Notes under the pieces: model-generated
What the model saw: the letters and a program-made list of their open reading frames with translations, nothing else
Told to the model about the DNA's origin: nothing
Databases searched by the model: none
Assembly (NCBI GenBank): GCA_050740195.1
Contig: JBOICR010000189.1
Coordinates: 1-47,079 of the forward strand
DNA length: 47,079 nucleotides
Reading direction: 5' to 3'
Source: Nevskiaceae bacterium
GTDB lineage: Bacteria; Pseudomonadota; Gammaproteobacteria; Nevskiales; Nevskiaceae
Translations under genes and position numbers: made by a program
Shown: piece by piece, positions 1-47,079 of the stretch
Numbering within the stretch: position 1 is the first letter of the stretch
Layout: each line of letters starts with the position of its first letter

Positions 1-1438
1 ACCCCGCCCCGTCCAACCAGCGTAATAGAAATGCCGTGTCGGCCATCCCCTGCCACGGCCGCGGCGCCAGCATGAGCGGCGGACCGTTGGCGGCGGGATC
101 GTGCGGCCCGACCAAGAGCGCATCGAAATGGGTTTGAACGCGCTCCCGGCGCCGTGCGAGCGCCGCATGAAAGCTCGGCCAATCGCTAAATCCCATTCCC
201 AAGGCCACCCGCTGCCGGGTTATCTCCCCTCTCGGCAAGACATGAGTCTGCTGGTCCTCGACTTGCTGCAAGCGATGTTCCGTCTGGCGCAAAAACTGGT
301 AAGCTGCGGTCAATTCGGCGACGGCGGGCGCGGGCAGATAGTTCAGGTTCCCGAGTGATTCGAGAACGGCCAGAATGCGGCGCTCGCGCAGCGCCGGCCG
401 GCGTCCGCCGCGGATCAATTGAAAGGTTTGCCCGATGAACTCGATCTCGCGGATCCCGCCGCGCCCGAGTTTGATATTGTCCGCAAGCCCCCTGCGCGTC
501 ACCTCATTATCGATTAATAGTTTCATGTCGCGCAGGGCCTCGATCGCGCCGAAATCGAGATAGCGGCGATAGACAAACGGTTGCAGCCGCTCCAGCAAAC
601 CCTCGCCGCGCGCCTTATCCCCCGCGGCGATGCGGGCCTTGATCATGGCGTAGCGCTCCCAGTCGCGCGCATGAGTCACGTAGTACGCCTCCATGGCGTC
701 GAAGTTCAACACCAGCGGCCCGCTGTCGCCGAAGGGCCGCAGGCGCATGTCCGCACGGAACACGAATCCATCCTCGGTAACTTCCGAAAACACCTTGATC
801 AAGGCTTGGCCCAGGCGGCTGAAAAATTCCTGGTTGGATATCGAGCGTGCTCCGCCATGCGACTCCCCGGCGCGCGGATAAGCAAGGATGAGATCGATGT
901 CCGAAGAAAAATTGAGCTCATGGGCGCCGAGCTTGCCCATCGCGATCACGACCAGCGACTGGGCCGTCCCATCGCTATCCCGCGGGATCCCAAAGGTCTC
1001 CGCTTGCCTGCGGTAAAGCCAGCCGAGCGCGCCGTCGAGTGCGGCATCGGCAAAGCGCGAGAGATCTCCCATCGTTTCATCCAGATCCGCGCTTGCGGTA
1101 ATATCGCGCCAGGCGATGCGCACGAATTCGCGGTAACGCGCCTGGCGAAGAGCGCGCATGAGCGCCGCCTGGTCCGGCGCGCCGGCGACGGCACGCGTGA
1201 TCCGTTCGGGATATTCTTGTTCGCCGAAACCGCGGTCGAGATCGCCGCTCTCGAGAAGCTGCGTGAGGCGTCTGGGATCCTTCGCGAAATAGTGGGCGGC
1301 GAACGGACTGCACGCGCACACTCGGATGAGGTTGTGCCGGTGTGCCTCCTCAAGTACGGTGCCTGGCGAATGGGCGCTGATTGCCGCGGACAATTGCCGC
1401 CAATGCCGCTCCGCTTCAGCCAGCAATTCCGGCGTCAA
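1..1438 (-). CDS. glnE: glutamine synthetase adenylyltransferase/adenylyl-removing enzyme GlnE, N-terminal ~479 codons (3' end beyond window start)
   Basis: The minus-strand frame is open to position 1. It is absent from the ORF track because it has no stop inside the window. Translation reads ...[108 protein letters not shown]... This is collinear with the GlnE nucleotidyltransferase core (E. coli [41 protein letters not shown]). There is an in-frame TAG at 1481-1483 and no ATG after it. TTG at 1438 gives [13 protein letters not shown].., aligning with the E. coli N-terminus, so the start is uncertain. Confidence 0.8.
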   Translation of the reverse strand, partial: [479 protein letters not shown]

Positions 1439-1678
1439 GACGGCGGGGCGTGAGAGAGCGCGATCGTTCGCGCTTTGTGGCTACCATGTCGGCGGGTGTC
1501 CGGTCGAGCTGCTTACCGTTGAAACGCATGAGCGCGCGCGGTGATTTGCCGAGAGCGACGGGTTTCGCTTCCACGACGCGCTGATCGTTGCCGCGGTCTT
1601 GCTTGCTGGTTGCCTTCCTCGATCGTCCACACCGCGGTGAACAGCTTCCGCTTGTGTGCGACCTGTTTGCGGAGTGGC

Positions 1679-1753
1679 GGTGATGTCCATCCGGTCCTTG
1701 ATGAGGTGACGGCAGGCACCTTCGATGACACCGGTGGCAATTTTATGCCAACT
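1679..1753 (-). pseudogene. transposase C-terminal relic (ISKra4-like motif), no intact ORF
   Basis: The minus-strand peptide SWHKIATGVIEGACRHLIKDRMDIT resembles the conserved GxGV(I/V)E(G/A)AC(R/K)xL(I/V)KxRM block near the C-terminus of ISKra4-type transposases (recalled from memory, not searched). The upstream part of the 120-aa track ORF (1481-1843) runs through the tRNA fragment and cannot be genuine. Similarity is lost downstream. Confidence 0.3.
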
Positions 1754-1772
1754 TGCAAGTGATTGATTTCTA

Positions 1773-1820
1773 GGAAGGCTGGGGTCGGAATCGAACCGGC
1801 GTACACGGCTTTGCAGGCCG
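1773..1820 (-). pseudogene. truncated tRNA-Cys(GCA) 3' half (about positions 28-73), att-site-like remnant
   Basis: The reverse complement is CGGC-CTGCAAA-GCCG-TGTAC-GCCGG-TTCGATT-CCGAC-CCCAGCC-T. These segments are the anticodon stem/loop with GCA, the variable loop, the T arm (one C.A mismatch), the 3' acceptor strand and a U discriminator, which is typical of tRNA-Cys. No complementary 5' acceptor strand (GGCTGGG) or D arm lies upstream; the sequence becomes AT-rich (cattatgaattattatg). No encoded CCA. Confidence 0.6.
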
Positions 1821-2338
1821 ATAAGAAACACATAATAATTCATAATGTTACGTCACTTCTATTGTCGCCATTCAGCCGTTTTGGGCCTCTTAAGTCCTTA
1901 TTTTATCAGCGTTCCGAAAGTGCGTGGCGACAAACATTTTGCCTCGAAACGACTTTAACTTTCAAAAAAAGGCGATAGGGGCATACTATAACAGTCGGTC
2001 CACCAGCAGGTGGTCCCTTCGAGCGTTTCGGCGATCGCGCGGAGGTCGAACGGCGGTTCTTTCCATTATTGCTCATGTGCCTCCTTTCTTCGCGCGTGGA
2101 ATCTCCAGGGTGCGCAGCGGGCGGCCGAGCTTTGGCTGGCGCGACGGCGGCCCCCCGCGGGGATCACCCAGTCCTGCGCAATTTATCACCATAGCGTAGC
2201 GGCCACCGGGGAGTAGATCCTGCTCGATGATACGCGTCCACGGTTTGGGCGCCCACCAGTGCTCAAGTCGCTCGGTCCTACGGTTGTGGGTAGCGCGTCG
2301 ATGCAGCGCTCGGCCGCGAGTTCATAGGGGGTGCCTGG

Positions 2339-2918
2339 TCATGTCCCGGTACCTTCCGCCGCCCACTCGAGCGCGGCGATATCGAGCTTTTTCATCCCCA
2401 GTATAGCCTGCATCGGACGCTCGGCGCGCGCCGGGTCGGGATCGGCGAGGAGGCGCGGGACGGCGAACGAACTCTCGGCATCCGCCCGCGCGGATTGAAG
2501 CTGTTCGTAGGGCGCGGTGACTGCACGCTTTGCCACAGTGGTCCCAACCTCAGCGATAGCGAGTTTCACGATCTCGGCATCGCCCTCGGCAGCAACCACC
2601 GTGTCGATCCTGGCCGGCATCGCGGTATCGGTTTGGGATCAGGCCCTTTGGAAAATGTGGCCGACGGAAGGTAAAGCCGATGGCAGTCATCGGCGGATCG
2701 CGAACGTGTGGCAACGTAATCGGCTATAAAGCCTCGTGGCGGCGCAGCGGAAGGTGAAGGTACAGGCGTGGCTTAACCCGAAGGCGGGGGATGCGCCGGT
2801 GGAGATGGCAATTAACGATGAGAGGCCAGAGAGGTGATCTCGGATGTGCCAAGGCGGCATTTGTGAGAAGGTCTTGGTAAATGCCCTCACCGTCCAGCGA
2901 CGCCCGAAGCCCTTCCAC
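2339..2918 (-). pseudogene. decayed VOC / PhnB-like (glyoxalase-fold) gene, split over several frames
   Basis: The C-terminal piece ..SSFAVPRLLADPDPARAERPMQAILGMKKLDIAALEWAAEG (ORF 2339-2620) matches the conserved tail (WQ(I/V)VP..L..(M/L)L.DPDP..A.R.M.AM..M(K/R)K(L/I)DIAAL) of this family as I recall it. Upstream frames give LIAISTGASPAFGLSHACTFTFRC (compare F.ALNGGP.F.F.EA.SF.V.C). No single frame is continuous. Confidence 0.3.
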
Positions 2919-3042
2919 TATTCAAATGAATGTTGTCAGTGAACTATTTCACAGATCGTCTGTAAAATAGTTGGCAGAACTGTCGTATAGCCTGAGGTAA
3001 CATCCACGAACACTGTCGAAATTCCTCTACATCAGGAGAACG

Positions 3043-3645
3043 ATGATGTCCACTAGACAGTTGGGTTTAAGCATCGGTTTAGCGTTAGCGTTCACCGCGG
3101 GAGTGTCGGGGGCGCAAGAGCTTTATTGGACACCCTGGGTTTCGGAAGAGAACGAGAGCCCCCCTACCATCTGCCAGGCACGGAACGAGGGGGCCGTCGG
3201 GTTCGGTTGGCCCGGTAGGTACTGTGACAATGTGCGACTTCTGTGCGAGACAATGCCCTACGGCATTGAGGTCGAGCAGTCGACAGACTATTGGTCGAAC
3301 TACTTCTCGGAGGAAGACAGCGGGCTCGGGACCGTTACTTCGGAGGGCTGGTACCGCTACGACGGCGACAACTACGAAGTCTGCCATCGGACCAACACCG
3401 CTGGCGTGGTCACGGGAATCGCCTGCACGGGCCGGTACTGCGACAACATCTCGATCGAGTGCGGTCGACCAGTCAAGTACAAGGCCGGCGCTACGCATTC
3501 GGCGCGACTAACGAACTGTGGCTGGCCGGGGTGGTACTCCGAGGAGCAGGGATCGGGCGACCATTTCTTCCTAGATACAGCCGAACCACTGCTTCTGAAG
3601 ACAATTGCTCGGGAGCGGCAGCACTCTGTGCGGATGTTCGCGTGA
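3043..3645 (+). CDS. secreted Cys-rich repeat protein, unknown family
   Basis: AGGAG at 3034-3038 lies before ATG 3043. The N-terminus MMSTRQLGLSIGLALAFTAGVSGAQE looks like a signal peptide. Internal repeats: W..SEE three times (WVSEEN, YFSEED, WYSEEQ) and GxxxxGRYCDN(V/I)x(L/I)xC twice (GFGWPGRYCDNVRLLC, GIACTGRYCDNISIEC). Confidence 0.6.
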   Translation: MMSTRQLGLSIGLALAFTAGVSGAQELYWTPWVSEENESPPTICQARNEGAVGFGWPGRYCDNVRLLCETMPYGIEVEQSTDYWSNYFSEEDSGLGTVTSEGWYRYDGDNYEVCHRTNTAGVVTGIACTGRYCDNISIECGRPVKYKAGATHSARLTNCGWPGWYSEEQGSGDHFFLDTAEPLLLKTIARERQHSVRMFA

Positions 3646-3650
3646 AGAAC

Positions 3651-4478
3651 ATGCCGGTAAACTCACCGCGTCCTTGGTGGAACCTTGCCCCAAAGACCCC
3701 AGTGCTGAGCAGCGACGAGGTGCATATCTGGTCTGCGAAATTAGACCAGACCGTGTCTCGCACGCATAATCTACAGCAGACCCTGGACGGAAACGAACGA
3801 GCAAGGGCCGAGCGCTTTTATTTCAGGAGAGACCGAAACCACTTTATCGTCGCGCGCGGGATTTTGCGGGTGATTCTCAGCCGCTATTTGAACAGCGACC
3901 CCGGCGATCTACGCTTTTGCTATAGCCCCTATGGAAAACCGATGCTAGCAAAGGAGTTTGACGGGGATCGGTTACGTTTCAACCTATCGCACTCCCACGG
4001 TCTAGTTCTCTATGCCATTACGCGTGGCCGGGAGATCGGTATCGACATAGAACGCATCCGTCCCGACCTAGCCTATGAACAGATCGCGGAGCGGTTTTTC
4101 TCTCCTCGGGAGGTGGCTGCGCTTCAAACCGTCCTCACGAGTCGCCAGCTAAAAGCGTTTTTTGACTGTTGGACCCGCAAGGAGGCGTACATCAAGGCTC
4201 GGGGCGAAGGACTTTCGCTTCCGCTGGACCGGTTTGACGTATCACTGGCCCCAGGGGAGCCAGCCACTTTATTGAGCACTGTTGGCGACCCACACGAAAC
4301 AAGCCGTTGGTCTTTACGGGAATTGGACTTGGCCCCTGGCTATGTGGCTGCTTTAGCTGTAGAAGGACATGACTGGCGACTAAAATGCTGGCAATGGGCG
4401 GAGGCGGATCCTGTAACACCAAACAGCGAACGACCGACAGAGCAAAATTCTCGGACCAACGCAGTCCCCCCGGTTTAA
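3651..4478 (+). CDS. Sfp-type 4'-phosphopantetheinyl transferase
   Basis: Motifs RFNLSHSHGLVLYAI, IGIDIERI and FFDCWTRKEAYIKARGEGL fit the FN(L/I)SHS, GxDxE and WxxKEAxxK motifs. The start is ATG 3651 (GTG 3642 is an alternative). The 395-aa track ORF from 3291 is an open-frame extension across the preceding gene. The last ~25 aa (EADPVTPNSERPTEQNSRTNAVPPV) extend past the usual family end. Confidence 0.85.
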   Translation: MPVNSPRPWWNLAPKTPVLSSDEVHIWSAKLDQTVSRTHNLQQTLDGNERARAERFYFRRDRNHFIVARGILRVILSRYLNSDPGDLRFCYSPYGKPMLAKEFDGDRLRFNLSHSHGLVLYAITRGREIGIDIERIRPDLAYEQIAERFFSPREVAALQTVLTSRQLKAFFDCWTRKEAYIKARGEGLSLPLDRFDVSLAPGEPATLLSTVGDPHETSRWSLRELDLAPGYVAALAVEGHDWRLKCWQWAEADPVTPNSERPTEQNSRTNAVPPV

Positions 4479-4482
4479 GCCA

Positions 4483-4596
4483 GAGTCGTTCCATACCGCA
4501 GCAGAAGCGTTGCAGCAACCGGATATTGCCGGTGATGCCGTAGTAGGCATAATGATCGCGTAGCTTCCGCTCCAGGTCGGCGCGCTGCTCGCACAC
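4483..4596 (-). pseudogene. reverse-transcriptase (group II intron-like) C-terminal fragment
   Basis: The peptide QRADLERKLRDHYAYYGITGNIRLLQRFCCGMERLW resembles the (K/R)LRGHY(A/G)YYG(I/V)(T/P)GN.R.L..F....R.W block of bacterial group II intron-like RTs (from memory). Only ~38 codons are recognisable, and there is no RT palm domain upstream. Confidence 0.4.
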
Positions 4597-4611
4597 CGGC
4601 AGGTGGTGGAA

Positions 4612-4801
4612 ATGAGAAAGTTACGTGAGATCCTCGGGCTCAAATATGAGGCCAAGCTTCCGCACCGGTGATTGGCCGGGCGTGCGGCATTGGGGCGGGG
4701 ACTGTCTCGACCCTAGCTAACGCGGAGCGGTGCGCGCCGCGCTGCCGGGACTCCCGCAGGAGCACGGCGGGCGGGGAGTACGCGGCCGGTGCTTCCCCCA
4801 G
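4612..4801 (+). mobile_element. IS21-family istA 5' relic, at least two frameshifts
   Basis: Three consecutive pieces lie in three frames: MRKLREILGLKYEAKLPHR* (4612-4671), VIGRACGIGAGTVSTLANAE, and RAALPGLPQEHGGRGVRGRCFPQ (to 4801). They are collinear with the IS21-family IstA N-terminus as I recall it (MRKIREVLRL..E.GLS.R.IAR.CG.S..TV..YL.RA..AGLSWPLP......LE.RLFP). It lies antisense to the 3' tail of the RND gene. Confidence 0.45.
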
Positions 4802-7800
4802 CACTGGCACGCGACCGGCGGAAGCGCGCCGGCGGCGGGCGATCCATTCCTCGAAGTCGCGCACGTAGCTGAAGAGCACGGGCATGAAAACAAGGCTCAG
4901 CACGGTGGACGAAATCAATCCGCCGATCACGGCGAGGGCCATGGGCGCGCGGAAAGCGGGGTCGAGGCCGAGGCTCATCGCGGTCGGCAGCATGCCCGCA
5001 GCCATCGCGAACGAGGTCATCACGATTGGGCGTGCACGTACCCGGCAGGCGAGCAGAATCGCCTCGTTGCGCGGCACGCCCTCGCGCATCCGTTCCAGGA
5101 TGTAGTCCACGATCAGGATCGAGTTCTTGTCCGCGATGCCCATCAGCATGAGGATGCCGATCATGGCGGGCAGCCCCAACTCGCTGTGCGTGAGGAACAG
5201 CAGCGCAAAGGCGCCGCCGATGGAGAGCGGCAGCGCTGCCATGCGCGTGAGCGGCTGCAGCCAGTCCTTGTACAGCAGCACCTGGATCGCATAGACCAGC
5301 AGCAGGCCAGCGCCCAGTGCCTTGAGGAAGTTCGCCATCAGCTCGGCCATGAACTCGGCGTCTTCCGTGTTCAACACCTGCACGGTCTTCGGCAGGCCTT
5401 GCATGGAAGGCAGGGCGTAGATCTGCTCGAGTGCGGTGCCGAGCGCGATCCCGTTCAAGTTAGCCTCGAGCTTGATGCGCCGCTGCCGGTCGTAGCGCTC
5501 GATCGTCGTCGGGCCCATGCCGAAATGGATCGTCGCGACGGCCGACAGGGACACGCTGGTGCCGGCCGGCGTCGGCAGCTTCAAGTTCTCGAGCACTCCC
5601 AGGTCGCGCCCAACCGGCGGCAGGCGCACGCGGATCGGGATCTGCCGATTGCGGTCGTTGAACTGTGCCAGGCGCGCGTCGTTGTCGCCGACGGTGGAGA
5701 TGTTCACGGCATTGCCAATCTGCTGGGCGGTAATACCGAGCCGCGCGGCCTTGACCGAATCCACCGCCAGCGTGATCTCGGGCTGCTTTTGGCCCGCGCT
5801 CGTGCCGACGCTGCTCAGGCCCGCGAGGCCGCGCATCTCGCGCTCGATCGCCTCGGCGCTGCGCGTCAGCGCCTCGGTGTCCTCGCTGACCAGCGCGATG
5901 GAGATGTCTTTTTCTCCCACCGCGTTGTCGAAGGTGATGCGCACATCCGGCAAGGCCGCGAGCGTGGGTAGCATCGTGTTGCCGAATTGGCGTTCATCGA
6001 GATGCCGCTGTTTCGGCGGCACCAGCGTCGCCAGCACGCGCGAGCGGTTGACGCCGCCGCTGACCTGGCCCGTCGTCGTCAGCACGTTGCTGACCTCGGG
6101 GCGCGCTTTGAGCAGTGCCGCGACCTGCTGGGCCTTCACATCCGTCTCCTCCAGCGTGCTGCCCTGCGGCAGCTCCAGCGTGAGGCTCGACAGCGAGAAG
6201 TCCTGGTAGGGCATGAAGCCGCTGGGCAGCAGGGGAACGAGCGCGAAGGACAGCACCACCGTCGCGGCGGCGATCGCCAGCGTCTTGCCCCGATGCCGCA
6301 GCGTCCAATCCACCAGGCGCTGATAGCGTTGCATCCAGCGACCATCGCGCTCGGCCGTCGGCGGCACGGGTCGTAGCAGCTTGGCAGCGAGCATTGGCGT
6401 CAGCAGCCGCGCGACAAGCAGCGAGAAGAAGGCCGCGATGGCCACCGTGAGGCCAAATTGGCGGAAGTACAGCCCCGGCACGCCACCCATCAAGCTCACC
6501 GGGACGAAGACGGCGCAGATCACCAGCGTGGTGGCGATAACGGCCAGGCCGATCTCCTCGGCCGCGTGGATCGCCGCCTCGAACGGGCCCTTGCCGGCAC
6601 GCATGTGGCGATGGATGTTCTCGATCTCAACAATGGCGTCGTCGACTAAGGCGCCAGTAACCAGGGAAATGGCGATGACGCTGACGAAGTTCAGCGTGAA
6701 GCCCAGCCACTGCATGCACATAAAGGTCGGGATGACCGACAGCGGGATGCTCAGGGCTGTGATCAAGGTGGCACGCCAGTCGCGCAGGAAGCCGAATACG
6801 ACCACCAACGTGAGCAGCGCCGCCTCGAACAGCGTGTACAAGGTGGACTTGTAGCCGGTTTCGGTGAGCGTCACCAACGAGAACACCCGGCGGAACTCGA
6901 GATCGCCGCGTTGCTTCGCGATTTCCGCCAGGCGCGCCTGCACTTTCCGCCCGACGGTGACCTCGCTCGCCGCCCGAGTGCGGAAAATGGAAAAAGTGAT
7001 CGCCGGCCGGCCGTCGAGCCGCGTGATCGTGCGTGTCTCGCCGGCGCCGCTCTCGACCGTACCGAGGTCGCTCAGCTTCACTTCGCGGCCGCTAGGCAGC
7101 GCGATGCGCATGTCGCGTAGCTGTTCCAGCGTCGCCGCGCTGCCAACGGTGCGCAGCGCGTACTCGGTGCCTTCCAGCGTCAGGCGGCCGCCCGGGACGT
7201 CGGCGTTCGTTTGCGCTAGCTGGCGGGTTATGTCCGCGGCGGTAATGCCGAGCGCGGCCAGCCGGGCCGCATCTACCGATATCGTGAGCTCGAGGTCGGC
7301 ACCGCCGCTGCGCGCCACGCGCGCGACGCCGCCGATCGCGAGCAGCTCGCGGCTAAGCGTGTCGTCGATGAACCAACTCAACTCCTCCGCGCGCATCTCC
7401 GGCGCCTCGACGCTGTAGATCAGGATCGCCTCGCCGGCCTCCGTCTGGCGCTGGACCAGCGGTTCTTCCACCGCCGCCGGCAAACGGCTGCGGACGGTCG
7501 CGACCGCATTGCGCGCGTCGTTCACGGCACGGTCGATGTCGGTCTCCAGCGTGAACTCGACCGTCGTGAGCGACACGCCTTCCGACACCGTCGAGGTGAT
7601 GTGCCGCACGCCCTGCATCGCCGCCAGCGCCCCTTCGATCTTGCGCGTGATCTGTGTTTCGATCTCGGACGGCAAGGCCCCGGGCTGGTCCAGCTGCACG
7701 GTCACCACCGGCACGAGGACGTTCGGCATGTTGGTGATCGGCAGCTCCGCGTAGGCGATCAGCCCGGCGACGGTGAGCAGCAGGAACAGCACGATGGGCG

Positions 7801-7843
7801 GGATCGGATTGTGGACGGCCCAGGTCGAAACGCTGTACGCCAT
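4640..7843 (-). CDS. RND efflux transporter, inner-membrane permease subunit (HAE1/AcrB-MdtB-like)
   Basis: 1067 aa. The N-terminus MAYSVSTWAVHNPIPPIVLFLLLTVAGLIAYAELPITNMPNV..VTVQLDQPGALPSEIETQITRKIE is typical of RND pumps. Hydrophobic blocks alternate with two large soluble loops. It starts 4 nt after the adaptor gene stop. The last ~61 codons (4640-4824) look non-native (see findings). Confidence 0.9.
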   Translation of the reverse strand: MAYSVSTWAVHNPIPPIVLFLLLTVAGLIAYAELPITNMPNVLVPVVTVQLDQPGALPSEIETQITRKIEGALAAMQGVRHITSTVSEGVSLTTVEFTLETDIDRAVNDARNAVATVRSRLPAAVEEPLVQRQTEAGEAILIYSVEAPEMRAEELSWFIDDTLSRELLAIGGVARVARSGGADLELTISVDAARLAALGITAADITRQLAQTNADVPGGRLTLEGTEYALRTVGSAATLEQLRDMRIALPSGREVKLSDLGTVESGAGETRTITRLDGRPAITFSIFRTRAASEVTVGRKVQARLAEIAKQRGDLEFRRVFSLVTLTETGYKSTLYTLFEAALLTLVVVFGFLRDWRATLITALSIPLSVIPTFMCMQWLGFTLNFVSVIAISLVTGALVDDAIVEIENIHRHMRAGKGPFEAAIHAAEEIGLAVIATTLVICAVFVPVSLMGGVPGLYFRQFGLTVAIAAFFSLLVARLLTPMLAAKLLRPVPPTAERDGRWMQRYQRLVDWTLRHRGKTLAIAAATVVLSFALVPLLPSGFMPYQDFSLSSLTLELPQGSTLEETDVKAQQVAALLKARPEVSNVLTTTGQVSGGVNRSRVLATLVPPKQRHLDERQFGNTMLPTLAALPDVRITFDNAVGEKDISIALVSEDTEALTRSAEAIEREMRGLAGLSSVGTSAGQKQPEITLAVDSVKAARLGITAQQIGNAVNISTVGDNDARLAQFNDRNRQIPIRVRLPPVGRDLGVLENLKLPTPAGTSVSLSAVATIHFGMGPTTIERYDRQRRIKLEANLNGIALGTALEQIYALPSMQGLPKTVQVLNTEDAEFMAELMANFLKALGAGLLLVYAIQVLLYKDWLQPLTRMAALPLSIGGAFALLFLTHSELGLPAMIGILMLMGIADKNSILIVDYILERMREGVPRNEAILLACRVRARPIVMTSFAMAAGMLPTAMSLGLDPAFRAPMALAVIGGLISSTVLSLVFMPVLFSYVRDFEEWIARRRRASAGRVPVLGEAPAAYSPPAVLLRESRQRGAHRSALARVETVPAPMPHARPITGAEAWPHI

Positions 7844-7847
7844 GCCG

Positions 7848-8918
7848 CTATTCCTTCACCACGGCGACGAGGTCGCCTTCCTTGAGGAAGGACCCCGCCT
7901 TCGCCACGATGGGCGTGCCGCCCAGTGATTCCTTGACCACCGCGCTGCCGGCCGTACGCATGACGACGGTCACGGGCTTGCGCGCCGCCACGTTTTTAGG
8001 ACCGACCTGCCAGACGTACATGCCCTGCGCGTCCTGCTGCAGCGCCGTGCCCGGCACGACCCAGCCACCCACCTTGGCCACGGTGATGCTGGCCTCGCAG
8101 AAGGCGCCGACCGGCGCCGCGCGCTCGCGCTCGAAGCGGATGCGCACGCCGGTGGCTCGGCTGGTGATGTCGACCAGCGGCATGATCAGCCGCACGCTGC
8201 CGGACTCCGGCGCGCTTTCGCCGGCGACCTTCAGCGTGACCGGCATGGCAGGCTTCAGCCGCTGCACCAAGGCCTCGGGCACGCTGGCTTCCATTTCCAC
8301 CTTGCCGTCCTTCGCGATGCGGAACAGCGGCTCGCTGCCGTTGGTCAGTCCACCGATCGTCGCGGTACGTTCGTAGATGAGCCCGTCCGTCGGCGCGACG
8401 ATCTGCGTCCGGTTGATGTTGAGCTGGGCGTCGCGTAGCCGTGAGCGCGCAACCTCGAAGGCGGCCTGGCGCTGTTGCAGCGACTCCTTGCTGATCACGC
8501 CGGACAACTGCAGCTCCTTGAACCGGGCGTACTCGTCACGCGTGCGGCCGAAATGCGACTGCAAGCTCTGGCTCTGGATGCTCAGGCTCTCGCCGTCGAG
8601 CAGGGCGATCCGCTGTCCTTGCTTGACGTAGTCGCCGGTCTCCGCGTAGACGGCGCGCACCCGCAGGCCGGCGAGTTCCGATATCACCACCACGTTCTCG
8701 CGCGGCACTACGGTGCCGATGACACGGATGTTGTCATCTAGCGTTTTCTGCGCCGCCGCGACGACGCTCACGCTGAGCACCGGCAAGGCCTTGGCTGCCT
8801 GCACCGAGGGCTTGGAGACGCCGCTCACGCCGACCCATGCGCCCATCCCCAGGCCGACCACCACCAATATCATGCCTAACGTGACTGGTCGCTTGCTCAT
8901 AGGGTGCTCCTTGCTCAT
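7848..8918 (-). CDS. RND efflux periplasmic adaptor (membrane fusion protein)
   Basis: 356 aa with an N-terminal TM/signal anchor (VTLGMILVVVGLGMGAWVGV). It has lipoyl/hairpin/beta-barrel signatures: GTVVPRENVVVISELAGLRVRAVYAETGDYVKQGQRIALLD, a coiled-coil stretch, and INRTQIVAPTDGLIYERTATIGG. ATG 8918 overlaps the upstream stop (ATGA). Confidence 0.9.
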   Translation of the reverse strand: MSKEHPMSKRPVTLGMILVVVGLGMGAWVGVSGVSKPSVQAAKALPVLSVSVVAAAQKTLDDNIRVIGTVVPRENVVVISELAGLRVRAVYAETGDYVKQGQRIALLDGESLSIQSQSLQSHFGRTRDEYARFKELQLSGVISKESLQQRQAAFEVARSRLRDAQLNINRTQIVAPTDGLIYERTATIGGLTNGSEPLFRIAKDGKVEMEASVPEALVQRLKPAMPVTLKVAGESAPESGSVRLIMPLVDITSRATGVRIRFERERAAPVGAFCEASITVAKVGGWVVPGTALQQDAQGMYVWQVGPKNVAARKPVTVVMRTAGSAVVKESLGGTPIVAKAGSFLKEGDLVAVVKE

Positions 8919-11224
8919 AGAGTGCTCATCGTTGTGGGGACGTCGATCCGGTGCCGCGTGAGCGCCGAGCGCGCCCGTGAATAGGCCAAATCCTGCAATT
9001 CGGAAAACTTCGCGTCGTAGGCACGCACGATGCCGCGCGGCGACACGAAGTCCTGGCCCGCTTGTTTGTAGAAATACCGCAGCACCTCGAATTCGCTGTC
9101 GCTACCGGACGCCTCGCTCATCAGGTAGTCGATGAATTCGAGCGCCGCGCTCTCGTGCACGAAATTCCAGGTCACCGAGATCGAGTCCTCGACGACCAGA
9201 ACGTCGTGCAGCCAGCCGTGCGGGATGTAGATCACCTCGCCGGGACGCACGAAACCGTGGAAGTCCGGTGGCGCGGACAGCATCGTCGGTGTGGGGCGCA
9301 CGTCGACGAAGCCGCCGAACGAGGTGCCGTCCGCGCGCCGCGCGCATAGCTCGTCGGCGCGCTCGGGACGATAGAGCACGACTTCCTTCACGCCGCTGAG
9401 CTGGCACACCACCGCGTCGCTGCAGAATGGGTCGCGGTGCAGCCGCGTGCGTGCGCCGCGCGCCGACACCAGCACGCCGCGATAGGGAAAGGCGTCACGG
9501 ACCGCGTCTGCGATCGGCTTGGCCGGCACGAGCATGCCGCGCTTCGGCATGAACGACGGCATGCGCCAATGCGGGCTCAGGCGGCGGAACGCCTCGTCGC
9601 CCCAGGCGTGGTCCACGTCCTTGAGTTTGTTGTACCAGCGCACGTAGGGGACCTTGTCGCGGTACTCGCCCGGCACGCCGAAATGCTGGTCCAGGTACGC
9701 GGCGAGCGTGGAAACCTCTTGCAGTGCAAACAGCGTGTCGTACACCTGCACCGGCAGGTTGCCGAGGCGGGCGCGGAAATGCTTGGGCGTCCAGCGGTCG
9801 CGGTCGAACGCCAGGTCACGCACGACGACGGGCAGGTTCGTACTCAGGTAGTTCTCGACGAACTCCTTTTCGGTCAGCGCGTCCAGGACCTCCAACGGCT
9901 TGGTATGGCTATTCCCACCTGGAGCGCGCGCCGGCACCGGCAGTTTTTTATCCAGCGCGACCGCGCTGCCGAGGTGCAGCTCCACCGCTGCGGCGATGAC
10001 GGCGAGGCCACGCTCGAGCACTTCGCGCTCGATGGTCAGCGCGGGCATGATCTTCAGCACCTGCCCGCGCGCGCCGCAGCTTTCGATGACCAGGTTGTTC
10101 TCGAAGCACAGGGTTATAACCGCGGCCGTATCGTGCTCGGAATCGAACTCGATGCCCTGCATCAAGCCCAGGCCGCGCGTGCCGCGGATGCGCGCCGGGT
10201 GCCGGCGGGCGATGGCCTCGATGGCGTGCCGGATGACCGCCTCCTTCGCGCGGAGTTCGTCTTCCATCCTGGCGCCGCTCCAGTAGCGCTGAAGCACCTC
10301 GACGGCCGCCACGAAGGCGAGGTTGTTGCCGCGGAAGGTGCCGTTGTCCTCGCCCGGCGACCACATGTCGAGGTCAGGGCGGATCAGCAGCAGCGCCATC
10401 GGGAAGCCCATGCCGCCGATGGATTTCGACAGGCAGACCATGTCTGGCTCGATGCTCGCGCGTTCGAAACTGAAGAATCGGCCGCTGCGGCCGCAACCCG
10501 CTTGGATGTCGTCGACGACGAGCGGGATCTCAAATTCCCGCAGCAGCGCACGCAGGCTGCGCAGCCATTCGACGGAGGCGACGTTGAGCCCACCCTCGCC
10601 CTGAATCGTCTCCAGGATCACCGCCGCCGGCAGGTCGACGCCCGAACTCCCGTCCTCGAGCAGCTTGCGCAGCAGCGCCACCGTATCCACGCCCTCGCCC
10701 AGATAGCCGTCATACGGCAGCCGCGTGACGGCGCCGTAGGCGACCGCCTGCCTGTGATACCGGTTGGCCGTCAGGTTCAAGGACACGCCGGTCATGCCGT
10801 GGAAGGCGTTGGTGAACGCGATGACGTTCTGCCGGCCGGTGACCTTGCGCGCCAGCTTGATCGCCGACTCCACGACGCTGGTGCCCGTGGGACTGGTGAA
10901 CTGCAGCTTGTAGTTGAGGCCGCGCGGCAGCAGGATCAGCTTCTGGAACGCCTCGATGAAGTTCTTCTTCGCCCTCGAGTGCAGGTCCAGGCTCATCATG
11001 ATGCCGTCGGCGCCGATGTAATCCAGCACCGCGCGCTTGGCGACGTCGTTGTTGTGCCCGTAGTTCAGGGCGCCCGCGCCGCACAGGAAATCGATGTAGG
11101 CCTCGCCGTCGTCGTCGTAGAGATGACTGCCCTTGGCCCTGGAGAACAGCACCGGGAATCCCCGACAGTAGGAACGGGCTTCCGATTCGTGTCTTTCGAA
11201 GGTCGCGAGTTTGTTCGAGCTCAT
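8915..11224 (-). CDS. fusion protein: diaminobutyrate--2-oxoglutarate aminotransferase (EctB/PvdH/Dat-like) + JmjC/cupin Fe(II)/2OG-type oxygenase domain
   Basis: 769 aa, single frame. See the two domain entries below. Confidence 0.85.
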   Translation of the reverse strand: MSSNKLATFERHESEARSYCRGFPVLFSRAKGSHLYDDDGEAYIDFLCGAGALNYGHNNDVAKRAVLDYIGADGIMMSLDLHSRAKKNFIEAFQKLILLPRGLNYKLQFTSPTGTSVVESAIKLARKVTGRQNVIAFTNAFHGMTGVSLNLTANRYHRQAVAYGAVTRLPYDGYLGEGVDTVALLRKLLEDGSSGVDLPAAVILETIQGEGGLNVASVEWLRSLRALLREFEIPLVVDDIQAGCGRSGRFFSFERASIEPDMVCLSKSIGGMGFPMALLLIRPDLDMWSPGEDNGTFRGNNLAFVAAVEVLQRYWSGARMEDELRAKEAVIRHAIEAIARRHPARIRGTRGLGLMQGIEFDSEHDTAAVITLCFENNLVIESCGARGQVLKIMPALTIEREVLERGLAVIAAAVELHLGSAVALDKKLPVPARAPGGNSHTKPLEVLDALTEKEFVENYLSTNLPVVVRDLAFDRDRWTPKHFRARLGNLPVQVYDTLFALQEVSTLAAYLDQHFGVPGEYRDKVPYVRWYNKLKDVDHAWGDEAFRRLSPHWRMPSFMPKRGMLVPAKPIADAVRDAFPYRGVLVSARGARTRLHRDPFCSDAVVCQLSGVKEVVLYRPERADELCARRADGTSFGGFVDVRPTPTMLSAPPDFHGFVRPGEVIYIPHGWLHDVLVVEDSISVTWNFVHESAALEFIDYLMSEASGSDSEFEVLRYFYKQAGQDFVSPRGIVRAYDAKFSELQDLAYSRARSALTRHRIDVPTTMSTL
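9080..9898 (-). other. domain: JmjC / cupin-8-like oxygenase (aa ~443-715)
   Basis: The facial-triad candidates are TRLHRDPF (HxD) and IYIPHGWLHDV (distal His, compare the (Y/F)IPxGWWHxV consensus). It is preceded by the linker AVALDKKLPVPARAPGGNSHTKP. Confidence 0.7.
9965..11224 (-). other. domain: class-III PLP aminotransferase, DABA-transaminase type (aa 1-420)
   Basis: FERHESEARSYCRGFPVLF, LNYGHNN, FTSPTGTSVVESAIKLARKVTGR, ILETIQGEGGLN, VVDDIQAGCGRSGRFFSFE, PLP-Lys context CLSKSIGGMGFPMA, GEDNGTFRGNN. These are collinear with EctB/PvdH-type enzymes as I know them. Confidence 0.85.
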
Positions 11225-11273
11225 GGCTTGCCCTGTAATTGATGTCGGTTGTGTGAATACGCTGAGGCCGTGG

Positions 11274-12344
11274 TCACCACTTGAACCGCAGGCGCGCGAA
11301 TACGAGCGTGAACACGCACCACCCGCCGAGAACGACGATCTCGGCGTATAGCTTCGTGATGTTGTGGAATCCGACCGAGCCGAACAGCAACTCGCGCATC
11401 GCGGTGTTGAGCTGCGTCAGCGGCATCACGCGCGTGACGGTCTGCAGCCATTCGGGGAAGGCGCTCACCGAGAAGAACACGCCGCCGAGGAGGATGAGCG
11501 GCATCTGCACGAAGTTCACGATGCCGTTGAATGCAGTCACCGACGGACTGGCGGTGGCGAGTACCAGACCCAGGCCGAGGAAGGACACGCAGCCCAGCGT
11601 GATGACGACCAGCAGCAGCGGGTAGTTGATGTCGGCCGGTATGCCGAACGCCAGCACGCCGATCAGCATCAGCGCCATCGCGATGCTGTAGCACACCAGC
11701 AAGCGCGAGAAGAACAGGCCGGCCAGGAATGGCAGCGGCGAGGCGTCGATGGTCTTGATGTTCTTGAACAAGCCGTGATCGCGCTCCTCGATCAGCACGC
11801 CGCCGAAGCCGTTCAGGCCGACGATCAGCAAGGTCATGCCGATGAGTCCGGGCAGCAGCGTGACGAGATAAGAGGTGTAGCGGTTGGTCGGCAACTCGTG
11901 CAGCTGTGCCGGCGCCGCTTCGGCGGCGCGCAGCGACTCGTCGACGATCGCGCGAAGAGCCGTGTTCTCGACCTGGTTCTCGGCCAGCGAATTGGCGTAC
12001 AGCTCCCCCACGAAACCGCCCTTGGCCTCCGGCGCGGCGCGCAGCTCCAGGTAGTGCTTGACGTCGTTGTTCATCAGCGCCTGCTGCGCTGATACCTCGG
12101 GCTTGGCATACGGCACCAGCTGCACCAGGGCACGGCCTTGCAGGCGCTGCACGAAGGCTGCGCTGGCATCGGTCGTGGCCAGGTCGGCGTAGGCCACCGC
12201 GATCACCGGCTTGTCGCGCATCTGCATCGGATAGCCGACGCCCAGCAGTAGCAGCACCGGCAAGAAGTAGCAGAAGAACAGCGCCGTCTTGTCCGATTTC
12301 AGCTGCAGCATGCGCAGCTTCATGAATATCCAGCTCTTTTTCAC
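11274..12344 (-). CDS. ABC-2 type exporter permease
   Basis: 356 aa. TM1 (ALFFCYFLPVLLLLGVGY) is followed by a ~130-aa extracytoplasmic loop and then five further hydrophobic helices (..LVTLLPGLIGMTLLIVGLNGFGG.., ..FLAGLFFSRLLVCYSIAMALMLIGVLAF.., ..LLLVVITLGCVSFLGLGLVLA.., ..VNFVQMPLILLGGVFF.., ..IVVLGGWCVFTLVFA). GTG 12344 overlaps the NRPS stop (GTGA). ATG at 12323 is an alternative start. Confidence 0.85.
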   Translation of the reverse strand: MKKSWIFMKLRMLQLKSDKTALFFCYFLPVLLLLGVGYPMQMRDKPVIAVAYADLATTDASAAFVQRLQGRALVQLVPYAKPEVSAQQALMNNDVKHYLELRAAPEAKGGFVGELYANSLAENQVENTALRAIVDESLRAAEAAPAQLHELPTNRYTSYLVTLLPGLIGMTLLIVGLNGFGGVLIEERDHGLFKNIKTIDASPLPFLAGLFFSRLLVCYSIAMALMLIGVLAFGIPADINYPLLLVVITLGCVSFLGLGLVLATASPSVTAFNGIVNFVQMPLILLGGVFFSVSAFPEWLQTVTRVMPLTQLNTAMRELLFGSVGFHNITKLYAEIVVLGGWCVFTLVFARLRFKW

Positions 12345-15300
12345 AATGGCAGCTCCTTGCCCGTGTGCGACAGGAACACGTCTTCCAGCGTCGGGCGGTT
12401 GATGTCAAAGTTCACCACGTCGATGCACGCGGCATGGCTCAACGCGAGCACCTCGCGCAAGGTGTCGGTCACCCGCGGCGTGCGCAGGCGCAGGCAGTCG
12501 GTGCGCTCGTTCCAGTCAGCATCGGTGGCCTCCACGACGCCGTCGAGCATCTCCGGCCGGAACTGGCCGCGGCCGAACTGAAACTCGATCGAGTGGTGCG
12601 CGCCGAGATTCTTGGCCAACTGCAACGGATTGCCCTGCGCGATGACCCTGCCCCGGTCCATCAGCAAGATCTCGTCGCACAGCCGTTCGGCCTCCTCCAT
12701 GTAGTGCGTGGTGAGGATGACGGTCTTGCTAGGGTCCTGTTTCAGGTCCTCGATGAACTCCCAGGTCGAGATGCGGCTGTGCGGATCGAGCGCGGATGTC
12801 GGCTCGTCGAAGAAGATCACGTCCGGGTCCTCCAGCAGCGCGATGGCGATGGACAACCGCTGCTTCTGGCCGCCGGACAGCTCGTCCACCTTGAAGTCGA
12901 GCTTGTCCTTCAGGTCCAGCCGCTCCAGCAGCGAATCCGCCGACCGGCCGCGGCGCTTGCCGCCTACGGCGGCACGCAGTTCCTGGTAGAACTTGAGCAG
13001 CTGCGCCACCGTGAGGAACTGGAAGTAGTTGTTCTGCTGCAGTTGCACCCCAACGTGCGGTTGGATGCGGTGGATCTCGCTGGCCACGTCCATGCCGAGC
13101 AGGCGGATGGACCCGGACGTGATCGGAACGATCCCTTCGATCATGGCCAGCAGCGAGGTCTTGCCGGCGCCGTTGGGGCCGAGGATGCCGAAGCAGCAAC
13201 CCTGGCGCACCGAGAAGCTGACGCCCTTGACGGCTTCGAGATCTCCGTAGCGCTTGCGCACGTCGCGCACTTCCAGGGAGTAGACCGGGGCAGCGACTGA
13301 CAGCGGCGCAGCAGCGGCTCCCGCGGCATCTTCGTGCGCGACGTCGCCGGCCGGCAGCGGTGCGGTTGCGCCGACCTCGCTACCCGCCACGCTGCGCCTC
13401 ACCGCTTCGGAGTCGGCCGCATCGCCGCGGAAGGCGCAGTGCAGCTCCAAGCCCTCGGCGCCGACGGCAGCCTCGAACAGGATGCCGCGAAAGTCTTTCA
13501 GCTTGTCCATCAGGAATCCCCCGTCCGGCGCTGCGGACTGTTGCAGCGCGTCCGCCTGGAAATTGAAGAGCACCTCGCACTCGAGCGGCGGCAGCGTGCC
13601 GTCCCACTCGGAGCCTGCCGCTTGCGCCAAGCCGAGATAGTTGATGCCGAGTCTTTGCAGCAGCTGCGCTCTGGCCGCAAGTCGTTCCAAGGCGGTGTCT
13701 GCATCCACCGCAAAGGGCACCTTGTCCAGGAACAGGCCGACCTGGTCGAACCAGCGCTCGCCGCCCGACTCACGGCCATGGTGGTTGAGCAGCACGCCGT
13801 AGCGCGCGAGCCCGGTGAGCCGCTCGACGCAGCGTTTGAAGCATCGGAACGCCTGCTCCGCGGGCGTGCCGTCGGCGACGTCGAGCGGCAGGTGCAGCTG
13901 CAGGCTTTGCAGCGGGGCCTGGGCGCGGCGCAGCAGCGCATGCTGCGTGGTGTGCATCGTGGCGGCGAGATCGACGCGGGCTATGGCCGTGTTCAGCATC
14001 GCCGCGGCCTGCGCGTCCGGCAGCCGCCACACCGCATCGACATAGCTCCGGTAGTTGCGGCTGAGGCCGCCGGCGGTGCCGCGCAAGTGCTGCTGCAGGC
14101 GCTGCTGCAGCACCGCCGCCGACATGCCGTCCCAGACGAGATGGTCGACGGCCAGCAGCAGCCGGTGCTCGAGATCGCCCAGCGAAACCACCGCGGCGGC
14201 ATAGGCCAGCGGCGTGGTCTTTCTGGCGGCCAGAAGTTCGGCGCCCAGGCGTTTCAGCAGCTCACCGTGCCTCGCAGGATCGTGTGCGCTCAGGTCCACG
14301 GCCGGTATCGAGGCCGCCGCGATCGCGTCGGCCTCCAGCAAGCGCCACTGCGCCGGCGTGTCGTCGGGTGCCGCGCGCAACAGATCCTGCTCGGCGGCAA
14401 CGTCGGCAAACGCCTGTTGCAGCTCCGCCGCGGTGTACCAGCCTTGCAGCGCAACCATGTCGATCCTGTCACGGCTTTGCCAGGCCATCAGGTTGCGCTG
14501 GATCGGGCTGAAACGCAGGGAGGTCTCCACCGGCGCGTTCGCAAGCCGTTGCTGATGGACCTTCAGCTGCGCCCGCAACGCGTCGAACAACGCGGCCTCG
14601 GTCTGCACCGGCGCCAGCGCCGCAATGCCGGCCTCCCCAACCTGCTGCGACAGCGCGGCCAGATCATCGGCGTAGCGCACGAAGTGCGGACGCTGCTGCG
14701 GCTCCACCGTGGCGAGCAGCGTCTGCAGGGTCTTGCGCCGCGCGCTCTCGCTGCGATCGAGCAGCAGGGCGGTGCGCCGCGGGTTGCCGCCCAGCGTGAC
14801 GATCGCATGACGCCAGCCGTCGTCCAGCGGCCAGTCCGCTGCGCCATGCCGCTGCGCATCGATCGCCGCCGCGCAGGCGCTCACGGTGCGCAGCTGGTAT
14901 ACCTCGGTGACGCCGAGACTCATGCCCTGGTCCTTCCACCGGCTCAGCATGCGGATCAGCAACAGCGAGTTGCCGCCCAGATCGAAGTAGCTGTCGCCAC
15001 GACCGACCTGCGGCAGCTGCAGCAATTCCTGCCAGAGCGCGGCGATCGCGCGCTCGGTGTCGCTCTGCGGCGCCTCGTATTCAGCCCGTGCGAACGCGGC
15101 CGAGGTCGGCTCGGGCAAGGCCTTGCGGTCGACCTTGCCGTTGGCATTCAACGGCAAGGCGCCGAGCACGACGATCGCTGCCGGCATCATGTAGTCGGGC
15201 AGCTGCGCACGAAGGTGCGCCTGCAGCGCCTCGGCGCCGACGGGCGCCTCCAGCGTCACATAAGCGACGAGATGGTGATCGCCTGGAGCGCGCTCGCGTG

Positions 15301-18300
15301 CGGCCACGATCGCTTCGCGCACCGCCGGGTGCTGCGCGAGGCAGCTCTCGATCTCGCCCAGCTCGATGCGGAAGCCGCGGATCTTCACCTGGAAGTCCTT
15401 GCGTCCGATGAACTCGAGACTGCCGTCGGGCCAGCGCCGCACCAGATCACCGGTGAGATATACGCGCTGCTCGCCCGCATGTCGTGCACGGGGATTGGTT
15501 CTGAAGGCGGCTTGCGTTTCTTCAGGGCGGCCGATGTAGCCCCGCCCGACCACCGGCCCCGAGATGGCCAGCTCGCCCACCGCGCCAAGCGGCAACAGCA
15601 TCAGATGCTCGTCGACCACGTGCAGCTGTGCATTGGCGACGGGCTTGCCGATCAGGACACGCTCCACCGGCGCAAGGATCGCCTGGAACGCCACATCGTC
15701 GGAGCATTCCGCTGGCCCGTAGGCGTTCATCAGCGGGATGCCGGGGTACTGCTCGAACCAGCGCGCCACCAGCTCGCGCGACAGCGCCTCGCCGGTCGGC
15801 ATCACCCAGCGCAAACAGGTCATCGGCTTGCGGCAGGTCAGTGCGGCCTGCATGACCGAGGGCACCGGCTCCCATACCGTGGCCCGCTCCGCGGTCAGGT
15901 GGTCGAGCAGCGCCTCGGGGTCGCGCGTGAGGTCGTTCGCCACGATCAGCACCTTCCCTCCGAGCAGCAACGCCGTGAGGAACTGCCAAACGGAAATGTC
16001 GAAGCACTGCGAAGCGGTCTGCGCGATCACGTCGTCTGCGCCGAGCCCGAGCGGCTCGAACTTCGAGCGCATGTTGTTGACCATGCCGCGGTGCTCGATC
16101 ATCACGCCCTTGGGCTTGCCGGTCGAGCCGGAGGTGAAAAGCACGTATGCCAGGTCGTCCAACGCCGGATAGGGCAGCGCCGTCGTTGCTGGCGCAGGGC
16201 CGGCCAGCAGGTCGGCCATGCTGCTCACCTGGCCCGCCGTCCACTTGCGACGCAGCCAGCGCTTCTCCGTCGCGAGGCCGTCACCCACCCACAGGATCAG
16301 CGGCTGCGCCTCTTGCAGGACATCCAGCCAGCGCTGCGACGGGTGCTCCGGATCGAGCGGCATGTAGGCCGCGCCGGATTTCAGCACGGCGACGATCATC
16401 ACCAGCAGGTCGATCCCGCGCTGGTCCAGCAGCGCCACGATCTGGCCGGGGCCGGCGCCTTGCGCCACCAGCTTGGCGGCGAGCCGCGTGGCGCGCTGCT
16501 GCAGTTCACGGTAGCTCAGCTGCGCCGTGCCGCATCGCACCGCAATGCGATCGGGTGTGCGCGCGGCCTGCTCGTCGAACGTCTCGGGCCAGCCCCGCTC
16601 GTACAGCTCCGGCCGGCTGGTGTCGTTGAAGGCCTGCAGCAGCCGGTGCTCGTCATCACCGAGCAGGTCCAGCGACTGCGCCGGCCGCTCCATGTCGGCA
16701 ACCATTGCCGCGACCACGCGCTGCAGGTAGCCGACCTGACGCTGCATGGTCTCGGCATCGAACAGCGCCGTGGCGTATTCGAAAGCGCCGGCGATACGGT
16801 CGCCGTTCTCGCCGATGTCCAGCGTCAGGTCGTACTTCGACAGCGTGCCGGGTGGGCGCAGCGGCGTGGCCTGCACGCCCTCGAGCGCATAGTCGTTCAG
16901 GCCCTGGTCCTGCCAGTTCAGCATCAGCTGGAACACCGGCGTGTGGGCCAGGCTGCGCGGCGGCTGCACGATCTCCACCACCTGCTCGAACGGCAGCTCC
17001 TGGTAGCGTTGTGCATCGAGCACTTGGCGTTTCACCCGCTGCAGCAATTCGGCCAGCGTCGGGTTGCCCGACAGGTCCAGGCGCAGCGCCAGCGGGTTCA
17101 CGAAGAAGCCGATCATCGGCTCGGTGTCGAGCTGCGCGCGGTTGGCCACGGGGGTGCCGATCACCAGGTCGTGCTGTCCGGACAGCCGGGACAGCACCAC
17201 CGACCAAGCCGTCAGCAACGTTATGAACAGCGTGGTGCCATGATGCCGGCTCAGCGCCTTGAGCTGCACGGTCGTCCCGACGTCGAAGCCGAGCTCGACC
17301 AGGTCGCCTGCATAGTCCTGCTGCACCGGACGCGGCCGGTCGATGGGCAGCTCCAGCAGCGGCGGCGCGCCGGTCAGCGTGCGCCTCCAGTAGTCGCTTT
17401 GCTCCTGCCACAGCGCGCCGGTCAGCCATTGCTGTTGCCAGGCGGCATAGTCGGCGTAATGCAGCGCGAGCGGCGGCAGCGGATCGTCGCCGCCGCTGAC
17501 GTAGGCGGCGTAAAGCGCCTGCAGTTCCTGCTGCAGCAGCGCCAGCGACCAGGCGTCCATCACGATGTGGTGCATCATGATCAGCAGCACATGGTCGTCC
17601 GGCCCGACGCGCACCAGATCCCCACGGATCAACGGTCCAGCCATCAAATCGAACGGTGCGTCGAACGCATCGCTTATCAGGCGCTGGGCTGCCTGCTCGG
17701 CATCGGTCCGGTCGCTGAAGTCGTGCGTTCGAAGCGTGAAGCCGACGTCCTCGGCGGCGATGCGTTGCGTCGGCTCGCCGTCGATCGCATGAAAGGTCGT
17801 GCGCAACACTTCGTGTCGCGCCACGATGCGGTCTAGCGCGCGCCGCAGCGCCGTTGCGTCCAGGCGCCCGCGCAGGCGCAGCGTCCCCGGGATGTGGTAC
17901 GTCTGGCTCACGCCTTCCATCTGGCCGAGGAACCACAAGCGGTGCTGTGCAAACGACAGCATGAGCGGCTTGTCGCGCGGCACCCGCGAGATCGGCGGCA
18001 ATGCGTCGCGTGAAGCCTGGTCCACGGTTGCGGCGAAATCCGCGAGCACCGGCCACGCGAACAGCTCGGCCACGTCCATCTCGGCGCCAAGCTCAGCACG
18101 CACTCGCGCGATCACCCGCATCGCCAGCAGGGAATGCCCGCCCAGCGCAAAGAAGTCCGACTTGGCGCCGATCTGCTCGGTGCGCAGATGCAGCACAGAT
18201 GCCCAGATCGCCGCCAGGCGCGCCTCTGTCGCCGTGCCCACCGGCATGTTGTCGCCGCCCACATCCAGCTCGGCGGGCTCGGGAAGCGCCTTCTCGTCCA

Positions 18301-21300
18301 GCTTGCCGTTCTTCGTCAGCGGCAGTTGTTCCAGGATCAGGATGGCCTGCGGCAGCATGTACTCGGGCATGGACAGCCGCATGAAGGCGCGTATCGAGGC
18401 CTTGAGCTCTTCCTCGCCGGCCGATGCCTGTGCCGGCACCACCCAGGCCAGCAGCCGCTGCTCGCCGCCGGTGCCGCGCACCAGCACGGCCGCATCCCGG
18501 ACCTGCGGGTGGGCCTGGATGCGACCCTCGATCTCGTTCAATTCGATGCGGAAGCCCCGCAGCTTGACTTGGCGGTCGCGCCGGCCAACGAATTCGATGC
18601 AGCCGTCGTCGAGCCAGCGGCCGAGGTCGCCGGTGCGATAGACGCGCCCGCCCTCGACCCAGGGGTCGGGGATGAACTGGCAGTCGGTGAGCTCGGGTCG
18701 ATTCAGGTAAGCTTGGGCTACGCCGTCGCCGCCGATCCAGATCTCGCCGGTCAGTCCCGGGGCGCACAGCTGACCGAGGCGGTCGACCACGTACATGGTC
18801 GTGTTGGAGATTGGCTTGCCGATCGACAGCGTCCGCCCTTTGAGCGCACCCGGCTCGCACACCCAGGCGGACGACAGGATCGTCGTCTCGGTGGGGCCAT
18901 AGCCGTTGATATAGCGGCAGCGCTCGCCCCAGCGCCGCACGAGCTCGAGCGTGGGAGCCGACCCCGCGGTCAGCAGCGTCAGGTCCGGCGGCACGAGCGC
19001 GGGATCCATCTGCTGCAGATAGGTCGGCGGGAAGGCGGCGAAGCGGATGTCGTGTGCGCACAGATACTGCGCAAGCGCGCGCGGGTCCTGGATCAACGCG
19101 TCGGCCAGCAGGTGCAGTTCGGTACCGGCGAGCAGTCCGGCAAAGATCTCGCCGGCCGAGGCGTCGAAGGTATAGGGCGCGAACTGCGTCGTTCGGTCGC
19201 CCGCCCGGAACAGGTCCACCTGCGTGCACCAGGAGCAGAAATTGACGAGGTTGCGGTGGGAAATCGCAACGCCCTTGGGCGTCCCCGTGGTGCCCGAGGT
19301 GTAGATGACGTAGGCGGTGGCCTGCGGGTCCACGTCGACCAGGCGGCCATCGGCATCATCGAGCTCGGCCGGACAGTCCTCCAGGCAAAGCAGGTTCTCG
19401 TCCGCCGGCGCGTCGCGCCCGGACCGTTGCGTCAGCGTGCAGCGGATGCCGGCATCGGCCAGCAGGAAGGCGCGGCGCTCCGGCGGACAGTCGAGCGCGA
19501 TGGGCACGTAGGCGGCGCCGAGACGCGTGACCGCCAGCATCGCGGCGACCAGCGTCGGTTCCTTGCGCAGGGACAGCGCCACGCGCGAGCCCGCCGACAC
19601 GCCGTTGCGGGCCAGCCAGGCCGAGAGGATGCGCACCCGTTCGTCCAATTGTTCATATGTCCACGTTTCCTCGCCACAGACGATGGCGACGGCCGCGCCG
19701 CGGCTGCGTGCCGTCGCCTCGAACAGCGCCGGCAGCGCGCGATCGCCCGGATATGCCACAGCCGTGTCGTTCCACTGCCGAACCGCCCGCTCCTGCTCGG
19801 CCTCGCTCAGAAGGGACAACTGCGCGAGTGTCTGCCCGCCGCCCCTGGCGAAACTGGCGAGCAACCGCTCAAGTCGGCGCAGCAGCGTCGCAATGGTCTG
19901 CGCATCGAACAGCGCCGTGCGGTAGGCCAGCTTGAGCGCCAGGCGCTCGCCGGGATAGACCGCCAGGTTCAGTGCGAAGTCGTTCTGCTCGACGCTCTCG
20001 ATGGCGACGATGCGGGGAAGATTGGCCGCCGCGGACAGCACCGAGCGGTCCAGCGGATAGTTTTCGACCACCACCAGGCTGTCGAACAGCGCCTGCCCAC
20101 CGCGCGCGCCGCTGCACCGCTGGATATCCGCCAGCGCGAAGTGGCCGTGGTCGTCGTGGTCCAGTTGGCGGCGCTGAATCTCCTTGAGCCAGGCGCCGAG
20201 CCTGCAATCGCCATCGATCTTCAGGCGCAGCGGCAGTGAGTTGATGCAGATGCCGACCAAGGATTCGCTGCCGGCGAGTTCCGGCGAGCGGCCGCTGGCG
20301 GCATAGCCGAACAGCACTTCCGGCTCGGCGTTGTACTTGCTCAGCAGCAACCCCCAGGCCGCAAACATCAGCGGGCCGAGGCCCACGCCCTCGGCGCGCG
20401 CGAGCCGCGTCAGCCGCGCCGTAGCCTCGACCGGCAGCATGCGCGTCTCCAGCGCCTGTTCGTAGTGCCGCGGCGGCGCCGCGTCATCGGCGCGCAGCGG
20501 TGCGAGCGGCAAACTCGCGCTGGCGGCGATGTCGAGGCCGTCGAAGTAGGCGTGCCAGTAACGTTCCGCCGCCGGCCGGTCGCGCGACTTCAGCCATTCG
20601 ACGTGATGCCGCCAGGCGGGCCGTGCCGCTGTCGCCGGTTCCGAACCGGCGTAGATCTCGAACAGTTCGTTGATCAGCAGCCCGATCGACCAGCCGTCGA
20701 GCAGCGCATGGTGGTGGGTCCAGGCCAGGCAATGGCCTTCGTCGCTCGTGCGCACCAGCAGGAGGCGCATCAGGGGCGCGGCCGCGACGTTGAATGGCTG
20801 CGTCCGCTCTTCCGCCAGCAGCCGTTCCAGCGCGTCCGCACCGCGGAGCGTCCGGCCGTCCACTTCGCGCCAGGGCAGCTCGACGCGCTCGCAGACCACC
20901 TGCAGCAGGCATGCCAGGCCGCAATCGACGAAGGCCGTGCGCAGCACATCGTGCCGCTCGAGCAGCGCCTGCCAGCTTTGCCGCAGCCGCGCCGCGTTGG
21001 CGCCGTCGAGCTCGATCCGCAGCTGAGTGAGATAGACCCCACTCTGCGGCGCGCGAGCACTGAACAGCAGCAGGCCCTGCTGCATGCCCGTGCAAGGGTA
21101 GACGTCCTTGCAACCGGGATAGCGCGACTTCAGCGCGGCGATGTCGACCGGCGCCAGTTCCGCGAGCCCGAATGCGTTCGATACGGCGGTGTCCGCCGTC
21201 CCCATGCAGTGCGCAACGATCGCGCGCAGGGCCTCTACGTAGCGCGCGGCCAGCGCAGCAATGGTGCCGTGCTCGAACTGCTCCCGGCTGTAGTCGAAGC

Positions 21301-24300
21301 GCAGCAACAGCACGCCGTCGCGGACCAGGCCCCCGATGCGCAGCGCATGCGTGCGGCGCCGGCGCGGGCTGACCTCGCTGCCGCCGACTGTCGCCGCATC
21401 GAATTGCCCGAGGTAGTTGAACAGGATCTCGGACGCGCCGTCCGCACAGGCGGCGACCTCCTCGTCCTGCGCGAGCCGCCGCAGCACACCGTAGCCTAGG
21501 CCCTTGTGCGGCACGGCCTCGAGCTGCGTCTTCGTGCGACGGATCTGTGCGCCGATCTCTGCACGCACGTCGCTCAGTTGCAATGGATAGAGCGTGGTGA
21601 ACCAGCCGACCGTTCCACTCGCATCGAGCCCGTCGAACAGGTCTGCGCCTTGCGGGCTTTCGCGGCCGTGGCCTTCGAGATCGATGCGCACGGCGTCGGC
21701 CGCGAGCCACTCGCCGAGGGCCCGGCCGAGTGCGGCGATGAGCAGTTGCTGGGTGCGTGTGGCGTGGCGCGTGTTGGCTTGCTGCAGCAACAGGCGCGTG
21801 TCTTCGGCGCCGAGGCTGGCCTCGACGATGGACGTGGTCGTCTCCAGCGGCTGCATGCCCTCGCCTGCCTGCGGCAGATCGAAGCGCAGGCGGGCGCAGG
21901 ACTGCGACAGTTGGCCGATCCAGTACGCGCGCTCCTGCTCCAGCGCCGGGCTGTAGGCGTAGTCGTGCAGGCGCGAGGCCCAGTCCTGGTAGCTGGCAGG
22001 CTTGGCCTCCAGCGCCACCGCTTCGCCGCGGCCGAGCTGCGCCAGCGCGGTCGCCAGGTCGGCAGCCAGGATGCGCCAGGACACCACGTCGACCACCATA
22101 TGATGCATGACCCACAGCAGCCGTTGCTCACCGCCTTGCACCACCCGGCGCCAGCCGAAGAGCCGGCCCTGGCGGATGTCCAGCTGTGCCAGCACTTGCG
22201 CTACGTGGACGGCAGGATCGAATTCGCCGGGCGGTTCCGTGGTACCGAGAAATGCTTCCAGCATTGCCGGCGTCGGCGAAAGCAGCTCTGGCCGGTAGTA
22301 GGCGACCCAGCCACCGGCCGTCTCGCGGAACTTCAGCCGCAGCGCGTCGTGGCGCGCGACCAGCGCCGCCAGCGCCGATCGCAGCATGTCGTGCGTGATC
22401 CCATGGGGCAGCGCGACGAGCGTGTACTGGCAATAGCGATCGACGTCGATGCGGTCGTCCTGCAGGAATTGCAGCTGGATCGGCAACAGCCGCTGCTGAC
22501 CCTGCACGGGCCGTTCGGCTGGTGTCGGGGGGGGTGCCGGCGCGGCCTTGCCGGCCTCCGGGCTCGCGACCCGGCCGACGAGCTTGCGTATCGTCTGCTC
22601 CTCGACCATGAGCCGCGGCGTCAACGCCAGGCCCTGCTTGCCCGCCTTCGCGACGACCTGGATGGTGAGGATGGAATCGCCGCCGATGGCGTAGAAGCCG
22701 TCCGTCACACCGAAGGAGTCGGTGCCCAGCACCTCTTTCCAGATGCTCCACAGCGTCCGCTCGGCCTCGTTTTCCGGCTCGGCGTGGGCGCCGTGGGCGT
22801 AGGCGGATGCATCCGGTTCCGGCAGGCGCGCGCGGTCGATCTTGCCGTTGGCGTTGCGCGGCATCGCATCCAGCACCACGAACGCGGCCGGCACCATGTA
22901 CTCGGGCAGTGCGGTGCGCAGGCGCGTCACCAGCGATGCGATCAGCGCGGTCTTGTCGACGGCGTCGGCGCGCTTGGCGACGAGATAGGCGACCAGCTGC
23001 TTCTGGTTGCCGTTCTGCTTGACCAGCACGACGACCTGCTTGACCTCGTCGTGGTTGGCGATGGCCGTCTCGATCTCTCCGAGCTCGACGCGGAAGCCGC
23101 GGATCTTGACCTGGTGGTCGATGCGTCCGAGGAAGTCGATCAGTCCGTCCTCACGCCAGCGCACAAGATCGCCGGTGCGGTAGAGGCAGGCGCCGGGCTC
23201 GGCCGAATATGGATCCGGGACGAACTTCGCCGCCGTGAGCTCCGGCTGGTTGAGATAGCCGCGCGCGACACCGGGACCGCCGACGTACAGCTCGCCGTTC
23301 ACGGCGGGCGGCAGCAGCTGACCGTCACGATTGATAACGTACGCCGTGGAGTTGGTGATCGGCCGGCCGATCGGAACGATCTCGGCATCCGCATCGGAGA
23401 CGAAGTGATACGTGGAGAACGAGGTGTTCTCGGTCGGTCCGTAGCCGTTGATGACGCGCAGGCCCGGGTTGGCCCGGCGCGCCAGCCGCACGTGCGGTGC
23501 GGAGAGCGCGTCGCCGCCGATCATCAGCTGGCGCACGCCGGCGAACAGGTCGGGCTGTTCCTGCACCAACTGGTTGAACAGCGGCGCGATCAGCCACAGC
23601 GTCGTCACGCGCTTGGCGCGTATCTCGGCGGCGAGCGCCGCCGGATCAAGCAGCGTTTCCTCGTCCACGATCGCGAGCGGCAGGCCGTTGAGCAGCGCAC
23701 TCCAGACCTCCCACGTGGTCACGTCGAAGCCGGGCGCACTGGTGAGCAGAATGCGGTCGTCGGGCGCGAACGCGATGTCGGCCGAGTTCGCGATCAGACG
23801 CACGATGGAGCGGTGCTCGATCATGACGCCCTTCGGATTGCCGGTCGAACCGGAGGTGTACATCACATAGGCGAGCTGCCTGCTGTCATGCGCGGCGGAC
23901 GGCGCCGCGTCGGGTGCGTCCGCGACGGGCTCATCCAGGTACAGCGGCGTGATGTCCAGCTCGGCGGGAATCGCGGACGCGAGGTCGCGGCGCTGAAACA
24001 GCACCACCTTGCAGCCCACGTCCTTGACCATGTGGCGCACGCGGTCGGCGGGGTAGCGCGGGTCGATCGGCACGTAGGCGCCGCCGGCCTTGAAGATGGC
24101 CAGGATGGCAACGACCATGTCCGGCGAACGCTCTGCCACGAGCCCGACCACAGTCTCCGGCCCGACGCCTTGCGCGCAAAGCACGCGCGCCAGGGCGTCG
24201 GTTCGTTGGTCCAGCTCGGCGTAGCTGACCGTGGTGTCCCTGTACAGCAGGGCCGGACGTGTCGGATGAAGCTCGGCCTGTACACGGAACAGCTCGTGCA

Positions 24301-27300
24301 CGCAGCGCTCGTGCGGATAGTCGCGTCGGGTGTCGTTCCACTCCTCCACCACCCTGCGTTGCAGGGCGGCAGGCAGCAACTGCAGCCGGTGCCACGGCTC
24401 GTGCGGTTGCGCGACCAGCGCCTCCATGCAGCAGGCGTAGATCTCCAGCCAGCGCGCGACGGTGACTGCGTCGTAGCGGTCGGCGTCGTAGCCGATGCGC
24501 ACGTCGTAGGCCGACAGCGTCGCGCCGTCCACCACCGTCACGTCGCGCTCGATCAGGCCGAAGATGAAGCCGTAGTTCGTCGATTCATAGCCGCCGACCA
24601 GCGTCGGGCGAAGCTCCTGCGCCGAACCGTAGCGACGGCTCTCGACGTTGAAGAGGCTGTCGAAAATCTCGTCCTCGAGCACGGGCTTGACTGCCTCGTG
24701 GATGACCGACAGCGGAAAGGCCGCCGCCGCACGCATCCGCTCGAGCTGCCCGCTGATCGTTGCGGCGATGTCGCCGAAGGTCGCGGTCGCCGGCACGTCC
24801 AGCACCAGGGGCAGCGTGTTGACGCAGCAGCCGGTGATGGTCTCGACGCCAAGGATTTCTTCCACGCGGCCGGTCTGGATCACCCCGCAACGGACCTGCG
24901 GCTGCCCGCCGAGGTAGCGCAGCAGGCCGACATAGCCGGCCAGCCACAGGCAGTTGACGGTCACGCCGCGCTCACGCGCCGCGGCGCGCACGGCCGCGAC
25001 CAGGTCGGCTGCCAGCGTGCCAAGATGCAGCCGCGTGTCGGGTGCGTCCGCATTCGCCGCGGTCTTGCGCTTCGCGCGTGCGGGCAGCTGGCACGCCGTC
25101 GGTGCCCAGGGCAGGCCCGAGAAGTACGCGCACCAGTCCGTGCTGGCGCGCAGCCGCTGCTGCTGCGCCACGACGTCGGCCATGCCGGCCAGCGGCGCGT
25201 CGGGCAGCGGCACCGCTTCGCCGCGCTGATGGCGATAGGTCTGTAGCAAGTCGTTGAGCAGCAGCTCGATGCTCCAGCCGTCGTGAACGATGTGGTGGAT
25301 GCCGAGTACGACGAGAAAACCGTCGCCGCCTTCGTCGACGGCGTCCAGCCTGAACAGCGGCGCGTGGTCCAAACGCACCGGCACGCTGCGCGCCTTGCGC
25401 AACAACGCCTGAGCAAGCTCCTCGCTCGTCCCTGGCGCCGCGCGATGCACGGCGAGTGGCAGCGCCACCTTCTGCAGCACGACTTGGCAGGCATCGCCGT
25501 CGTCCCATTCCTGGATGTACGTGCGCAGGCAGTCGTGCCGCGCCACCCAGTTGGCGACGGCCTCGCGCCATGCCGCCTCGTCCCAGGCGCGTGGCATGCG
25601 GTAGCACATGTGCACTTGGTAGGTGTTCTGGTGCCGCAGCATCGTCTGCTGCATGTCGGTGAGCGCACAGGCACCCACCACCGTCGCCGGCAGCCGATCG
25701 GCTTGCGCCTGGCTGAGCGCGAGCTGCGGAAAGGCGGACGGTGTCCAGCGCCGGTTCGTGGCCTCGCTGCAATGCGCGATCACCTCGCCCAGGCACTGCA
25801 CGATCGCCTCGCCCAGGCGTCCGATCGTGCCATCGGCCCACGCCGCCGCGTCGTGGTACAGGCCGATGATCAACTCGCCGTCGCGAATCTCGCTCTCGAC
25901 CGACAGCAGGTAGGGGCTGGTGTTGCCCTCGCCCAGCTCAATGGCGGCCACGGGCACGCTGCGCCACGCGTCGTACGTGCGCTGCACCACACCCGAGAAG
26001 TTGAATAGTACGTCTGGCCGGCGGCAGCGAGCGAACTCGGCGCGCACGCCGGAGTCGTCGCCGAGATAACGCAAGGTATAGAAATCTCTGCCGCGCCGCG
26101 GAATGGCGGCACGCGTCTCCTTCAGCGCCATCAGCCAGCTGCTGCCGAGGGCGCCGCCGGCCGGCACGGCCATGCACAGCGGATGCACGCTGGTGAACCA
26201 GCCCACGGTGCGATCTACCCCGCGCAGCCCGGCAAGGGCCTCGTCGCGGCCGTGCCATTCGACGTCGATGGCCACGCGCTGCACATCGAGCGTACGCGCG
26301 AGAGCGAGGTAGGTGGCCGCGAGCACGAGTTCCTCGGGGCTCTGGCGATACCCACTGCCCGCGCACTGGAGCAGGCGGCTCGTCTCTTCCCGCGACAGCA
26401 GGTGCCGCGACACGGCGAGCGCGCTGCTTTGACCCCTGCGACGCAACGGCAGGGCGTCCGCCTGCTCGACTGCATCAAGCACCGGCCGCCATTGCGCCAG
26501 CAGCTGCCCCGAGTTCCCGGCGACCTGATCCTGCAGCCGGCCGGCCCAGTCCCCGTAGGCTACACTCTTGCCAGGCAGCACCTGCGTCACGTCGGTCTCG
26601 GCGCTGCGATAGAGCTGGTGCAGGTCGTCGAGCAAGATGCCGTGGCTGACCGTGTCGACAATCAGGTGGTGCAGCACCCACACCACGCGCGAGCGCCGAG
26701 GCGAGCTGATCACGGCCAGCCGGAACAGCGGCGCCGCATCGATGCGCAATTCCTGGGCAAGGCGGCGGCAGTACGCCTCGCTGGTCGTGTCCAGCAGCGA
26801 ATCGACGAGCTCGAGCACGTGCGGTGCGGGCAGCGTCATCGATTCGGGCAGGATTTCCTGCCGCCATCCGGCGGTCGCTTGTGCGTCGGGCACGAAGCGC
26901 GCGCGCAACTGGTCGTGGTAGCCGGCCAGGCGCGTGCAGGCCCTGCTCAGGCGCTCCACGTCGATGGGCTCGTCGCTTTCGAACACGAGGCTTTGGCAGA
27001 ACGTGCCGGGGTGGGCCAGTTGCAGGCCGAAGAACCAGCCCTGGATGGGCGCAAGAGGCGCCGCGCCTGGGCGGCTTGCGTAGTCGCGCTCGACGACGCG
27101 CTGTCCGCCGGCGCGCAAGAGCCGAGCGTAGTCGGCCAGGCGCGGATGCTGGAGCAGTTGCGCCGACGTGGGCTGGTAGCCCAGGCGCTTGACCGCCGAC
27201 GTCACCACCAGCGACGTCAGCGAGTCGCCGCCGAGATGGATGAAGCTGTCTTCGCGCAGGATGCGCGGCCGCTGCAGCACGCTGCGCCAGATGGCCGCGA

Positions 27301-29563
27301 TCTGCGCTTCCAGCGCATCGGCGTAGTCGGTCGGCTCGACCGGCGCGTCGATCTGCGCGAGGTTCGCGACCAAGCTGCCGTAATCGGTCTTGCCGTTCGG
27401 CGTCAGCGGGATGCGCTCGAGCCAGACGATCCGGTTGGGCTGCGCCCAGGCCGGCAGCAGCTGCCGCAGACGCTCACGCAATCCGTCCTCGGGCTGCTGG
27501 GTGCCGACGCAGAACGCGACGAGCTGCTTCGTCGCGGCCACGTCCACGGCAGCGACCGCCGCCTGGCGGATGCCGTCGATGGCCAGCAGCGCGGTTTCCA
27601 CCTCGCCTGGTTCAAGCCGGTGTCCGCGCAGCTTGATCTGGCTGTCCACGCGTCCGGCAAAGATCAGCTGGCCGTCGGCATCGAAGCAAGACAAGTCGCC
27701 ACTGCGATACCAGCGCATCCGATCCAGCGTGATGAAGCGTTCGCGCGTTAGCGCGTCGCGCTTGATGTAGCCGTGAGTCACGCCCTCGCCGCCGATCAGC
27801 AGCTCGCCGATCATGCCGCGCGGCAGCGACTGGTTGAAGCGGTTGACGACTCGGACCTCGGTGTTGCAGATCGGCGTGCCGATGACAATGGGTTCGTGCG
27901 CGCCCGGCGTGCGGCTTGCCTGCCACGCGGTCGACAGGATGGTCGTCTCGGTCGGACCGTAGGCATTGATGTAGCGCACGTGCGGCTGCCAGCGGCCGAT
28001 CAGCGCGTGGTCCGGCGTCGATCCTGCCGTCAGCAGCGTCTTGAGCTGCGGCAGCTTCGCTGGCGACAGGTGCTGCGCATACTGCGGTGGGAAGGCGGCG
28101 AAGGTCACACCTTGCTCGCTCATGTATTCCTGCAGGCAATCGGGATCGTCGATCAGCGCCGCCGACAGGATTACCAGTGTGGCGCCGTTGAGGATGGCCG
28201 TGTGGATCTCCGCCACCGATGCATCGAAGGTAAAGGGTGCGAACTGGGACAGCACGTCGTTGGCGCCGACCCACTCGCTCAGGTGCACGACGAAGTTCAG
28301 CAGGTTACCGTGGCTGACCTTGACACCCTTCGGCCTGCCGGTGGAGCCGGACGTGAAGATCACGTAGGCCGGGTCGTCGGTGCCGACGGCGACGACCGCG
28401 TCGGGCGACGCACCCGGTGTTGCCGGCTGCTCGTCCGCGACCAGGCACCGCACGCCGGACAAGGCGCTCCGAAGGATCGACGCCGCGGCCGCGTCGCCGA
28501 GCACCAGGCGCATATCGGTGTCTTCAGCCATCGCCTGCAGGCGCATCTCGGGCTGGGTGACATCCATCGGCACGAAGGCCGCACCCGTCTTCAGCACGGC
28601 GAGCTGCGCCGCGACCATCGCGCGGTCGCGGCCGAACGCGACGCCAACGTAGCCCCCGCGCTGCGCACCGGCGGCGCGCAGCGCCTGCGCCCAGGTGCCA
28701 GACAGCGCATCCAGTTCGGCGAAGCCGATGCTGCCGCGATCGTCGATCACGGCCGGCTTGTCTGGCGTCGCCGCGGCGCAGGCGGCGAAACGCTGCACGA
28801 GGTTACCGGCGATGGAAACCACCGGGCCAGCCATGCCCGCCTGCTGCATCCCGCGCGCATCGCCACCGTCGGTGCAGGTCTGAGCGGACAGCAGCGAGTG
28901 CGGGCGCTCGAGCAGCGCCACGATGAACTGGTGCCACAGCGTCATGAGGTTCCGCTGGTAGGCCTCGCTGTAGCGGCTGGCGGCGCAGGAGATGCACCAG
29001 GAGTCGCCCTCGCGCACAAGCGCGAATTCCGTTGCGATGTCCTCGGGGCCGGCCTCGAGCCGGATGGCGTGGCAACGCAGCGGGTCGAGCAACTCGGCAT
29101 GGTCCGGATCGCGCAGATCCAGCCAGTTCTCGGCCGGCGGCGCCCATTGCACGACCACGTCGGCGAGCAACTGCGCCAGCGAAGTCGCGGCGCCAACACT
29201 GGTGACGATCGGCCAGCAGGCGTGCGCGCGCTGTCCCACCAAGCACGTGGTGACCGGCTCGTCGGTGTAGCGCAGCCAATGCAGCACGCCGTGCCAGGCC
29301 GCCACGCAGACCTGCGGCGTCGCGTCGGCCGGGAAGGGTGGACAGGCGAGCACGCGGCGGCGGCCGTCGTCGCTGGCCCGCGCCGTGCCGTCGCCCTGCA
29401 GGCCAGCGAGATCGACGCCCTGGAAGCGTGACGTCGCGCTGTGAGTTTCCGTTGGCGGTTGTTCGATTAGCATGGTTCTGATTGCCTGTTCATGCCGCAA
29501 GGTCGGCGAAAAGTTTGGATACGCTCTGCAGGTTCCTGCCGAACTGGTTGATGGCCGGCGCAT
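12341..29563 (-). CDS. four-module NRPS with C-terminal ABC-transporter ATPase domain (halfC-A-T-E-C-A-T-E-C-A-T-C-A-T-Cterm-NBD)
   Basis: One uninterrupted 5740-codon frame. All core NRPS motifs are present (see domain entries). The probable true start is ATG 29473 (MLIEQPP..), 17 nt after the AT gene stop. The track start 29563 overlaps the AT gene by 74 nt. Confidence 0.95.
   Translation of the reverse strand: [5740 protein letters not shown]
12344..13285 (-). other. NRPS C-terminal ABC-transporter nucleotide-binding domain (DrrA/CcmA-like, ABC-2 partner type)
   Basis: [21 protein letters not shown], Walker A GPNGAGKT (DNA about 13160-13183), Q-loop VGVQLQQ, signature [12 protein letters not shown], Walker B [13 protein letters not shown], H-loop [10 protein letters not shown]. 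A ~100-aa C-terminal domain ends [12 protein letters not shown]. It is in frame with the upstream C domain, with no intervening stop. Confidence 0.9.
13409..14536 (-). other. NRPS terminal condensation-like domain (Cterm), active-site variant DHxxxDG
   Basis: [12 protein letters not shown] (C1-like), [18 protein letters not shown] (checked in DNA at 14121-14158), VLFNFQ. It is preceded by ~100 unassigned aa (14537-14857). Confidence 0.7.
14858..15061 (-). other. NRPS domain T4
   Basis: [16 protein letters not shown] (checked in DNA at about 14958-14995). Confidence 0.9.
15104..16591 (-). other. NRPS domain A4
   Basis: [82 protein letters not shown]. Confidence 0.9.
16664..17971 (-). other. 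NRPS domain C4 (condensation, LCL-like)
   Basis: [36 protein letters not shown]. Confidence 0.85.
18020..18232 (-). other. NRPS domain T3
   Basis: [16 protein letters not shown]. Confidence 0.9.
18284..19741 (-). other. NRPS domain A3
   Basis: [78 protein letters not shown]. Confidence 0.9.
19829..21106 (-). other. NRPS domain C3 (condensation, DCL-like)
   Basis: [39 protein letters not shown]. Confidence 0.85.
21194..22501 (-). other. NRPS domain E2 (epimerization)
   Basis: [42 protein letters not shown]. Confidence 0.85.
22559..22771 (-). other. NRPS domain T2
   Basis: [16 protein letters not shown]. Confidence 0.9.
22814..24301 (-). other. NRPS domain A2
   Basis: [79 protein letters not shown]. 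Confidence 0.9.
24374..25681 (-). other. NRPS domain C2 (condensation, DCL-like)
   Basis: [33 protein letters not shown]. Confidence 0.85.
25739..27061 (-). other. NRPS domain E1 (epimerization)
   Basis: [41 protein letters not shown]. Confidence 0.8.
27119..27331 (-). other. NRPS domain T1 (PCP)
   Basis: [16 protein letters not shown]. Confidence 0.9.
27359..28801 (-). other. NRPS domain A1 (adenylation)
   Basis: [78 protein letters not shown]. Confidence 0.9.
28859..29473 (-). other. NRPS domain: condensation-like C-terminal lobe only (aa 31-235), no HHxxxDG lobe
   Basis: [43 protein letters not shown] and [42 protein letters not shown] resemble the C4-C7 half of C domains. Nothing resembling C1-C3 lies upstream. 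Confidence 0.6.
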
Positions 29564-31388
29564 GCGGGATGCGGCCGCCGTAGCCGTGCTTGATGAAGCC
29601 GGCCAGCGTGCCCGAGGGGCCGAGGTCCACGAACCGGCATTCCCCGTCCTCGACCACGGCGTCCACCGGCCGACGGAAATCGGCGCGACCGCGGATCACA
29701 TCCCAGAAGTACGCGGCATCGCACTGTTGCAGCGCACCGCCGCAGGTCGTGGAATACAGCGGCAGCTGCGGCGCGCGCAGCGCGATGCCCTCGACGAACT
29801 GCTTGAACTCCGACTCGATCGGATCCACCGCGGACGAGTGGAATGCATGCGTCACCGGCAGCAGCAGCGAGACGACGGACAGGTCGTCCAGGCGCCGCTT
29901 CAATGCCGCGAGCGTCGCCTGCACTCCGCTGACGACGAAGTTCTGCGCGAAGTTCACGCTCGCCAGCGTGGTGCCCGCATACAGGTCGGGATGGCGTTCG
30001 TAGTGATGGACCGAGGCCAGGATGGTCAACATGCCGCCCCCGGGCGCGTGCTCGCACACCAGGCGCGCCTGCTTGACGACGACGGCCATCGCGTCCTCTA
30101 GCGAGAGGACGCCAGCAACCGTCGCGGCCGCGTACTCGCCGAGGCTGTAGCCCAGCACGCCGTCCGGGCGCACGTTGCCGTCGAGCAGCACCTGCGTCAG
30201 CGCGTAGCCGATGCTGAGCAGCGCCGGATGCGACAGCAGGATGTCGGTGAGGTCGTCATGCCGGCGCGCGTCGTCGTAGAGCTCGGCCAGCATGTCGCGG
30301 CCGGTGAGCGGGCGGTACATGCCCGCGCAGTCTTGCATCGCCTGCCGGAACACGGCGTTGTGCTGGTACAGCTCCTTACCCATCGCGTAGTACTGCGAGC
30401 CCTGGCCCGAGTACATGAAGATCGTGCGTGGCTTTCCGGATCGCGGCGTGGCAGTGTCCGCCTCCTCGCGCAGCACCATGGGCGACTGCCGGATCTTGAA
30501 ATGCAGGTTGGTCAACACGTCGCCGGGCCCGATCTCCGTCAAGGCGACCTCGCCGCGAGCGAGCAGACGGGACATGGATTCGTACCAACGCACGGGCTGC
30601 GTGATCTGGCGGATCAGCAGCGACTGGTAGTCCGTCTTCGGATACGGGCGCGCCGTGCAGTTGGAGATCACCTCGGCGGCGAGCGGCCGGAACGGCACGC
30701 CCGCGACGTAGGCGGCGAACTGTTCCTCCACCTCGCACATGAATCGCGAATGGAACGCAGCGCTGACCTTCAGCCGGATATAGCGCGCACCAGCGCCGGC
30801 GAACAACGCTTCGCAGCGCTCGATCTCGTCGTACAGCCCGGACACCACGATCTGGCTCGCGGAGTTCACGTTCGCGACATCGATGCGCGCGAATTCCGAG
30901 CGAGCCAGCAGCGCGCGCACCTGGTCCTCGCCCAGTCCGATCACGGCGGCCATGGCGCCTTTGGGCGCATGCGCCATCAGCTCCCCGCGCTTCGTCACCA
31001 ACGCCACGCCGGTGGCGAAGTCGTAGGCATCGGCCGCGCACAGTGCATTGAACTCGCCAAGGCTGTGACCCGCAAAGCACTGTGCTGCGGCGCCATCCTG
31101 CTCGCGCCTATGCAGGTAGGTCAGCGCGGAGACGACGAACAGCGCCGGCTGCGTGTATTGCGTCTGGCCGAGCAGTTGATCTGGATCCTCCAGGCACAGC
31201 CGGCGCAGCGAACAGCCGACGATCTCGTCCGCCTGCGCCACCAGCTGTGGATAGCGCGCGAACAGGTCCGCACCCATGCCCTTGAACTGCGATCCCTGGC
31301 CTGGGAAAACCCATACCGACGTCATGCTCATCGCTCTCGTCCTCGTCGTCGTGTTGGCGTGTTGATCGGTCCACGCGATCTCATGCAT
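29490..31388 (-). CDS. discrete tandem acyltransferase (AT-AT) for the trans-AT PKS
   Basis: 632-aa track ORF. The likely start is ATG 31331 (MSMTSVWVFPGQGSQ), preceded by GAGGACGAGAG. The track start 31388 overlaps the ACP gene. Two AT folds; see domain entries. Confidence 0.9.
   Translation of the reverse strand: MHEIAWTDQHANTTTRTRAMSMTSVWVFPGQGSQFKGMGADLFARYPQLVAQADEIVGCSLRRLCLEDPDQLLGQTQYTQPALFVVSALTYLHRREQDGAAAQCFAGHSLGEFNALCAADAYDFATGVALVTKRGELMAHAPKGAMAAVIGLGEDQVRALLARSEFARIDVANVNSASQIVVSGLYDEIERCEALFAGAGARYIRLKVSAAFHSRFMCEVEEQFAAYVAGVPFRPLAAEVISNCTARPYPKTDYQSLLIRQITQPVRWYESMSRLLARGEVALTEIGPGDVLTNLHFKIRQSPMVLREEADTATPRSGKPRTIFMYSGQGSQYYAMGKELYQHNAVFRQAMQDCAGMYRPLTGRDMLAELYDDARRHDDLTDILLSHPALLSIGYALTQVLLDGNVRPDGVLGYSLGEYAAATVAGVLSLEDAMAVVVKQARLVCEHAPGGGMLTILASVHHYERHPDLYAGTTLASVNFAQNFVVSGVQATLAALKRRLDDLSVVSLLLPVTHAFHSSAVDPIESEFKQFVEGIALRAPQLPLYSTTCGGALQQCDAAYFWDVIRGRADFRRPVDAVVEDGECRFVDLGPSGTLAGFIKHGYGGRIPHAPAINQFGRNLQSVSKLFADLAA
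29574..30428 (-). other. domain AT2: divergent AT-like domain (aa ~321-605)
   Basis: FMYSGQGSQYYAMG, GYSLGEYAAATVAG, VVKQARLVCE (the Arg does not align cleanly with the RGxLM motif), VTHAFHSSAV. Confidence 0.75.
30489..31319 (-). other. domain AT1: FabD-like malonyl-type acyltransferase (aa 24-300)
   Basis: FPGQGSQFKGMG, QTQYTQPALFVVS, GHSLGEFNAL, VTKRGELM (FabD Arg117-equivalent present), SAAFHSRFM. Confidence 0.85.
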
Positions 31389-31668
31389 CCGCGTGGCGTG
31401 CGGTTGTCTCAGCGGTGAGATCCAACTTGGCTTCCAGCAGGTTCACGACGTCGGCGAGCGTGTAGAGATCGCGCTTGCCCGAATCGGGCACGCGGATGCC
31501 GAGGCGCTGTTCGAGTTCGTACCAAATCTCCAGCATCTCGCGGGAGTCGATGCCGAGGTCCCCGCCCAGATAGAAATCCGGGTCGACAGAGTCGTACGTG
31601 AATCCCGTCTTCTTGATGTCGTTGACGACCTGCAGCAGCATGGCCATCGCGTCGTTGCGCTTGCTCAT
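31381..31668 (-). CDS. free-standing acyl carrier protein
   Basis: 95 aa, acidic, with the phosphopantetheine site YLGGDLGIDSREMLEIWYELE. Confidence 0.85.
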   Translation of the reverse strand: MSKRNDAMAMLLQVVNDIKKTGFTYDSVDPDFYLGGDLGIDSREMLEIWYELEQRLGIRVPDSGKRDLYTLADVVNLLEAKLDLTAETTARHADA

Positions 31669-31696
31669 TTCGTAGCCTCCAGTGGTATACCCAACC

Positions 31697-32941
31697 TTAC
31701 ATGCAACCCAGCTCGCGCGCCGCCGCGACGATCATCGCCACGGCCGTGTCAATCTCTTCGTGCGTGTGCGTCGCCATCACCGACAGTCGCAGTCGCGCCA
31801 GTCCCGGCGGCACCATGGGGTACTCCATGATGTTGGCGAACAGCCCGCGCATGTACAGCAGCCGGTTGATCCTGCGCACTATGTCGTCCTCGCGGAAGAA
31901 CACCGGGATGATTCCGGACTCGCCGCGGATGATCTTCAGTCCCGCCGCCTCGCAGCGGTCCTGCATGTAGCGCACGTTGCGGTGCAGCGTCGCGACGCGC
32001 TCGGGTTCGCGGTCCAGGATGTCCAACGCCGCGGAGATGGCCGCGATCGTCGGCTGGGCCAGTCCCGATGTGAACAAGTACGGATAGGAATAATTGCGCA
32101 GCAGGAAGATCATTTCCTTGCTGCCGGAGACGAACGCGCCCTGCGCTCCGATCGCCTTGCTGCACGTGGACATGCGCAGGTCGACCTGGCCGATGAGGTC
32201 GAGATGCTCCAGCGTGCCGCGCCCGGTCCGGCCGACCGTGCCGAGGCCGTGGGCGTCGTCGAGCACGGTGATGACCTCGTGACGCTTGCAGATCTCCACA
32301 TAGCGCCGCAGATCGATGATCGTGCCGTCTATCGAACGCACGCCCTCGACCGTCGAGAAGATCTGCACGTCCTTGCCGGCGCGCCGCTGGATCGTCTCGA
32401 GCAGGTTCTCGAACGCGTCCAGCTTCTCCGGATCGAAGGTGAAGAACTGCACTCCAGTCATCTTGATGGCGTTGACGACGCTGGCGTGGCTGTTCTTGTC
32501 GTAGACGATGATGTCGTTGCGATTCATCAGCCCATTGACCCAGCACAGGTTCGCCATGTAGCCGCCCGGCAGGAGCACCGCGTCGTCGTGGTCGGCCAGC
32601 TTCGCCAGCCGCTGCTCGAGGCGCTTGTGCTGCTGTGTGTAGCCGGAGAAGGCCGGCGAGCCGCCCGAACCGATGCCATAGCGGTTCACGGCCTCGATCA
32701 CCTTCTGCTTCACGTACGGATCGTTCGACATGCCGAGATAGCTGTTCGAACCGAAGACCAGCACGTCGTTGTAGACATCGCTGTATAGGTCCTTGTACTG
32801 CATCCGGCGATCGACGGGGCCGACGCCTTCACGGCCGGCCATGTAACCCTGCTCGAGCTCCTTGAGGTAGACGGAGTACTGGAAGGCCAGCCGCTGCTTG
32901 AACGGCTGCCGCTGAAGTTCGATCAACGCTCTGGAATCCAT
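31697..32941 (-). CDS. alpha-oxoamine synthase family PLP enzyme (AONS / serine palmitoyltransferase / KBL-like)
   Basis: 414 aa. LVFGSNSYLGMSNDP, GIGSGGSPAFSGYTQQHKRLEQRLA, LLPGGYMANL, NSHASV, VLDDAHGLGTVGRTGRG, PLP-Lys context MSTCSKAIGAQGAFVSG. Confidence 0.85.
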   Translation of the reverse strand: MDSRALIELQRQPFKQRLAFQYSVYLKELEQGYMAGREGVGPVDRRMQYKDLYSDVYNDVLVFGSNSYLGMSNDPYVKQKVIEAVNRYGIGSGGSPAFSGYTQQHKRLEQRLAKLADHDDAVLLPGGYMANLCWVNGLMNRNDIIVYDKNSHASVVNAIKMTGVQFFTFDPEKLDAFENLLETIQRRAGKDVQIFSTVEGVRSIDGTIIDLRRYVEICKRHEVITVLDDAHGLGTVGRTGRGTLEHLDLIGQVDLRMSTCSKAIGAQGAFVSGSKEMIFLLRNYSYPYLFTSGLAQPTIAAISAALDILDREPERVATLHRNVRYMQDRCEAAGLKIIRGESGIIPVFFREDDIVRRINRLLYMRGLFANIMEYPMVPPGLARLRLSVMATHTHEEIDTAVAMIVAAARELGCM

Positions 32942-32969
32942 GTTGCCCTTCCTTCTGTTCTGGGGAGAT

Positions 32970-33971
32970 CTAGGTTCGATCCTGCGTGCTGAAGTAGCCG
33001 TTGTGCCGGTACCAGTCCGCGCATTCGTGCAGCATCTGCCTCAGCGGCGGGCATGCGTAGCCGAGCTCGCGCACGGCCTTTGCCGAATCGAAGTGGTAGC
33101 TGCCGCCGAAGACGCGCATCCGGTACGGCTCGACGATCGGTTTTCCCGGCACCAAGGCCGGCAGCTTTTCCTGCAGCAGCGCCTTGACGTACAGCCACGT
33201 GTAGTTCGTGCGCGGCATGCCGCAGGACTTGCCCAGGACCTTCGCGGCTGTCTCGATGAACTCGACGTAGCTCGCGTTCTCGCCGCCGAGGATGTAGCGC
33301 TCGCCGCAGCGGCCGCGCGTCAGCGCGCTCACATGCGCGCGTCCGACCTCGGTCGCGGCGCAGAAGCTGCCGCCTCCCGGCGGCACGAACGGCACCTGGT
33401 CGTGGTACACGGCCAGGACCATGCGGCCCCATTGCAAGGTGTAGTCGTAGGGACCGACGACTTCGGCGGGATTGAGGATGATGCACTCCACGCCGCGCGG
33501 CGGTGCGGACAGGACGATCTCCTCCGCGCGCCGCTTCGTGATCGCGTAGGGGCTGCGCGCGCGGAATCCGCGCAGCGGCGCTGTCTCGTCCGCAGGCTGG
33601 TCGACGCCGGCGGTCGCGCCGATCGTCGACGTCGTGCTGGTGTAGACGATGCGGGAGACACCGTTCGCAATCGCCGCGTCGACGACGTTCTGCGTGCCGT
33701 GCACGTTGGCCGCCATCAGCGCCGGCAGGTCGCGCCGGTTACAGCTCGTGTTGCCGGCGGTGTGGATCACCGCCTGCGCGCCGCGCATGGCGGCAGTCAC
33801 GGCGGCGACGTCGTCCAGCGACCCGCGCACGATGTGGACGCCGAACGGCTCCAGGAACGACGTGTTCGAGCCGGCCCTGATGTAGGCGGTGACACGGTAC
33901 CCCGCCGCAACCAGCGCGGTGACGATGTTGAGGCCGACGAAGCCGTTGGCCCCGGTCATGAAGACGTCCAT
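32970..33971 (-). CDS. NAD(P)-dependent extended SDR (epimerase/dehydratase, 3-beta-HSD/DFR-like reductase)
   Basis: Rossmann motif FMTGANGFVGLNIV, catalytic SPYAITK (YxxxK). ATG 33971 overlaps the PKS stop (TGATG). The track start 33974 is a TTG one codon upstream. Confidence 0.85.
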   Translation of the reverse strand: MDVFMTGANGFVGLNIVTALVAAGYRVTAYIRAGSNTSFLEPFGVHIVRGSLDDVAAVTAAMRGAQAVIHTAGNTSCNRRDLPALMAANVHGTQNVVDAAIANGVSRIVYTSTTSTIGATAGVDQPADETAPLRGFRARSPYAITKRRAEEIVLSAPPRGVECIILNPAEVVGPYDYTLQWGRMVLAVYHDQVPFVPPGGGSFCAATEVGRAHVSALTRGRCGERYILGGENASYVEFIETAAKVLGKSCGMPRTNYTWLYVKALLQEKLPALVPGKPIVEPYRMRVFGGSYHFDSAKAVRELGYACPPLRQMLHECADWYRHNGYFSTQDRT

Positions 33972-36900
33972 CAACGACCCTCCCCAACAGCATCCAGCGT
34001 TTTCCAGAACCGTTCACGGCCTTCGGACTTGGTACGCATGGCGAGCGCGGCAGGATTGCGTTCGGGATTCTTCGCCAGCCCCTCCAGCAGCACCTTGAAA
34101 TGATCGAGCACGGTTTCCATCGTGTCGTTCTCCGCGCACGCGGCCTTGTACAGCAGGTCGAGGGTCACGCGGTCCTGATGGATCGTCACGATGAGTTCCA
34201 TCGCGACCCGCGTCTGCGACGCGTATGTCTCCGAGGCGAGCGACCGCTCGGGCCGCAGCGAATCCGCAGGATCCGCCGCCGGCCGCTCGAACACGATCAC
34301 GCTGTCGAAGAGGTTTTCGACGCCGATCCAGCCCTCGATCCGCTGGATCGGGGTGTGCGCGTAGACCCGTTTGCGATCCAACTTGAGCTGCAGCGCCGGC
34401 AGCCAGCCCGAGATGCGCTCGCGCCCCACCGTACAGATGCGCACCGGTACCAGGTTGCGTATGCGCTTGGCGCCGGATCCCGTCGGTTCGCCCGCAACGC
34501 CCGCCAGCGGCGCGAACGCACGCAGAATGCCGAATTGCGCGCAACGCGCCTTGGTGTAGCGATTGACCAGGATTGCCCAGGCCGCGACGATCAGCGTTTC
34601 CACCTCGATGCGGTGCAACTGCGTGCAGCGCTGCAGCGACTCGGCCAGCTCTGCGTCCAGCGTCGCCGACACGCCATAGAGGTGTTGCTCGGCAAGCTTG
34701 TCGCCGGACCCGGCGTGTCCCAGGAGCAGCGCGGGCGCCAGCAGGAAGGTGGAGTCGGCGATATCGTGCAAGTGGTCGAGCCAGTACTGCCGCGCCGACT
34801 CGTCGCCGTCGGCGGTTGTGTCGCCCGCGCGCTGCAGCTCTGCGTGCAGCGACTGGTCGAGCTCCGCGGGGTCGCCACCCGGCTGGAACCAGGTCGGTGC
34901 AGCCTGTGGCGCGTCGCCGACGGACGACGGGATGCCACTGTCGTCTGTGCTGGCCGGCGTGTCCGCTGCCGCGGATGCCTGCGTCGCGAGCGGCGGCATC
35001 GATCCCCCAACGGACAGCCGGATGTCGCATGTCACGTTCTCGAACGGGGCGGAAGGAAAGGACACACGCCGCCGCCCGGCGCCGGCATGGATCCGCTGCC
35101 AGTCGATCGCGCACCCGCGCACCCAGAGCGAGGCGAGCTTGTCCCAGTGCCGCGCTTGCACGAGCGCATCAACGAAGCGCTCCCCCGCATCCCCTGCCAG
35201 CAGCTCCGACAGCGATTCGTCGGCGCGGCCGTGACCCGCGTAGACGCCACCGGCGTCGCCGCGGCCAAGGTACTTTTCGGCCTTCTCCACGAATTCACCC
35301 GTGTCTGCGGCGACGATCGCCAGGCGGTATTCGAAGGCGATGCGCCCAACCTGGCTCGAGTAGGCCAGGTCGGCGAAGCGCGTCGCCGCGGCGTCGTCGC
35401 GTCCGAGCTGTGCGCACACGGATTTCAGGTACATGTGCAGCGCCTGCGTGCTGCGTGCGGACAGCACGACGATGGCGGGCTCGCCCCGGGCTGGCGGCTG
35501 CGGCCGGCCGGGCGCATGCGACTCGACGACGACGAAGGCATTGGAACCGCCCATGCCGAAGGAATTGATGGCGGCCGCGCGCGTGCCGCGCGCATTAGCG
35601 CTCCAATCCTGCGCTTGGCGCGGGAAATGGAACGGTAAGGACTCGCGGTCGAAGGACGAATTCAACGACTTCAGTCCGGCGCAGGGCGCAAGTTTTCCGT
35701 GCCGCATACCGAGCAGGACCTTGATCAGCGAACACACGCCCGACGCCGCTTCCATGTGCCCCAGGTTTGCCTTGGTCCCGATGGCACAGAACTGCCGCGC
35801 CGTCGTGGACTGCCGCAGCGCATTGGCCAGGGCCTTGAGCTCGATCGGGTCACCCAGCTCGGTGCCGGCGCCATGGCTTTCGATATAAGTCAGATCCTCG
35901 ATGCGCAGGCCAGACTCGCGAATGCCGCGCGCCGCGGTCTCCTCGATGACCCGGAGATTGGGCACGTACGGCCCCGCGCCCGTGCCGGAATGGCTGATGC
36001 AGGAGGCGCGCAGCACGCCATGGATCTGGTCGCCGTCCGCGAGCGCGCGCTGCAGCCGCTTGAGCACGACTACGCCCACGCCTTCGCTGGGCACCAGTCC
36101 GTTCGTCCCCTCATCGAAGGTGCGTTCCCGGCCGTCCGGCGACAGCACCTTCATGTCCTCGAGCAGCAGGTACTTGCTCGGATGCAGGCTGAGATTCACA
36201 CCACCGGCCAGCGCCACGTCGCACTCGCCGCCGAGGATCGCCTTGCGCGCCAGGTGCACGGCCGTGAGCGAAGATGCACAGGCCGTCCCCACCATCAGAC
36301 TGGGCCCGCGGAAGTTCAGCAGGAACGAAATGCGGTTGGCGAATTCGCTGGTTACCGAGCCCGGCCCCAAATACTCGCCCCGGCGCTGGTAGAGCTCGGA
36401 CATGATCCAGGTGTGGTCCTCGTTCATCGCTCCGACGTAGACGCCGACGCGCTGCGCGGCGAGAGCGTCCGGCGTGTACGCCGCGTCCTCAAGCGCGCGC
36501 CACGCGCTGCGCAGCAGCACGCGCAGCTGCGGATCCATGCGCTCGGCGTCGGCCTGCGACATGCGGAACAGCGCCGGATCGAACAGAAGGGCGTCGCGCA
36601 GGAAGCCGCCGCGGTCGCAGCGACCGCGGCGCGCGTCGCGCCGTCCCTGCGCCGAGCGCGCGGCCACGACCGACCAGCGCTCCTCGGGAATGGGGACGAG
36701 GCAGTCGCGCCCCGCGAGCACGTTGTCCCAGAACTCCGCCAGGTCGTCGGCCAGCGGGAACTCGCCGGCCATGCCGACGATCGCGACGGCGTCCGTCTCG
36801 GCGGCGACGTCGGAGCGAGGGCGCGCGGCATCGTGCTTGCGCGAACGGGGCAACTCGGCAACGGGTGCGACGACGCTGCTGATCGCGATTGGTGAGACGC

Positions 36901-39900
36901 GCGCCGCTGCGGCGACCGGCTTGGGCGCCGGACCCAGGCGCGCCTCGAGCGCATCCGTGTGATACCGCACTAGGTACTGCGTCAGCCGCGCCGGACTATC
37001 GTGCTCGAACAACGCGGTCTTGGGCAGGCCAACGAAGTCTTCGGCGAGACTCGCATGCAGTTCCATCAGCATGACGGAATCCATGCCGCACTGCTCGAAG
37101 GTCTGCTGCGCGCGGATGTTCGTCGCCGCGGTCTTCACGACCTTGGCGAGGCGCTCCTTCACGAAGGCTTCGACGCGGCCCGGCAGGCCGGTCTGCACCG
37201 GTTCGGGCGCGGACGGCTGCACGCTCGTCGCGACAGTCGGCTCCGCGATCGGCGCGGCCGTGGCTCGGGTCCGCAGTGCGCGCGCGATCTTGTCGGCATC
37301 GCCCGTCGCCACCAGCACCTGCGCGAGATCCCCGCGCAAGGCCCGTTCGAATGCTGCCAAACCTTGGGTCTGTGTCAACGCCGTCATGCCCGAGTAGCCG
37401 AACACCGACGCGTTCGCGCCCGTGATCTCCATGCCGCCGCTGGCCCACAGCGGCCAGCCAATGGCGAGGCTCTTGCCCGAGCGCCTTCCTTGCAGGCGCA
37501 AGGTCTCGCGCCACAGCGCATGGCTGTCGAGGAAGCGATTGCCCGCCGCGTAGGCGCCCGAGCCCGGATCGCCCAACACGGCCGAGACAGACGAGTAATG
37601 CACGAAGAAATCGAGCGGCTCGTCGCGCGTCGCGTGATCGAGCAGCCGGGCGCCCTCGGCCTTCGTCGCGTACAGTTGCGCGAACTCCGCCGCATCGACC
37701 TCGGTCACCAGCCGATCGCCAGCCACACCGGCGCAATGGATGACGCCGTTGAGCCCGCCGAAGCGCTGGCGCGCCTCGGCGACCAGCGCATCGACGTCGG
37801 CCGCCGCTGCGACGTCCGCGCGGCAGTAGTGCACCTCGGCGCCCGCCGCACACATTGCATCGATGGCTGTGCGCTGCGCCGCATCCGGCTGCACCGAACG
37901 GCCGCTCAGCAGCAGGCGCGCGCGATAGCGCTGCCCGAGATGCGCGGCGAGTGCGAGCCCCAGCTTGCCCGCACCGCCGGTGATCAGGTAGGTGCCGCGC
38001 TCGCGCAGCGGCACAGGGCGCTCGGTCGCATCGGGCGCGACCGCGCACAGGCAGCGCTGGTGACGCACGCCCCCCCACCAGGCGATCTCGTGGCCGCTGG
38101 CGTTGCCCGCGACGGCAAGCTCCGCCGATACGTTCGCCGCGAGCGCCGCCGCGTCCCGCGTGTCGTAACGCAGCGTGAACAGTTCGAAGCGATGATTGAT
38201 CGTGAGAAAGGAGCGCGCCAGCGCGGCGACGGCATCGTGCTGAGGCCGGTGCTCGTCGCGGCCAGCGGCGTATACGTAGGCGCAACGGACCGCCTGCCCG
38301 GGCTGTTGCTGCTCCAACGCCCGGAACAGCGCGCGGATCGACAGCACGCCGGTATCGTTCGGCGCCAGCTCCGACGTCGCGGACGGATCGCCCGCATCGT
38401 CCGCATGGAGCACGATATGGGTCGGGCGCGCGCCTTCGGCGTCGAGACGCGCGAGCAGCAGCCGCCAGCTGGCCTCGTCGTTCGGATCGACACGGTAGCT
38501 GCCGTCGTCGCGCTCGGAGGCGGTTGCGTGGGCGAAAACGACGCGATCGGACACGCCGTCCTCTACCGGCCGGCGCGTCAGTTTCTCGTCGGCGGCGAGG
38601 ACCAGCACCGTCGCGCCGGCGAGCCTGTCCCTGCCCTGCCCCAGCGGCGTTTCCGGCCAGTTGTAACGGTAGTACTGCAGTGCGTCATGCGGCACATCGG
38701 TGGATTTGGTCAGCACCCGCCCGGCGAAGTCCTTCACCTTGAGCAGGACACGGCCGGTGGCGTCGGCGACGGTGATGTTGTACTTGCGCAGGCCGCTCGC
38801 GTCACGCGCCGAGTCGTGGGCTTCCGTGGCATAGGCCCAGCACTCTTGCGGCAGCGGGTGGCGGATCTCCAGTTCGCCGAGCGCGAATGGGACGATGGGG
38901 CCGGCTGCGGCTTGCATCGCGTCGAGGCCTACGGCGAGGCAGCTCCTCAAGATCCCATCGAGCAGCGAAGGATGCAGCCCGTAGCGGCCAGCGTCCGGGC
39001 GCAAAGCCTCGGGCAGCACCAGACGGCTGAGCGCGGCGCCCGGCATGCGGTAGCGCGTCTGCGTCACCAGGAAGCTCGGGCCGTAGTGGAAGCCGAGCTG
39101 GCGGTATCCCGAATAGATCGCGTGGTGGTCTTCCTGGATGCTGCCGGTGCGCACAGCGGTGAGGTCGAGCCATTCATCGGGCACGGCCTCGTCGCGCCGC
39201 ACATACCCCAGCTCGCCCTCGACGCAGACCTCATGGGCGCCGCGGACGATCCCGAACTCGACCTGGTCGCTGGTCTGGCGCAGACTCACTTGGACAGACT
39301 CGGGGCCGTCCTTGATCTCGACGGGCTGGATCCAGAGCAGATTGCGGATGCGGCTTACAGACCAGTCCGGGCCCATGCACAACTCGCCGGCGGCACGCGC
39401 CATCTCGAGATAGGCGGCGCCGGGCAGGATGATGCGCTTCGTGCCGGCCTCGACGACATGGTCACGCAGGTAGAACTCGTCGCCGCGGAGCTCTTTGCTG
39501 TAGGCCTGGTTCGACAAAGTGGAGATGTTCGCATCGAGCAGCGGATGCAGCGCCGCTGCGCCGGTTGCGCCCGTCGCGGATTCGGCCTTCTCCTGCACCC
39601 AGTAGCGCTGGGTCAGGAAGGGCATGGTCGGGAACGACATGCGCAGCGGCCGCCGGTCGCGGTAGAGCTGCACAGCGTGCGCCGCCCAGTCGACGTCCAG
39701 GGACAAGACCCAGGCCTTGGCCAGCTGCTGCAGGCGCCCGCCGCGCAGCAGCGAGCGAACGAGAGCGTCCTGCTCGGATGCGTCCATGATCGCGTCGAGC
39801 TTGTCTCCATGCCTGCGCACGCTGCCGCGTTGCAGGTTGGCGGCGTTCACGCCATGCCGGTACTTCGTCAGCGCATCGACGAGGTCCGCGACACTCGCGG

Positions 39901-42900
39901 CCACCACGGCCAGGCGCTCCTCCATGGCCTCCCGTCCGACCTGCGACGACCAGGCCAGCGAGCGCAGATCTACCGGCCGGCCGGCCGCCGCACGCTCGGC
40001 CAGGAACGCAAGCACGCGGTCGACGTAGAGCATCAGCCGCTCTTCACTGTCGGCCGACAGCACAAAGACGACAGGTCTACCCGCACCGCCGTCGACGGCT
40101 TGCTGCACGTGCTCCTCCACCAGCACGTGCGCGTTCGACCCTCCGGCACCGAACGAGCTGATGCCGGCGCGCCGCGGCAGCGTGCGTCCCGCGCCGTTCC
40201 AGTCCTCCAGTTGCTGCACGACACGGAACGGCGTGTGTGCGAAATCGATGTTCGGATTCAATGTCGCCGAATGCGGCGACGGCACGATGCGCCCGTGCCG
40301 CAGCTGCAGCAGGATCTTGGTCAGGCCGGCCATTCCCGCGGCCGATTCGAGGTGGCCGATGTTGGTCTTCACCGAGCCGATGCGGCAGGACGAAGTCCTT
40401 GTCGCGTCACCGCGCTGCCCGAGTTCGGCCGCTACGGTCGCAAACGCTTTCGACAACCCAGCGATCTCGATCGGGTCGCCGAGCGACGTGCCCGTGCCAT
40501 GCGCCTCGATGTAGTCGATCGACCCGGGATGCCAGCCGGCGCGGCGCAGCGCGGTGCCGATCACGTTGCTCTGCGCAGTCTGGTTAGGCACGGTGTAGCC
40601 GTTGGTCTTGCCGCCGTGGTTGACCGCGGATGGTTTGATCACGCCATGGATCTGATCCCCATCGGCGATCGCCTGCCGGTAGGGCTTCAGCAGTACCGCG
40701 CCGACACCCTCGCCCGGCACGTAGCCGTCGCCGCCAGCGCCAAAGGCGCGGCAGCGCCCATCGCTGGACAGGAACTGCCCCTGCGCCAGAAGCCGGTACT
40801 TGTTCGGATGAACGATCAGGTTCACGCCGCCGGCGATGGCCATCTCGCAGTCGCCGTTGCGTATCGCCTGGCAGGCGAGATGAATGGCGGTCAGCGACGA
40901 CGAGCACATCGTGTCCAGCGCGAGGCTCGGACCGCTCAGGTTCAGGAAATAGGAGACGCGGTTGGCGATTGAAGAGAACGTCGCGTGCGGCCGGCCGTAC
41001 TGCAGCTGCTCGTCGGAGGCTTCGATCAGCTGGTACTGGCCCCACATCACGCCGACGAAAACGCCGACGCTGCGCCCCTTGAGCGCCGGCCGCGGATAAC
41101 AGGCGTCTTCGAGGCACTCCCAGGCCGTCTGCAGGAACAGACGCTCCTGCGGGTCGATCAATTCCGCCTCGCGCGCGGAGATGTTGAAGAAGCCTGCGTC
41201 GAAGCGGTCGACGTCATCGATGAAGCCGCCCCACTTGGCGTACGACTCGCCCTTCACGCTGCGATCTGGGTTGAAATACGGACGCCAGTCCCAGCGCGAG
41301 GTCGGGATCTCCGTGATGCAGTCCTTGCCCGCGCAGAGGTGGGCCCAGAACTGCTCGACATTGTCGGCGCCCGGATAGCGGCCGCTCAGGCCGACGATGG
41401 CGATGTCAGGATCAACCCCCGGCGCGAGCGACCTGCTCGGCGCAAAGCGCATTACGCCCGGCGCGTTGCCCGAGACCATCGTGCGATCGCCAATGGCAGG
41501 CTCCGCGGCACGCGGCGGCGCCGCTGCCTCCGGGCGCGACGCGCGCCACTGCAGTGCGCGCGCCCACTGGGCCGGACTGTCGTGGCGGTACACGGCGTTC
41601 GACGCCACGTCCGCGAATTCCTGCTGCAGGCGCTGTACCAGGCGCGAGTTTGCGATCGGATCGAGCGGCCAGTCCGCCAGTGGCGTCGATGCCGTACAGC
41701 CCGCCGCGGCATCGCCCAGTACCTCGTGCAGACACGCGAGCAGCGTGGCCTGGCGTGCCGCGAAGTCTGCACCATCCGCATCGACGCTCGCCACCGCCTC
41801 GACATGAGCCGCTGCGGGCAGCCCGTGCGCGAGTCCCTGGGCCTGCTCCGGCCAGTTCTCGACGAAATACTCGGCCAGGGTGTGCAGGTCCTGGTGCTCG
41901 TAGAACAGGGTCTTGGGAACGTCGCCGAAGGTCGCCTGCAGGTTTTCGTTGAGCGCCAGGATCATCACCGAATCGATGCCGTAGTTCTCGAGCGGAGCCT
42001 TGGCGTCGATCTGGTCCGGGGGCAGCTTCGTCACGCCCGACAGCAGCTCTGTCAGGTGGCGCGCGACGGCCGCGTGGACGCCGGCCGGCGATGGCGGCGC
42101 CGCGTTGGCAGGCGCCTGCACGGACCGGGGCAGCAGCTGCGTGCCAATACGTTCCGCATGGTTCTCGACCAAGTAGTCGGCGATGCAGTGGAGGTCCTGG
42201 TACTCGAAGAACAAAGTCCTGGGAACCTCTCCATACGTGGCCTGCAGTTGCTCGGTGAGCGTCACGATCATCACCGAGTCGATGCCGTAGTTCTCGAGCG
42301 TGCGCCGCGCGTCGATCTCCACGGCGGGTACCTTCGTCACAGCGGACAGCAGTTCCACCAAATGGGTCAGCGCGGCCGCGTGCAGGCTCTGCGTTGCCGG
42401 GCGCACGCCTGGATCGGCGTGCGCCGTCACCGCAGGCAAGCTGGGTTTCGCGGCCGCCGCCTTGAGCAGCGGCGCACGCATCAGCGCCAATTGCGGTGCC
42501 GCCTGAATCGCGAGACCCTCGATCAGCGCGAGCACGTCGCCGTCCGTGTTGAGCAATGTGACGTCGTAGTGCCAGCGATCAGCGCGCGCGGCAGCGCCGG
42601 CGGATGCCACGGCCCATACGCCGCAGTCGCCCACCACCGGCTGCCGCAACTCCAGGCGCCGCATATGCACGGGCACCCGCAGGCTGGTGTCAAGGTCGAG
42701 TCCACCAACGCCCAGAGCAGTCCGCGCCGCGGCGTCGAGCAGCGGCGGATACAGCAGCCAGGTCCCGGCCACGGCATCGGTCGGCTTCGACGCGACCAGG
42801 CGCGCGTACGCTTCATTCGAATTGTAGTACAGCGCATCGATGACCTGGAAACTGGAACCCAGGTTCAGGCCCATGCGGTCGAACGCCGCCGCGACGTCCA

Positions 42901-45900
42901 CGCGTCCATGCGCGCGGCAGCGGCTGATCACGGCCTGCATGTCGACGCGTGCCGCCCGGCGAATCGGTGCAGCTTCCGAAGGAGCGGCGAGCTCCACAAA
43001 GCCGTTCGCGTAGACGAGACGCTGTCCATTCTCCGGCCGGTAGACCTCGAAGCGCAGCCCGTCCGCCTCTGGAAGGAGGCCGATGTCGATGGTCTCCTCG
43101 GCCTCATTCACAACGATCGGCTTGAGCCAGGACACGTCGCGCAGCGCGGCGACGACATGGCTCGCGCTGGCGAGACGACAGGCCTGCAGCACCATCTCCA
43201 GGTAGGCCACGGCCGGCAAGACGCGATTGCCGCCGAGGCGGTGGTCGCGCAGGAAGAATTCCTCCGGGCGCAGTGTTTTCCGGAAGGTCTGCTCCTCCAG
43301 AGTCGAGACGTTGGCGTCAATCAGCGGATGCAGCGCAGCGACGGCTGCGGGTGCCGTGCCTTGGGGCTTGTCGACCCAGTAGCGCTGCCGCTCGAAGACG
43401 TAGCCCGGCAGCGACACACGTCGGCGTGCGCCCGCGGCGTGCAGCCGCTCCCACTCGACGCTGGCGCCCCGCACCCAGGCCGCGGCGATGCGCGCCAGGT
43501 CGCGGTGTTCGAGCCACGCGGCGAGCTGCGCTGCATCGGGCGTGGCCGCCGCGCGCTTGAAGTCGTCGCGATGGCCTGCGTGTGCGCCTGCCGGCACGGA
43601 ACCACCCTCGCCGTAGGCGCGCAGACCCGCGACCGCTTCCGCCGCGTTCGCCGCCACGATGGCAAACCGGAGCTCCAGCGGCACACGGCCGACCTGCAGC
43701 GTGTAGGCGACATCGTCCAAGGAGAGATGCGGATCGGCGGCCATGCGCGCGGCGAGCCGGCCGGCCGTCGCGCGCAGCGACGTCTCCTTGCGCGCCGACA
43801 GCACGAGCAGGACCGGACGCTGCATCGCGCCCGCAGCGGCGGACACGTGCGCATCGTCGACATATTCTTCCACGATCATGTGCGCATTGCTGCCGCCGGC
43901 GCCGAAGGAGCTGATGCCGGCCAGTCGCGGCAGCTCCACCACCGCGCCGCCCGCGTTTTGCGCCAGCCGCGGACGCGGCCATTCCGCGAGGGTGCGCTGC
44001 ACGAAGAACGGACTCTTGTCGAACTCGATTTGGGGATTGAGAGTGCTGGAGTGGATCGACGGCACCAGCGTCCGATGCCGCATCTGCAGCAGCACCTTGG
44101 TCAGGGCAGAGATGCCCGCCACCGCTTCCAGGTGGCCGATGTTCGATTTCACCGAGCCGATCGCGCAATACTGAATGCCCGCCTGGCCATAGGCCCTCGT
44201 CAGGCCGGCGATCTCGATCGGGTCTCCGAGGCTCGTGCCCGTGCCGTGGGCTTCCACGTAGCTGATGTGGCGCGGGTCGACACCTGCGGTCTGCAGCGCC
44301 TCCTGCACCAACGCGGCCTGGCGCTTGGGGTTCGGGACGGTGAAGCCGGAGGTCTTGCCGCCGTGGTTGACCGACGTGCCGCGGATGATCCCGTAGATGT
44401 GGTCGCCGTCGGCGCGCGCCCGCGCCAGGGACTTGAGCAACACCGCGCCCACGCCCTCACCGGGCACGTAGCCGTCGCCGCCCTCGCCAAAGCTGAGGCA
44501 GCGGCCGCTGGAGGACAGGAATCGCAGGTCGGACAACAGGTTGTACTTGTTCTGGTGCAGCGACAGGTTCACGCCGCCGGCGATCGCGGCACCGATCTCG
44601 CCGCTGCGGATCGCCGCGCAGGCGAGGTGGATCGCCGTCAGCGACGACGAGCAGGCCGTGTCGATCGTGATGCTCGGCCCGGAGAAATTGAAGTAGTGCG
44701 AAACGCGGTTCGCCACCGCCCAGTACCAGGAGCGCGGCGTGGTCCAGGTCTCCGCCGGTCCGTCGACGCCGTGAAGCTGGTAGTCGCCCCACATGAGGCC
44801 GACGTAGACACCGACCGGGCTGTCCTTCACGCCGTCGCTCGGCGCCAGCTTGTCTGGCGTGTAGCCCGCGTCCTCAATGGTGTGAGCGACCGTCTCGAGG
44901 AATAGTCGCTCGTTGGGATCCATGGCCTCCGCTTCTTTGGGCGAGATGTTGAAGAACAGTGGATCGAAGCGATCGACTCCGCGCAGGAACCCGCCCCACT
45001 TGCCGTAGCTCTTGCCCTGCGTCGGCCCGCCCGGCTTGAACATCGACGCGATGTCCCAGCGGTCGGTCGGGATTTCCACGACGCAGTCGCGGCCGAGCTT
45101 AAGGTTGTCCCAGAACTCCTCGAGGGTTTCGGCTTCCGGATAACGTCCGGCCAGGCCAACGATGGCGATGGCGTCGCGATCGCGTTCGACCTCGACGCTG
45201 CGTCGCGCTGGCGCTATTGCGCGCAGCGGGGCTGCGGGCATGGCTGCTTGCACGCCTGCCACGGGTTCGGTTACCCCACCGGCCGTCGCGCGCACGGACC
45301 GGGCGATGGCGCGACAGGCGTCCGCGCAACTCTCGACCAGGAAGGTCGCGAGCTCGCCCAGCGTCTGATGCTCGAAGAACAGCGTCTTCGGCAGGTTGCC
45401 GTAGGTCTTCTCCAGCCGGTTGACCAGGCCGATCGTCACGACCGAGTCTAAGCCGTATTCGCGCAGCGGCCGCTCCGGCTCGAAATTCGCCGGTATCTGC
45501 AGCTGCGCGGCGAAGGTTTCAGCCAGGTGGCGCGCGATGTGCGCGTGCAGCTCGACCGCCGTCGGCTCGCCGTCGCCGTCCTGCGGCGCGACGCTCGCTG
45601 CGTCCGCGGCGGCCGGCGTCGTGACGCCGAGCACCTCGTGGATGCGTGCGCTGTCGCCCTGCATGAGCACGAGCTGCGCCTGCGGCTGGCGCAAGCCATA
45701 TTCGAACGCGGCGAGGCCATCGGTGGTCTGCAGCGGTACGACGCCGAAGCTGCGGCGCAGGTTCTCCTCCTCCTTGCCCGTCAGCCGCATGCCGCCGTCC
45801 TTCCAGTACGGCCAATCGATGGATAGCGTCCTGCCGGGGCGCAGCCCCGCTGCGCCCATTGCCGCGCGGCAATGGGCGTAGTAGTCCTCGCAGGCGTTGC

Positions 45901-47079
45901 CGTAGGCGTAGTCGCACTGCCCGACGTTGCCGAGCACGCCGGTGACCGAGGAGAACAGCACGAAGAAGTCGAGCGGCTCGTCGCGCGTTTCGAGATCCAG
46001 GTTGCGGGTGCCGAGTGTCTTGGGCGCAACGACGCGCGCGAACGCGTCCGGATGCTTGCGCGGGATGAAGGCGTCCTCGATCACGCCAGCGGAATGGATC
46101 ACGCCGTGAAGGCGATGACCTGCCTCGCGCACGCTGCCCACGGCGCGGCGCACGTCGTCACGATCGGCCACGTCGCAGACGATGTAACAAGCGTTGCCGC
46201 CCAGCGCCGACAGCTCCTCCAGTCTGCGCGCCTGCTCGGCGCTCGGCGCGGAGCGTCCGGTCAGGTAGACGGTCGCCTGGTAGGTCGCGCAAAGATGGCG
46301 CGCGAAGATCTGCCCCAGCGCGCCCATGCCGCCGGTGATCAGGTAGATGCCGTGCCGGCGCAGCGCCGTGTCCGGTATCGCATCGCGCGTTGCGCCCGCC
46401 GTCGCATCCACCGGCGCGAAGCGGCGAACCGAGCGCACCGCGCCGGCGTAGCGAACGTCCGTTTCGCGGTCGGTAGCGCACAGCTCGTCCCGCAGTACGC
46501 GCGTCAGATCGGCCGCCTGCGGCCCTTCCGTTGCGCAGGCGACGACACGGCCGACGTAGCTCGGCTTCTCGATGCGCAGGGTCTTGTAGTAGCCGCTCAG
46601 GCCGAGGTGCTCGGGGTCCGGCTGCGCGCCCGCGACTAGGTGCACGAGCTTCAGTTGCTTCGCCCGGCGCATCAACGCCCGCGTCAGGGCGAACAGGCCG
46701 CGCGCCGCATCGAGCATGTCATCGCCGGCATCGTCCGCATCGGCGCTCGCGCGCGGCGCGATGAGCAGCACGTGCGTCGGCGTCGCCGCGAGCGCGGCGA
46801 TGGCCTGTTCGTGGTCTTCGAGACTTGTGGGACGTAGCGGCGCCGCGTCGTCGCCGTTCCAGCACAGGCGCGCGATGCGTGTCGCCGTGATATGCGCGGA
46901 TGCGCGCAGCTGCGGATCGAGCCAGTCCACATCGACAGGCCGGCCGACAAGGAGCAGCTCGTCGACGCGCATCTGCGGCGCCTGCTCCGGCGGCTGCGCC
47001 GTCCACACTGGCGCATACAGGCTGCCCGCCAGTTCCCGCGGCACGATGGCGCGGGGCGGAACCGATGTCTCGGCTATCG
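33971..47079 (-). CDS. trans-AT type I polyketide synthase, 5'-partial (..KR-ACP-KS-DH-ACP-ACP-ACP*-KS-DH-KR-ACP-KS-halfC)
   Basis: The frame is open to the window end (..IAETSVPPRAIVPRELAGS..), so the M at 47044 is not the start. There are three KS domains, each followed by only ~165-240 aa before the next domain and no GHSxG AT. That makes it trans-AT architecture. Confidence 0.95.
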   Translation of the reverse strand, partial: IAETSVPPRAIVPRELAGSLYAPVWTAQPPEQAPQMRVDELLLVGRPVDVDWLDPQLRASAHITATRIARLCWNGDDAAPLRPTSLEDHEQAIAALAATPTHVLLIAPRASADADDAGDDMLDAARGLFALTRALMRRAKQLKLVHLVAGAQPDPEHLGLSGYYKTLRIEKPSYVGRVVACATEGPQAADLTRVLRDELCATDRETDVRYAGAVRSVRRFAPVDATAGATRDAIPDTALRRHGIYLITGGMGALGQIFARHLCATYQATVYLTGRSAPSAEQARRLEELSALGGNACYIVCDVADRDDVRRAVGSVREAGHRLHGVIHSAGVIEDAFIPRKHPDAFARVVAPKTLGTRNLDLETRDEPLDFFVLFSSVTGVLGNVGQCDYAYGNACEDYYAHCRAAMGAAGLRPGRTLSIDWPYWKDGGMRLTGKEEENLRRSFGVVPLQTTDGLAAFEYGLRQPQAQLVLMQGDSARIHEVLGVTTPAAADAASVAPQDGDGEPTAVELHAHIARHLAETFAAQLQIPANFEPERPLREYGLDSVVTIGLVNRLEKTYGNLPKTLFFEHQTLGELATFLVESCADACRAIARSVRATAGGVTEPVAGVQAAMPAAPLRAIAPARRSVEVERDRDAIAIVGLAGRYPEAETLEEFWDNLKLGRDCVVEIPTDRWDIASMFKPGGPTQGKSYGKWGGFLRGVDRFDPLFFNISPKEAEAMDPNERLFLETVAHTIEDAGYTPDKLAPSDGVKDSPVGVYVGLMWGDYQLHGVDGPAETWTTPRSWYWAVANRVSHYFNFSGPSITIDTACSSSLTAIHLACAAIRSGEIGAAIAGGVNLSLHQNKYNLLSDLRFLSSSGRCLSFGEGGDGYVPGEGVGAVLLKSLARARADGDHIYGIIRGTSVNHGGKTSGFTVPNPKRQAALVQEALQTAGVDPRHISYVEAHGTGTSLGDPIEIAGLTRAYGQAGIQYCAIGSVKSNIGHLEAVAGISALTKVLLQMRHRTLVPSIHSSTLNPQIEFDKSPFFVQRTLAEWPRPRLAQNAGGAVVELPRLAGISSFGAGGSNAHMIVEEYVDDAHVSAAAGAMQRPVLLVLSARKETSLRATAGRLAARMAADPHLSLDDVAYTLQVGRVPLELRFAIVAANAAEAVAGLRAYGEGGSVPAGAHAGHRDDFKRAAATPDAAQLAAWLEHRDLARIAAAWVRGASVEWERLHAAGARRRVSLPGYVFERQRYWVDKPQGTAPAAVAALHPLIDANVSTLEEQTFRKTLRPEEFFLRDHRLGGNRVLPAVAYLEMVLQACRLASASHVVAALRDVSWLKPIVVNEAEETIDIGLLPEADGLRFEVYRPENGQRLVYANGFVELAAPSEAAPIRRAARVDMQAVISRCRAHGRVDVAAAFDRMGLNLGSSFQVIDALYYNSNEAYARLVASKPTDAVAGTWLLYPPLLDAAARTALGVGGLDLDTSLRVPVHMRRLELRQPVVGDCGVWAVASAGAAARADRWHYDVTLLNTDGDVLALIEGLAIQAAPQLALMRAPLLKAAAAKPSLPAVTAHADPGVRPATQSLHAAALTHLVELLSAVTKVPAVEIDARRTLENYGIDSVMIVTLTEQLQATYGEVPRTLFFEYQDLHCIADYLVENHAERIGTQLLPRSVQAPANAAPPSPAGVHAAVARHLTELLSGVTKLPPDQIDAKAPLENYGIDSVMILALNENLQATFGDVPKTLFYEHQDLHTLAEYFVENWPEQAQGLAHGLPAAAHVEAVASVDADGADFAARQATLLACLHEVLGDAAAGCTASTPLADWPLDPIANSRLVQRLQQEFADVASNAVYRHDSPAQWARALQWRASRPEAAAPPRAAEPAIGDRTMVSGNAPGVMRFAPSRSLAPGVDPDIAIVGLSGRYPGADNVEQFWAHLCAGKDCITEIPTSRWDWRPYFNPDRSVKGESYAKWGGFIDDVDRFDAGFFNISAREAELIDPQERLFLQTAWECLEDACYPRPALKGRSVGVFVGVMWGQYQLIEASDEQLQYGRPHATFSSIANRVSYFLNLSGPSLALDTMCSSSLTAIHLACQAIRNGDCEMAIAGGVNLIVHPNKYRLLAQGQFLSSDGRCRAFGAGGDGYVPGEGVGAVLLKPYRQAIADGDQIHGVIKPSAVNHGGKTNGYTVPNQTAQSNVIGTALRRAGWHPGSIDYIEAHGTGTSLGDPIEIAGLSKAFATVAAELGQRGDATRTSSCRIGSVKTNIGHLESAAGMAGLTKILLQLRHGRIVPSPHSATLNPNIDFAHTPFRVVQQLEDWNGAGRTLPRRAGISSFGAGGSNAHVLVEEHVQQAVDGGAGRPVVFVLSADSEERLMLYVDRVLAFLAERAAAGRPVDLRSLAWSSQVGREAMEERLAVVAASVADLVDALTKYRHGVNAANLQRGSVRRHGDKLDAIMDASEQDALVRSLLRGGRLQQLAKAWVLSLDVDWAAHAVQLYRDRRPLRMSFPTMPFLTQRYWVQEKAESATGATGAAALHPLLDANISTLSNQAYSKELRGDEFYLRDHVVEAGTKRIILPGAAYLEMARAAGELCMGPDWSVSRIRNLLWIQPVEIKDGPESVQVSLRQTSDQVEFGIVRGAHEVCVEGELGYVRRDEAVPDEWLDLTAVRTGSIQEDHHAIYSGYRQLGFHYGPSFLVTQTRYRMPGAALSRLVLPEALRPDAGRYGLHPSLLDGILRSCLAVGLDAMQAAAGPIVPFALGELEIRHPLPQECWAYATEAHDSARDASGLRKYNITVADATGRVLLKVKDFAGRVLTKSTDVPHDALQYYRYNWPETPLGQGRDRLAGATVLVLAADEKLTRRPVEDGVSDRVVFAHATASERDDGSYRVDPNDEASWRLLLARLDAEGARPTHIVLHADDAGDPSATSELAPNDTGVLSIRALFRALEQQQPGQAVRCAYVYAAGRDEHRPQHDAVAALARSFLTINHRFELFTLRYDTRDAAALAANVSAELAVAGNASGHEIAWWGGVRHQRCLCAVAPDATERPVPLRERGTYLITGGAGKLGLALAAHLGQRYRARLLLSGRSVQPDAAQRTAIDAMCAAGAEVHYCRADVAAAADVDALVAEARQRFGGLNGVIHCAGVAGDRLVTEVDAAEFAQLYATKAEGARLLDHATRDEPLDFFVHYSSVSAVLGDPGSGAYAAGNRFLDSHALWRETLRLQGRRSGKSLAIGWPLWASGGMEITGANASVFGYSGMTALTQTQGLAAFERALRGDLAQVLVATGDADKIARALRTRATAAPIAEPTVATSVQPSAPEPVQTGLPGRVEAFVKERLAKVVKTAATNIRAQQTFEQCGMDSVMLMELHASLAEDFVGLPKTALFEHDSPARLTQYLVRYHTDALEARLGPAPKPVAAAARVSPIAISSVVAPVAELPRSRKHDAARPRSDVAAETDAVAIVGMAGEFPLADDLAEFWDNVLAGRDCLVPIPEERWSVVAARSAQGRRDARRGRCDRGGFLRDALLFDPALFRMSQADAERMDPQLRVLLRSAWRALEDAAYTPDALAAQRVGVYVGAMNEDHTWIMSELYQRRGEYLGPGSVTSEFANRISFLLNFRGPSLMVGTACASSLTAVHLARKAILGGECDVALAGGVNLSLHPSKYLLLEDMKVLSPDGRERTFDEGTNGLVPSEGVGVVVLKRLQRALADGDQIHGVLRASCISHSGTGAGPYVPNLRVIEETAARGIRESGLRIEDLTYIESHGAGTELGDPIELKALANALRQSTTARQFCAIGTKANLGHMEAASGVCSLIKVLLGMRHGKLAPCAGLKSLNSSFDRESLPFHFPRQAQDWSANARGTRAAAINSFGMGGSNAFVVVESHAPGRPQPPARGEPAIVVLSARSTQALHMYLKSVCAQLGRDDAAATRFADLAYSSQVGRIAFEYRLAIVAADTGEFVEKAEKYLGRGDAGGVYAGHGRADESLSELLAGDAGERFVDALVQARHWDKLASLWVRGCAIDWQRIHAGAGRRRVSFPSAPFENVTCDIRLSVGGSMPPLATQASAAADTPASTDDSGIPSSVGDAPQAAPTWFQPGGDPAELDQSLHAELQRAGDTTADGDESARQYWLDHLHDIADSTFLLAPALLLGHAGSGDKLAEQHLYGVSATLDAELAESLQRCTQLHRIEVETLIVAAWAILVNRYTKARCAQFGILRAFAPLAGVAGEPTGSGAKRIRNLVPVRICTVGRERISGWLPALQLKLDRKRVYAHTPIQRIEGWIGVENLFDSVIVFERPAADPADSLRPERSLASETYASQTRVAMELIVTIHQDRVTLDLLYKAACAENDTMETVLDHFKVLLEGLAKNPERNPAALAMRTKSEGRERFWKTLDAVGEGR
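34025..34798 (-). other. PKS C-terminal condensation-like C-terminal lobe only (halfC)
   Basis: ARQYWLDHL, TLIVAAWAILVNRYTKARCAQFG, NLVPVRIC, VYAHTPIQRIEGW, LFDSVIVFERP, LIVTIHQDRVTLDLLYKAACAENDTMETVLDHFKVLLEGL resemble C4-C7. The ~80 aa upstream are a low-complexity linker, and there is no HHxxxDG anywhere after KS3. Confidence 0.65.
35516..36796 (-). other. PKS domain KS3 (divergent, catalytic Cys/His/His present, no ACP downstream in cis)
   Basis: VAIVGMAGEFP, VGTACASSLTAVHLA (checked in DNA at about 36270-36290), YIESHGAGTELGDPIE, TKANLGHME, NSFGMGGSNAF. Confidence 0.85.
36950..37192 (-). other. PKS domain ACP3
   Basis: TFEQCGMDSVMLMELHASLAEDF. Confidence 0.85.
37280..38647 (-). other. 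PKS domain KR2
   Basis: GTYLITGGAGKLGLALAAHL, HCAGV, FVHYSSVSAVLGDPGSGAYAAGN. Confidence 0.85.
38705..39553 (-). other. PKS domain DH2
   Basis: LHPLLDANIS, LRDHVVEAGTKRIILPGAAYLEM, GLHPSLLDGILRSCL. Confidence 0.8.
40109..41413 (-). other. PKS domain KS2
   Basis: IAIVGLSGRYP, LDTMCSSSLTAIHLA, YIEAHGTGTSLGDPIE, SVKTNIGHLE, SSFGAGGSNAH. Confidence 0.9.
41540..41767 (-). other. PKS ACP-like third repeat lacking the phosphopantetheine serine (ACP*)
   Basis: ARQATLLACLHEVLGDAA..TPLADWPLDPIANSRLVQRLQQEFADVASNAVYRHDSPAQWA aligns with the ACPs. It has LDPIA where GIDSVM is expected (Ser replaced by Pro). Confidence 0.6.
41849..42079 (-). other. PKS domain ACP2b
   Basis: PLENYGIDSVMILALNENLQATFGDVPKTLFYEHQDL. 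Confidence 0.9.
42155..42388 (-). other. PKS domain ACP2a
   Basis: TLENYGIDSVMIVTLTEQLQATYGEVPRTLFFEYQDL (Ser codon checked at about 42277-42279). Confidence 0.9.
42500..43333 (-). other. PKS domain DH1
   Basis: LHPLIDANVS, LRDHRLGGNRVLPAVAYLEM (HxxxGxxxxP), LYPPLLDAAARTAL. Confidence 0.8.
43865..45178 (-). other. PKS domain KS1
   Basis: IAIVGLAGRYP, IDTACSSSLTAIHLA, YVEAHGTGTSLGDPIE, SVKSNIGHLE, SSFGAGGSNAH. Confidence 0.9.
45335..45562 (-). other. PKS domain ACP1
   Basis: PLREYGLDSVVTIGLVNRLE. Confidence 0.85.
45635..47079 (-). other. PKS domain KR1 (structural + catalytic subdomains; N-side cut by window)
   Basis: GIYLITGGMGALGQIFARHL, HSAGV, FVLFSSVTGVLGNVGQCDYAYGNA. Confidence 0.85.

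Follow-up and report, generated by a model that had tools for sequence, protein, structure and literature searches.

Solanimycin is an antifungal, fungicidal compound whose sol cluster is carried by Dickeya solani MK10 and other Enterobacterales (PMC9765074). The PKS SolA has the domain order KS-DH-KR-T-KS-DH-T-T-KS-DH-KR-T-KS with a terminal NRPS-like domain; SolF is a Gly module with a monooxygenase insert, SolG a single iterative Ser module, and SolH is assigned Val and carries a TE, while the A domain SolF-A1 had no assignable substrate (PMC9765074). The sol cluster was read as one transcript by RT-PCR, solB, solC and solD are essential in Dickeya and all sol core genes are required for one product, and relatives of the MK10 cluster were reported at 65-100% DNA identity (PMC9765074). 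The structure of solanimycin is incomplete and its published early route is P450 plus transaminase; the compound includes a C16 hexaene amino-hydroxy acyl group that is N-terminal by MS/MS (PMC9765074; PMC10204066). Labelled glycine left the two extra carbons of solanimycin unlabelled, a solF mutant showed a C14 aldehyde and not a free amino acid, and in a solB mutant a decarboxylated keto-amine builds up (PMC10204066).

A second described system is GCF_3, which is region 1 of Teredinibacter turnerae T7901 and has a trans-AT PKS, a single NRPS, modifying enzymes and efflux pumps, with extra NRPS genes in strain Bs08; it is widespread in shipworm symbionts and co-regulated, and its product has not been isolated (PMC2699552; PMC7329324; Robinson 2022 preprint). 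The sol paper also quoted GLE_2101/2102 of Lysobacter enzymogenes and LT85_1869-1874 of Collimonas as best matches (PMC9765074). Within the literature searched, no later publication names a product of GCF_3 or of Lysobacter.

The window analysed here is the whole 47,079-nt stretch of Nevskiaceae DNA. From sequence comparison, the cluster that fills most of it probably belongs, as a variant, to the trans-AT PKS-NRPS superfamily of solanimycin and GCF_3, with the mechanism proposed below. The features of the window, two of which (glnE and the PPTase gene) were absent from the first-pass annotation, were as follows:

1447 to 1, minus strand: 5' half of glnE, a core gene adjoining the cluster
3651 to 4478, plus strand: HetI/Sfp-type 4'-phosphopantetheinyl transferase, PPTase (Pfam ACPS and AASDHPPT_N)
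4640 to 7843, minus strand: RND inner-membrane transporter, AcrB/AcrD/AcrF family (Pfam, E = 1e-225)
7848 to 8918, minus strand: RND membrane-fusion (periplasmic adaptor) protein, MFP (Pfam, NCBIfam RND_mfp)
8915 to 11224, minus strand: class-III diaminobutyrate (Dab)-2-oxoglutarate transaminase (EctB equivalog, aa 1-430) fused to a Cupin_8/JmjC-type domain (Pfam, NCBIfam)
11274 to 12344, minus strand: ABC-2 (DrrB-type) permease (Pfam, NCBIfam)
12341 to 29473, minus strand: four-module NRPS with C-terminal ABC ATPase (Pfam, domain map; the ORF extends to 29563)
29490 to 31388, minus strand: AT-AT didomain, SolE homologue (two Acyl_transf_1 stretches in Pfam, NCBIfam fabD; likely start ATG 31331)
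31381 to 31668, minus strand: free-standing ACP, SolD homologue (ORF listing, NCBIfam ACP matches; GIDS serine intact)
31697 to 32941, minus strand: alpha-oxoamine synthase (AOS) of the BioF/KBL/SPT superfamily, SolC homologue (NCBIfam, structures, motifs)
32970 to 33974, minus strand: extended SDR of the NAD-dependent epimerase/dehydratase family, HpnA-/OleD-like, SolB homologue (Pfam, NCBIfam)
33971 to 47079, minus strand: trans-AT PKS, SolA-like (Pfam, phmmer domain map; 5' end past the window edge)

The ORF listing and Pfam scans showed ten uninterrupted genes, all on the minus strand, from 4640 to beyond 47079, in agreement with the ten same-strand genes of the first-pass annotation, and all nine junctions quoted there were found again on re-reading the sequence. 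The PKS stop overlaps the SDR start in TGATG (ATG at 33971), the SDR and AOS genes are 28 nt apart with GGAAGGG in the gap, the AOS and ACP genes are 28 nt apart with GGAGG in the gap, and the ACP and AT-AT genes are about 50 nt apart provided that the AT-AT start is MSMTSVWVFPGQGSQ, likely the ATG at 31331. A gap of 16 nt separates the AT-AT and NRPS genes, the GTG start of the permease overlaps the NRPS stop (GTGA), 49 nt lie between the permease and transaminase::cupin genes, the MFP ATG overlaps the transaminase::cupin stop (ATGA), and the MFP and RND genes are 4 nt apart. These short or overlapping junctions support the earlier view that the trans-AT PKS/NRPS/AOS genes form a single cluster with one orientation throughout and with tight or translational coupling. 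No stop codon interrupts the PKS frame up to the last base of the window, which places the 5' end of the gene outside it, as stated before. TE and P450 families were absent from Pfam scans of the window ORFs, an MbtH signature from a six-frame regular-expression search over the window, a regulator-type domain from the window ORFs scanned, and no HMGS-type gene was evident among window ORFs of at least 150 aa; the scans agree with the earlier statement that TE, regulator, MbtH-like and HMGS-cassette genes are missing from the window. The tRNA and Rfam scans gave no matches, and in a plasmid collection the GlnE protein matched assorted Gammaproteobacteria at only 43-51%. Between positions 1 and 13000, 8 terminator-like sites were found against 8.4 expected, which is chance level, and 4 promoter-like sites against 1.7 expected, which suggest nothing.

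The G+C content of the cluster was 0.68 against 0.60 in the flank, and this contrast together with the glnE neighbour suggests that the cluster was acquired horizontally, which forms part of the reading held to be likely here. A single-strand operon layout and signs of horizontal transfer are found in the sol cluster as well. The G+C unlike the flank, the lack of a regulator or outer-membrane factor gene in the window and a degenerate third tandem ACP might be read as marks of an inactive relic, or of two unrelated clusters adjoining by chance. Such an origin is extremely improbable against about 42 kb of unbroken frames with intact catalytic motifs, a PKS-to-NRPS synteny kept across several bacterial orders, and the requirement of all sol core genes for one product in Dickeya. 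The coding frames of 5740 aa (NRPS) and more than 4368 aa (PKS) are both unbroken, the cluster amounting to about 42 kb altogether, and motif inspection showed that catalytic residues are kept in the KS, DH, ACP/PCP, C/E, AT1, AOS and cupin domains; an intact cluster is favoured on account of these open frames and kept residues.

The visible part of the PKS has the order (KR structural subdomain)-KR-ACP-KS-DH-ACP-ACP-(degenerate ACP)-KS-DH-KR-ACP-KS, followed by the C-terminal lobe of a condensation domain. Written as KR-T-KS-DH-T-T(-degenerate T)-KS-DH-KR-T-KS-half C, this matches SolA over the visible part, that is, from the first KR of SolA onward to a final KS and NRPS-like terminal domain. 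The first-pass statement that the PKS lacks a terminal ACP was confirmed, as the protein ends in a KS and then half a C domain, which matched only positions 242-463 of the C-domain profile (hhalign, 98%). The third tandem ACP is degenerate (DP replaces DS), Cys/His/His are kept in all three KS domains in the alignment, and His and Asp are kept in both DH domains. The idea that the third KS is a non-elongating KS0 was withdrawn because Cys/His/His are present in the alignment. No Acyl_transf_1 match was found by Pfam in the 4368-aa PKS and two AT domains are carried by a separate 632-aa protein; with no integrated AT and a discrete AT encoded in the cluster, the PKS is of the trans-AT type. Measured against full-length homologues (T. 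haidensis, 5293 aa; SolA, 5358 aa), about 925-990 aa of PKS, KS-DH, are expected beyond base 47079. A search for full-length PKS homologues gave none above about 2100 aa among the matches listed, and the best partial match (P0132) was a truncated PKS beside a LuxR gene, in another context.

Directly after the PKS gene, SDR, AOS, ACP and AT-AT genes follow in the same order as solB-solE; the AOS/SDR/ACP cassette plus AT-AT reported earlier is present by Pfam, the ORF listing and NCBIfam. The proteins SDR, AOS, ACP and AT-AT are 44-72% identical to those of the Rouxiella and Erwinia sol clusters and the PKS parts 31-70%, with the SDR at 57-58% to its Rouxiella and Erwinia counterparts and the ACP at 44-73% in relatives. 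For the AOS, identity is 71% to SolC of Dickeya, 70-73% to the proteins of sol-carrying Rouxiella and Erwinia strains, and 80-82% to those of the Lysobacterales, L. enzymogenes, Collimonas and Paraherbaspirillum clusters and metagenome contigs described below (81% for L. enzymogenes and Collimonas arenae). Its homologues at E 1e-80 or better number more than 200, many of them on contigs also fetched as sol-like loci, and the PKS-SDR-AOS-ACP-AT-AT block is syntenic in about 28 of the 37 species-level loci. Protein identities of 31-72% suggest that the DNA identity of the window to the MK10 cluster is below the 65-100% reported for its relatives.

The AOS has its PLP lysine in STCSKA and the motif DDAHG, and falls below every NCBIfam equivalog cutoff, with 277.6 against 640 bits for SPT (NF047600), 294 against 426 bits for bioF and 283 against 460 for KBL. 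The nearest structures were 7POA/8S1Y (BioF/KBL), 3A2B (SPT) and 1FC4 (KBL). The set of PLP-dependent AOS, NAD(P)-dependent extended SDR and dedicated ACP recurs in the KBL/threonine-dehydrogenase and SPT/3-ketosphinganine-reductase pairs, and by this analogy the AOS, the SDR (a predicted 3-keto reductase) and the dedicated ACP suggest a vicinal amino-alcohol product. Unlike those pairs, the window cassette sits inside a PKS/NRPS operon, and its acyl donor is presumably a polyenoyl-ACP. The free-standing ACP is proposed to be both the partner of the last KS and the carrier of the AOS substrate. In the AT-AT protein, AT1 is FabD-like with GHSLG and the conserved Arg, while AT2 has GYSLG and a Gln at the Arg position, residues that would fit the acyl-hydrolase role proposed for SolE-AT2.

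The NRPS ORF contained an N-terminal domain (aa 31-262), A1-T (263-813), E (836-1266), C-A2-T (1313-2331), E (2354-2789), C-A3-T (2854-3846), C-A4-T (3868-4892), a C-like domain (4893-5400) and a DrrA-type ATPase (aa 5440-5740, DNA 12341-13246; NCBIfam drrA match). Its first module is A-T, without a starter C domain, and its A domains are of normal length. Both E domains, as the first-pass annotation had called them, carry HHxxxDxxS(W/H) and EGHGRE..TVGWFT. The terminal C domain fused to an ABC ATPase was likewise borne out, with a divergent C domain and the ATPase in frame. The C-like domain scored 26 bits in Pfam, under the 30.6 cutoff, and matched the window's own C/E domains in hhalign at 95.9% (E = 5.5e-9) with the motif DHLVWDG; on this comparison it is judged to be real but divergent. 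In the ATPase, Walker A GPNGAGKT, the signature LSGGQ and Walker B FFDEPT are legible. The N-terminal domain of about 230 aa that precedes A1 is conserved and of unknown fold, and was undetected in sol loci by tblastn. It was considered as the missing N-lobe of the PKS half-C, in a split condensation domain, and this was rejected when hhalign gave only 2.5% and Pfam likewise returned nothing significant for the 230 aa. A single-sequence AlphaFold model of the same domain reached a pLDDT of 40 and was unusable.

The specificity codes were DAAALAAILK for A1, DVWLMGGSFK for A2, DAGALAGILK for A3 and DIWEMTADDK for A4. The SolF-A1-type code is used twice by this NRPS (A1 and A3), and the first-A code is common to sol and Dab-type clusters (DAGALAGIMK in loci L021, L024 and L028). 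The codes of A1, A2 and A3 yielded no substrate assignment. The first A domain was read in 21 loci, and in about 17 of these the special code occurs together with the cassette. The A4 code is one that we take to be Dab-type. NRPS tails were read in six relatives, and in each of them a DIWE[L/M]TA..K code occurs together with a Dab transaminase; from the code and this co-occurrence, A4 is predicted to activate Dab. No literature support for the Dab code or the DA[A/G]ALA..K code was found in a full-text search and one supplement.

The cassette and the NRPS ends also bear on a reversed topology, in which the cassette makes a sphingoid-like amino alcohol by decarboxylative chemistry of the SPT/KDS-reductase type, the amine releases the peptide at the terminal C-like domain, the polyketide becomes a C-terminal amide, and A1 and A3 take ordinary large amino acids. 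The AOS scores nearly as well against SPT as against BioF/KBL, and a dedicated ACP adjoins the AOS gene, as an ACP does in bacterial SPT loci. A TE is lacking from the NRPS, whose terminal C-like domain has a conserved catalytic His. For solanimycin, the C-terminal part is reported to contain Val and polyketide carbons with no amide or ester link, which could reflect a C-C bond (PMC9765074; PMC10204066), and the decarboxylated keto-amine of the solB mutant points the same way (PMC10204066). Even so, this topology is considered unlikely: MS/MS of solanimycin puts the amino-hydroxy polyene at the N-terminus (PMC9765074; PMC10204066), an NRPS that starts with A-T and no starter C agrees with residue 1 bearing a free N-terminal amine, and the special A code with the cassette in about 17 of 21 loci is explained most simply by a dedicated substrate.

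The transaminase domain passes the EctB equivalog with 616 bits against a cutoff of 552 (NCBIfam), and together with the Cupin_8 match this confirms the earlier reading of a Dab-aminotransferase::JmjC fusion as the Dab-supply enzyme. The cupin part (aa about 440-769) keeps its HxD...H residues, has PDB matches to JMJD6 and FIH, and is a putative 2-oxoglutarate/Fe(II) oxygenase. The fusion is rare, with 3 among the matches listed in a search of 5.8 billion proteins, and in locus L042 and T. turnerae two neighbouring genes encode the transaminase and the cupin separately. The two exporters described before, ABC and RND pair, were verified by Pfam and NCBIfam matches. Every Dab-type relative that was examined has a DrrB-type permease gene in the corresponding place; the ATPase is in frame with the NRPS in the window, L038-L043 and L046, and is a separate gene in Cellvibrio (L044). 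No outer-membrane factor gene follows the RND gene in the window, unlike in L038 and L039, where an OEP gene is present. The PPTase gene is convergent with the operon, 161 bp from the RND stop, in a region of G+C about 0.59, like the flank; the protein matched NCBIfam 4PPT_HetI at E = 3e-72, but with 242.5 bits against a cutoff of 370. No homologue lies beside the cluster in the fetched parts of the relatives compared. Priming of the 9 carrier domains predicted to be active is probably the task of this PPTase.

The first-pass annotation had held that the genes match no characterised pathway. That claim is not supported: the PKS, SDR, AOS, ACP and AT-AT genes correspond to solA-solE, and the downstream half matches clusters already known. 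The orphan reading is right only in part, in that the NRPS, tailoring and export genes differ from sol. High gene-for-gene similarity to a characterised cluster, named there as an observation that would speak against it, was found for only about half of the genes. In place of SolF, SolG and SolH the window has one 5.7-kaa NRPS (A-T-E-C-A-T-E-C-A-T-C-A-T and the divergent C), in which the monooxygenase-containing Gly module, the iterative Ser module and the TE are all missing; solI (P450), solJ, solK and solL (MATE exporter) are missing from the window too. Conversely, two E domains, a Dab module, the Dab transaminase::cupin fusion, the ABC exporter with NRPS-fused ATPase, the RND pair and the N-terminal NRPS domain of about 230 aa are features of the window and not of sol. 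The alternative that the pathway is a true orphan, without any relative that has been characterised or described, could draw on these NRPS, tailoring and export genes without a sol counterpart and on the lack of a known compound from the Dab-type branch. It is nevertheless highly improbable, since the solA-solE correspondence and the common A-domain code already refute it as regards family membership, and it is also opposed by the description of GCF_3/region 1 already in print and by more than 200 AOS homologues at E 1e-80 or better.

The downstream half, that is, an NRPS with Dab module and divergent C, a DrrA/DrrB exporter, a transaminase and a cupin, recurs in Teredinibacter, Cellvibrio and Lysobacterales. 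The window has the NRPS tail of this branch (a last module with DIWE[L/M]TA..K, then a divergent C with DHxxxDGxS), its exporter (the fused DrrA-type ATPase and the DrrB-type permease directly after the NRPS) and an EctB-type Dab transaminase, and a Cupin_8 oxygenase is found in many branch members. Teredinibacter shares the plan of PKS (5293 aa), SDR, AOS, ACP, AT-AT, giant NRPS with Dab module, divergent C domain, fused DrrA ATPase, DrrB permease and Dab transaminase, at identities of 30-75% to the window, and T. turnerae also has a Cupin_8 gene. Teredinibacter differs in MMPL and DUF1329-like genes that stand between those for the AT-AT and the NRPS, an extra conserved gene of about 460 aa, a TonB-dependent receptor homologue, a longer NRPS (6813-6820 aa) ending Dab-Dab, separate transaminase and cupin genes, and the lack of an RND/MFP pair. 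This Teredinibacter locus is very likely the published GCF_3/region 1, as matched by descriptions and not by coordinates; the published description fits loci L043, L045 and L046, and strain 2753L has AOS homologues.

The closest sequence relatives were clusters of Lysobacterales, Lysobacter enzymogenes, Collimonas and Paraherbaspirillum together with metagenome contigs L038-L041, with PKS parts 51-74% and A1 64-68% identical. A Lysobacterales MAG has the whole downstream set (fused ATPase, permease, transaminase, cupin, MFP and RND), and L038-L041 are 71-86% identical to the window and have the transaminase::cupin fusion too. The NRPSs of these relatives are 5713-6883 aa long with partly other codes (Ser-type or Asn-like at the A2/A3 place), and L038 and L039 add an outer-membrane factor gene that the window does not have. 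Carenaemin of Collimonas arenae was rejected as the product of LT85_1869-1874, as it maps instead to the PUFA-type cpl locus LT85_RS01660-01720.

Genes of these relatives raise the question of whether the product is a metallophore or another compound taken back up, rather than an antifungal toxin. In Cellvibrio a conserved TonB-dependent receptor gene follows the Dab transaminase, with 60-63% identical homologues in both Teredinibacter species, and Dab and hydroxylated residues are common in siderophores. An uptake function is very unlikely all the same, since the window has two efflux systems instead of a receptor gene, the characterised relative is fungicidal, and no catechol, hydroxamate or thiazoline-forming domains were seen in the Pfam scans.

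On the reading preferred here, membership of the solanimycin/GCF_3 superfamily, the following biosynthesis is proposed. AT1 of the AT-AT protein would supply malonyl units to the SolA-like PKS, whose KS-DH-KR modules, judged by homology to SolA and its C14-C16 hexaene, would give a conjugated polyenoyl thioester, probably iteratively, with the last KS, which has no ACP of its own, working with the free-standing ACP. The AOS would then join an amino acid to the acyl thioester through a C-C bond and the SDR would reduce the resulting 3-ketone; the enzyme families are established and the order of reactions is presumed. The outcome would be a vicinal amino-alcohol unit, as in the N-terminal amino-hydroxy polyene of solanimycin. 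AOS chemistry is favoured over a P450-plus-transaminase route because neither the window nor those parts of Dab-type relatives that are sequenced gave a P450, and a glycine-using AOS with a free acid re-activated by A1 is argued against by the glycine-label and solF-mutant results (PMC10204066). The amino-hydroxy polyene unit may enter the NRPS through the A domain with the Ala/Gly-lined pocket, DA[A/G]A[L/M]A[A/G]I[L/M]K, and the NRPS would assemble D-X1, D-X2 (aliphatic-type code), X3 (special code again) and Dab. Dab would come from the fused EctB domain and may be hydroxylated by the attached JmjC-type oxygenase. Release with no TE would be brought about by the divergent terminal C domain (DHxxxDGxS conserved) through amide formation or cyclisation, and export by the DrrAB-type ABC exporter, its ATPase covalently in the NRPS, together with the RND/MFP pair. 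The product predicted from the sequence is a polyene amino-hydroxy-acyl tetrapeptide.

A bolder form of this proposal is put forward only tentatively and is held to be rather doubtful: SDR, AOS and ACP with the Ala/Gly-lined A domain would be a portable and hitherto unrecognised route, free of P450 and transaminase, that leads from a trans-AT PKS polyenoyl-ACP through alpha-oxoamine-synthase chemistry to a polyketide-derived 2-amino-3-hydroxy acid, re-activated as an NRPS unit and used at positions 1 and 3 to give a bis-polyene D,D-tetrapeptide ending in (hydroxy-)Dab, on an assembly line tethered to its exporter by the NRPS::ABC-ATPase. If it holds true, the published solanimycin pathway would be revised and the chemotype of the shipworm GCF_3 product would be predicted.

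Distinctive of this branch are the D-X1, D-X2, X3, Dab NRPS, the transaminase::cupin fusion, the RND pair with no outer-membrane gene and the adjacent PPTase; the NRPS::ABC ATPase fusion, conserved in several relatives, is typical of the branch as well. The NRPS::ABC-ATPase, fused in most relatives and separate in Cellvibrio, offers a natural comparison for the coupling of synthesis and export, and the Dab-transaminase::JmjC protein, fused here and encoded by adjacent genes elsewhere, offers one for the coupling of precursor supply and tailoring. The cluster links in sequence the solanimycin of potato pathogens, what is very likely the most widespread shipworm-symbiont cluster, and silent biocontrol clusters of Lysobacter and Collimonas. 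The conserved SDR, AOS, ACP and AT-AT with the special A domain, in Dab-type members that have no P450, suggest a source of the shared amino-hydroxy polyene unit, and the cluster may yield a new antifungal of the solanimycin type whose peptide part is different.

In the ORF map of the window, ten genes lie on the minus strand between 4640 and the right edge, as the first-pass annotation had described, and its junction figures were all reproduced on the coding strand (TGATG, 28 nt, 28 nt, ~50 nt, 16-17 nt, GTGA, 49 nt, ATGA, and 4 nt), with Shine-Dalgarno-like sequences readable in several intergenic gaps of the operon. The PKS gene runs past the edge of the window, as had been noted, since its reading frame was open, with no stop, up to base 47077. 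Gene assignments by Pfam and NCBIfam matched the combination that had been described (PKS, AOS/SDR/ACP, AT-AT, NRPS fused to an ATPase, aminotransferase fused to JmjC, and an RND pair), and the TE, MbtH, HMGS, and regulator domains that had been listed as absent were undetected in the window by the ORF map, domain scans, and an MbtH search. The domain scans also found no P450 domain in the window. The cluster is real, complete save for the PKS 5' end, and was well described at first pass.

Genes of the cluster and its left flank, with one PKS-internal feature
1447-1, minus strand, glnE (glutamine synthetase adenylyltransferase), N-terminal half, uninterrupted over 482 codons and running off the left edge
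3651-4478, convergent with the operon, HetI/Sfp-type PPTase (Pfam, NCBIfam)
4640 to the right edge, minus strand, the following ten genes (Pfam/NCBIfam; ACP from the ORF listing):
RND pump, AcrB family
RND adaptor
class-III aminotransferase::Cupin_8 fusion, aminotransferase part above the EctB equivalog cutoff (616 vs 552 bits)
ABC-2 permease, DrrB-type
NRPS, last ~300 residues a DrrA-type ABC ATPase
double AT protein
ACP, 95 aa
alpha-oxoamine synthase (AOS)
extended SDR
AT-less PKS
41408-41866, minus strand, third ACP-like repeat after the tandem ACP pair (PKS aa 1738-1890), reaching the Pfam PP-binding cutoff, with Asp-Pro at the Asp-Ser phosphopantetheine site

The PPTase and glnE had been overlooked at first pass. 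The GlnE half showed 43-51% identity to gammaproteobacterial GlnE and marks the chromosomal core adjoining the cluster, and the G+C content rose from ~0.60 in the left flank to 0.65-0.70 in the cluster. The ~1.6 kb that separates glnE from the gene after it (1450-3040, G+C ~0.60) contained no convincing ORF, no Pfam match among ten small ORFs, and no tRNA or Rfam match, and could be degraded DNA at an island boundary. A 200-aa protein encoded at 3043-3645 (plus strand) has an N-terminus that resembles a signal peptide and carries an internal GRYCDN-containing repeat (GWPGRYCDNVRLLCE, CTGRYCDNISIECG); neither Pfam nor NCBIfam matched it, and the related loci compared lacked a homologue.

The earlier view of an orphan cluster with no characterised match did not hold. 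A scan with the AOS as query, one genome per species, returned 37 loci with 55-82% identity from Lysobacterales, Lysobacter enzymogenes, Xanthomonas, Collimonas, Paraherbaspirillum, Cellvibrio, Gynuella, Erwinia, Rouxiella, Pantoea, and others, and the order PKS (with the half-C end), SDR, AOS, ACP, AT-AT, NRPS was kept in ~28 of the 37. The PKS-SDR-AOS-ACP-AT-AT block corresponds to solA-solE in the Dickeya solani solanimycin cluster. SolA is KS-DH-KR-T-KS-DH-T-T-KS-DH-KR-T-KS and ends in an NRPS-like domain whose function is unknown, SolB is of the epimerase/dehydratase family, SolC is a 415-aa “aminotransferase”, SolD is an ACP, and SolE is AT-AH (PMC9765074). The best database matches of the sol authors came from Collimonas arenae (LT85_1869-1874) and L. 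enzymogenes (GLE_2101/2102), and the carriers they named include Rouxiella badensis DSM 100043 and Erwinia sp. ErVv1 (PMC9765074). The window AOS showed 71% identity to that of Dickeya, 72-73% to those of Erwinia sp. ErVv1 and Rouxiella chamberiensis, and 81% to those of Collimonas arenae and L. enzymogenes. The downstream half of the cluster is not sol-like. The cluster is a variant within a family holding solanimycin (partly characterised) and the shipworm-symbiont cluster family GCF_3 (described, chemistry unknown). Its reading frames and motifs are intact and its synteny is conserved, which makes it scarcely credible that it is a relic or that two unrelated clusters merely adjoin here.

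The visible PKS (4368 aa) has the order KR-ACP-KS-DH-ACP-ACP-(ACP-like)-KS-DH-KR-ACP-KS. There is indeed no terminal ACP, the last KS being followed by ~500 aa (the half-C end), of which the final 250 aa match the C-terminal lobe of a condensation domain only (hhalign 98% vs the window's own C/E domains, profile positions 242-463). Alignment showed Cys/His/His kept in all three KS domains and His and Asp in both DH domains. The third ACP-like repeat is probably inactive, because Asp-Pro replaces the Asp-Ser attachment site. Loci L047 (484-5226) and L048 (368-5110) each carried a 1249-aa PKS fragment with ~70% identity to the window KR-ACP-KS region, ending at a stop codon and followed directly by a LuxR-type gene (Autoind_bind and GerE), in a context unlike the full clusters.

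The NRPS is laid out as an N-terminal ~230-aa domain, A1-T, E, C-A2-T, E, C-A3-T, C-A4-T, a C-like domain, and the ABC ATPase. Both annotated E domains were recovered (HHLIVDTVS or HHMVVDVVSW, with EGHGRE...TVGWFT-type motifs), and the carrier domains upstream of them contained GGDS. The terminal C-like domain scored under the Pfam cutoff, yet it is a genuine though divergent C-domain homologue, as annotated (hhalign 95.9%, E = 5.5e-9; DHxxxDGxS invariant in seven homologues). The N-terminal domain had no Pfam match, was not C-like by hhalign, and gave a single-sequence structure model of pLDDT 40; it is conserved, with the motif AAWH..LHWLRY, in Dab-type relatives, the branch with a diaminobutyrate (Dab) module and an EctB-type transaminase. 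Specificity codes were read by alignment to the GrsA PheA segment, and as a control the segment returned its own code, DAWTIAAICK.

Specificity codes of the NRPS adenylation domains
A1, DAAALAAILK
A2, DVWLMGGSFK
A3, DAGALAGILK
A4, DIWEMTADDK

Of the 21 loci with a readable first A domain, ~17 had the code DA[A/G]A[L/M]A[A/G]I[L/M]K in that domain, the enterobacterial sol clusters being among them (DAGALAGIMK in L021, L024, and L028). This family-specific domain is SolF-A1, the first A domain of SolF, which had no clear predicted substrate according to the solanimycin authors (PMC10204066). The code occurs twice in the window NRPS, in A1 and A3, which were 39% identical overall yet had 8 of 10 code positions in common; A3 was closer to SolF-A1 (56-67% identity) than A1 (35-40%). 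Because Asp235 and Lys517 are kept and the other positions are mostly Ala, Gly, or aliphatic, the domain would take an alpha-amino acid whose side chain is large and hydrophobic.

The closest relatives of the downstream half were metagenome contigs L038-L041 (71-86% identity), which keep the NRPS::ATPase, permease, transaminase::cupin, MFP, and RND genes, with an additional outer-membrane factor gene in L038 and L039. A Lysobacterales MAG has the same downstream set, with transaminase and cupin as separate genes. The fused ATPase, together with the permease and the transaminase, also occurs in Teredinibacter turnerae T7901 and T. haidensis, and T. turnerae has the cupin as well. The ATPase of Cellvibrio mixtus is a separate gene. 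The AOS cassette and transaminase of T. haidensis belong to one cluster, because a single 6820-aa NRPS gene joins both. The Teredinibacter architecture is very likely the published GCF_3, or T. turnerae “region 1”, matched by description and not by coordinates. GCF_3 is described as combining a trans-AT PKS with one NRPS, along with modifying enzymes and efflux pumps, and strain Bs08 has further NRPS genes; among the BGCs of shipworm gills it is the most widespread, it is quorum-sensing-regulated in strain 2052S, and its product has not been isolated (PMC2699552; PMC7329324; Robinson 2022 preprint).

The marine (Cellvibrionales) versions keep a TonB-dependent receptor gene after the Dab transaminase (L044:11394-13466 in Cellvibrio, L043:12438-14480 in T. 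turnerae, and L046:11807-13864 in T. haidensis), with 60-69% identity among the three and a Pfam match on record for the Cellvibrio copy only, which hints at re-uptake of the product. This conserved receptor is the sole pointer to a metallophore role, which is very improbable for the window, where the receptor gene is missing. At T. haidensis L045:13475-17000, MMPL-type transporter and DUF1329/TP_0789-like genes are inserted between the AT-AT and NRPS genes, and this insertion is a third type of export module in the family, beside ABC and RND. The EctB::JmjC fusion is rare, with three other examples among the matches listed in a 5.8-billion-protein search. We know of no discussion of the NRPS::ABC-ATPase fusion in the literature, although the T7901 genome, published in 2009, already has it.

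The solanimycin N-terminus is a C16 hexaene acyl with amino and hydroxyl groups, then Gly-Dha5, then an unsolved C-terminal part; solA-D and solF-I were essential, and the solB mutant gave a keto-amine while the solF mutant gave a C14 polyenal (PMC9765074, PMC10204066). The authors proposed that the P450 SolI oxidises C-2, after which SolC would transaminate and SolB reduce (PMC10204066). The window AOS matched bioF, glycine C-acetyltransferase, and SPT in NCBIfam, with BioF/KBL, SPT, and KBL as nearest solved structures, and contained the PLP lysine and a DDAHG motif; on these sequence features, SolC-type proteins are alpha-oxoamine synthases and not ordinary transaminases. As in the window, no P450 was found in the sequenced parts of Dab-type relatives, though the SDR, AOS, ACP, and special A domain are kept. 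Both observations bear on the authors' proposal.

With the part upstream of the PKS lying outside the window, the favoured route is one in which the AOS would form a C-C bond between an amino acid and a polyenoyl thioester held on the free-standing ACP, which would serve the ACP-less last KS, followed by ketoreduction and then NRPS entry via the special A domain. Against its simplest version, with glycine as the AOS substrate and the free acid then re-activated by A1, labelled glycine left the two extra carbons unlabelled in Dickeya, and the free acid was not accumulated in the solF mutant (PMC10204066). A reversed topology, with the AOS product as a free amino alcohol used by the terminal C-like domain to release the peptide, would fit the Val-polyketide part at the solanimycin C-terminus, which is unsolved, but conflicts with the reported N-terminal amino-hydroxy polyene, and is considered unlikely.

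Following the favoured AOS route, the peptide would by domain order be D-X1, D-X2, L-X3, L-Dab, with Dab supplied by the EctB domain; a Dab-like code co-occurred with an EctB-type transaminase in all six relatives with the NRPS tail read. The JmjC-type oxygenase would most likely act on Dab or the Dab residue, because it is fused to EctB here and adjoins it elsewhere. Since there is no TE, release would have to use the terminal C-like domain. Export would be by the DrrAB-type system, with its ATPase within the NRPS, plus the RND/MFP pair, and no outer-membrane partner is encoded in the window.

The features that stand out are the family-specific A domain used twice, the NRPS::ABC-ATPase fusion, and the EctB::JmjC fusion, together with the comparative case for AOS chemistry in the solanimycin family, and the analysis is useful and hypothesis-generating for natural-product specialists, though hardly a great surprise to them.

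Follow-up and report, generated by a model that had tools for sequence, protein, structure and literature searches.

β-Hydroxy-2,4-diaminobutyrate (β-OH-Dab) is a rare residue of the odilorhabdins, which are antibiotics in development, and of the LPS-binding lipopeptides alterins and ogipeptins (PMC7764243), three OH-Dab and one Dab being present in the alterins (PMC7764243). No enzyme assignment for its formation was found in the literature searched. The odilorhabdin locus of Xenorhabdus nematophila starts with ectB, a Cupin_8 gene (gene 'b', here called type B), and oatA, followed by odl1-4; among the cupins next to ectB, this type B protein alone is tied to a proven β-OH-Dab product. The product carries two Dab(βOH) residues, and gene 'b' is left without characterisation in the odilorhabdin paper (PMC8749412). 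Cupin_8 oxygenases are also present in the laxaphycin/scytocyclamide NRPS/PKS cluster, where LxaF and LxaG, which according to the published description have no aminotransferase link, are predicted to beta-hydroxylate Leu and Asn after loading (PMC7524897). Functional analogues are VioC and AsnO (CAS/TauD type) and EctD (PhyH type), Fe(II)/2-oxoglutarate (2OG) hydroxylases of amino-acid building blocks, the last one being the ectoine hydroxylase, which acts on a Dab-derived solute. As for JMJD6, FIH, JMJD5, JMJD7, and TYW5, members of this group are known to hydroxylate protein residues or tRNA. To our knowledge, the characterised JmjC hydroxylases all act on proteins, peptides, or tRNA, and none on free amino acids.

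The stretch of DNA analyzed here (the window, 47,079 nucleotides from a Nevskiaceae bacterium) contains a single 769-aa ORF with an ATG start, in which Pfam detects both Aminotran_3 and Cupin_8 (Table 1). As in the odilorhabdin locus, where the pair stands at the head of the NRPS cluster, a Cupin_8/JmjC sequence directly follows ectB in an NRPS cluster with a Dab-type module; however, in that locus, the two are separate genes, whereas in the window, they are fused. A preliminary description of the ORF had proposed this in-frame fusion, and the domain assignment bears it out, all the motifs quoted there being found (FERHESEARSYCRGFPVLF, NYGHNN, ETIQGEGG, DDIQAGCGRSGRFFSFE, LSKS, GEDNGTFRGNN, TRLHRDPF, and IYIPHGWLHDV). 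It had also named no characterised example, in agreement with our literature search, where no published characterisation of an EctB-JmjC/cupin fusion was found.

Table 1. Features of the window discussed in the text
Feature	Position	Strand	Basis
Full fusion ORF, EctB::JmjC/Cupin_8	8915..11224	-	ORF list, Pfam, NCBIfam
EctB-type L-2,4-diaminobutyrate:2-oxoglutarate transaminase domain, aa 1-415	9980..11224	-	TIGR02407, solved structures
Predicted PLP Schiff-base lysine K267 in LSKS	10424..10426	-	aligns with VSKS of 9S1Q
Linker, aa 416-441	9902..9979	-	split orthologs compared at the junction
JmjC/Cupin_8 type A Fe(II)/2OG oxygenase domain, aa 442-742	8999..9901	-	Pfam, AF2, Foldseek
Thr593, at His-3	9446..9448	-	invariant in 34 family members
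Metal-binding H596-x-D598 (LHRDP)	9431..9439	-	invariant in 34 family members; aligns with JMJD6 H-x-D
Predicted 2OG C5-carboxylate-binding Lys613 (GVKEV)	9386..9388	-	invariant in 34; aligns with JMJD6 GHKRW Lys
Distal metal-binding His673 (GWLHD)	9206..9208	-	invariant in 34; aligns with JMJD6 WWH motif
Sfp-type phosphopantetheinyl transferase	3291..4478	+	Pfam ACPS/AASDHPPT_N
RND pump, downstream of membrane-fusion protein	4640-7843	-	Pfam
Membrane-fusion protein, directly downstream of fusion, translationally coupled to it	7848-8918	-	Pfam, ATGA overlap
ABC-2 permease, directly upstream of fusion	11274..12344	-	Pfam
5740-aa NRPS, 4 A-domains, 4 T motifs, weak terminal C-like domain	12341..29563	-	ORF list, motif scan
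ABC-transporter ATPase fused to NRPS C-terminus	about 12344-13276	-	motif scan
Fourth and last NRPS A-domain (A4), code DIWEMTADDK, Dab-type	14939..16702	-	code extraction, verified GrsA numbering
Upstream operon part (PKS, SDR, aminotransferase, acyltransferase)	29490..47079	-	
Discrete acyltransferase	29490-31388	-	Pfam
Alpha-oxoamine-synthase-like aminotransferase	31697-32941	-	Pfam
SDR	32970-33974	-	Pfam
Trans-AT-type PKS: 3 KS, 2 KR, 2 DH, 4 ACP, a C domain	33971 to beyond 47044	-	Pfam, motif scan

The N-terminal 415 aa are a bona fide, full-length EctB-type Dab transaminase, the predicted catalysis being supported by homology to the EctB/PvdH/Dat family. Aminotran_3 is placed by Pfam at aa 23-413 (E 6e-67), and the score against the NCBIfam ectB equivalog TIGR02407 is 616.2 bits for a cutoff of 552.2. 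Moreover, the sequence is collinear over its full length with solved EctB structures (E 1e-138 to 1e-127), being 3e-127 the value for 6RL5, whereas for 9S1Q, aa 8-415 align to residues 3-411 with an E of 6.6e-138; the collinearity with Dab transaminases claimed in the preliminary description is thus upheld. K267 would form the Schiff base with PLP, the catalytic role of this lysine in class-III aminotransferases. As with PvdH and the odilorhabdin ectB, the window gene is placed in a peptide cluster to supply Dab, but its product bears in addition a C-terminal oxygenase domain.

This second domain matches Cupin_8 at aa 454-692 with 54.6 bits (gathering score, 27.4) over profile positions 4-250 of 252, with weaker JmjC/JmjC_2 matches at aa 652-691, and no TauD or PhyH domain was found by Pfam in the fusion at E <= 0.1; its fold family differs from that of VioC, AsnO, and EctD. 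A sequence search returned 360 homologs of the domain. In the AF2 model (pLDDT 90.1, pTM 0.88), the best Foldseek matches are JMJD6 (E 1.4e-17, TM 0.61), TYW5, and JMJD5 (TMt up to 0.81). With JMJD6, FIH, JMJD5, JMJD7, and TYW5, the domain has in common the double-stranded beta-helix fold, the Lys/Thr 2OG positions, and the H-x-D...H triad, although the identity is only 17-19% and the TM about 0.6. Also, in contrast to JMJD6-type enzymes, the window domain is bacterial, has ties to the biosynthesis of small molecules, and is joined to an enzyme that forms an amino acid. The residue set predicted for an Fe(II)/2OG oxygenase is intact, comprising the triad, which is of the hydroxylase and not of the halogenase type, and the putative 2OG-binding Lys; the roles of Lys613 and Thr593 are presumably those known from JMJD6 and FIH. 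The JmjC-type His-x-Asp...His set noted beforehand is real, and the same source had named the lack of 2OG-binding residues as a reason to abandon its reading, whereas K613 and T593 are both present and invariant.

The fusion is genuine and uncommon. Besides the window protein, just three fused ones were found, with 78-80% identity to it, and in the tree, the four sequences form one clade nested among split orthologs, in which the ectB and cupin genes overlap by ATGA. Outside this clade, each ortholog found has the transaminase and the oxygenase on two proteins, as the preliminary description had presumed, and all other close EctB homologs (75-77% identical) end at about 437-442 aa. Both halves are under purifying selection (dN/dS 0.14-0.29 in each), whereas the linker, 15-31% identical to those of the other fusions and with a dN/dS of about 0.6-1.5, is unconstrained yet stays open. 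According to the junction comparison, it derives from the former EctB tail plus the stop/start overlap; a single event, the loss of the ATGA overlap between two translationally coupled genes, would have originated the fusion. The linker falls at the interval flagged beforehand for a possible stop or frameshift, where the frame is open. It does contain an A6 run (9944-9949), and with a +/-1 error there, EctB would terminate at aa 439 or 450. The split orthologs have nearly this length (437-438 aa), which is what an assembly or sequencing artefact concealing two genes would look like. Nonetheless, such an artefact is very improbable, since the three closest relatives are fused too, each with a different linker, the fused forms are monophyletic, and the start codon (ATG) that the cupin gene had ancestrally is absent from the window. 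Homopolymer runs of 5 or more are lacking in the linker of the fused relative L002, whose coding sequence recurs unchanged in three independent assemblies, and L004 (Logan assembly) and P0001 (JGI) are likewise fused.

The oxygenase domain belongs to an ectB-linked Cupin_8 subfamily without previous characterisation, defined in this analysis as type A. The level set for membership was at least 50% identity to stand-alone members, and the domain is 48-72% identical to 33 members; the motifs PYVRWY, GARTRLHRDPF, FGGF.DVR, PHGWLHD, and TWNF.H are fully or almost fully conserved. Of 55 reference-genome loci, which come from Gammaproteobacteria, Alphaproteobacteria, Actinomycetota, and Bacteroidota, about 40 have the type A cupin within about 6 kb of ectB; no EctB was found nearby in a small Rhizobiaceae subclade. 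Two unrelated settings are observed, modular lipopeptide NRPSs, with a nearby module of Dab code DIWE[L/M]TADDK, and Pls/PosA-type homopolymer synthetases, and the elements evidently common to both are EctB and an A-T loading unit. In the window as well, EctB is no more than a few kb away, being fused to the cupin, and an A-T loading enzyme is close by. Because the gene adjoins ectB in many bacteria and is fused to it here, modification of Dab by the oxygenase is very probable, with hydroxylation as the most likely reaction.

Type B is a distant, separate Cupin_8 subfamily, its proteins being 41-46% identical among themselves. The window domain was considered as an ortholog of the odilorhabdin gene 'b' and rejected, the identity being about 24% over 127 aa. 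In Pseudoalteromonas loci resembling those of alterin/ogipeptin producers, the order is ectB, type A cupin, type B cupin, aspartate kinase, ABC, and NRPS; the type A cupin, directly after ectB, is 53% identical to the window domain, and the first NRPS module has the code DIWELTADDK, although, unlike in the window, ectB and cupin are not fused there and a type B cupin accompanies them. Both types are also side by side in L024 and L057. In the window and all Lysobacterales clusters, for example that of Lysobacter enzymogenes Lj46, only type A was found, without any type B, so type A would be sufficient for whatever Dab tailoring these clusters need.

The cluster around the fusion is an antibiotic-like trans-AT PKS/NRPS hybrid; the placement inside an NRPS operon given in the preliminary description is correct as to the NRPS, but the operon is not purely NRPS. 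A4 is the predicted consumer of the fusion product. Its code agrees with the orthologous clusters and the Pseudoalteromonas NRPS, where one position is Leu or Met. The ABC ATPase, here part of the NRPS, is a gene of its own in L005 and L006, and the stop of the fusion overlaps the start of the next gene (ATGA).

The reading that we favor, at somewhat below even odds (about 45%), is that of a bifunctional enzyme that makes Dab, hydroxylates it as the free amino acid, and supplies hydroxy-Dab to A4. The PLP-dependent EctB domain would, by homology, convert L-aspartate-4-semialdehyde and L-glutamate into Dab and 2-oxoglutarate; the JmjC domain would then hydroxylate Dab with O2 and 2-oxoglutarate, the latter being the co-product of the first step, formed in a 1:1 ratio. 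C3 would be the most likely position because hydroxylation at C4 would just undo the transamination. According to its specificity code, A4 would load the Dab-type product as the final residue of the hybrid, which would be exported by the adjacent ABC-2 and RND systems. The preliminary description had suggested Dab and a hydroxylated derivative as building blocks; the Dab-type module is present, and the hydroxylation, which we infer, is strengthened by the ectB-cupin linkage in about 40 loci and by the β-OH-Dab in products of related loci.

Alternatively, in line with the carrier-bound substrate also considered in the preliminary description, the cupin domain could hydroxylate Dab only once tethered to T4 or within the peptide, A4 loading plain Dab, a course that we consider less likely but a serious rival. 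In this case, the fusion would co-localise or co-regulate both activities without channelling a free intermediate. It would be consistent with the code of A4, which is a generic Dab code that occurs too in Pseudomonas syringae NRPS fragments and differs from the DVWQMIGDDK of the odilorhabdin β-OH-Dab module (PMC12283262), with the action on macromolecules of the nearest structural relatives (JMJD6, JMJD5, FIH, and TYW5), and with LxaF/LxaG, whose post-loading hydroxylation was predicted on the same A-domain grounds (PMC7524897). However, modular NRPSs and Pls-type synthetases are both served by enzymes that are 53-57% identical and share their invariant residues, and because carrier domains and architectures differ between these assembly lines, a free substrate is the simpler account. 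Moreover, channelling fits the joining of the oxygenase to a soluble metabolic enzyme that releases the oxygenase co-substrate as its co-product, and those other partners of EctB in fusions whose role is known work on free Dab or its precursor.

The presence of both types in Pseudoalteromonas also means that type A might do something other than C3 hydroxylation. Type B would then comprise the Dab β-hydroxylases, and type A would carry out another oxidation of Dab or a Dab-derived residue (different stereochemistry, desaturation, or a second oxidation) or have a different target altogether, for instance some other residue or a protein, or a function in resistance or regulation. That the odilorhabdin locus has only type B beside ectB, that the adjacency of both types in Pseudoalteromonas, L024, and L057 suggests non-redundancy, and that some type A genes have no EctB neighbour would agree with such a role. 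Against this, Dab has little other productive C-H chemistry, hydroxylation at C4 deaminating it, the triad is that of a hydroxylase, type A occurs without type B in the window and all Lysobacterales clusters, and an unrelated target would not account for so consistent a linkage to EctB. We consider such a role unlikely.

We put forward, tentatively and with more doubt than for the reading favored above, that type A cupins may be widespread dedicated L-Dab hydroxylases acting on free Dab, 2OG-coupled to EctB, and feeding NRPSs and Pls/PosA-type poly(hydroxy-Dab) synthetases. If so, action of JmjC-fold enzymes on a free amino acid would be seen here for the first time, with stoichiometric coupling through the 2-oxoglutarate of EctB, and a previously unrecognised class of Pls/PosA-type synthetases, making cationic poly(hydroxy-Dab), would exist in Alphaproteobacteria, Crenothrix, and Actinomycetota, with the window fusion as the 'Rosetta stone' exposing the EctB-cupin pairing. 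The use of free Dab would widen the JmjC substrate range and possibly provide a one-protein biocatalyst for a non-proteinogenic diamino acid. The fusion and the conserved pairing name two JmjC subfamilies as concrete candidates for β-OH-Dab formation, and both can guide the mining of genomes for Dab/hydroxy-Dab peptides and for what may be a new family of cationic polymers of the Pls type.

Finally, EctB was also found fused to Dab decarboxylase, to EctA-type acetyltransferase, and to aspartate kinase. As these enzymes use Dab or provide its precursor, such fusions offer an analogy for a Dab-directed partner.

The fusion gene is a single unbroken minus-strand ORF (8915-11224) that starts with ATG and encodes 769 amino acids. 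Its N-terminal part matches Aminotran_3 of Pfam (residues 23-413, E 6e-67) and the NCBIfam ectB equivalog TIGR02407 (616 bits, cutoff 552), and residues 8-415 are collinear end to end with solved L-2,4-diaminobutyrate (Dab):2-oxoglutarate (2OG) transaminases (9s1q, E 6.6e-138; 6rl5, E 3e-127). The Ser-Lys-Ser PLP motif is kept, with K267 as the predicted PLP lysine. The C-terminal half matches Cupin_8 (residues 454-692, 54.6 bits against a gathering score of 27.4), with weak Pfam matches to JmjC and JmjC_2 over its last strands. The in-frame aminotransferase-JmjC/cupin fusion proposed in the preliminary description is thus borne out, with every motif quoted there present. A reading as an EctD- or TauD-like hydroxylase was rejected because such Pfam domains are absent from the protein.

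By sequence, the solved relatives of the cupin half are only remote (JMJD6, E 1.4e-6; FIH, 5e-4). The structure model of this half, derived from 34 homologs, has high confidence (pLDDT 90.1, pTM 0.88) and matches JMJD6, TYW5, JMJD5, PHF8 and JMJD7 with E values of 1e-17 to 1e-13, a TM-score of about 0.6 and 17-19% identity. The residues H596-x-D598, H673, K613 and T593 are invariant in the cupin family and correspond in the alignment to the residues that bind metal and 2OG in JMJD6; we take their roles to be those established for JMJD6 and FIH. The H-x-D triad is of the hydroxylase type. The preliminary description had raised the case of a cupin half devoid of 2OG-binding residues; those predicted for this role, K613 and T593, are present and invariant. 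Based on these alignments and on the modeled fold, the cupin half looks catalytically competent.

A search of 5.8 billion proteins gave just three more fusions of this kind (P0001-P0003, 766-784 aa, 78-80% identical). The survey of fusions and their contexts suggested earlier places all three in the gene order of the window, being NRPS, ABC-2 permease, fusion, membrane-fusion protein and RND pump. No further EctB-cupin fusion, in either order, was present among the best 150 representatives from 1.84 billion clusters, and the next-nearest EctB proteins (75-77% identical) are about 437-442 aa long. In the split loci L005 and L006 (the latter from Lysobacter enzymogenes), a Cupin_8 gene of 309-312 aa follows EctB in another frame with a 4-bp ATGA overlap. 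A run of six A residues at 9944-9949, in the linker of the window protein, could suggest a sequencing artefact, since with a one-base error there EctB would end as a separate protein of 439-450 aa. However, the linker of the fused locus L002 has no homopolymer run of five or more, and three independent assemblies agree fully on the L002 coding sequence; moreover, comparison of the junctions with the split orthologs reveals that all the fusions, including that of the window, have lost the stop and the cupin ATG and have their frames joined, so that an artefact is very improbable. The linkers of the fused forms share only 15-31% identity, with dN/dS of about 0.6-1.5, and all are still open, while both fused domains show dN/dS of 0.14-0.29. 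In a neighbour-joining tree, the fused forms are one clade nested among split Lysobacterales orthologs, and therefore a single fusion event is indicated. Genuine as it is, the fusion is phylogenetically shallow: the two translationally coupled genes were joined only recently.

At E <= 1e-5, homology search with the cupin half gives 360 homologs, which with few exceptions are stand-alone proteins of 300-315 aa. A pairwise comparison separates two Cupin_8 subfamilies adjoining ectB. Type A, to which the window's domain belongs, includes the cupins of L005 (72% identity to that domain), L. enzymogenes (70%), Teredinibacter turnerae (56%) and Pseudoalteromonas (53%). Type B comprises gene 'b' of the odilorhabdin locus, placed between ectB and oatA, and second genes from Pseudoalteromonas and T. 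turnerae; its members share 41-46% identity but only about 24% with type A, and they lie beside type A in Pseudoalteromonas and locus L024.

Scanning one genome per species gave 55 type A loci, about 40 of them with an EctB gene within 6 kb. In the reference genomes, where no cupin exceeds 71% identity to the window's domain, the nearest loci are those of L. enzymogenes, Thermomonas and Lysobacteraceae MAGs. One clade corresponds to Lysobacterales lipopeptide clusters (NRPS, ABC ATPase, ABC-2, EctB, cupin, membrane-fusion protein, RND); another to the Pseudoalteromonas, T. turnerae and L024 loci, which frequently also carry type B; a large one, from Alphaproteobacteria, Crenothrix and Actinomycetota, to a fixed operon of EctB, a Pls/PosA-family synthetase and cupin; and a further one to Bacteroidota cupins (38-40% identity). 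A few Rhizobiaceae type A genes without EctB are nested within the Pls clade. What these settings evidently share is EctB plus an enzyme that loads an amino acid; no other line of evidence speaks as strongly for an action of type A on Dab. In a representative library, EctB is also fused to a heme-oxygenase-like oxidase, which could be another Dab-oxidising pairing, and to three enzymes that use Dab or provide its precursor: a Dab decarboxylase, an EctA-like acetyltransferase and an aspartate kinase. By analogy, these three point the same way for the cupin. A contig labelled 'MAG: Chitinophaga pinensis' (L048) carries a Lysobacterales-type cluster whose cupin groups in the tree with Thermomonas and Lysobacteraceae loci (L016-L018), so the public record seems to have been mislabelled or wrongly binned.

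Features of the window and of related loci and proteins
Feature	Location	Strand	Details
PPTase	3291-4478	opposite to operon	
ORF	581-1453		290 aa, no Pfam match
NRPS	12341-29563	-	5740 aa, four A-domains, C-terminus fused to ABC ATPase
ABC ATPase part of NRPS	~12344-13276	-	Pfam ABC_tran, Walker A at aa 5462
ABC-2 permease, fusion, membrane-fusion protein, RND pump	same operon	-	
trans-AT-type PKS	33971 to beyond 47044	-	3 KS, 2 KR, 2 DH, 4 ACP
SDR, alpha-oxoamine-synthase-like enzyme, discrete acyltransferase	same long operon	-	
Type B cupins	L012:11330-12187; L013:10962-11834; L008:18555-19487; L024:7472-8614		
EctB, Pls/PosA-family synthetase, type A cupin operon	L027:4363-10900; L043:4327-11603; ~20 further loci among L028-L051		
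Other EctB fusions	P0242, P0270, P0271, P0268, P0355		Haem_oxygenas_2::EctB, aspartate kinase::EctB, EctB::PLP decarboxylase, GNAT::EctB

β-Hydroxy-Dab has been reported only from odilorhabdins, ogipeptins and alterins (PMC7764243). The cloned odl locus begins at ectB, with ectB, 'b' and oatA as the three genes before odl1, and gene 'b' was outside the scope of that study in mBio (PMC8749412). In X. nematophila, ectB is followed by the Cupin_8 (285 aa, type B), GNAT and NRPS genes, and type B is a candidate Dab β-hydroxylase too. The Pseudoalteromonas loci contain ectB, type A, type B, aspartate kinase, ABC and NRPS genes, and their first NRPS modules carry DIWELTADDK followed by a Thr code; as predicted specificities, these would fit the Dab-type/Dhb start of alterins. 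For the remaining Pseudoalteromonas modules, homology search returned fragments of about 1000 aa or less only. For turnercyclamycin, possibly the product of locus L008, secondary papers state only the presence of β-OH-Asp. A literature search found no characterisation of either cupin type or of any Dab hydroxylase, and both Dab and JmjC enzymes are absent from a 2022 review on Fe/2OG oxygenases of free amino acids.

The A-domain codes were extracted by GrsA numbering after checking the placement of D235 and K517. The same extraction applied to module 2 of Odl1 gave DVWQMIGDDK, which is the published β-OH-Dab code (PMC12283262) and so validates the procedure. The window NRPS carries DAAALAAILK (A1), DVWWMGGSFK (A2), DAGALAGILK (A3) and DIWEMTADDK (A4). 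A DIWE[L/M]TADDK module occurs in every Lysobacterales, Pseudoalteromonas and T. turnerae locus with an A-domain in the retrieved flank, and all Pls-type synthetases of type A loci share D[F/Y]E.[L/I/M]S.V[T/S]K. The code fails to tell Dab from hydroxy-Dab, since DIWE[L/I/V/M]TADDK is generic and also found in Pseudomonas syringae fragments; it did not appear in the searched literature. The A1 (26800-29000) and A3 (18100-19850) codes are unusual in being lined by Ala and Gly, and that of A3 recurs directly before the Dab module in L002, L004, L016, L017 and L048. Loci L057 (4000-16500) and L058, from Sphingobacteriales and Cytophagales, combine EctB, a type A cupin of 38% identity and an NRPS with two differing Dab-like codes, DIWEMTCDDK and DIWEMVGDDK, the latter resembling the odilorhabdin code; L057 additionally has a type B cupin.

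The supply of Dab and a hydroxylated derivative as a building block, as first interpreted, is the best-supported reading, although unproven. In this scheme the EctB half, as homology supports, would make Dab and release 2OG; the JmjC half would use this Dab, and plausibly the co-produced 2OG, to yield hydroxy-Dab. Hydroxylation would take place at C3, because at the other positions it would simply deaminate Dab, and A4 would incorporate the product as the last residue. Action on free Dab is favoured by the fusion itself and the 2OG stoichiometry, and by near-identical enzymes serving modular and Pls-type synthetases alike. On the other hand, action on tethered Dab is favoured by the generic A4 code, by the fact that known JmjC enzymes act on macromolecules, and by the laxaphycin precedent, in which a Cupin_8 protein is predicted to act after loading (PMC7524897). 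Moreover, the single locus whose product is proven to contain β-OH-Dab has type B as its sole cupin, and the two types co-occur elsewhere, so type A may perform a related but different oxidation. The respective roles of the two types are the main unexplained point of the hydroxylation reading.

The synthetases of the EctB-Pls-cupin operons are single-module proteins of 1413-1437 aa (TIGR02353, 523-540 bits against a cutoff of 423), and their hosts are Roseovarius aestuarii, Crenothrix polyspora, Filomicrobium, Rhizobiaceae and Actinomycetota MAGs. A PPTase gene follows the cupin in L043, the one locus checked. These operons predict an undescribed cationic poly-Dab or poly-hydroxy-Dab polymer, and no paper matching the operon or the polymer was found in the literature search. 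The wider value of the fusion is then that it points to a widely distributed, uncharacterised JmjC subfamily tied to Dab biosynthesis, as well as to another subfamily, that of the odilorhabdin locus, and to operons predicting a cationic polymer.

The joining of the NRPS and the ABC ATPase is a second gene fusion in the window operon; in L005 and L. enzymogenes the ATPase (315 aa) is encoded by its own gene, and in L002, L004 and T. turnerae it is likewise fused to the NRPS. No thioesterase follows the last T domain in the C-terminal 1000 aa of the NRPS (12341-15340), where a weak, below-cutoff condensation-like region with the motif DHLVWDG lies before the ATPase. The L. enzymogenes cluster has a thioesterase as a separate gene. 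Finally, the 5' end of the window (1-4600) has a lower G+C content (0.59-0.61) than the cluster (about 0.68), and may be a cluster boundary.

Follow-up and report, generated by a model that had tools for sequence, protein, structure and literature searches.

Physical coupling of a nonribosomal peptide synthetase (NRPS) to an ABC exporter has been described for cereulide synthesis in Bacillus cereus, where contact between the ATPase CesC and the NRPS depends on the Walker A motif and is needed for cereulide production (PMC7527721). CesC binds condensation (C) domains only, and loss of the CesCD transporter or the Walker A exchange K40M abolishes synthesis, with no accumulation (PMC7527721). Here we describe a related arrangement in a 47,079-nt stretch of DNA (the window) from a Nevskiaceae bacterium (GCA_050740195.1, contig JBOICR010000189.1). 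As in CesCD-CesAB, an NRPS is physically coupled to the ATPase of an ABC exporter encoded directly behind it, and the contact is specifically with the C-terminal condensation domain (PMC7527721). Furthermore, CesC and the ATPase domain of the window (NBD) are both single ATPase domains with a C-terminal extension and a separate permease. However, the Ces contact is noncovalent, while in the window the CesCD-type association of ATPase and C-terminal condensation domain is given trivially, by covalent linkage in a single polypeptide. The NBD and CesC share 25% identity (E 3e-36), which reflects generic ATPase-domain similarity and not orthology, and the permease showed no significant match to CesD (E 2.7). 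In addition, the C* domain of CesA fits the canonical C profile and not that of the terminal domain found here (X), and the Ces host is Gram positive, without an RND stage.

ABC-2 (type V) exporters pair two ATPase subunits with two permease subunits in the functional unit, and export is ATP dependent. The window resembles exporters of the DrrAB, NodIJ and ABCA types in that its NBD aligns end to end with their ATPases (drrA and nodI models) and is partnered by an ABC-2 permease. In those systems, however, the ATPase is free-standing or joined to its own membrane domain, and none is known to sit on a biosynthetic megasynthetase. Epsilon-poly-L-lysine synthetase (Pls) and peptidase-containing ABC transporters (PCATs) likewise combine biosynthesis or processing with membrane export by covalent linkage. 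Pls is a membrane-embedded NRPS that brings its own transmembrane helices, placed between C-like domains, and has no ABC ATPase; PCATs carry a small protease on a full half-transporter, not a megasynthetase on a lone ATPase domain.

Terminal C domains that release the chain are known from glidonin (GdnB C13), malleobactin and the fungal CT domains (PMC10587159). Like these, X is a C-type domain that occupies the place of the thioesterase at the end of the line (PMC10587159); it keeps the catalytic His and the Asp of HHxxxDG, and CT domains are among its Foldseek matches. Unlike them, it is far more divergent (below the Pfam cut-off) and is preceded by an extra N-terminal stretch of approximately 110 aa. 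The front of the cluster in the window matches the solanimycin (sol) cluster of Dickeya solani, with a PKS, an epimerase/dehydratase, an aminotransferase, an ACP and an AT-AH protein followed by NRPS genes, and the PKS logic KS-DH-KR-T-KS-DH-T-T-KS-DH-KR-T-KS is shared (PMC9765074). The best hits of the Sol proteins were Collimonas arenae and Lysobacter enzymogenes homologues (PMC9765074). In contrast to the window, the sol cluster has a thioesterase at its end and a MATE efflux protein, and it lacks an ABC ATPase, a C-like terminal domain and EctB (PMC9765074); the comparison of the two covers gene order and domains.

In-frame fusion of an NRPS to an exporter ATPase

The preliminary description of this DNA had claimed that an NRPS frame runs into a full ABC ATPase, and the ORF list, the translation and Pfam/NCBIfam analysis bear this out. 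A single ORF with an ATG start encodes four adenylation domains together with carrier and condensation/epimerization (C/E) domains, and its C-terminal end is made up of X, a linker and the NBD (Table 1). Translation of positions 12341-15040 (-) contains GLELHCAFRGDAADSEAVRRSVAGSEVGATAPLPAGDVAHEDAAGAAAAPLSVAAPVYSLEVRDVRKRYG and is stop-free from the last carrier domain into the ATPase domain. We conclude that the fusion is real, in frame and complete.

Table 1. Features of the NRPS gene and its surroundings in the window
Feature	Position	Strand	Evidence or remark
NRPS gene	12341..29563	-	5740 aa; ORF list, Pfam on protein pieces, motif map
Last peptidyl carrier (PP-binding) domain	14861..15049	-	Pfam PP-binding, residues 298-360 of the 1199-aa C-terminal piece
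Conserved stretch of about 110 aa, carrier to C-like domain	14531..14860	-	Kept in P0001 and P0004
Divergent condensation-superfamily domain (X)	13418..14530	-	Weak Pfam match, hhalign, Foldseek
DHLVWDG motif of X	14126-14146	-	From residue position in motif map
Linker, 46 aa, Ala/Gly/Pro/Asp-rich	13283..13420	-	Translation; joins X to NBD
In-frame GTG	13388..13390	-	GAGG 6 nt upstream; possible internal start for free ATPase
NBD, DrrA/NodI/ABCA (ABC-2, type V exporter) class, including C-terminal domain	12344..13282	-	Pfam, NCBIfam, PDB
Walker A	13157-13180	-	Lys codon 13160-13162; read on DNA
LSGGQ signature	12866-12880	-	NBD
Walker B, VIFFDE	12803-12820	-	NBD; VIFFDEP with catalytic Glu
GTGA overlap	12341..12344	-	NRPS TGA (12341-12343), permease GTG (12342-12344); context ccattgTGAaaaag
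ABC-2 permease, 356 aa	11274..12344	-	Pfam ABC2_membrane_3 107.3 bits, ABC2_membrane 74.6 bits
EctB-like diaminobutyrate transaminase::Cupin_8	8915..11224	-	TIGR02407 616 bits; Aminotran_3 and Cupin_8; syntenic in relatives
RND adaptor	7848-8918	-	Pfam, NCBIfam; syntenic in 7 relatives
AcrB-type RND pump	4640-7843	-	Pfam, NCBIfam; syntenic in 7 relatives
Cluster front	29490..47044	-	Pfam, ORF list
Trans-AT PKS	33971-47044	-	Pfam
Epimerase/dehydratase	32970-33974	-	Pfam
Class I/II aminotransferase	31697-32941	-	Pfam
Small ACP	31381-31668	-	Pfam
Tandem acyltransferase	29490-31388	-	Pfam

The catalytic motifs claimed for the NBD were found intact (Walker A GPNGAGKT, Q-loop VGVQLQQ, signature LSGGQKQR, Walker B within VIFFDEPTSALD and H-loop TTHYMEE), a D-loop (SALD) is present as well, and these ATPase motifs are undamaged in all fused homologues. 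With 106 bits against a cut-off of 25, the Pfam model ABC_tran (PF00005) identified the NBD as an ABC transporter ATPase. The NCBIfam model TIGR01188 (drrA) aligned over positions 1-302 of 302, and its 245.6 bits are below the cut-off of 312.45 for curated DrrA membership; NodI models also matched, with scores under their cut-offs. Judged by its sequence, the NBD is DrrA-like and not a curated DrrA member. Its best PDB matches were the ATPase domains of ABCA7, ABCA3, ABCA1 and ABCA4 and 4yer, over the full NBD length.

Also real on the DNA is the previously noted overlap between the NRPS stop and the start of the ABC-2 permease gene. It is conserved in the fused relatives: in all of them, including the 35%-GC locus L033, an equivalent ATGA overlap leads into a permease whose sequence begins with MKK.W. 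The permease is syntenic in relatives, with 54-74% identity, and together with the NBD it matches the gene pairing expected of an ABC-2 (type V) exporter.

The preliminary description had proposed to check whether the fusion recurs. Indeed, no fewer than 12 independent loci carry it; they fall into at least 10 protein clusters (50% identity) and span 35% to 73% GC, and many of the hosts are uncultured soil bacteria. The continuity of the frame exceeds chance: besides the window, 11 loci keep it across the fusion, and their open frames of >3800 codons extend to the locus edge. The fusion is in frame in L001, L002/3, L004/5, L006-L009, L011, L013 and L015. Eight further full-length cluster representatives (P0123-P0130), several with 3-5 independent full-length copies, and the distant 35%-GC homologue P0137/L033 are fused, too. 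In line with the earlier claim that no stop separates the C-like domain from the NBD, the frame is kept in relatives with ATPase domains of 33-77% identity. Their linkers comprise 30-73 aa and differ in sequence, and no fused form retains the Met at the ATPase start (PVYSLEV, encoded by CCG GTC TAC, in the window versus MIYSLEV/I, encoded by ATG ATT TAT, in split forms).

The linker of the window matches what used to be the C-terminal tail of the NRPS. Its pLDDT in the AlphaFold2 (AF2) model is <50, both alternative frames hold stops within it, and its longest homopolymer run is ≤4. The in-frame GTG within it could possibly yield free ATPase beside the full-length protein, judging from its upstream GAGG; it is not conserved as a start, since split relatives have Leu at the aligned position.

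Terminal domain, cluster context and unfused relatives

We assign X to the condensation superfamily by remote homology and fold. It did not reach the Pfam gathering score for Condensation (PF00668; 22.9 versus 30.6 bits), and the weak match was confined to residues 498-618 of the 1199-aa piece. In hhalign, the X family matched the C/E domains of the window itself (probability 97.3%, E 2.7e-11, 357 columns), with DHLVWDG placed on HHxxxDG. Of this motif, X retains the second His, which is the catalytic one, as well as the Asp and Gly, and it has Asp in place of the first His. The motif reads DHL[IV][WS]DG in most relatives; the search pattern failed to match in three, and in P0137 the sequence is DHIIYDQ. 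The best 50 Foldseek PDB matches of X were all C, E, Cy or CT domains, with E values down to 1.5e-8 and TM-scores of just 0.24-0.36, because the N-lobe was poorly modelled. The hhalign match with C domains does not extend into the preceding stretch of approximately 110 aa, for which a PDB sequence search gave no match. The AF2 model of the whole C-terminal region was poor (pLDDT 57.9) and is thus uninformative about any interface between X and the NBD. In relatives, the NBD is far better kept (63-77% identity) than the C-like domain (33-62%). No thioesterase domain was detected in the NRPS or by Pfam in the unassigned ORFs of the window, which leaves X as the sole candidate release catalyst.

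Upstream, the order of the cluster-front genes in the window (Pfam) equals that of SolA-SolE (Table 1 of PMC9765074). By gene order and Pfam domains, the cluster is a solanimycin-like trans-AT PKS/NRPS cluster. Downstream, the order permease, EctB, Cupin_8, RND adaptor and RND pump is conserved behind the fusion. Joining of EctB and Cupin_8 within one ORF was seen in the window and not elsewhere. The product is probably a solanimycin-like hybrid containing diaminobutyrate, and its terminal residue is probably 2,4-diaminobutyrate supplied by the EctB-like transaminase encoded nearby. RND pumps draw their substrates from the periplasm or the outer leaflet, and therefore an inner-membrane step is still needed. 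The conserved adaptor and pump genes probably provide a second export stage.

Split relatives were also found. In Paraherbaspirillum soli KACC 12633 (L010) and in the metagenome locus L031, the NRPS stop overlaps the ATG of the ATPase gene (ATGA), and the free ATPase of the split relatives is a separate protein of 312-315 aa. The NRPS of Collimonas arenae Cal35 (AIY41033.1) has the same tail and is unfused. In L010, L031 and the LT85 cluster of Cal35, the C-like domain is 40-41%, the ATPase 71-74% and the permease 54-63% identical to that of the window, and the gene order is the same; unlike in the window, EctB, cupin and RND genes were not found behind L010. In L034, of the same cluster type, ATPase and permease form a free gene pair that lies upstream of the NRPS. 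No ATPase is encoded near the NRPSs of L012 and L014, which share the C-like terminus. Fused is the majority state. In a neighbor-joining tree of ATPase domains, the split forms were sister to the fused clade of the window (94% bootstrap), within the larger fused set. Since they are nested among fused forms, the state changed more than once. Because L010, L031 and L034 keep the ATPase as a separate gene, the fusion is not required in this cluster family and could be selectively near-neutral.

Proposed mechanism and alternatives

The explanation that we consider likely is that the NRPS is covalently coupled to an ABC exporter whose ATPase it absorbed, with release beside the pump. The ancestral arrangement would have been the ATGA overlap still present in relatives. 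An indel that abolished this overlap would have joined the frames, so that the ATPase of the cluster's own ABC-2 exporter became part of the gene that closes a solanimycin-like trans-AT PKS/NRPS line, and the ATPase start codon would have been lost afterwards. By docking on the inner-membrane permease dimer, the NBD would hold the end of the synthetase at which the chain is released against the cytoplasmic opening of the exporter. The C-like domain would then release the product next to the pump, which would move it to the periplasmic side, and the co-conserved RND adaptor and pump would carry it outward. We infer membrane tethering, two synthetases per transporter (by NBD dimerisation), release by the C-like domain, coupling of release to export, and export in two stages. 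A bolder extension, which we regard as doubtful, is that the C-like domain::ATPase and the permease form a portable release-and-export module, in which NBD dimerisation joins two NRPS termini and gates release. Paired termini would match the dimeric trans-AT PKS upstream, and ATP-driven dimerisation might allosterically gate the C-like domain, so that the chain is freed only into a ready transporter.

Could the fusion be a sequencing or assembly artefact, in which a one-base indel wrongly merged the NRPS with an ATPase gene that is in fact separate and overlaps the NRPS stop? A single indel would indeed join the frames of the close split relatives, and the window holds a second fusion unseen elsewhere, EctB::Cupin_8. 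However, an ATG is missing where the ATPase begins in the window, the linker has 46 aa and short homopolymer runs, and the same fusion recurs in assemblies from different assemblers and samples, in several clusters with 3-5 full copies of identical length. A frameshift fails to explain relatives that are in frame despite linkers of different length and sequence, all without the ATPase's own start codon. With at least 12 independent assemblies and the start codon gone, the artefact is refuted for practical purposes, and we hold it to be almost certainly wrong. More weight is due to a real but functionally neutral fusion, in which loss of the ATGA overlap welded two translationally coupled genes, the ATPase acts like that of any other exporter and may additionally arise in free form via an internal start or linker cleavage, and its proximity to the release domain is meaningless. 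The coexistence of fused, adjacent-split and relocated-free forms in one cluster family, with more than one change of state, fits this reading, as do the variable, poorly conserved linkers and the in-frame GTG with its GAGG. On the other hand, the fused majority state is kept from 35% to 73% GC between ATPase domains only 33% identical, no fused form retains the old start codon, and an N-terminal extension of approximately 620 kDa on an ATPase that must dimerise should carry a cost unless the system is built to tolerate it. Moreover, experiments on cereulide synthesis showed a C domain in contact with a transporter ATPase (PMC7527721), and we consider neutrality unlikely.

The cereulide data also suggest a nontransport role, in which the NBD assembles or activates the synthetase at the membrane, ATP gates synthesis or release, and the RND pump chiefly exports. 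The dependence of synthesis on CesCD and on K40, the restriction of CesC binding to C domains (PMC7527721) and the co-conservation of the RND adaptor and pump argue for it. Against this stand the ABC-2 permease gene, translationally coupled to the ATPase in all loci examined, fused or not, the inner-membrane step that RND pumps leave to be served, and the fact that the NBD is no close homologue of CesC. A purely CesC-like role is thus quite improbable, and covalent coupling to a working exporter remains our preferred explanation.

Significance

The cellular placement of assembly-line synthetases and the transfer of their products to export are little settled. To our knowledge, the cereulide work is the sole direct evidence for contact between an NRPS and an ABC transporter. 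Full-text literature searches found no paper describing a covalent fusion of an NRPS to an exporter ATPase. The statement that there is no characterised precedent thus holds for the covalent fusion; for the coupling it does not, since the noncovalent Ces case exists (PMC7527721). Similarly, the term "undescribed system" went too far: with this precedent, and with relatives that do without the fusion, the locus is a variant of a known theme of NRPS-exporter coupling. What looks new is the covalent, natural hard-wiring of synthesis to export, where a loose protein contact in one system was known before.

A widely conserved fusion of a C-like domain to an ATPase is a "Rosetta stone" for NRPS-transporter contact, and it implies that synthetase and exporter ATPase operate next to each other, at least in one large family of clusters. 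The fused, adjacent-split and relocated-free relatives offer a ready comparison for the effects of tethering on yield, self-protection and release chemistry, and at least two split relatives are cultured isolates (P. soli KACC 12633 and C. arenae Cal35). The C-like::ATPase and permease cassette could serve the engineering of export-coupled NRPS lines. If gating of release by the NBD were true, an ABC ATPase would act as a mechanical regulator of a megasynthetase.

The fused reading frame and its terminal domains

The amino-acid strings given in the preliminary description were reproduced exactly when 12341-15040 was translated on the reverse strand. As that description had held, the frame runs uninterrupted from the condensation-like domain into the ATPase domain, and GLELHCAFRGDAADSEAVRR, SVAGSEVGATAPLPAGDVAHEDAAGAAAAPLSVAAPV and YSLEVRDVRKRYG were read through without a stop. 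SVAGSEVGATAPLPAGDVAHEDAAGAAAAPLSVAAPVYSLEVR is a tryptic peptide spanning the linker between the two domains in the encoded protein. Both other frames of the linker contain stops, and inspection of the DNA revealed no homopolymer run longer than 4 in it; codon-position GC was uninformative here because Ala, Gly and Pro codons push up GC at positions 1 and 2. The stop codon of the fused gene shares bases with the GTG (12342-12344) of an ORF encoding an ABC-2 permease (ABC2_membrane_3, 107 bits). The releasing end of the synthetase and the exporter ATPase are one polypeptide, to which the permease is translationally coupled. A scan of 11200-14900 for promoters and terminators gave nothing above shuffled expectation.

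Positions of the fused gene, its elements and two further genes in the window
Feature	Position	Strand	Details
PPTase gene	3291-4478	+	between the low-GC region 1-3000 and the RND pump
Fused NRPS::ATPase ORF	12341..29563	-	5740 aa, ATG start (ORF list)
NRPS stop TGA	12341-12343	-	DNA mapping
Walker A	13157-13180	-	DNA mapping
Linker	13283-13420	-	DNA mapping
Candidate internal start (in-frame GTG)	13388-13390	-	GAGG 6 nt upstream; 34 codons before the ATPase domain
DHLVWDG motif of the C-like domain	14126-14146	-	DNA mapping
Conserved stretch of ~110 aa, last carrier domain to C-like domain	14531-14860	-	not covered by the hhalign alignment to C domains
Small ACP ORF	31381-31668	-	95 aa; PP-binding, 18.9 bits; between aminotransferase and tandem acyltransferase

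The full set of motifs attributed to the ATPase domain was found by translation: GPNGAGKT, the Q-loop VGVQLQQ, LSGGQKQR, VIFFDEPTSALD and TTHYMEE. The domain scored 106 bits against Pfam ABC_tran. The NCBIfam drrA model aligned to it over the whole model length and gave 245.6 bits, short of the curated cut-off (312.45). Among solved structures, it best matched ABCA7/3/1/4 in their ATPase domains and the full-length ABC-2-type ATPase 4yer.

The C-like domain scored 22.9 bits against Pfam Condensation (cut-off, 30.6), and a phmmer search of PDB sequences returned chance matches only. Its family profile (17 members) matched the window's own C/E domains with an hhalign probability of 97.3% (E 2.7e-11; 357 columns), DHLVWDG aligning on HHxxxDG. 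The AF2 model of the domain (mean pLDDT 59.3, good in the C-lobe only) had exclusively C, E, Cy, CT or starter-C domains among its top 50 PDB matches, with E values to 1.5e-8 and low TM-scores of 0.24-0.36. Taken together, the profile and model matches mark it as a divergent member of the condensation superfamily, with the catalytic His and Asp retained. The conserved stretch of about 110 aa in front of it contains beta-alpha-beta elements in the AF2 model (pLDDT about 60-79) and had no match in Pfam or PDB sequences. For the whole 839-aa region, AF2 gave a poor model from a 5-row alignment (pLDDT 57.9; pTM 0.32), which was excluded from interface claims. Since the window holds no thioesterase, the C-like domain would be its sole candidate for chain release. 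Chain-releasing terminal C domains are documented (PMC10587159).

The surrounding gene cluster

The front of the cluster comprises a trans-AT PKS (KS/DH/KR/ACP modules, with a C domain last), an epimerase/dehydratase, a class I/II aminotransferase, a small ACP and a tandem acyltransferase; the four-module NRPS follows. The gene order of this front (29490-47044, reverse strand) is that of SolA-SolE in the solanimycin cluster, and the best database matches of the Sol proteins are homologs from Collimonas arenae and Lysobacter enzymogenes (PMC9765074). The same order was found in the C. arenae LT85_1869-1875 cluster.

Next after the permease gene come a diaminobutyrate transaminase of the EctB type (616 bits), Cupin_8, the RND adaptor and a pump of the AcrB type, and this order is kept in seven relatives. 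In the window, transaminase and Cupin_8 form a single 769-aa ORF (8915-11224, reverse strand); eight related loci (L002, L004, L006-L009, L011 and L015) encode them as two ORFs, which mostly differ in frame. This second fusion, so far seen in the window only, could be real or an indel error. The GrsA-anchored 10-residue codes of the four A domains are DAAALAAILK, DVWLMGGSFK, DAGALAGILK and DIWEMTAD-K, the last of which we take to resemble a diaminobutyrate code; this fits the EctB gene of the cluster. In NRPS modules 1 and 2 (22664-29563, reverse strand), two condensation-type domains stand in tandem after the carrier domain, and about 650 aa separate the carrier Ser from the next HHxxxDG. This pairing and spacing suggest epimerization domains and hence D-residues at positions 1 and 2. 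At the start of the window, positions 1-3000 have a GC content of 0.59-0.61 versus 0.65-0.70 in the cluster, their ORFs have no Pfam match, and the region may mark the cluster edge.

Fused and split relatives

Protein, tblastn and cluster-representative searches, addressing whether the two domains are also joined in relatives or split there, found both states. When the C-terminal 839 aa were searched against proteins, P0001 (67% identity at full coverage), P0002 and P0003 emerged, each with both domains. A pattern scan (one genome per species) added ten loci with a single tblastn segment across both, hosted by Lysobacteraceae/Lysobacterales metagenome-assembled genomes (MAGs), a Thermomonas MAG and unclassified Proteobacteria/Gammaproteobacteria MAGs. 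At the DNA level, the frame containing Walker A is open for >3800 codons, to the locus edge, in L004-L009, L011, L013 and L015, and it is open over the junction in L001 and L002/3. Locus L006 (CALRWS020000014.1) is filed under a Chitinophaga pinensis MAG, but the contig is probably mis-binned, since its GC content is 69% and its identity to the Thermomonas locus L015 in this region is 92-98%.

Searches with the C-like domain alone and then with a profile from a deeper alignment gave 5-6 relatives and missed the long NRPSs, which were recovered from 1.84 billion cluster representatives: P0123-P0130 are NRPSs of 1564-6483 aa to whose C-terminus the query aligned end to end, and in several of the clusters there are 3-5 full-length members, independent of one another and equal in length. 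Furthermore, a 4017-aa NRPS on a 35%-GC contig (P0137) has three C-A-T modules and then a domain matching the C-like profile (106 bits), which a short linker joins to the ATPase; the start of the permease gene behind it overlaps the NRPS stop. Its locus (L033, 10001-23154; Logan SRR34261158) belongs to a very distant lineage, and the fused protein carries DHIIYDQ instead of DHLVWDG. The catalytic motifs are intact in the ATPase domains of all fused homologs. The linkers of fused forms measure 30-73 aa and are unrelated in sequence, every one in frame, and Met at the free-ATPase start position is absent from every fused form examined. None of 72,556 plasmids had both domains in one record by tblastn; the best matches were free ATPases with 38-39% identity. 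The only name under which a full-length fused protein was seen in databases was "amino acid adenylation domain-containing protein."

One Lysobacteraceae MAG, TF_15, carries four NRPS termini of the C-like type: a fused pair (L004 and L005), whose members do not differ over the compared region but have different downstream genes, and two (L012 and L014) with no ATPase nearby. Downstream of the L014 terminus lie an RmlD-like reductase and two S9 peptidases.

The split state was found in the isolate Paraherbaspirillum soli KACC 12633 (L010) and in metagenome locus L031. In both, the NRPS continues for about 26-30 aa past a conserved FRG motif, and its TGA overlaps the ATG of a 312- to 315-aa ATPase starting MIYSLEV/I, where the window has PVYSLEV. 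By this comparison, the fusion consists of the former NRPS C-terminal tail running on into the ATPase, the ATGA overlap and the ATG having been lost. The Collimonas arenae Cal35 NRPS (AIY41033.1; P0134) has a tail of the same kind as the split forms (...NTTDIGNL). In a neighbor-joining tree of ATPase domains, the split forms pair together (99% bootstrap) and are sister (94%) to the fused clade of the window, L001 and P0123, the whole group being nested among further fused lineages. Because of this nesting, the state must have changed two or more times, either by repeated fusion or by a fission.

In a very distant low-GC lineage (L034, 40% GC) with a cluster front of the window's type, a free ATPase/permease pair lies ahead of the NRPS, flanked by the acyltransferase gene and by a downstream gene with a canonical C domain that runs off the locus end; in L035 and L036, free ATPases adjoin the cluster's aminotransferase. 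Since fused, adjacent-split and relocated-free configurations all occur, the transporter is a fixed member of the cluster family, and fusion is the commonest arrangement among the relatives recovered but not obligatory.

Proposed export coupling and its alternatives

ATPases of ABC-2/type V exporters bind the permease and dimerize on ATP, and PKSs are usually dimeric. By analogy, the fused ATPase domain would bind the permease and dimerize on ATP, placing two NRPS chains on one transporter, as the preliminary description had proposed. This would agree with the dimeric state usual for PKSs, such as the one feeding the line. The C-like domain would free the product at the mouth of the pump, the ABC exporter would carry it to the periplasmic side, and the RND system would finish export over the outer membrane.

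The closest characterized system is cereulide synthesis, in which the exporter brings the C* domain of CesA to the membrane, needs the Walker A lysine for this step and is required for synthesis (PMC7527721). The ATPase domain of the window resembles CesC only generically (25% identity over its full length, E 3e-36); between the permease and CesD no similarity could be detected, and C* is a canonical C domain, in contrast to the window's terminus. By these comparisons, the system lies outside the Ces family and would work like Ces in outline.

A sequencing or assembly artifact joining two genes is excluded for practical purposes by the recurrence of the in-frame fusion, with differing linkers, in independent loci and clusters. 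The fusion is neither an artifact nor a one-off; the arrangement is old and widespread. A serious alternative to coupled export is that two translationally coupled genes were neutrally welded, as the persistence of all three configurations and the unconstrained linker would allow. Moreover, the in-frame GTG within the linker could possibly supply free ATPase in the window; it is not kept as a start among relatives. A conserved Met/Val some 35 codons ahead of the ATPase domain was considered as a general internal start and rejected, because the aligned position in split forms is Leu, which cannot initiate. Two things speak against neutral welding: the fused state is broad and old, and the original ATPase start has consistently been lost. 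It is also possible that the ATPase has a mainly non-transport, activating role like that in the Ces system, which would be compatible with export.

A search of the full-text literature, which lay mostly outside subscription journals, turned up no account of NRPS::ABC ATPase fusions and yields absence of evidence only. To this extent, the preliminary view that there is no characterized precedent stands for the covalent fusion; it does not extend to the idea of an exporter ATPase gripping a terminal C domain, already published for cereulide. The fusion is real, conserved and uncharacterized, but the "undescribed system" does not form a category of its own. Other sorts of enzyme-transporter fusion are known. 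What the family offers is a natural fused/split series, with the split form in cultured isolates, for testing export-coupled biosynthesis.

Follow-up and report, generated by a model that had tools for sequence, protein, structure and literature searches.

The closest described relative of the locus analysed here is the cluster for the antifungal solanimycin (sol) of Dickeya solani (PMC9765074, PMC10204066), whose genes follow the order KS-half C domain, SDR, alpha-oxoamine synthase (AOS), ACP, AT-AT and NRPS. In Dickeya, solB, solC and solD are essential for solanimycin, deletion of solD abolishing the activity, as is the P450 SolI, whose deletion mutant is likewise pigmented (PMC9765074). 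The polyketide part of the final product is a 2-amino-3-hydroxy-hexadecahexaenoyl unit, that is, a C16 beta-hydroxy-alpha-amino acid (polyenyl-serine), which acylates the nitrogen of the Gly at the N-terminus of the peptide, as deduced from MS/MS y-ions and cleavage at hydroxyglycine (PMC10204066). Deletion of solB, encoding the SDR, leads to accumulation of a C14-hexaenoyl aminomethyl ketone, CH3-(CH=CH)6-CO-CH2NH2, and deletion of solF to a C14 hexaenal that the authors credit to SolB; upon feeding with [13C2]- or [2H2]-glycine, Gly and Dha were heavily labelled and the N-terminal unit reportedly remained almost unlabelled (PMC10204066). The amino group was proposed to be introduced by a "P450 plus transaminase" (PMC10204066), and iterative action has been proposed for the single Ser module of SolG.

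Release of polyketides by AOS enzymes has been described in other systems. In sphingofungin biosynthesis (PMC10936153), SphA, an AOS using aminomalonate, releases the polyketide thioester of the TE-less PKS SphB with one carboxylate retained, and reduction at C3 by the 3-ketoreductase SphF gives a 2-amino-3-hydroxy acid head group; this system differs from ours in being eukaryotic, in having an iterative cis-AT PKS and in that its product is not handed to an NRPS. In Pseudomonas fluorescens, SgaAB combines an iterative PKS with a stand-alone AOS with SPT activity that off-loads the PKS product (PMC12134224); it uses serine with decarboxylation, giving sphinganines, and consists of two genes, with neither a free ACP, SDR and AT-AT block nor an NRPS. 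The Spt of Caulobacter prefers an acyl donor carried on a dedicated small ACP, AcpR, and an NAD(P)-dependent reductase (dehydrogenase) gene belongs to the same sphingolipid set (PMC11324152). Finally, in the cyclosporin Bmt route (cited in PMC10204066) a PKS acid is turned, off the assembly line, into an alpha-amino acid, which an NRPS A domain then activates, although there the nitrogen enters through P450 oxidation and a true transaminase rather than through an AOS.

Our window, the whole stretch of 47,079 nucleotides from a Nevskiaceae bacterium, carries all genes of the analysed block on the minus strand (Table 1). The PKS open reading frame extends from 33971 to the end of the window, by whose edge it is truncated; since the frame remains open to base 47077, position 47044 is not the true start of the PKS. 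Pfam and motif scans gave the domain string KR-ACP-KS-DH-ACP-ACP-KS-DH-KR-ACP-KS, which agrees with that of SolA. An extended SDR, an AOS, a free ACP and an AT-AT follow the last KS in this order, the first three as stated in a preliminary description of this DNA, and adjacent genes have overlapping start and stop codons or lie 15-30 nt apart.

Table 1 Features of the locus, with positions counted from the first letter of the window
Feature	Positions	Strand	Evidence
KS3, terminal ketosynthase of the trans-AT PKS (= KS4 of SolA)	about 35465..36799	-	motifs TACASS, ESHGAGT, NLGHME
KS-AT-type flanking linker after KS3	35282..35473	-	CurL-like_PKS_C 3.5e-12; RhiE-like_linker 1.5e-08
Half Condensation domain at the PKS C-terminus (C-lobe only, no HHxxxDG)	34040..34801	-	Pfam Condensation E=2e-12
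Extended SDR, SolB homologue, proposed 3-keto reductase	32970..33974	-	Epimerase family 1.4e-32; TGANGFVG, YAITK
Alpha-oxoamine synthase (AOS), SolC homologue	31697..32941	-	models bioF 9e-88, KBL 3.5e-84, SPT 1.3e-82
Free-standing ACP, SolD homologue	31381..31668	-	NCBIfam ACP models down to 3.6e-11; LGIDS
Tandem trans-acting acyltransferase (AT-AT), SolE homologue	29490..31388	-	Acyl_transf_1, two matched stretches, E=9e-71; fabD 8e-120
A1 adenylation domain, closely related wide-pocket code	27389..28777	-	code DAAALAAIL
A3 adenylation domain, SolF-A1 orthologue, module 3	18302..19723	-	code DAGALAGIL; A10 Lys present
Degenerate terminal C-like domain of the NRPS	14087..14449	-	weak Condensation match (positions 35-157, E=1.5e-05, below cut-off); DHLVWDG, taken from the translation

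The same gene order was found in 33 loci from several proteobacterial orders (Lysobacterales, Oxalobacteraceae, Enterobacterales, Cellvibrio and Gynuella). Judged from its sequence, the block is the homologue of the end of SolA plus SolB-SolC-SolD-SolE, with identities to the Dickeya loci of 63-66% (KS), 56% (SDR), 71% (AOS), 48% (ACP) and 54% (AT-AT), and it includes the counterpart of the genetically essential SolB/SolC/SolD. Chance is excluded by the E-values and by the fact that each motif is conserved in 31-39 orthologues. On the other hand, the two clusters differ in several respects. The NRPS of the window carries two additional upstream modules and lacks an FMO domain, a TE and a SolG-type single Ser module, and export would be served by ABC-2, HlyD and AcrB genes in place of the MATE of sol. 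The P450, SolJ and SolK belong to sol, and none of them was seen in this window, which covers 34 kb downstream of the PKS and stops inside it, leaving the upstream side out of view.

KS3 keeps its Cys/His/His triad, as do its counterparts in 31 of 31 syntenic loci, and among solved structures it is nearest to KS domains of the trans-AT type. Its identity to KS1 and KS2 is 46-48%, against 60% between these two; the divergence of KS3, noted before, is borne out. After the linker come ca. 120 residues rich in Ala, Ser, Pro and Asp with no Pfam match, and then the half C domain, whose Condensation match is confined to positions 192-445 of the 456-position profile; among solved structures it comes closest to the C-lobes in the C domains of McyB and PvdL, and it is found across the syntenic loci at 21-58% identity. 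A Pfam scan found no PP-binding match between KS3 and the end of the PKS, in agreement with the absence of a cis carrier reported in the preliminary description. KS3 could serve to hand the chain over, or in a separate elongation. The earlier suggestion that it passes or extends the chain onto the free ACP holds in so far as a competent KS3 is plausible, yet an elongation preceding the AOS would give a chain two carbons too long for the shunt product of the solB mutant.

The enzyme encoded in the middle of the cassette belongs, on sequence grounds, to the AOS family and not to the transaminases or generic aminotransferases. The bioF, KBL and SPT models match it with 244-294 bits, each under its equivalog cut-off; hits to solved structures (KBL, SPT, ThAOS) lie at about 1e-54 to 1e-58; and in alignments with the KBL and SPT structures the His that stacks on PLP, DDAHG, STCSKA (with the Lys) and the Arg for the carboxylate all have their counterparts. 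These catalytic motifs, including the Arg that binds the free alpha-carboxylate, are kept in 39 of 39 homologues. No other gene of the block is as well conserved as that of the AOS (68-82% identity; neighbouring genes 40-73%). The AOS is 70-93% identical across bacterial orders and is the sole PLP enzyme common to sol-type and window-type clusters. KBL joins glycine to an acyl thioester without loss of the carboxylate, which is the outcome required of this AOS, and its structure 1FC4 is among the closest solved relatives (9e-54, all active-site residues aligned); nevertheless, the AOS reaches 283 bits against a KBL equivalog cut-off of 460, its acyl substrate would be a long polyene bound to a carrier protein, and the labelling data argue against free glycine. 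SphA is only a distant relative: its solved structure matches at 7e-26, whereas bacterial KBL and SPT reach about 1e-58. Unlike the Caulobacter Spt, the AOS falls under all three SPT equivalog cut-offs and its acyl chain is PKS-derived, and neither an acyl-ACP synthetase nor a ceramide synthase is in the window; the pairing of the AOS with a dedicated ACP is nonetheless as in proteobacterial SPTs (PMC11324152). The free ACP has a Pfam PP-binding score of 18.9 bits, slightly under cut-off, and its phosphopantetheine Ser motif is present in 33 of 33 orthologues. The SDR, with GxxGxxG and YxxxK conserved in 33/33 orthologues, gave below-cut-off matches to HpnA (3e-69) and OleD, a 2-alkyl-3-oxoalkanoate reductase (3e-32), and weak ones to thioester reductase (1e-15) and cinnamoyl-CoA reductases (about 1e-10).

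In the reading that we favour, and to which we give about an even chance of being correct, the block would convert the polyene chain of the PKS to a beta-hydroxy amino acid, for use by the neighbouring NRPS as a building block. The PKS would make the thioester of a conjugated polyene acid (the C14 hexaenoyl chain in the case of Dickeya), most likely presented on the dedicated free ACP, as in proteobacterial SPT/AcpR. The AOS would then create a C-C bond by joining the carbonyl of this thioester to the alpha-carbon of a two-carbon amino donor bound to PLP, keeping one carboxylate as in the KBL reaction or the SphA aminomalonate reaction of sphingofungin, and would release a free 2-amino-3-oxo acid. 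The SDR would reduce C3 to give beta-polyenyl-serine, to be adenylated by a wide-pocket A domain (A3, possibly A1 too) and incorporated as an ordinary residue. As to the C2-N donor, free glycine and glycine-derived serine are poor candidates, since the N-terminal unit was reportedly almost unlabelled. The amino-ketone of the solB mutant is what would be expected from a 2-amino-3-oxo acid by spontaneous decarboxylation, which supports the action of the AOS before the SDR, the order already assumed in the preliminary description and consistent with the 2-amino-3-hydroxy final unit (PMC10204066). The C14 hexaenal would be the exact retro-aldol fragment of polyenyl-serine, and the objection raised in print to an intermediate in free-acid form would then fall away. 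That no free polyenyl-serine was reported for the solF deletion in Dickeya (PMC10204066) counts against the route.

Further data count against this route and fit instead the published model. Adapted to this locus, that model would have a KS (possibly KS3 with the free ACP) add a malonate unit to the C14 chain, giving a C16 3-oxo-thioester, followed by oxidation at C2 (SolI in Dickeya), amination by a PLP transaminase, on-carrier reduction by the SDR and direct transfer to the NRPS. Both His residues of decarboxylative condensation are kept in KS3 of every orthologue, for which elongation onto the free ACP, itself essential, is a better fit than mere hand-over, and the essentiality of SolI with the pigmentation of its deletion mutant suits an oxidation/transamination route. 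An N-terminal unit without glycine or serine label is also consistent with the model, and the amino-ketone shunt could arise by hydrolysis plus decarboxylation. However, the idea of a P450 plus a transaminase fits less well because SolC is an AOS and not a transaminase: all models and all active-site residues mark the PLP enzyme of this locus as an AOS, and no AOS-family enzyme with transaminase function is known to us. No P450 was seen in the part of the window downstream of the PKS, the upstream side being out of view. The A-T loading module of SolF-A1 or A3 would be left without a substrate, and a direct handover would require a full C domain where Pfam scans found no complete one joining PKS to NRPS, the PKS ending in a C-lobe only. 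The internal position of the SolF-A1-type domain here and in the Xanthomonas locus L014 would also be unexplained. We therefore consider the published model unlikely.

The NRPS is a single protein of four modules, with two probable E domains; its last A domain is of the Dab type. The first module, A-T, comes after ca. 260 residues that match no Pfam family, and the protein ends, with no TE, in the C-like domain, which is fused to an ABC ATPase. More distant AOS homologues adjoin NRPSs with a terminal C domain, followed by an ABC ATPase gene. SolF aligns colinearly with residues 2996-4769 of the window NRPS (modules 3-4), and A3 is 57% identical to SolF-A1, against 36-40% to other A domains, with codes of the same type (DAGALAGIL in A3, DAGALAGIM in Dickeya SolF-A1). 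For Gly, Ser, Cys and Asn, the same code-extraction run gave the codes that we regard as standard. The A3-type code retains Asp235 and Lys517, presumably denoting an alpha-amino acid substrate (Stachelhaus code), and has Ala/Gly at 239 and 278, which we take to be the floor of the PheA pocket (compare the engineering of PheA W239). A SolF-A1-type code occurs in 25 of the 33 cassette loci and in none of six other AOS loci, four of which have an A domain in range; the module that carries it is the first in Dickeya, the second in Xanthomonas and the third here. By elimination, SolF-A1 corresponds to the polyenyl-serine residue, and we propose that A3 may activate the polyketide-derived beta-hydroxy amino acid. 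The A1-type code is that of the first A domain in window-type loci (L003-L011, L016-L019, L024, L025, L028 and L039); that A1 and A3 are both wide-pocket here counts against our reading, as it implies either double use of the residue or a code of lower specificity than supposed.

The internal position of A3 points to incorporation as an amino-acid building block rather than as a C-terminal cap, and bears on the scheme put forward in the preliminary description. Taken literally, that scheme has the AOS join the chain to Ser, Ala or Gly, CO2 being lost, after which the SDR gives a sphingoid amino alcohol, and its amine is the nucleophile for the terminal C-like domain, so that a convergent pathway ends the peptide with a polyketide amide. 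The TE-less NRPS, whose terminal domain retains DHxxxDG, would suit this scheme, as would the surroundings of the distant AOS homologues, the resemblance of the AOS/ACP/SDR trio to the Spt/AcpR/reductase trio of bacterial sphingolipid synthesis, and the solB-deletion shunt product, formally that of a decarboxylative reaction with glycine. But the solanimycin unit is an acid that keeps its C1 carbonyl, not a decarboxylated amino alcohol, and acylates the N-terminal Gly nitrogen; the cassette is accompanied by the wide-pocket A domain, which has an internal position here; and the AOS does not reach any SPT equivalog cut-off. The scheme taken literally is thus very improbable, its amidation step being disfavoured by homology although not disproved; the earlier interpretation as a whole is partly supported, its assignment of the AOS being borne out.

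It could also be that the product never leaves the NRPS: an A domain would load a small amino acid on its T domain, the AOS would C-acylate the aminoacyl thioester with polyenoyl-ACP, and the SDR would reduce it on the carrier. Such a mechanism would directly explain the stall of the PKS at the C14 thioester upon solF deletion and the absence of decarboxylation in the wild type, with no need for a free intermediate, but we judge it improbable: the A code is neither Gly-like nor Ser-like and denotes a wide pocket, the AOS retains the Arg for a free carboxylate, and a glycine label would still be expected. [quoted passage not shown]

A further alternative to release by the AOS is that the first step belongs to the SDR, which would reduce the thioester in the manner of a cinnamoyl-CoA reductase and give a polyenal, to which the PLP enzyme would add a glycyl carbanion in an aldol reaction to yield the beta-hydroxy amino acid. 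The C14 hexaenal of the solF mutant, ascribed to SolB by the authors, is a real metabolite, and the weak matches of the SDR to thioester and cinnamoyl-CoA reductases are in line with this route. Threonine transaldolases take their glycyl unit from Thr, not Gly, and Thr as donor would fit the labelling. We hold this to be the least probable of the routes considered, since the PLP enzyme is in the AOS family and not in the SHMT/aldolase family, the SDR is far better matched by HpnA-, SdmB- and OleD-type ketoreductases, and the amino-ketone formed upon solB deletion shows that the AOS is able to take the thioester itself.

The protein encoded between the SDR and the free ACP is, by its sequence, an alpha-oxoamine synthase (AOS) of the BioF/KBL/ALAS/SPT family, PLP fold type I. 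Its best model matches, spanning the full length, are bioF (9e-88, 294 bits), KBL (3.5e-84, 283 bits) and SPT (1.3e-82, 278 bits), and a comparison with solved structures rendered 50 AOS-family chains at 1e-10 or better, the best at ~1e-58, with ThAOS, Sphingobacterium SPT and E. coli KBL as the best relatives (about 1e-54 to 1e-58). In an alignment with KBL (1FC4) and SPT (3A2B) the catalytic set is found as SHAS, DDAHG, STCSKA and ARLRLS, and the PLP-stacking His (SHAS), the Asp-x-x-His (DDAHG), the Schiff-base Lys (STCSKA) and the carboxylate-binding Arg are all invariant in 39/39 homologues. The scores lie below the cut-offs of the SPT equivalogs NF047600, NF047599 and NF047603 (278/640, 244/500 and 190/670 bits, respectively), of BioF (TIGR00858; 294 vs 426 bits) and of KBL (NF005394; 283 vs 460 bits); being about equally far from BioF, KBL and SPT, the enzyme therefore represents a subfamily of its own. 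Its homologue in the solanimycin cluster, solC, has been annotated as "aminotransferase" (PMC9765074). The recognition of the SolC-type enzyme as an AOS, predicted to be neither an SPT, BioF or KBL equivalog nor a transaminase, is new. A full-text literature search found no paper linking solanimycin with an oxoamine synthase, and none joining "oxoamine synthase" and "trans-AT". The cluster family to which the cassette belongs has already been published, and AOS off-loading of polyketides is known.

Features of the cluster in the window
Feature	Coordinates	Strand	Remarks
Sfp-type 4'-phosphopantetheinyl transferase	3291-4478	plus	divergent, just past the efflux genes
Class-III aminotransferase-cupin_8 (JmjC-like) fusion	8915-11224	minus	single 769-residue protein
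ABC-2 family permease	11274-12344	minus	356 residues, starts right at the NRPS stop
NRPS	12341-29473	minus	4 modules, one protein
ABC_tran match	12794-13228	minus	Walker A GPNGAGKT
AT-AT	29490-31388	minus	tandem acyltransferase
ACP	31381-31668	minus	free-standing, 95 residues
AOS	31697-32941	minus	alpha-oxoamine synthase
SDR	32970-33974	minus	extended SDR
Trans-AT PKS ORF	33971 (end) to window edge	minus	frame open to last base
KS3	35465-36799	minus	motifs TACASS, ESHGAGT, NLGHME

The genes of the cassette have overlapping or closely spaced start and stop codons (see table). The PKS start listed at 47044 is a window-edge artefact, the frame being still open there. Pfam and motif scans gave the domain order KR-ACP-KS-DH-ACP-ACP-KS-DH-KR-ACP-KS, the first KS-DH lying beyond the window; except for this cut-off part, the order agrees with the string published for SolA, KS-DH-KR-T-KS-DH-T-T-KS-DH-KR-T-KS (PMC9765074). 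The last ketosynthase, KS3, has 46-48% identity with KS1 and KS2 (60% between these two), and its Cys/His/His is present in all the loci that include KS3 (31/31). It is followed by a KS-AT-type linker, a Pfam-less stretch of ~120 residues (Ala-, Ser-, Pro- and Asp-rich) and a partial Condensation match spanning profile positions 192-445 of 456. Among solved structures, this half C domain comes nearest to the C-lobes of the C domains in McyB and PvdL, and neither HHxxxDG nor a PP-binding match was detected by the scans in the region after KS3. With an intact Cys/His/His in KS3, an AT in trans and a separately encoded ACP, the arrangement is that of a split trans-AT PKS module, in which KS3 and the free ACP are not adjacent, the SDR and AOS genes being located between them and the half C domain behind KS3. 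The anatomy put forward in the preliminary description, namely a KS3 with no ACP in cis, a half C domain and an SDR/AOS/ACP set, was borne out in every detail.

The SDR has the features of an extended SDR of ~330 residues, with a Rossmann GxxGxxG (TGANGFVG) and a YxxxK (YAITK) kept in 33/33 orthologues, and matches the Epimerase family at 1.4e-32. Its nearest relatives are HpnA-type proteins, the sterol enzyme SdmB and OleD, a beta-keto-acid reductase (3e-32, under the cut-off), matches to thioester reductases or cinnamoyl-CoA reductases being far weaker. The similarity to OleD and the solB-deletion phenotype treated below suggest that it would reduce a 3-keto group located beside a 2-amino group. 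The phosphopantetheine Ser motif of the free ACP is also present in 33/33 orthologues.

Homologues of the AOS with 70-93% identity were found in Lysobacter, Collimonas, Xanthomonas, Rouxiella, Erwinia, Dickeya, Gynuella, Teredinibacter and many metagenomes. A one-genome-per-species scan rendered 37 loci, to which two Dickeya loci were added, and 33 loci carry KS-halfC, SDR, AOS, ACP and, on contigs that extend far enough, AT-AT, in a constant order except for two Burkholderiaceae MAGs with AT-AT ahead of the SDR. The Dickeya loci, in the order PKS, SDR (334 residues), AOS (414), ACP (89), AT-AT (632) and NRPS, are the solanimycin cluster SolA-SolF. The best-conserved gene of the cassette is always the AOS, with 68-82% identity across distant taxa, above its neighbours. 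The G+C content of the cassette (0.65 in 30001-34000) is slightly under that of the flanking PKS and NRPS (0.68-0.70) and, together with the conservation of the AOS, is compatible with a block moving between clusters as a unit.

Six distant AOS homologues (55-63% identity) occur without PKS, SDR or ACP, at least three of the six in an NRPS/ABC/LolA-like setting. Those of Chitiniphilus and Lautropia (L034, L035 and L038; 55-60% identity) come after the genes for an NRPS and an ABC ATPase. In L034 (6588-12263) the NRPS ends in a partial C domain, an FtsX/MacB-type permease and a LolA-like protein are placed between, and an acyl-CoA-dehydrogenase-like gene follows the AOS. The AOS clade thus also serves purely NRPS and lipid-export contexts. 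Among the cassette loci, a Cellvibrio (L025, 13497-17046) and a Burkholderiaceae (L031, 11588-16615) locus have an MMPL/RND transporter and a LolA-like protein inserted directly behind the cassette, together with DUF1302 in L031. Such a set typically goes with outer-membrane lipid export, a hint that the products are membrane-associated lipids. An exact-match look-up with the AOS gave no match, a protein search with KS3-halfC gave no PKS of full length, all matches being fragments of up to about 1100 residues, and a metagenome scan with the PKS N-terminus gave a single, irrelevant locus. Carenaemin of Collimonas was ruled out as the product, since it is made by a different (cpl) cluster, and the lysohexaenetides of Lysobacter, which we take to be products of an iterative PKS, were hence not equated with the window cluster.

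In Dickeya solani, in-frame deletion of solB (SDR), solC, solD (ACP) or solI (P450) abolishes activity, and deletion of solE does not (PMC9765074). Solanimycin A is R1CO-Gly-Dha5-R2, in which R1CO is an N-terminal 2-amino-3-hydroxy-hexadecahexaenoyl unit, i.e. beta-(tridecahexaenyl)serine; the solB deletion accumulates CH3-(CH=CH)6-CO-CH2NH2 and the solF deletion accumulates tetradeca-2,4,6,8,10,12-hexaenal (PMC10204066). For this unit the authors proposed malonate extension, C2 oxidation by the P450, transamination by SolC and reduction by SolB, glycine labelling having, in their view, ruled out that C1-C2-N comes from glycine. No substrate was predicted for SolF-A1, the first A domain of SolF, and the authors were undecided on whether it activates the free acid, their objection being that the solF deletion ought then to accumulate that acid (PMC10204066). 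The window shares with this cluster a solanimycin-type core, consisting of a PKS ending in KS-halfC, SDR, AOS, ACP, AT-AT and an NRPS. In contrast, the Gly module with FMO, the single Ser module and the Val module with TE of SolF/G/H are not in the window NRPS, and SolI has no counterpart in the window downstream of the PKS. Since the NRPS differs and no P450 was seen, we regard the window cluster as a sister type rather than as a solanimycin cluster proper.

The window NRPS consists of ~260 Pfam-less N-terminal residues, A1-T, a C/E-type domain, C-A2-T, a second C/E-type domain, C-A3-T-C-A4-T, a degenerate C-like domain (DHLVWDG) and an in-frame ABC ATPase; no thioesterase, FMO or Ser module was found in it. 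SolF is colinear with its residues 2996-4769 (37% identity over 1862 positions), a stretch comprising the C-lobe of C3, A3, T3, C4 and A4, and SolF-A1 is 57% identical to A3 and 36-40% identical to A1, A2 and A4. The alignment-based specificity codes of A3 and SolF-A1 are DAGALAGIL and DAGALAGIM, respectively, A1 having the closely related DAAALAAIL. The same run yielded DILQLGL[IV]W, DVWHFSLID, DLYNNALTY and DATKVGEVG, which we take to be the standard Gly, Ser, Cys and Asn codes, and their recovery validates the extraction. The A3-type code retains Asp235, the A10 Lys is present, and Ala/Gly occupy the positions of PheA Trp239 and Thr278, which we assume to form the pocket floor (Stachelhaus code, PheA W239 engineering), so that an alpha-amino acid bearing a long side chain would fit the pocket. 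SolF-A1 would, by elimination, correspond to the polyenyl-serine of solanimycin.

The A3-type code was found in 25 of the 33 cassette loci, the other eight being short contigs or having the NRPS out of range, and was absent from the six AOS loci lacking the cassette, four of which have an A domain in range. Its position varies: module 1 in the sol-type clusters, module 2, preceded by a Cys module, in Xanthomonas (L014) and module 3 here. An internal A domain with a full C domain ahead implies that the residue enters as an amino acid that has a free amine and can be adenylated, and not as a PKS-bound acyl chain passed on by a C domain; this agrees with the lack of a complete C domain at the PKS-to-NRPS junction in the window. 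A split C domain, with the PKS half C and the NRPS N-terminus as its two halves, was considered and rejected, the PKS piece being a C-lobe. The N-terminus of SolF aligns to the C-lobe side of C3, from residue 2996 of the window NRPS, and the end of its N-terminal region is weakly aligned to the end of that of the window NRPS, which looks like a C-lobe remnant and not like the missing N-lobe.

The likeliest mechanism, to which we would give an even chance of being correct, is release by the AOS with the carboxylate kept, reduction by the SDR and loading by a dedicated A domain. The AOS would couple the polyenoyl thioester to a PLP-bound C2-N donor, one carboxylate being retained; the SDR would reduce the free 2-amino-3-oxo acid, and the A domain would load the resulting beta-polyenyl-serine. 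Such a route accounts for the AOS fold and the carboxylate Arg, as well as for the orphan A-T module, the missing handover C domain and the variable position of the module. The amino-ketone of the solB deletion, an indirect hint that the AOS may join an amino acid and an acyl thioester in a Claisen-type reaction, is explained by the spontaneous decarboxylation of 2-amino-3-oxo acids. The hexaenal of the solF deletion would be the exact retro-aldol fragment (C3-C16) of the polyenyl-serine, and could arise from accumulated free amino acid through a housekeeping threonine aldolase or SHMT; this origin would answer the published objection to a free-acid intermediate. An aldehyde/aldol route to the unit itself we consider highly improbable. 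Functional precedents exist in sphingofungin SphA/SphF, where aminomalonate is used and the carboxylate retained (PMC10936153), and in SgaAB (PMC12134224); proteobacterial SPTs prefer a dedicated ACP (PMC11324152), a precedent for the free ACP as acyl donor. The succession of AOS and SDR proposed in the preliminary description is well supported and preferable to the published annotation. Its sphingoid, decarboxylative and convergent parts, according to which a decarboxylated amino alcohol would cap the peptide at the terminal C-like domain, are contradicted by the structure of solanimycin and by the position of A3, the SolF-A1 orthologue, and we deem them very unlikely. A tethered variant, in which the product would stay on an NRPS carrier, is only slightly less improbable.

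Several observations do not fit AOS release with retention of the carboxylate. In the published labelling, glycine and glycine-derived serine label is reportedly almost absent from the N-terminal unit in Dickeya, so that either the donor lies outside the free glycine/serine pool or the MS/MS read-out, described as approximate, is misleading. For this reason, another donor of the glycyl carbanion may be considered, such as threonine-derived 2-amino-3-ketobutyrate in a KBL-type trans-Claisen reaction, which, if true, would be new chemistry for the AOS family. Moreover, both His residues of KS3 are present everywhere, which suggests a real decarboxylative condensation. Should the last malonate be added by KS3 and the free ACP, C1-C2 would stem from acetate, in line with the published model, and nitrogen would have to come in with no further carbon, a reaction foreign to AOS enzymes; the chain lengths of the Dickeya shunt products are compatible with KS3 elongation only under that same proviso. 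Extension by KS3 onto the free ACP, also part of the preliminary description, is possible, but is at odds with the number of carbons should the AOS go on to add more. The intact His pair and the missing label favour the published route, as does the essential SolI P450 in Dickeya (PMC9765074); no P450 was found in the window downstream of the PKS, the region upstream of the PKS being outside the window. That route requires a transaminase, however, and the SolC-type protein is an AOS by sequence; we find it unlikely, though less so than the other alternatives. The wide-pocket code of both A1 and A3 in the window NRPS is a further misfit for the AOS-based route.

Solanimycin is a potent antifungal with a partly solved structure and biosynthesis, the published route to which places transaminase chemistry on a protein that by sequence is an AOS. 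The recognition of this AOS, together with a partner A domain able to sit inside the NRPS, provides a concrete, testable mechanism for the origin of the polyenyl-serine, and the cassette is common to a large group of clusters with members in Lysobacter, Collimonas, Xanthomonas, Cellvibrio and other taxa. It is possible, although we regard it as rather doubtful, that these clusters use a new PKS-to-NRPS interface without C-domain handover, in which the AOS cuts the polyene off its carrier keeping a carboxylate, the SDR gives free beta-polyenyl-serine and bottomless-pocket A domains re-activate it at any position, possibly with new donor chemistry. If the mechanism is true, the cassette would be a portable means of converting polyketide thioesters to lipidic beta-hydroxy amino acids for peptide engineering. 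Also new are the evidence that the residue would re-enter by way of a dedicated A domain whose module position varies, and the cluster type of Lysobacterales, Oxalobacteraceae and Cellvibrio in which a 4-module NRPS has its C-like end fused with an ABC ATPase.

At the end of the window NRPS (12341-14803, minus strand), T4 is followed by the degenerate C-like domain and a complete ABC ATPase in frame. Chitiniphilus (L034) has its counterpart of this ATPase in a gene of its own, which overlaps the NRPS stop. The fusion in the window could be real or the result of a lost stop codon. Downstream of the NRPS lie an ABC-2 permease, an aminotransferase-cupin fusion, HlyD and AcrB. The ORF 11221-12408 (395 residues) was rejected as a gene, its Arg/Ala-rich translation lacking hydrophobic segments and any Pfam match; the true gene there is the ABC-2 permease in another frame. 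The aminotransferase-cupin fusion was also rejected as the aminating enzyme of the cassette, being absent from the published list of sol genes. It adjoins an A domain of the same cluster with the code DIWEMTADD, which presumably resembles a diaminobutyrate (Dab) code, and may supply (hydroxy-)Dab, a role likelier than amination in the cassette. The many carrier domains of the cluster are presumably served by the Sfp-type phosphopantetheinyl transferase.
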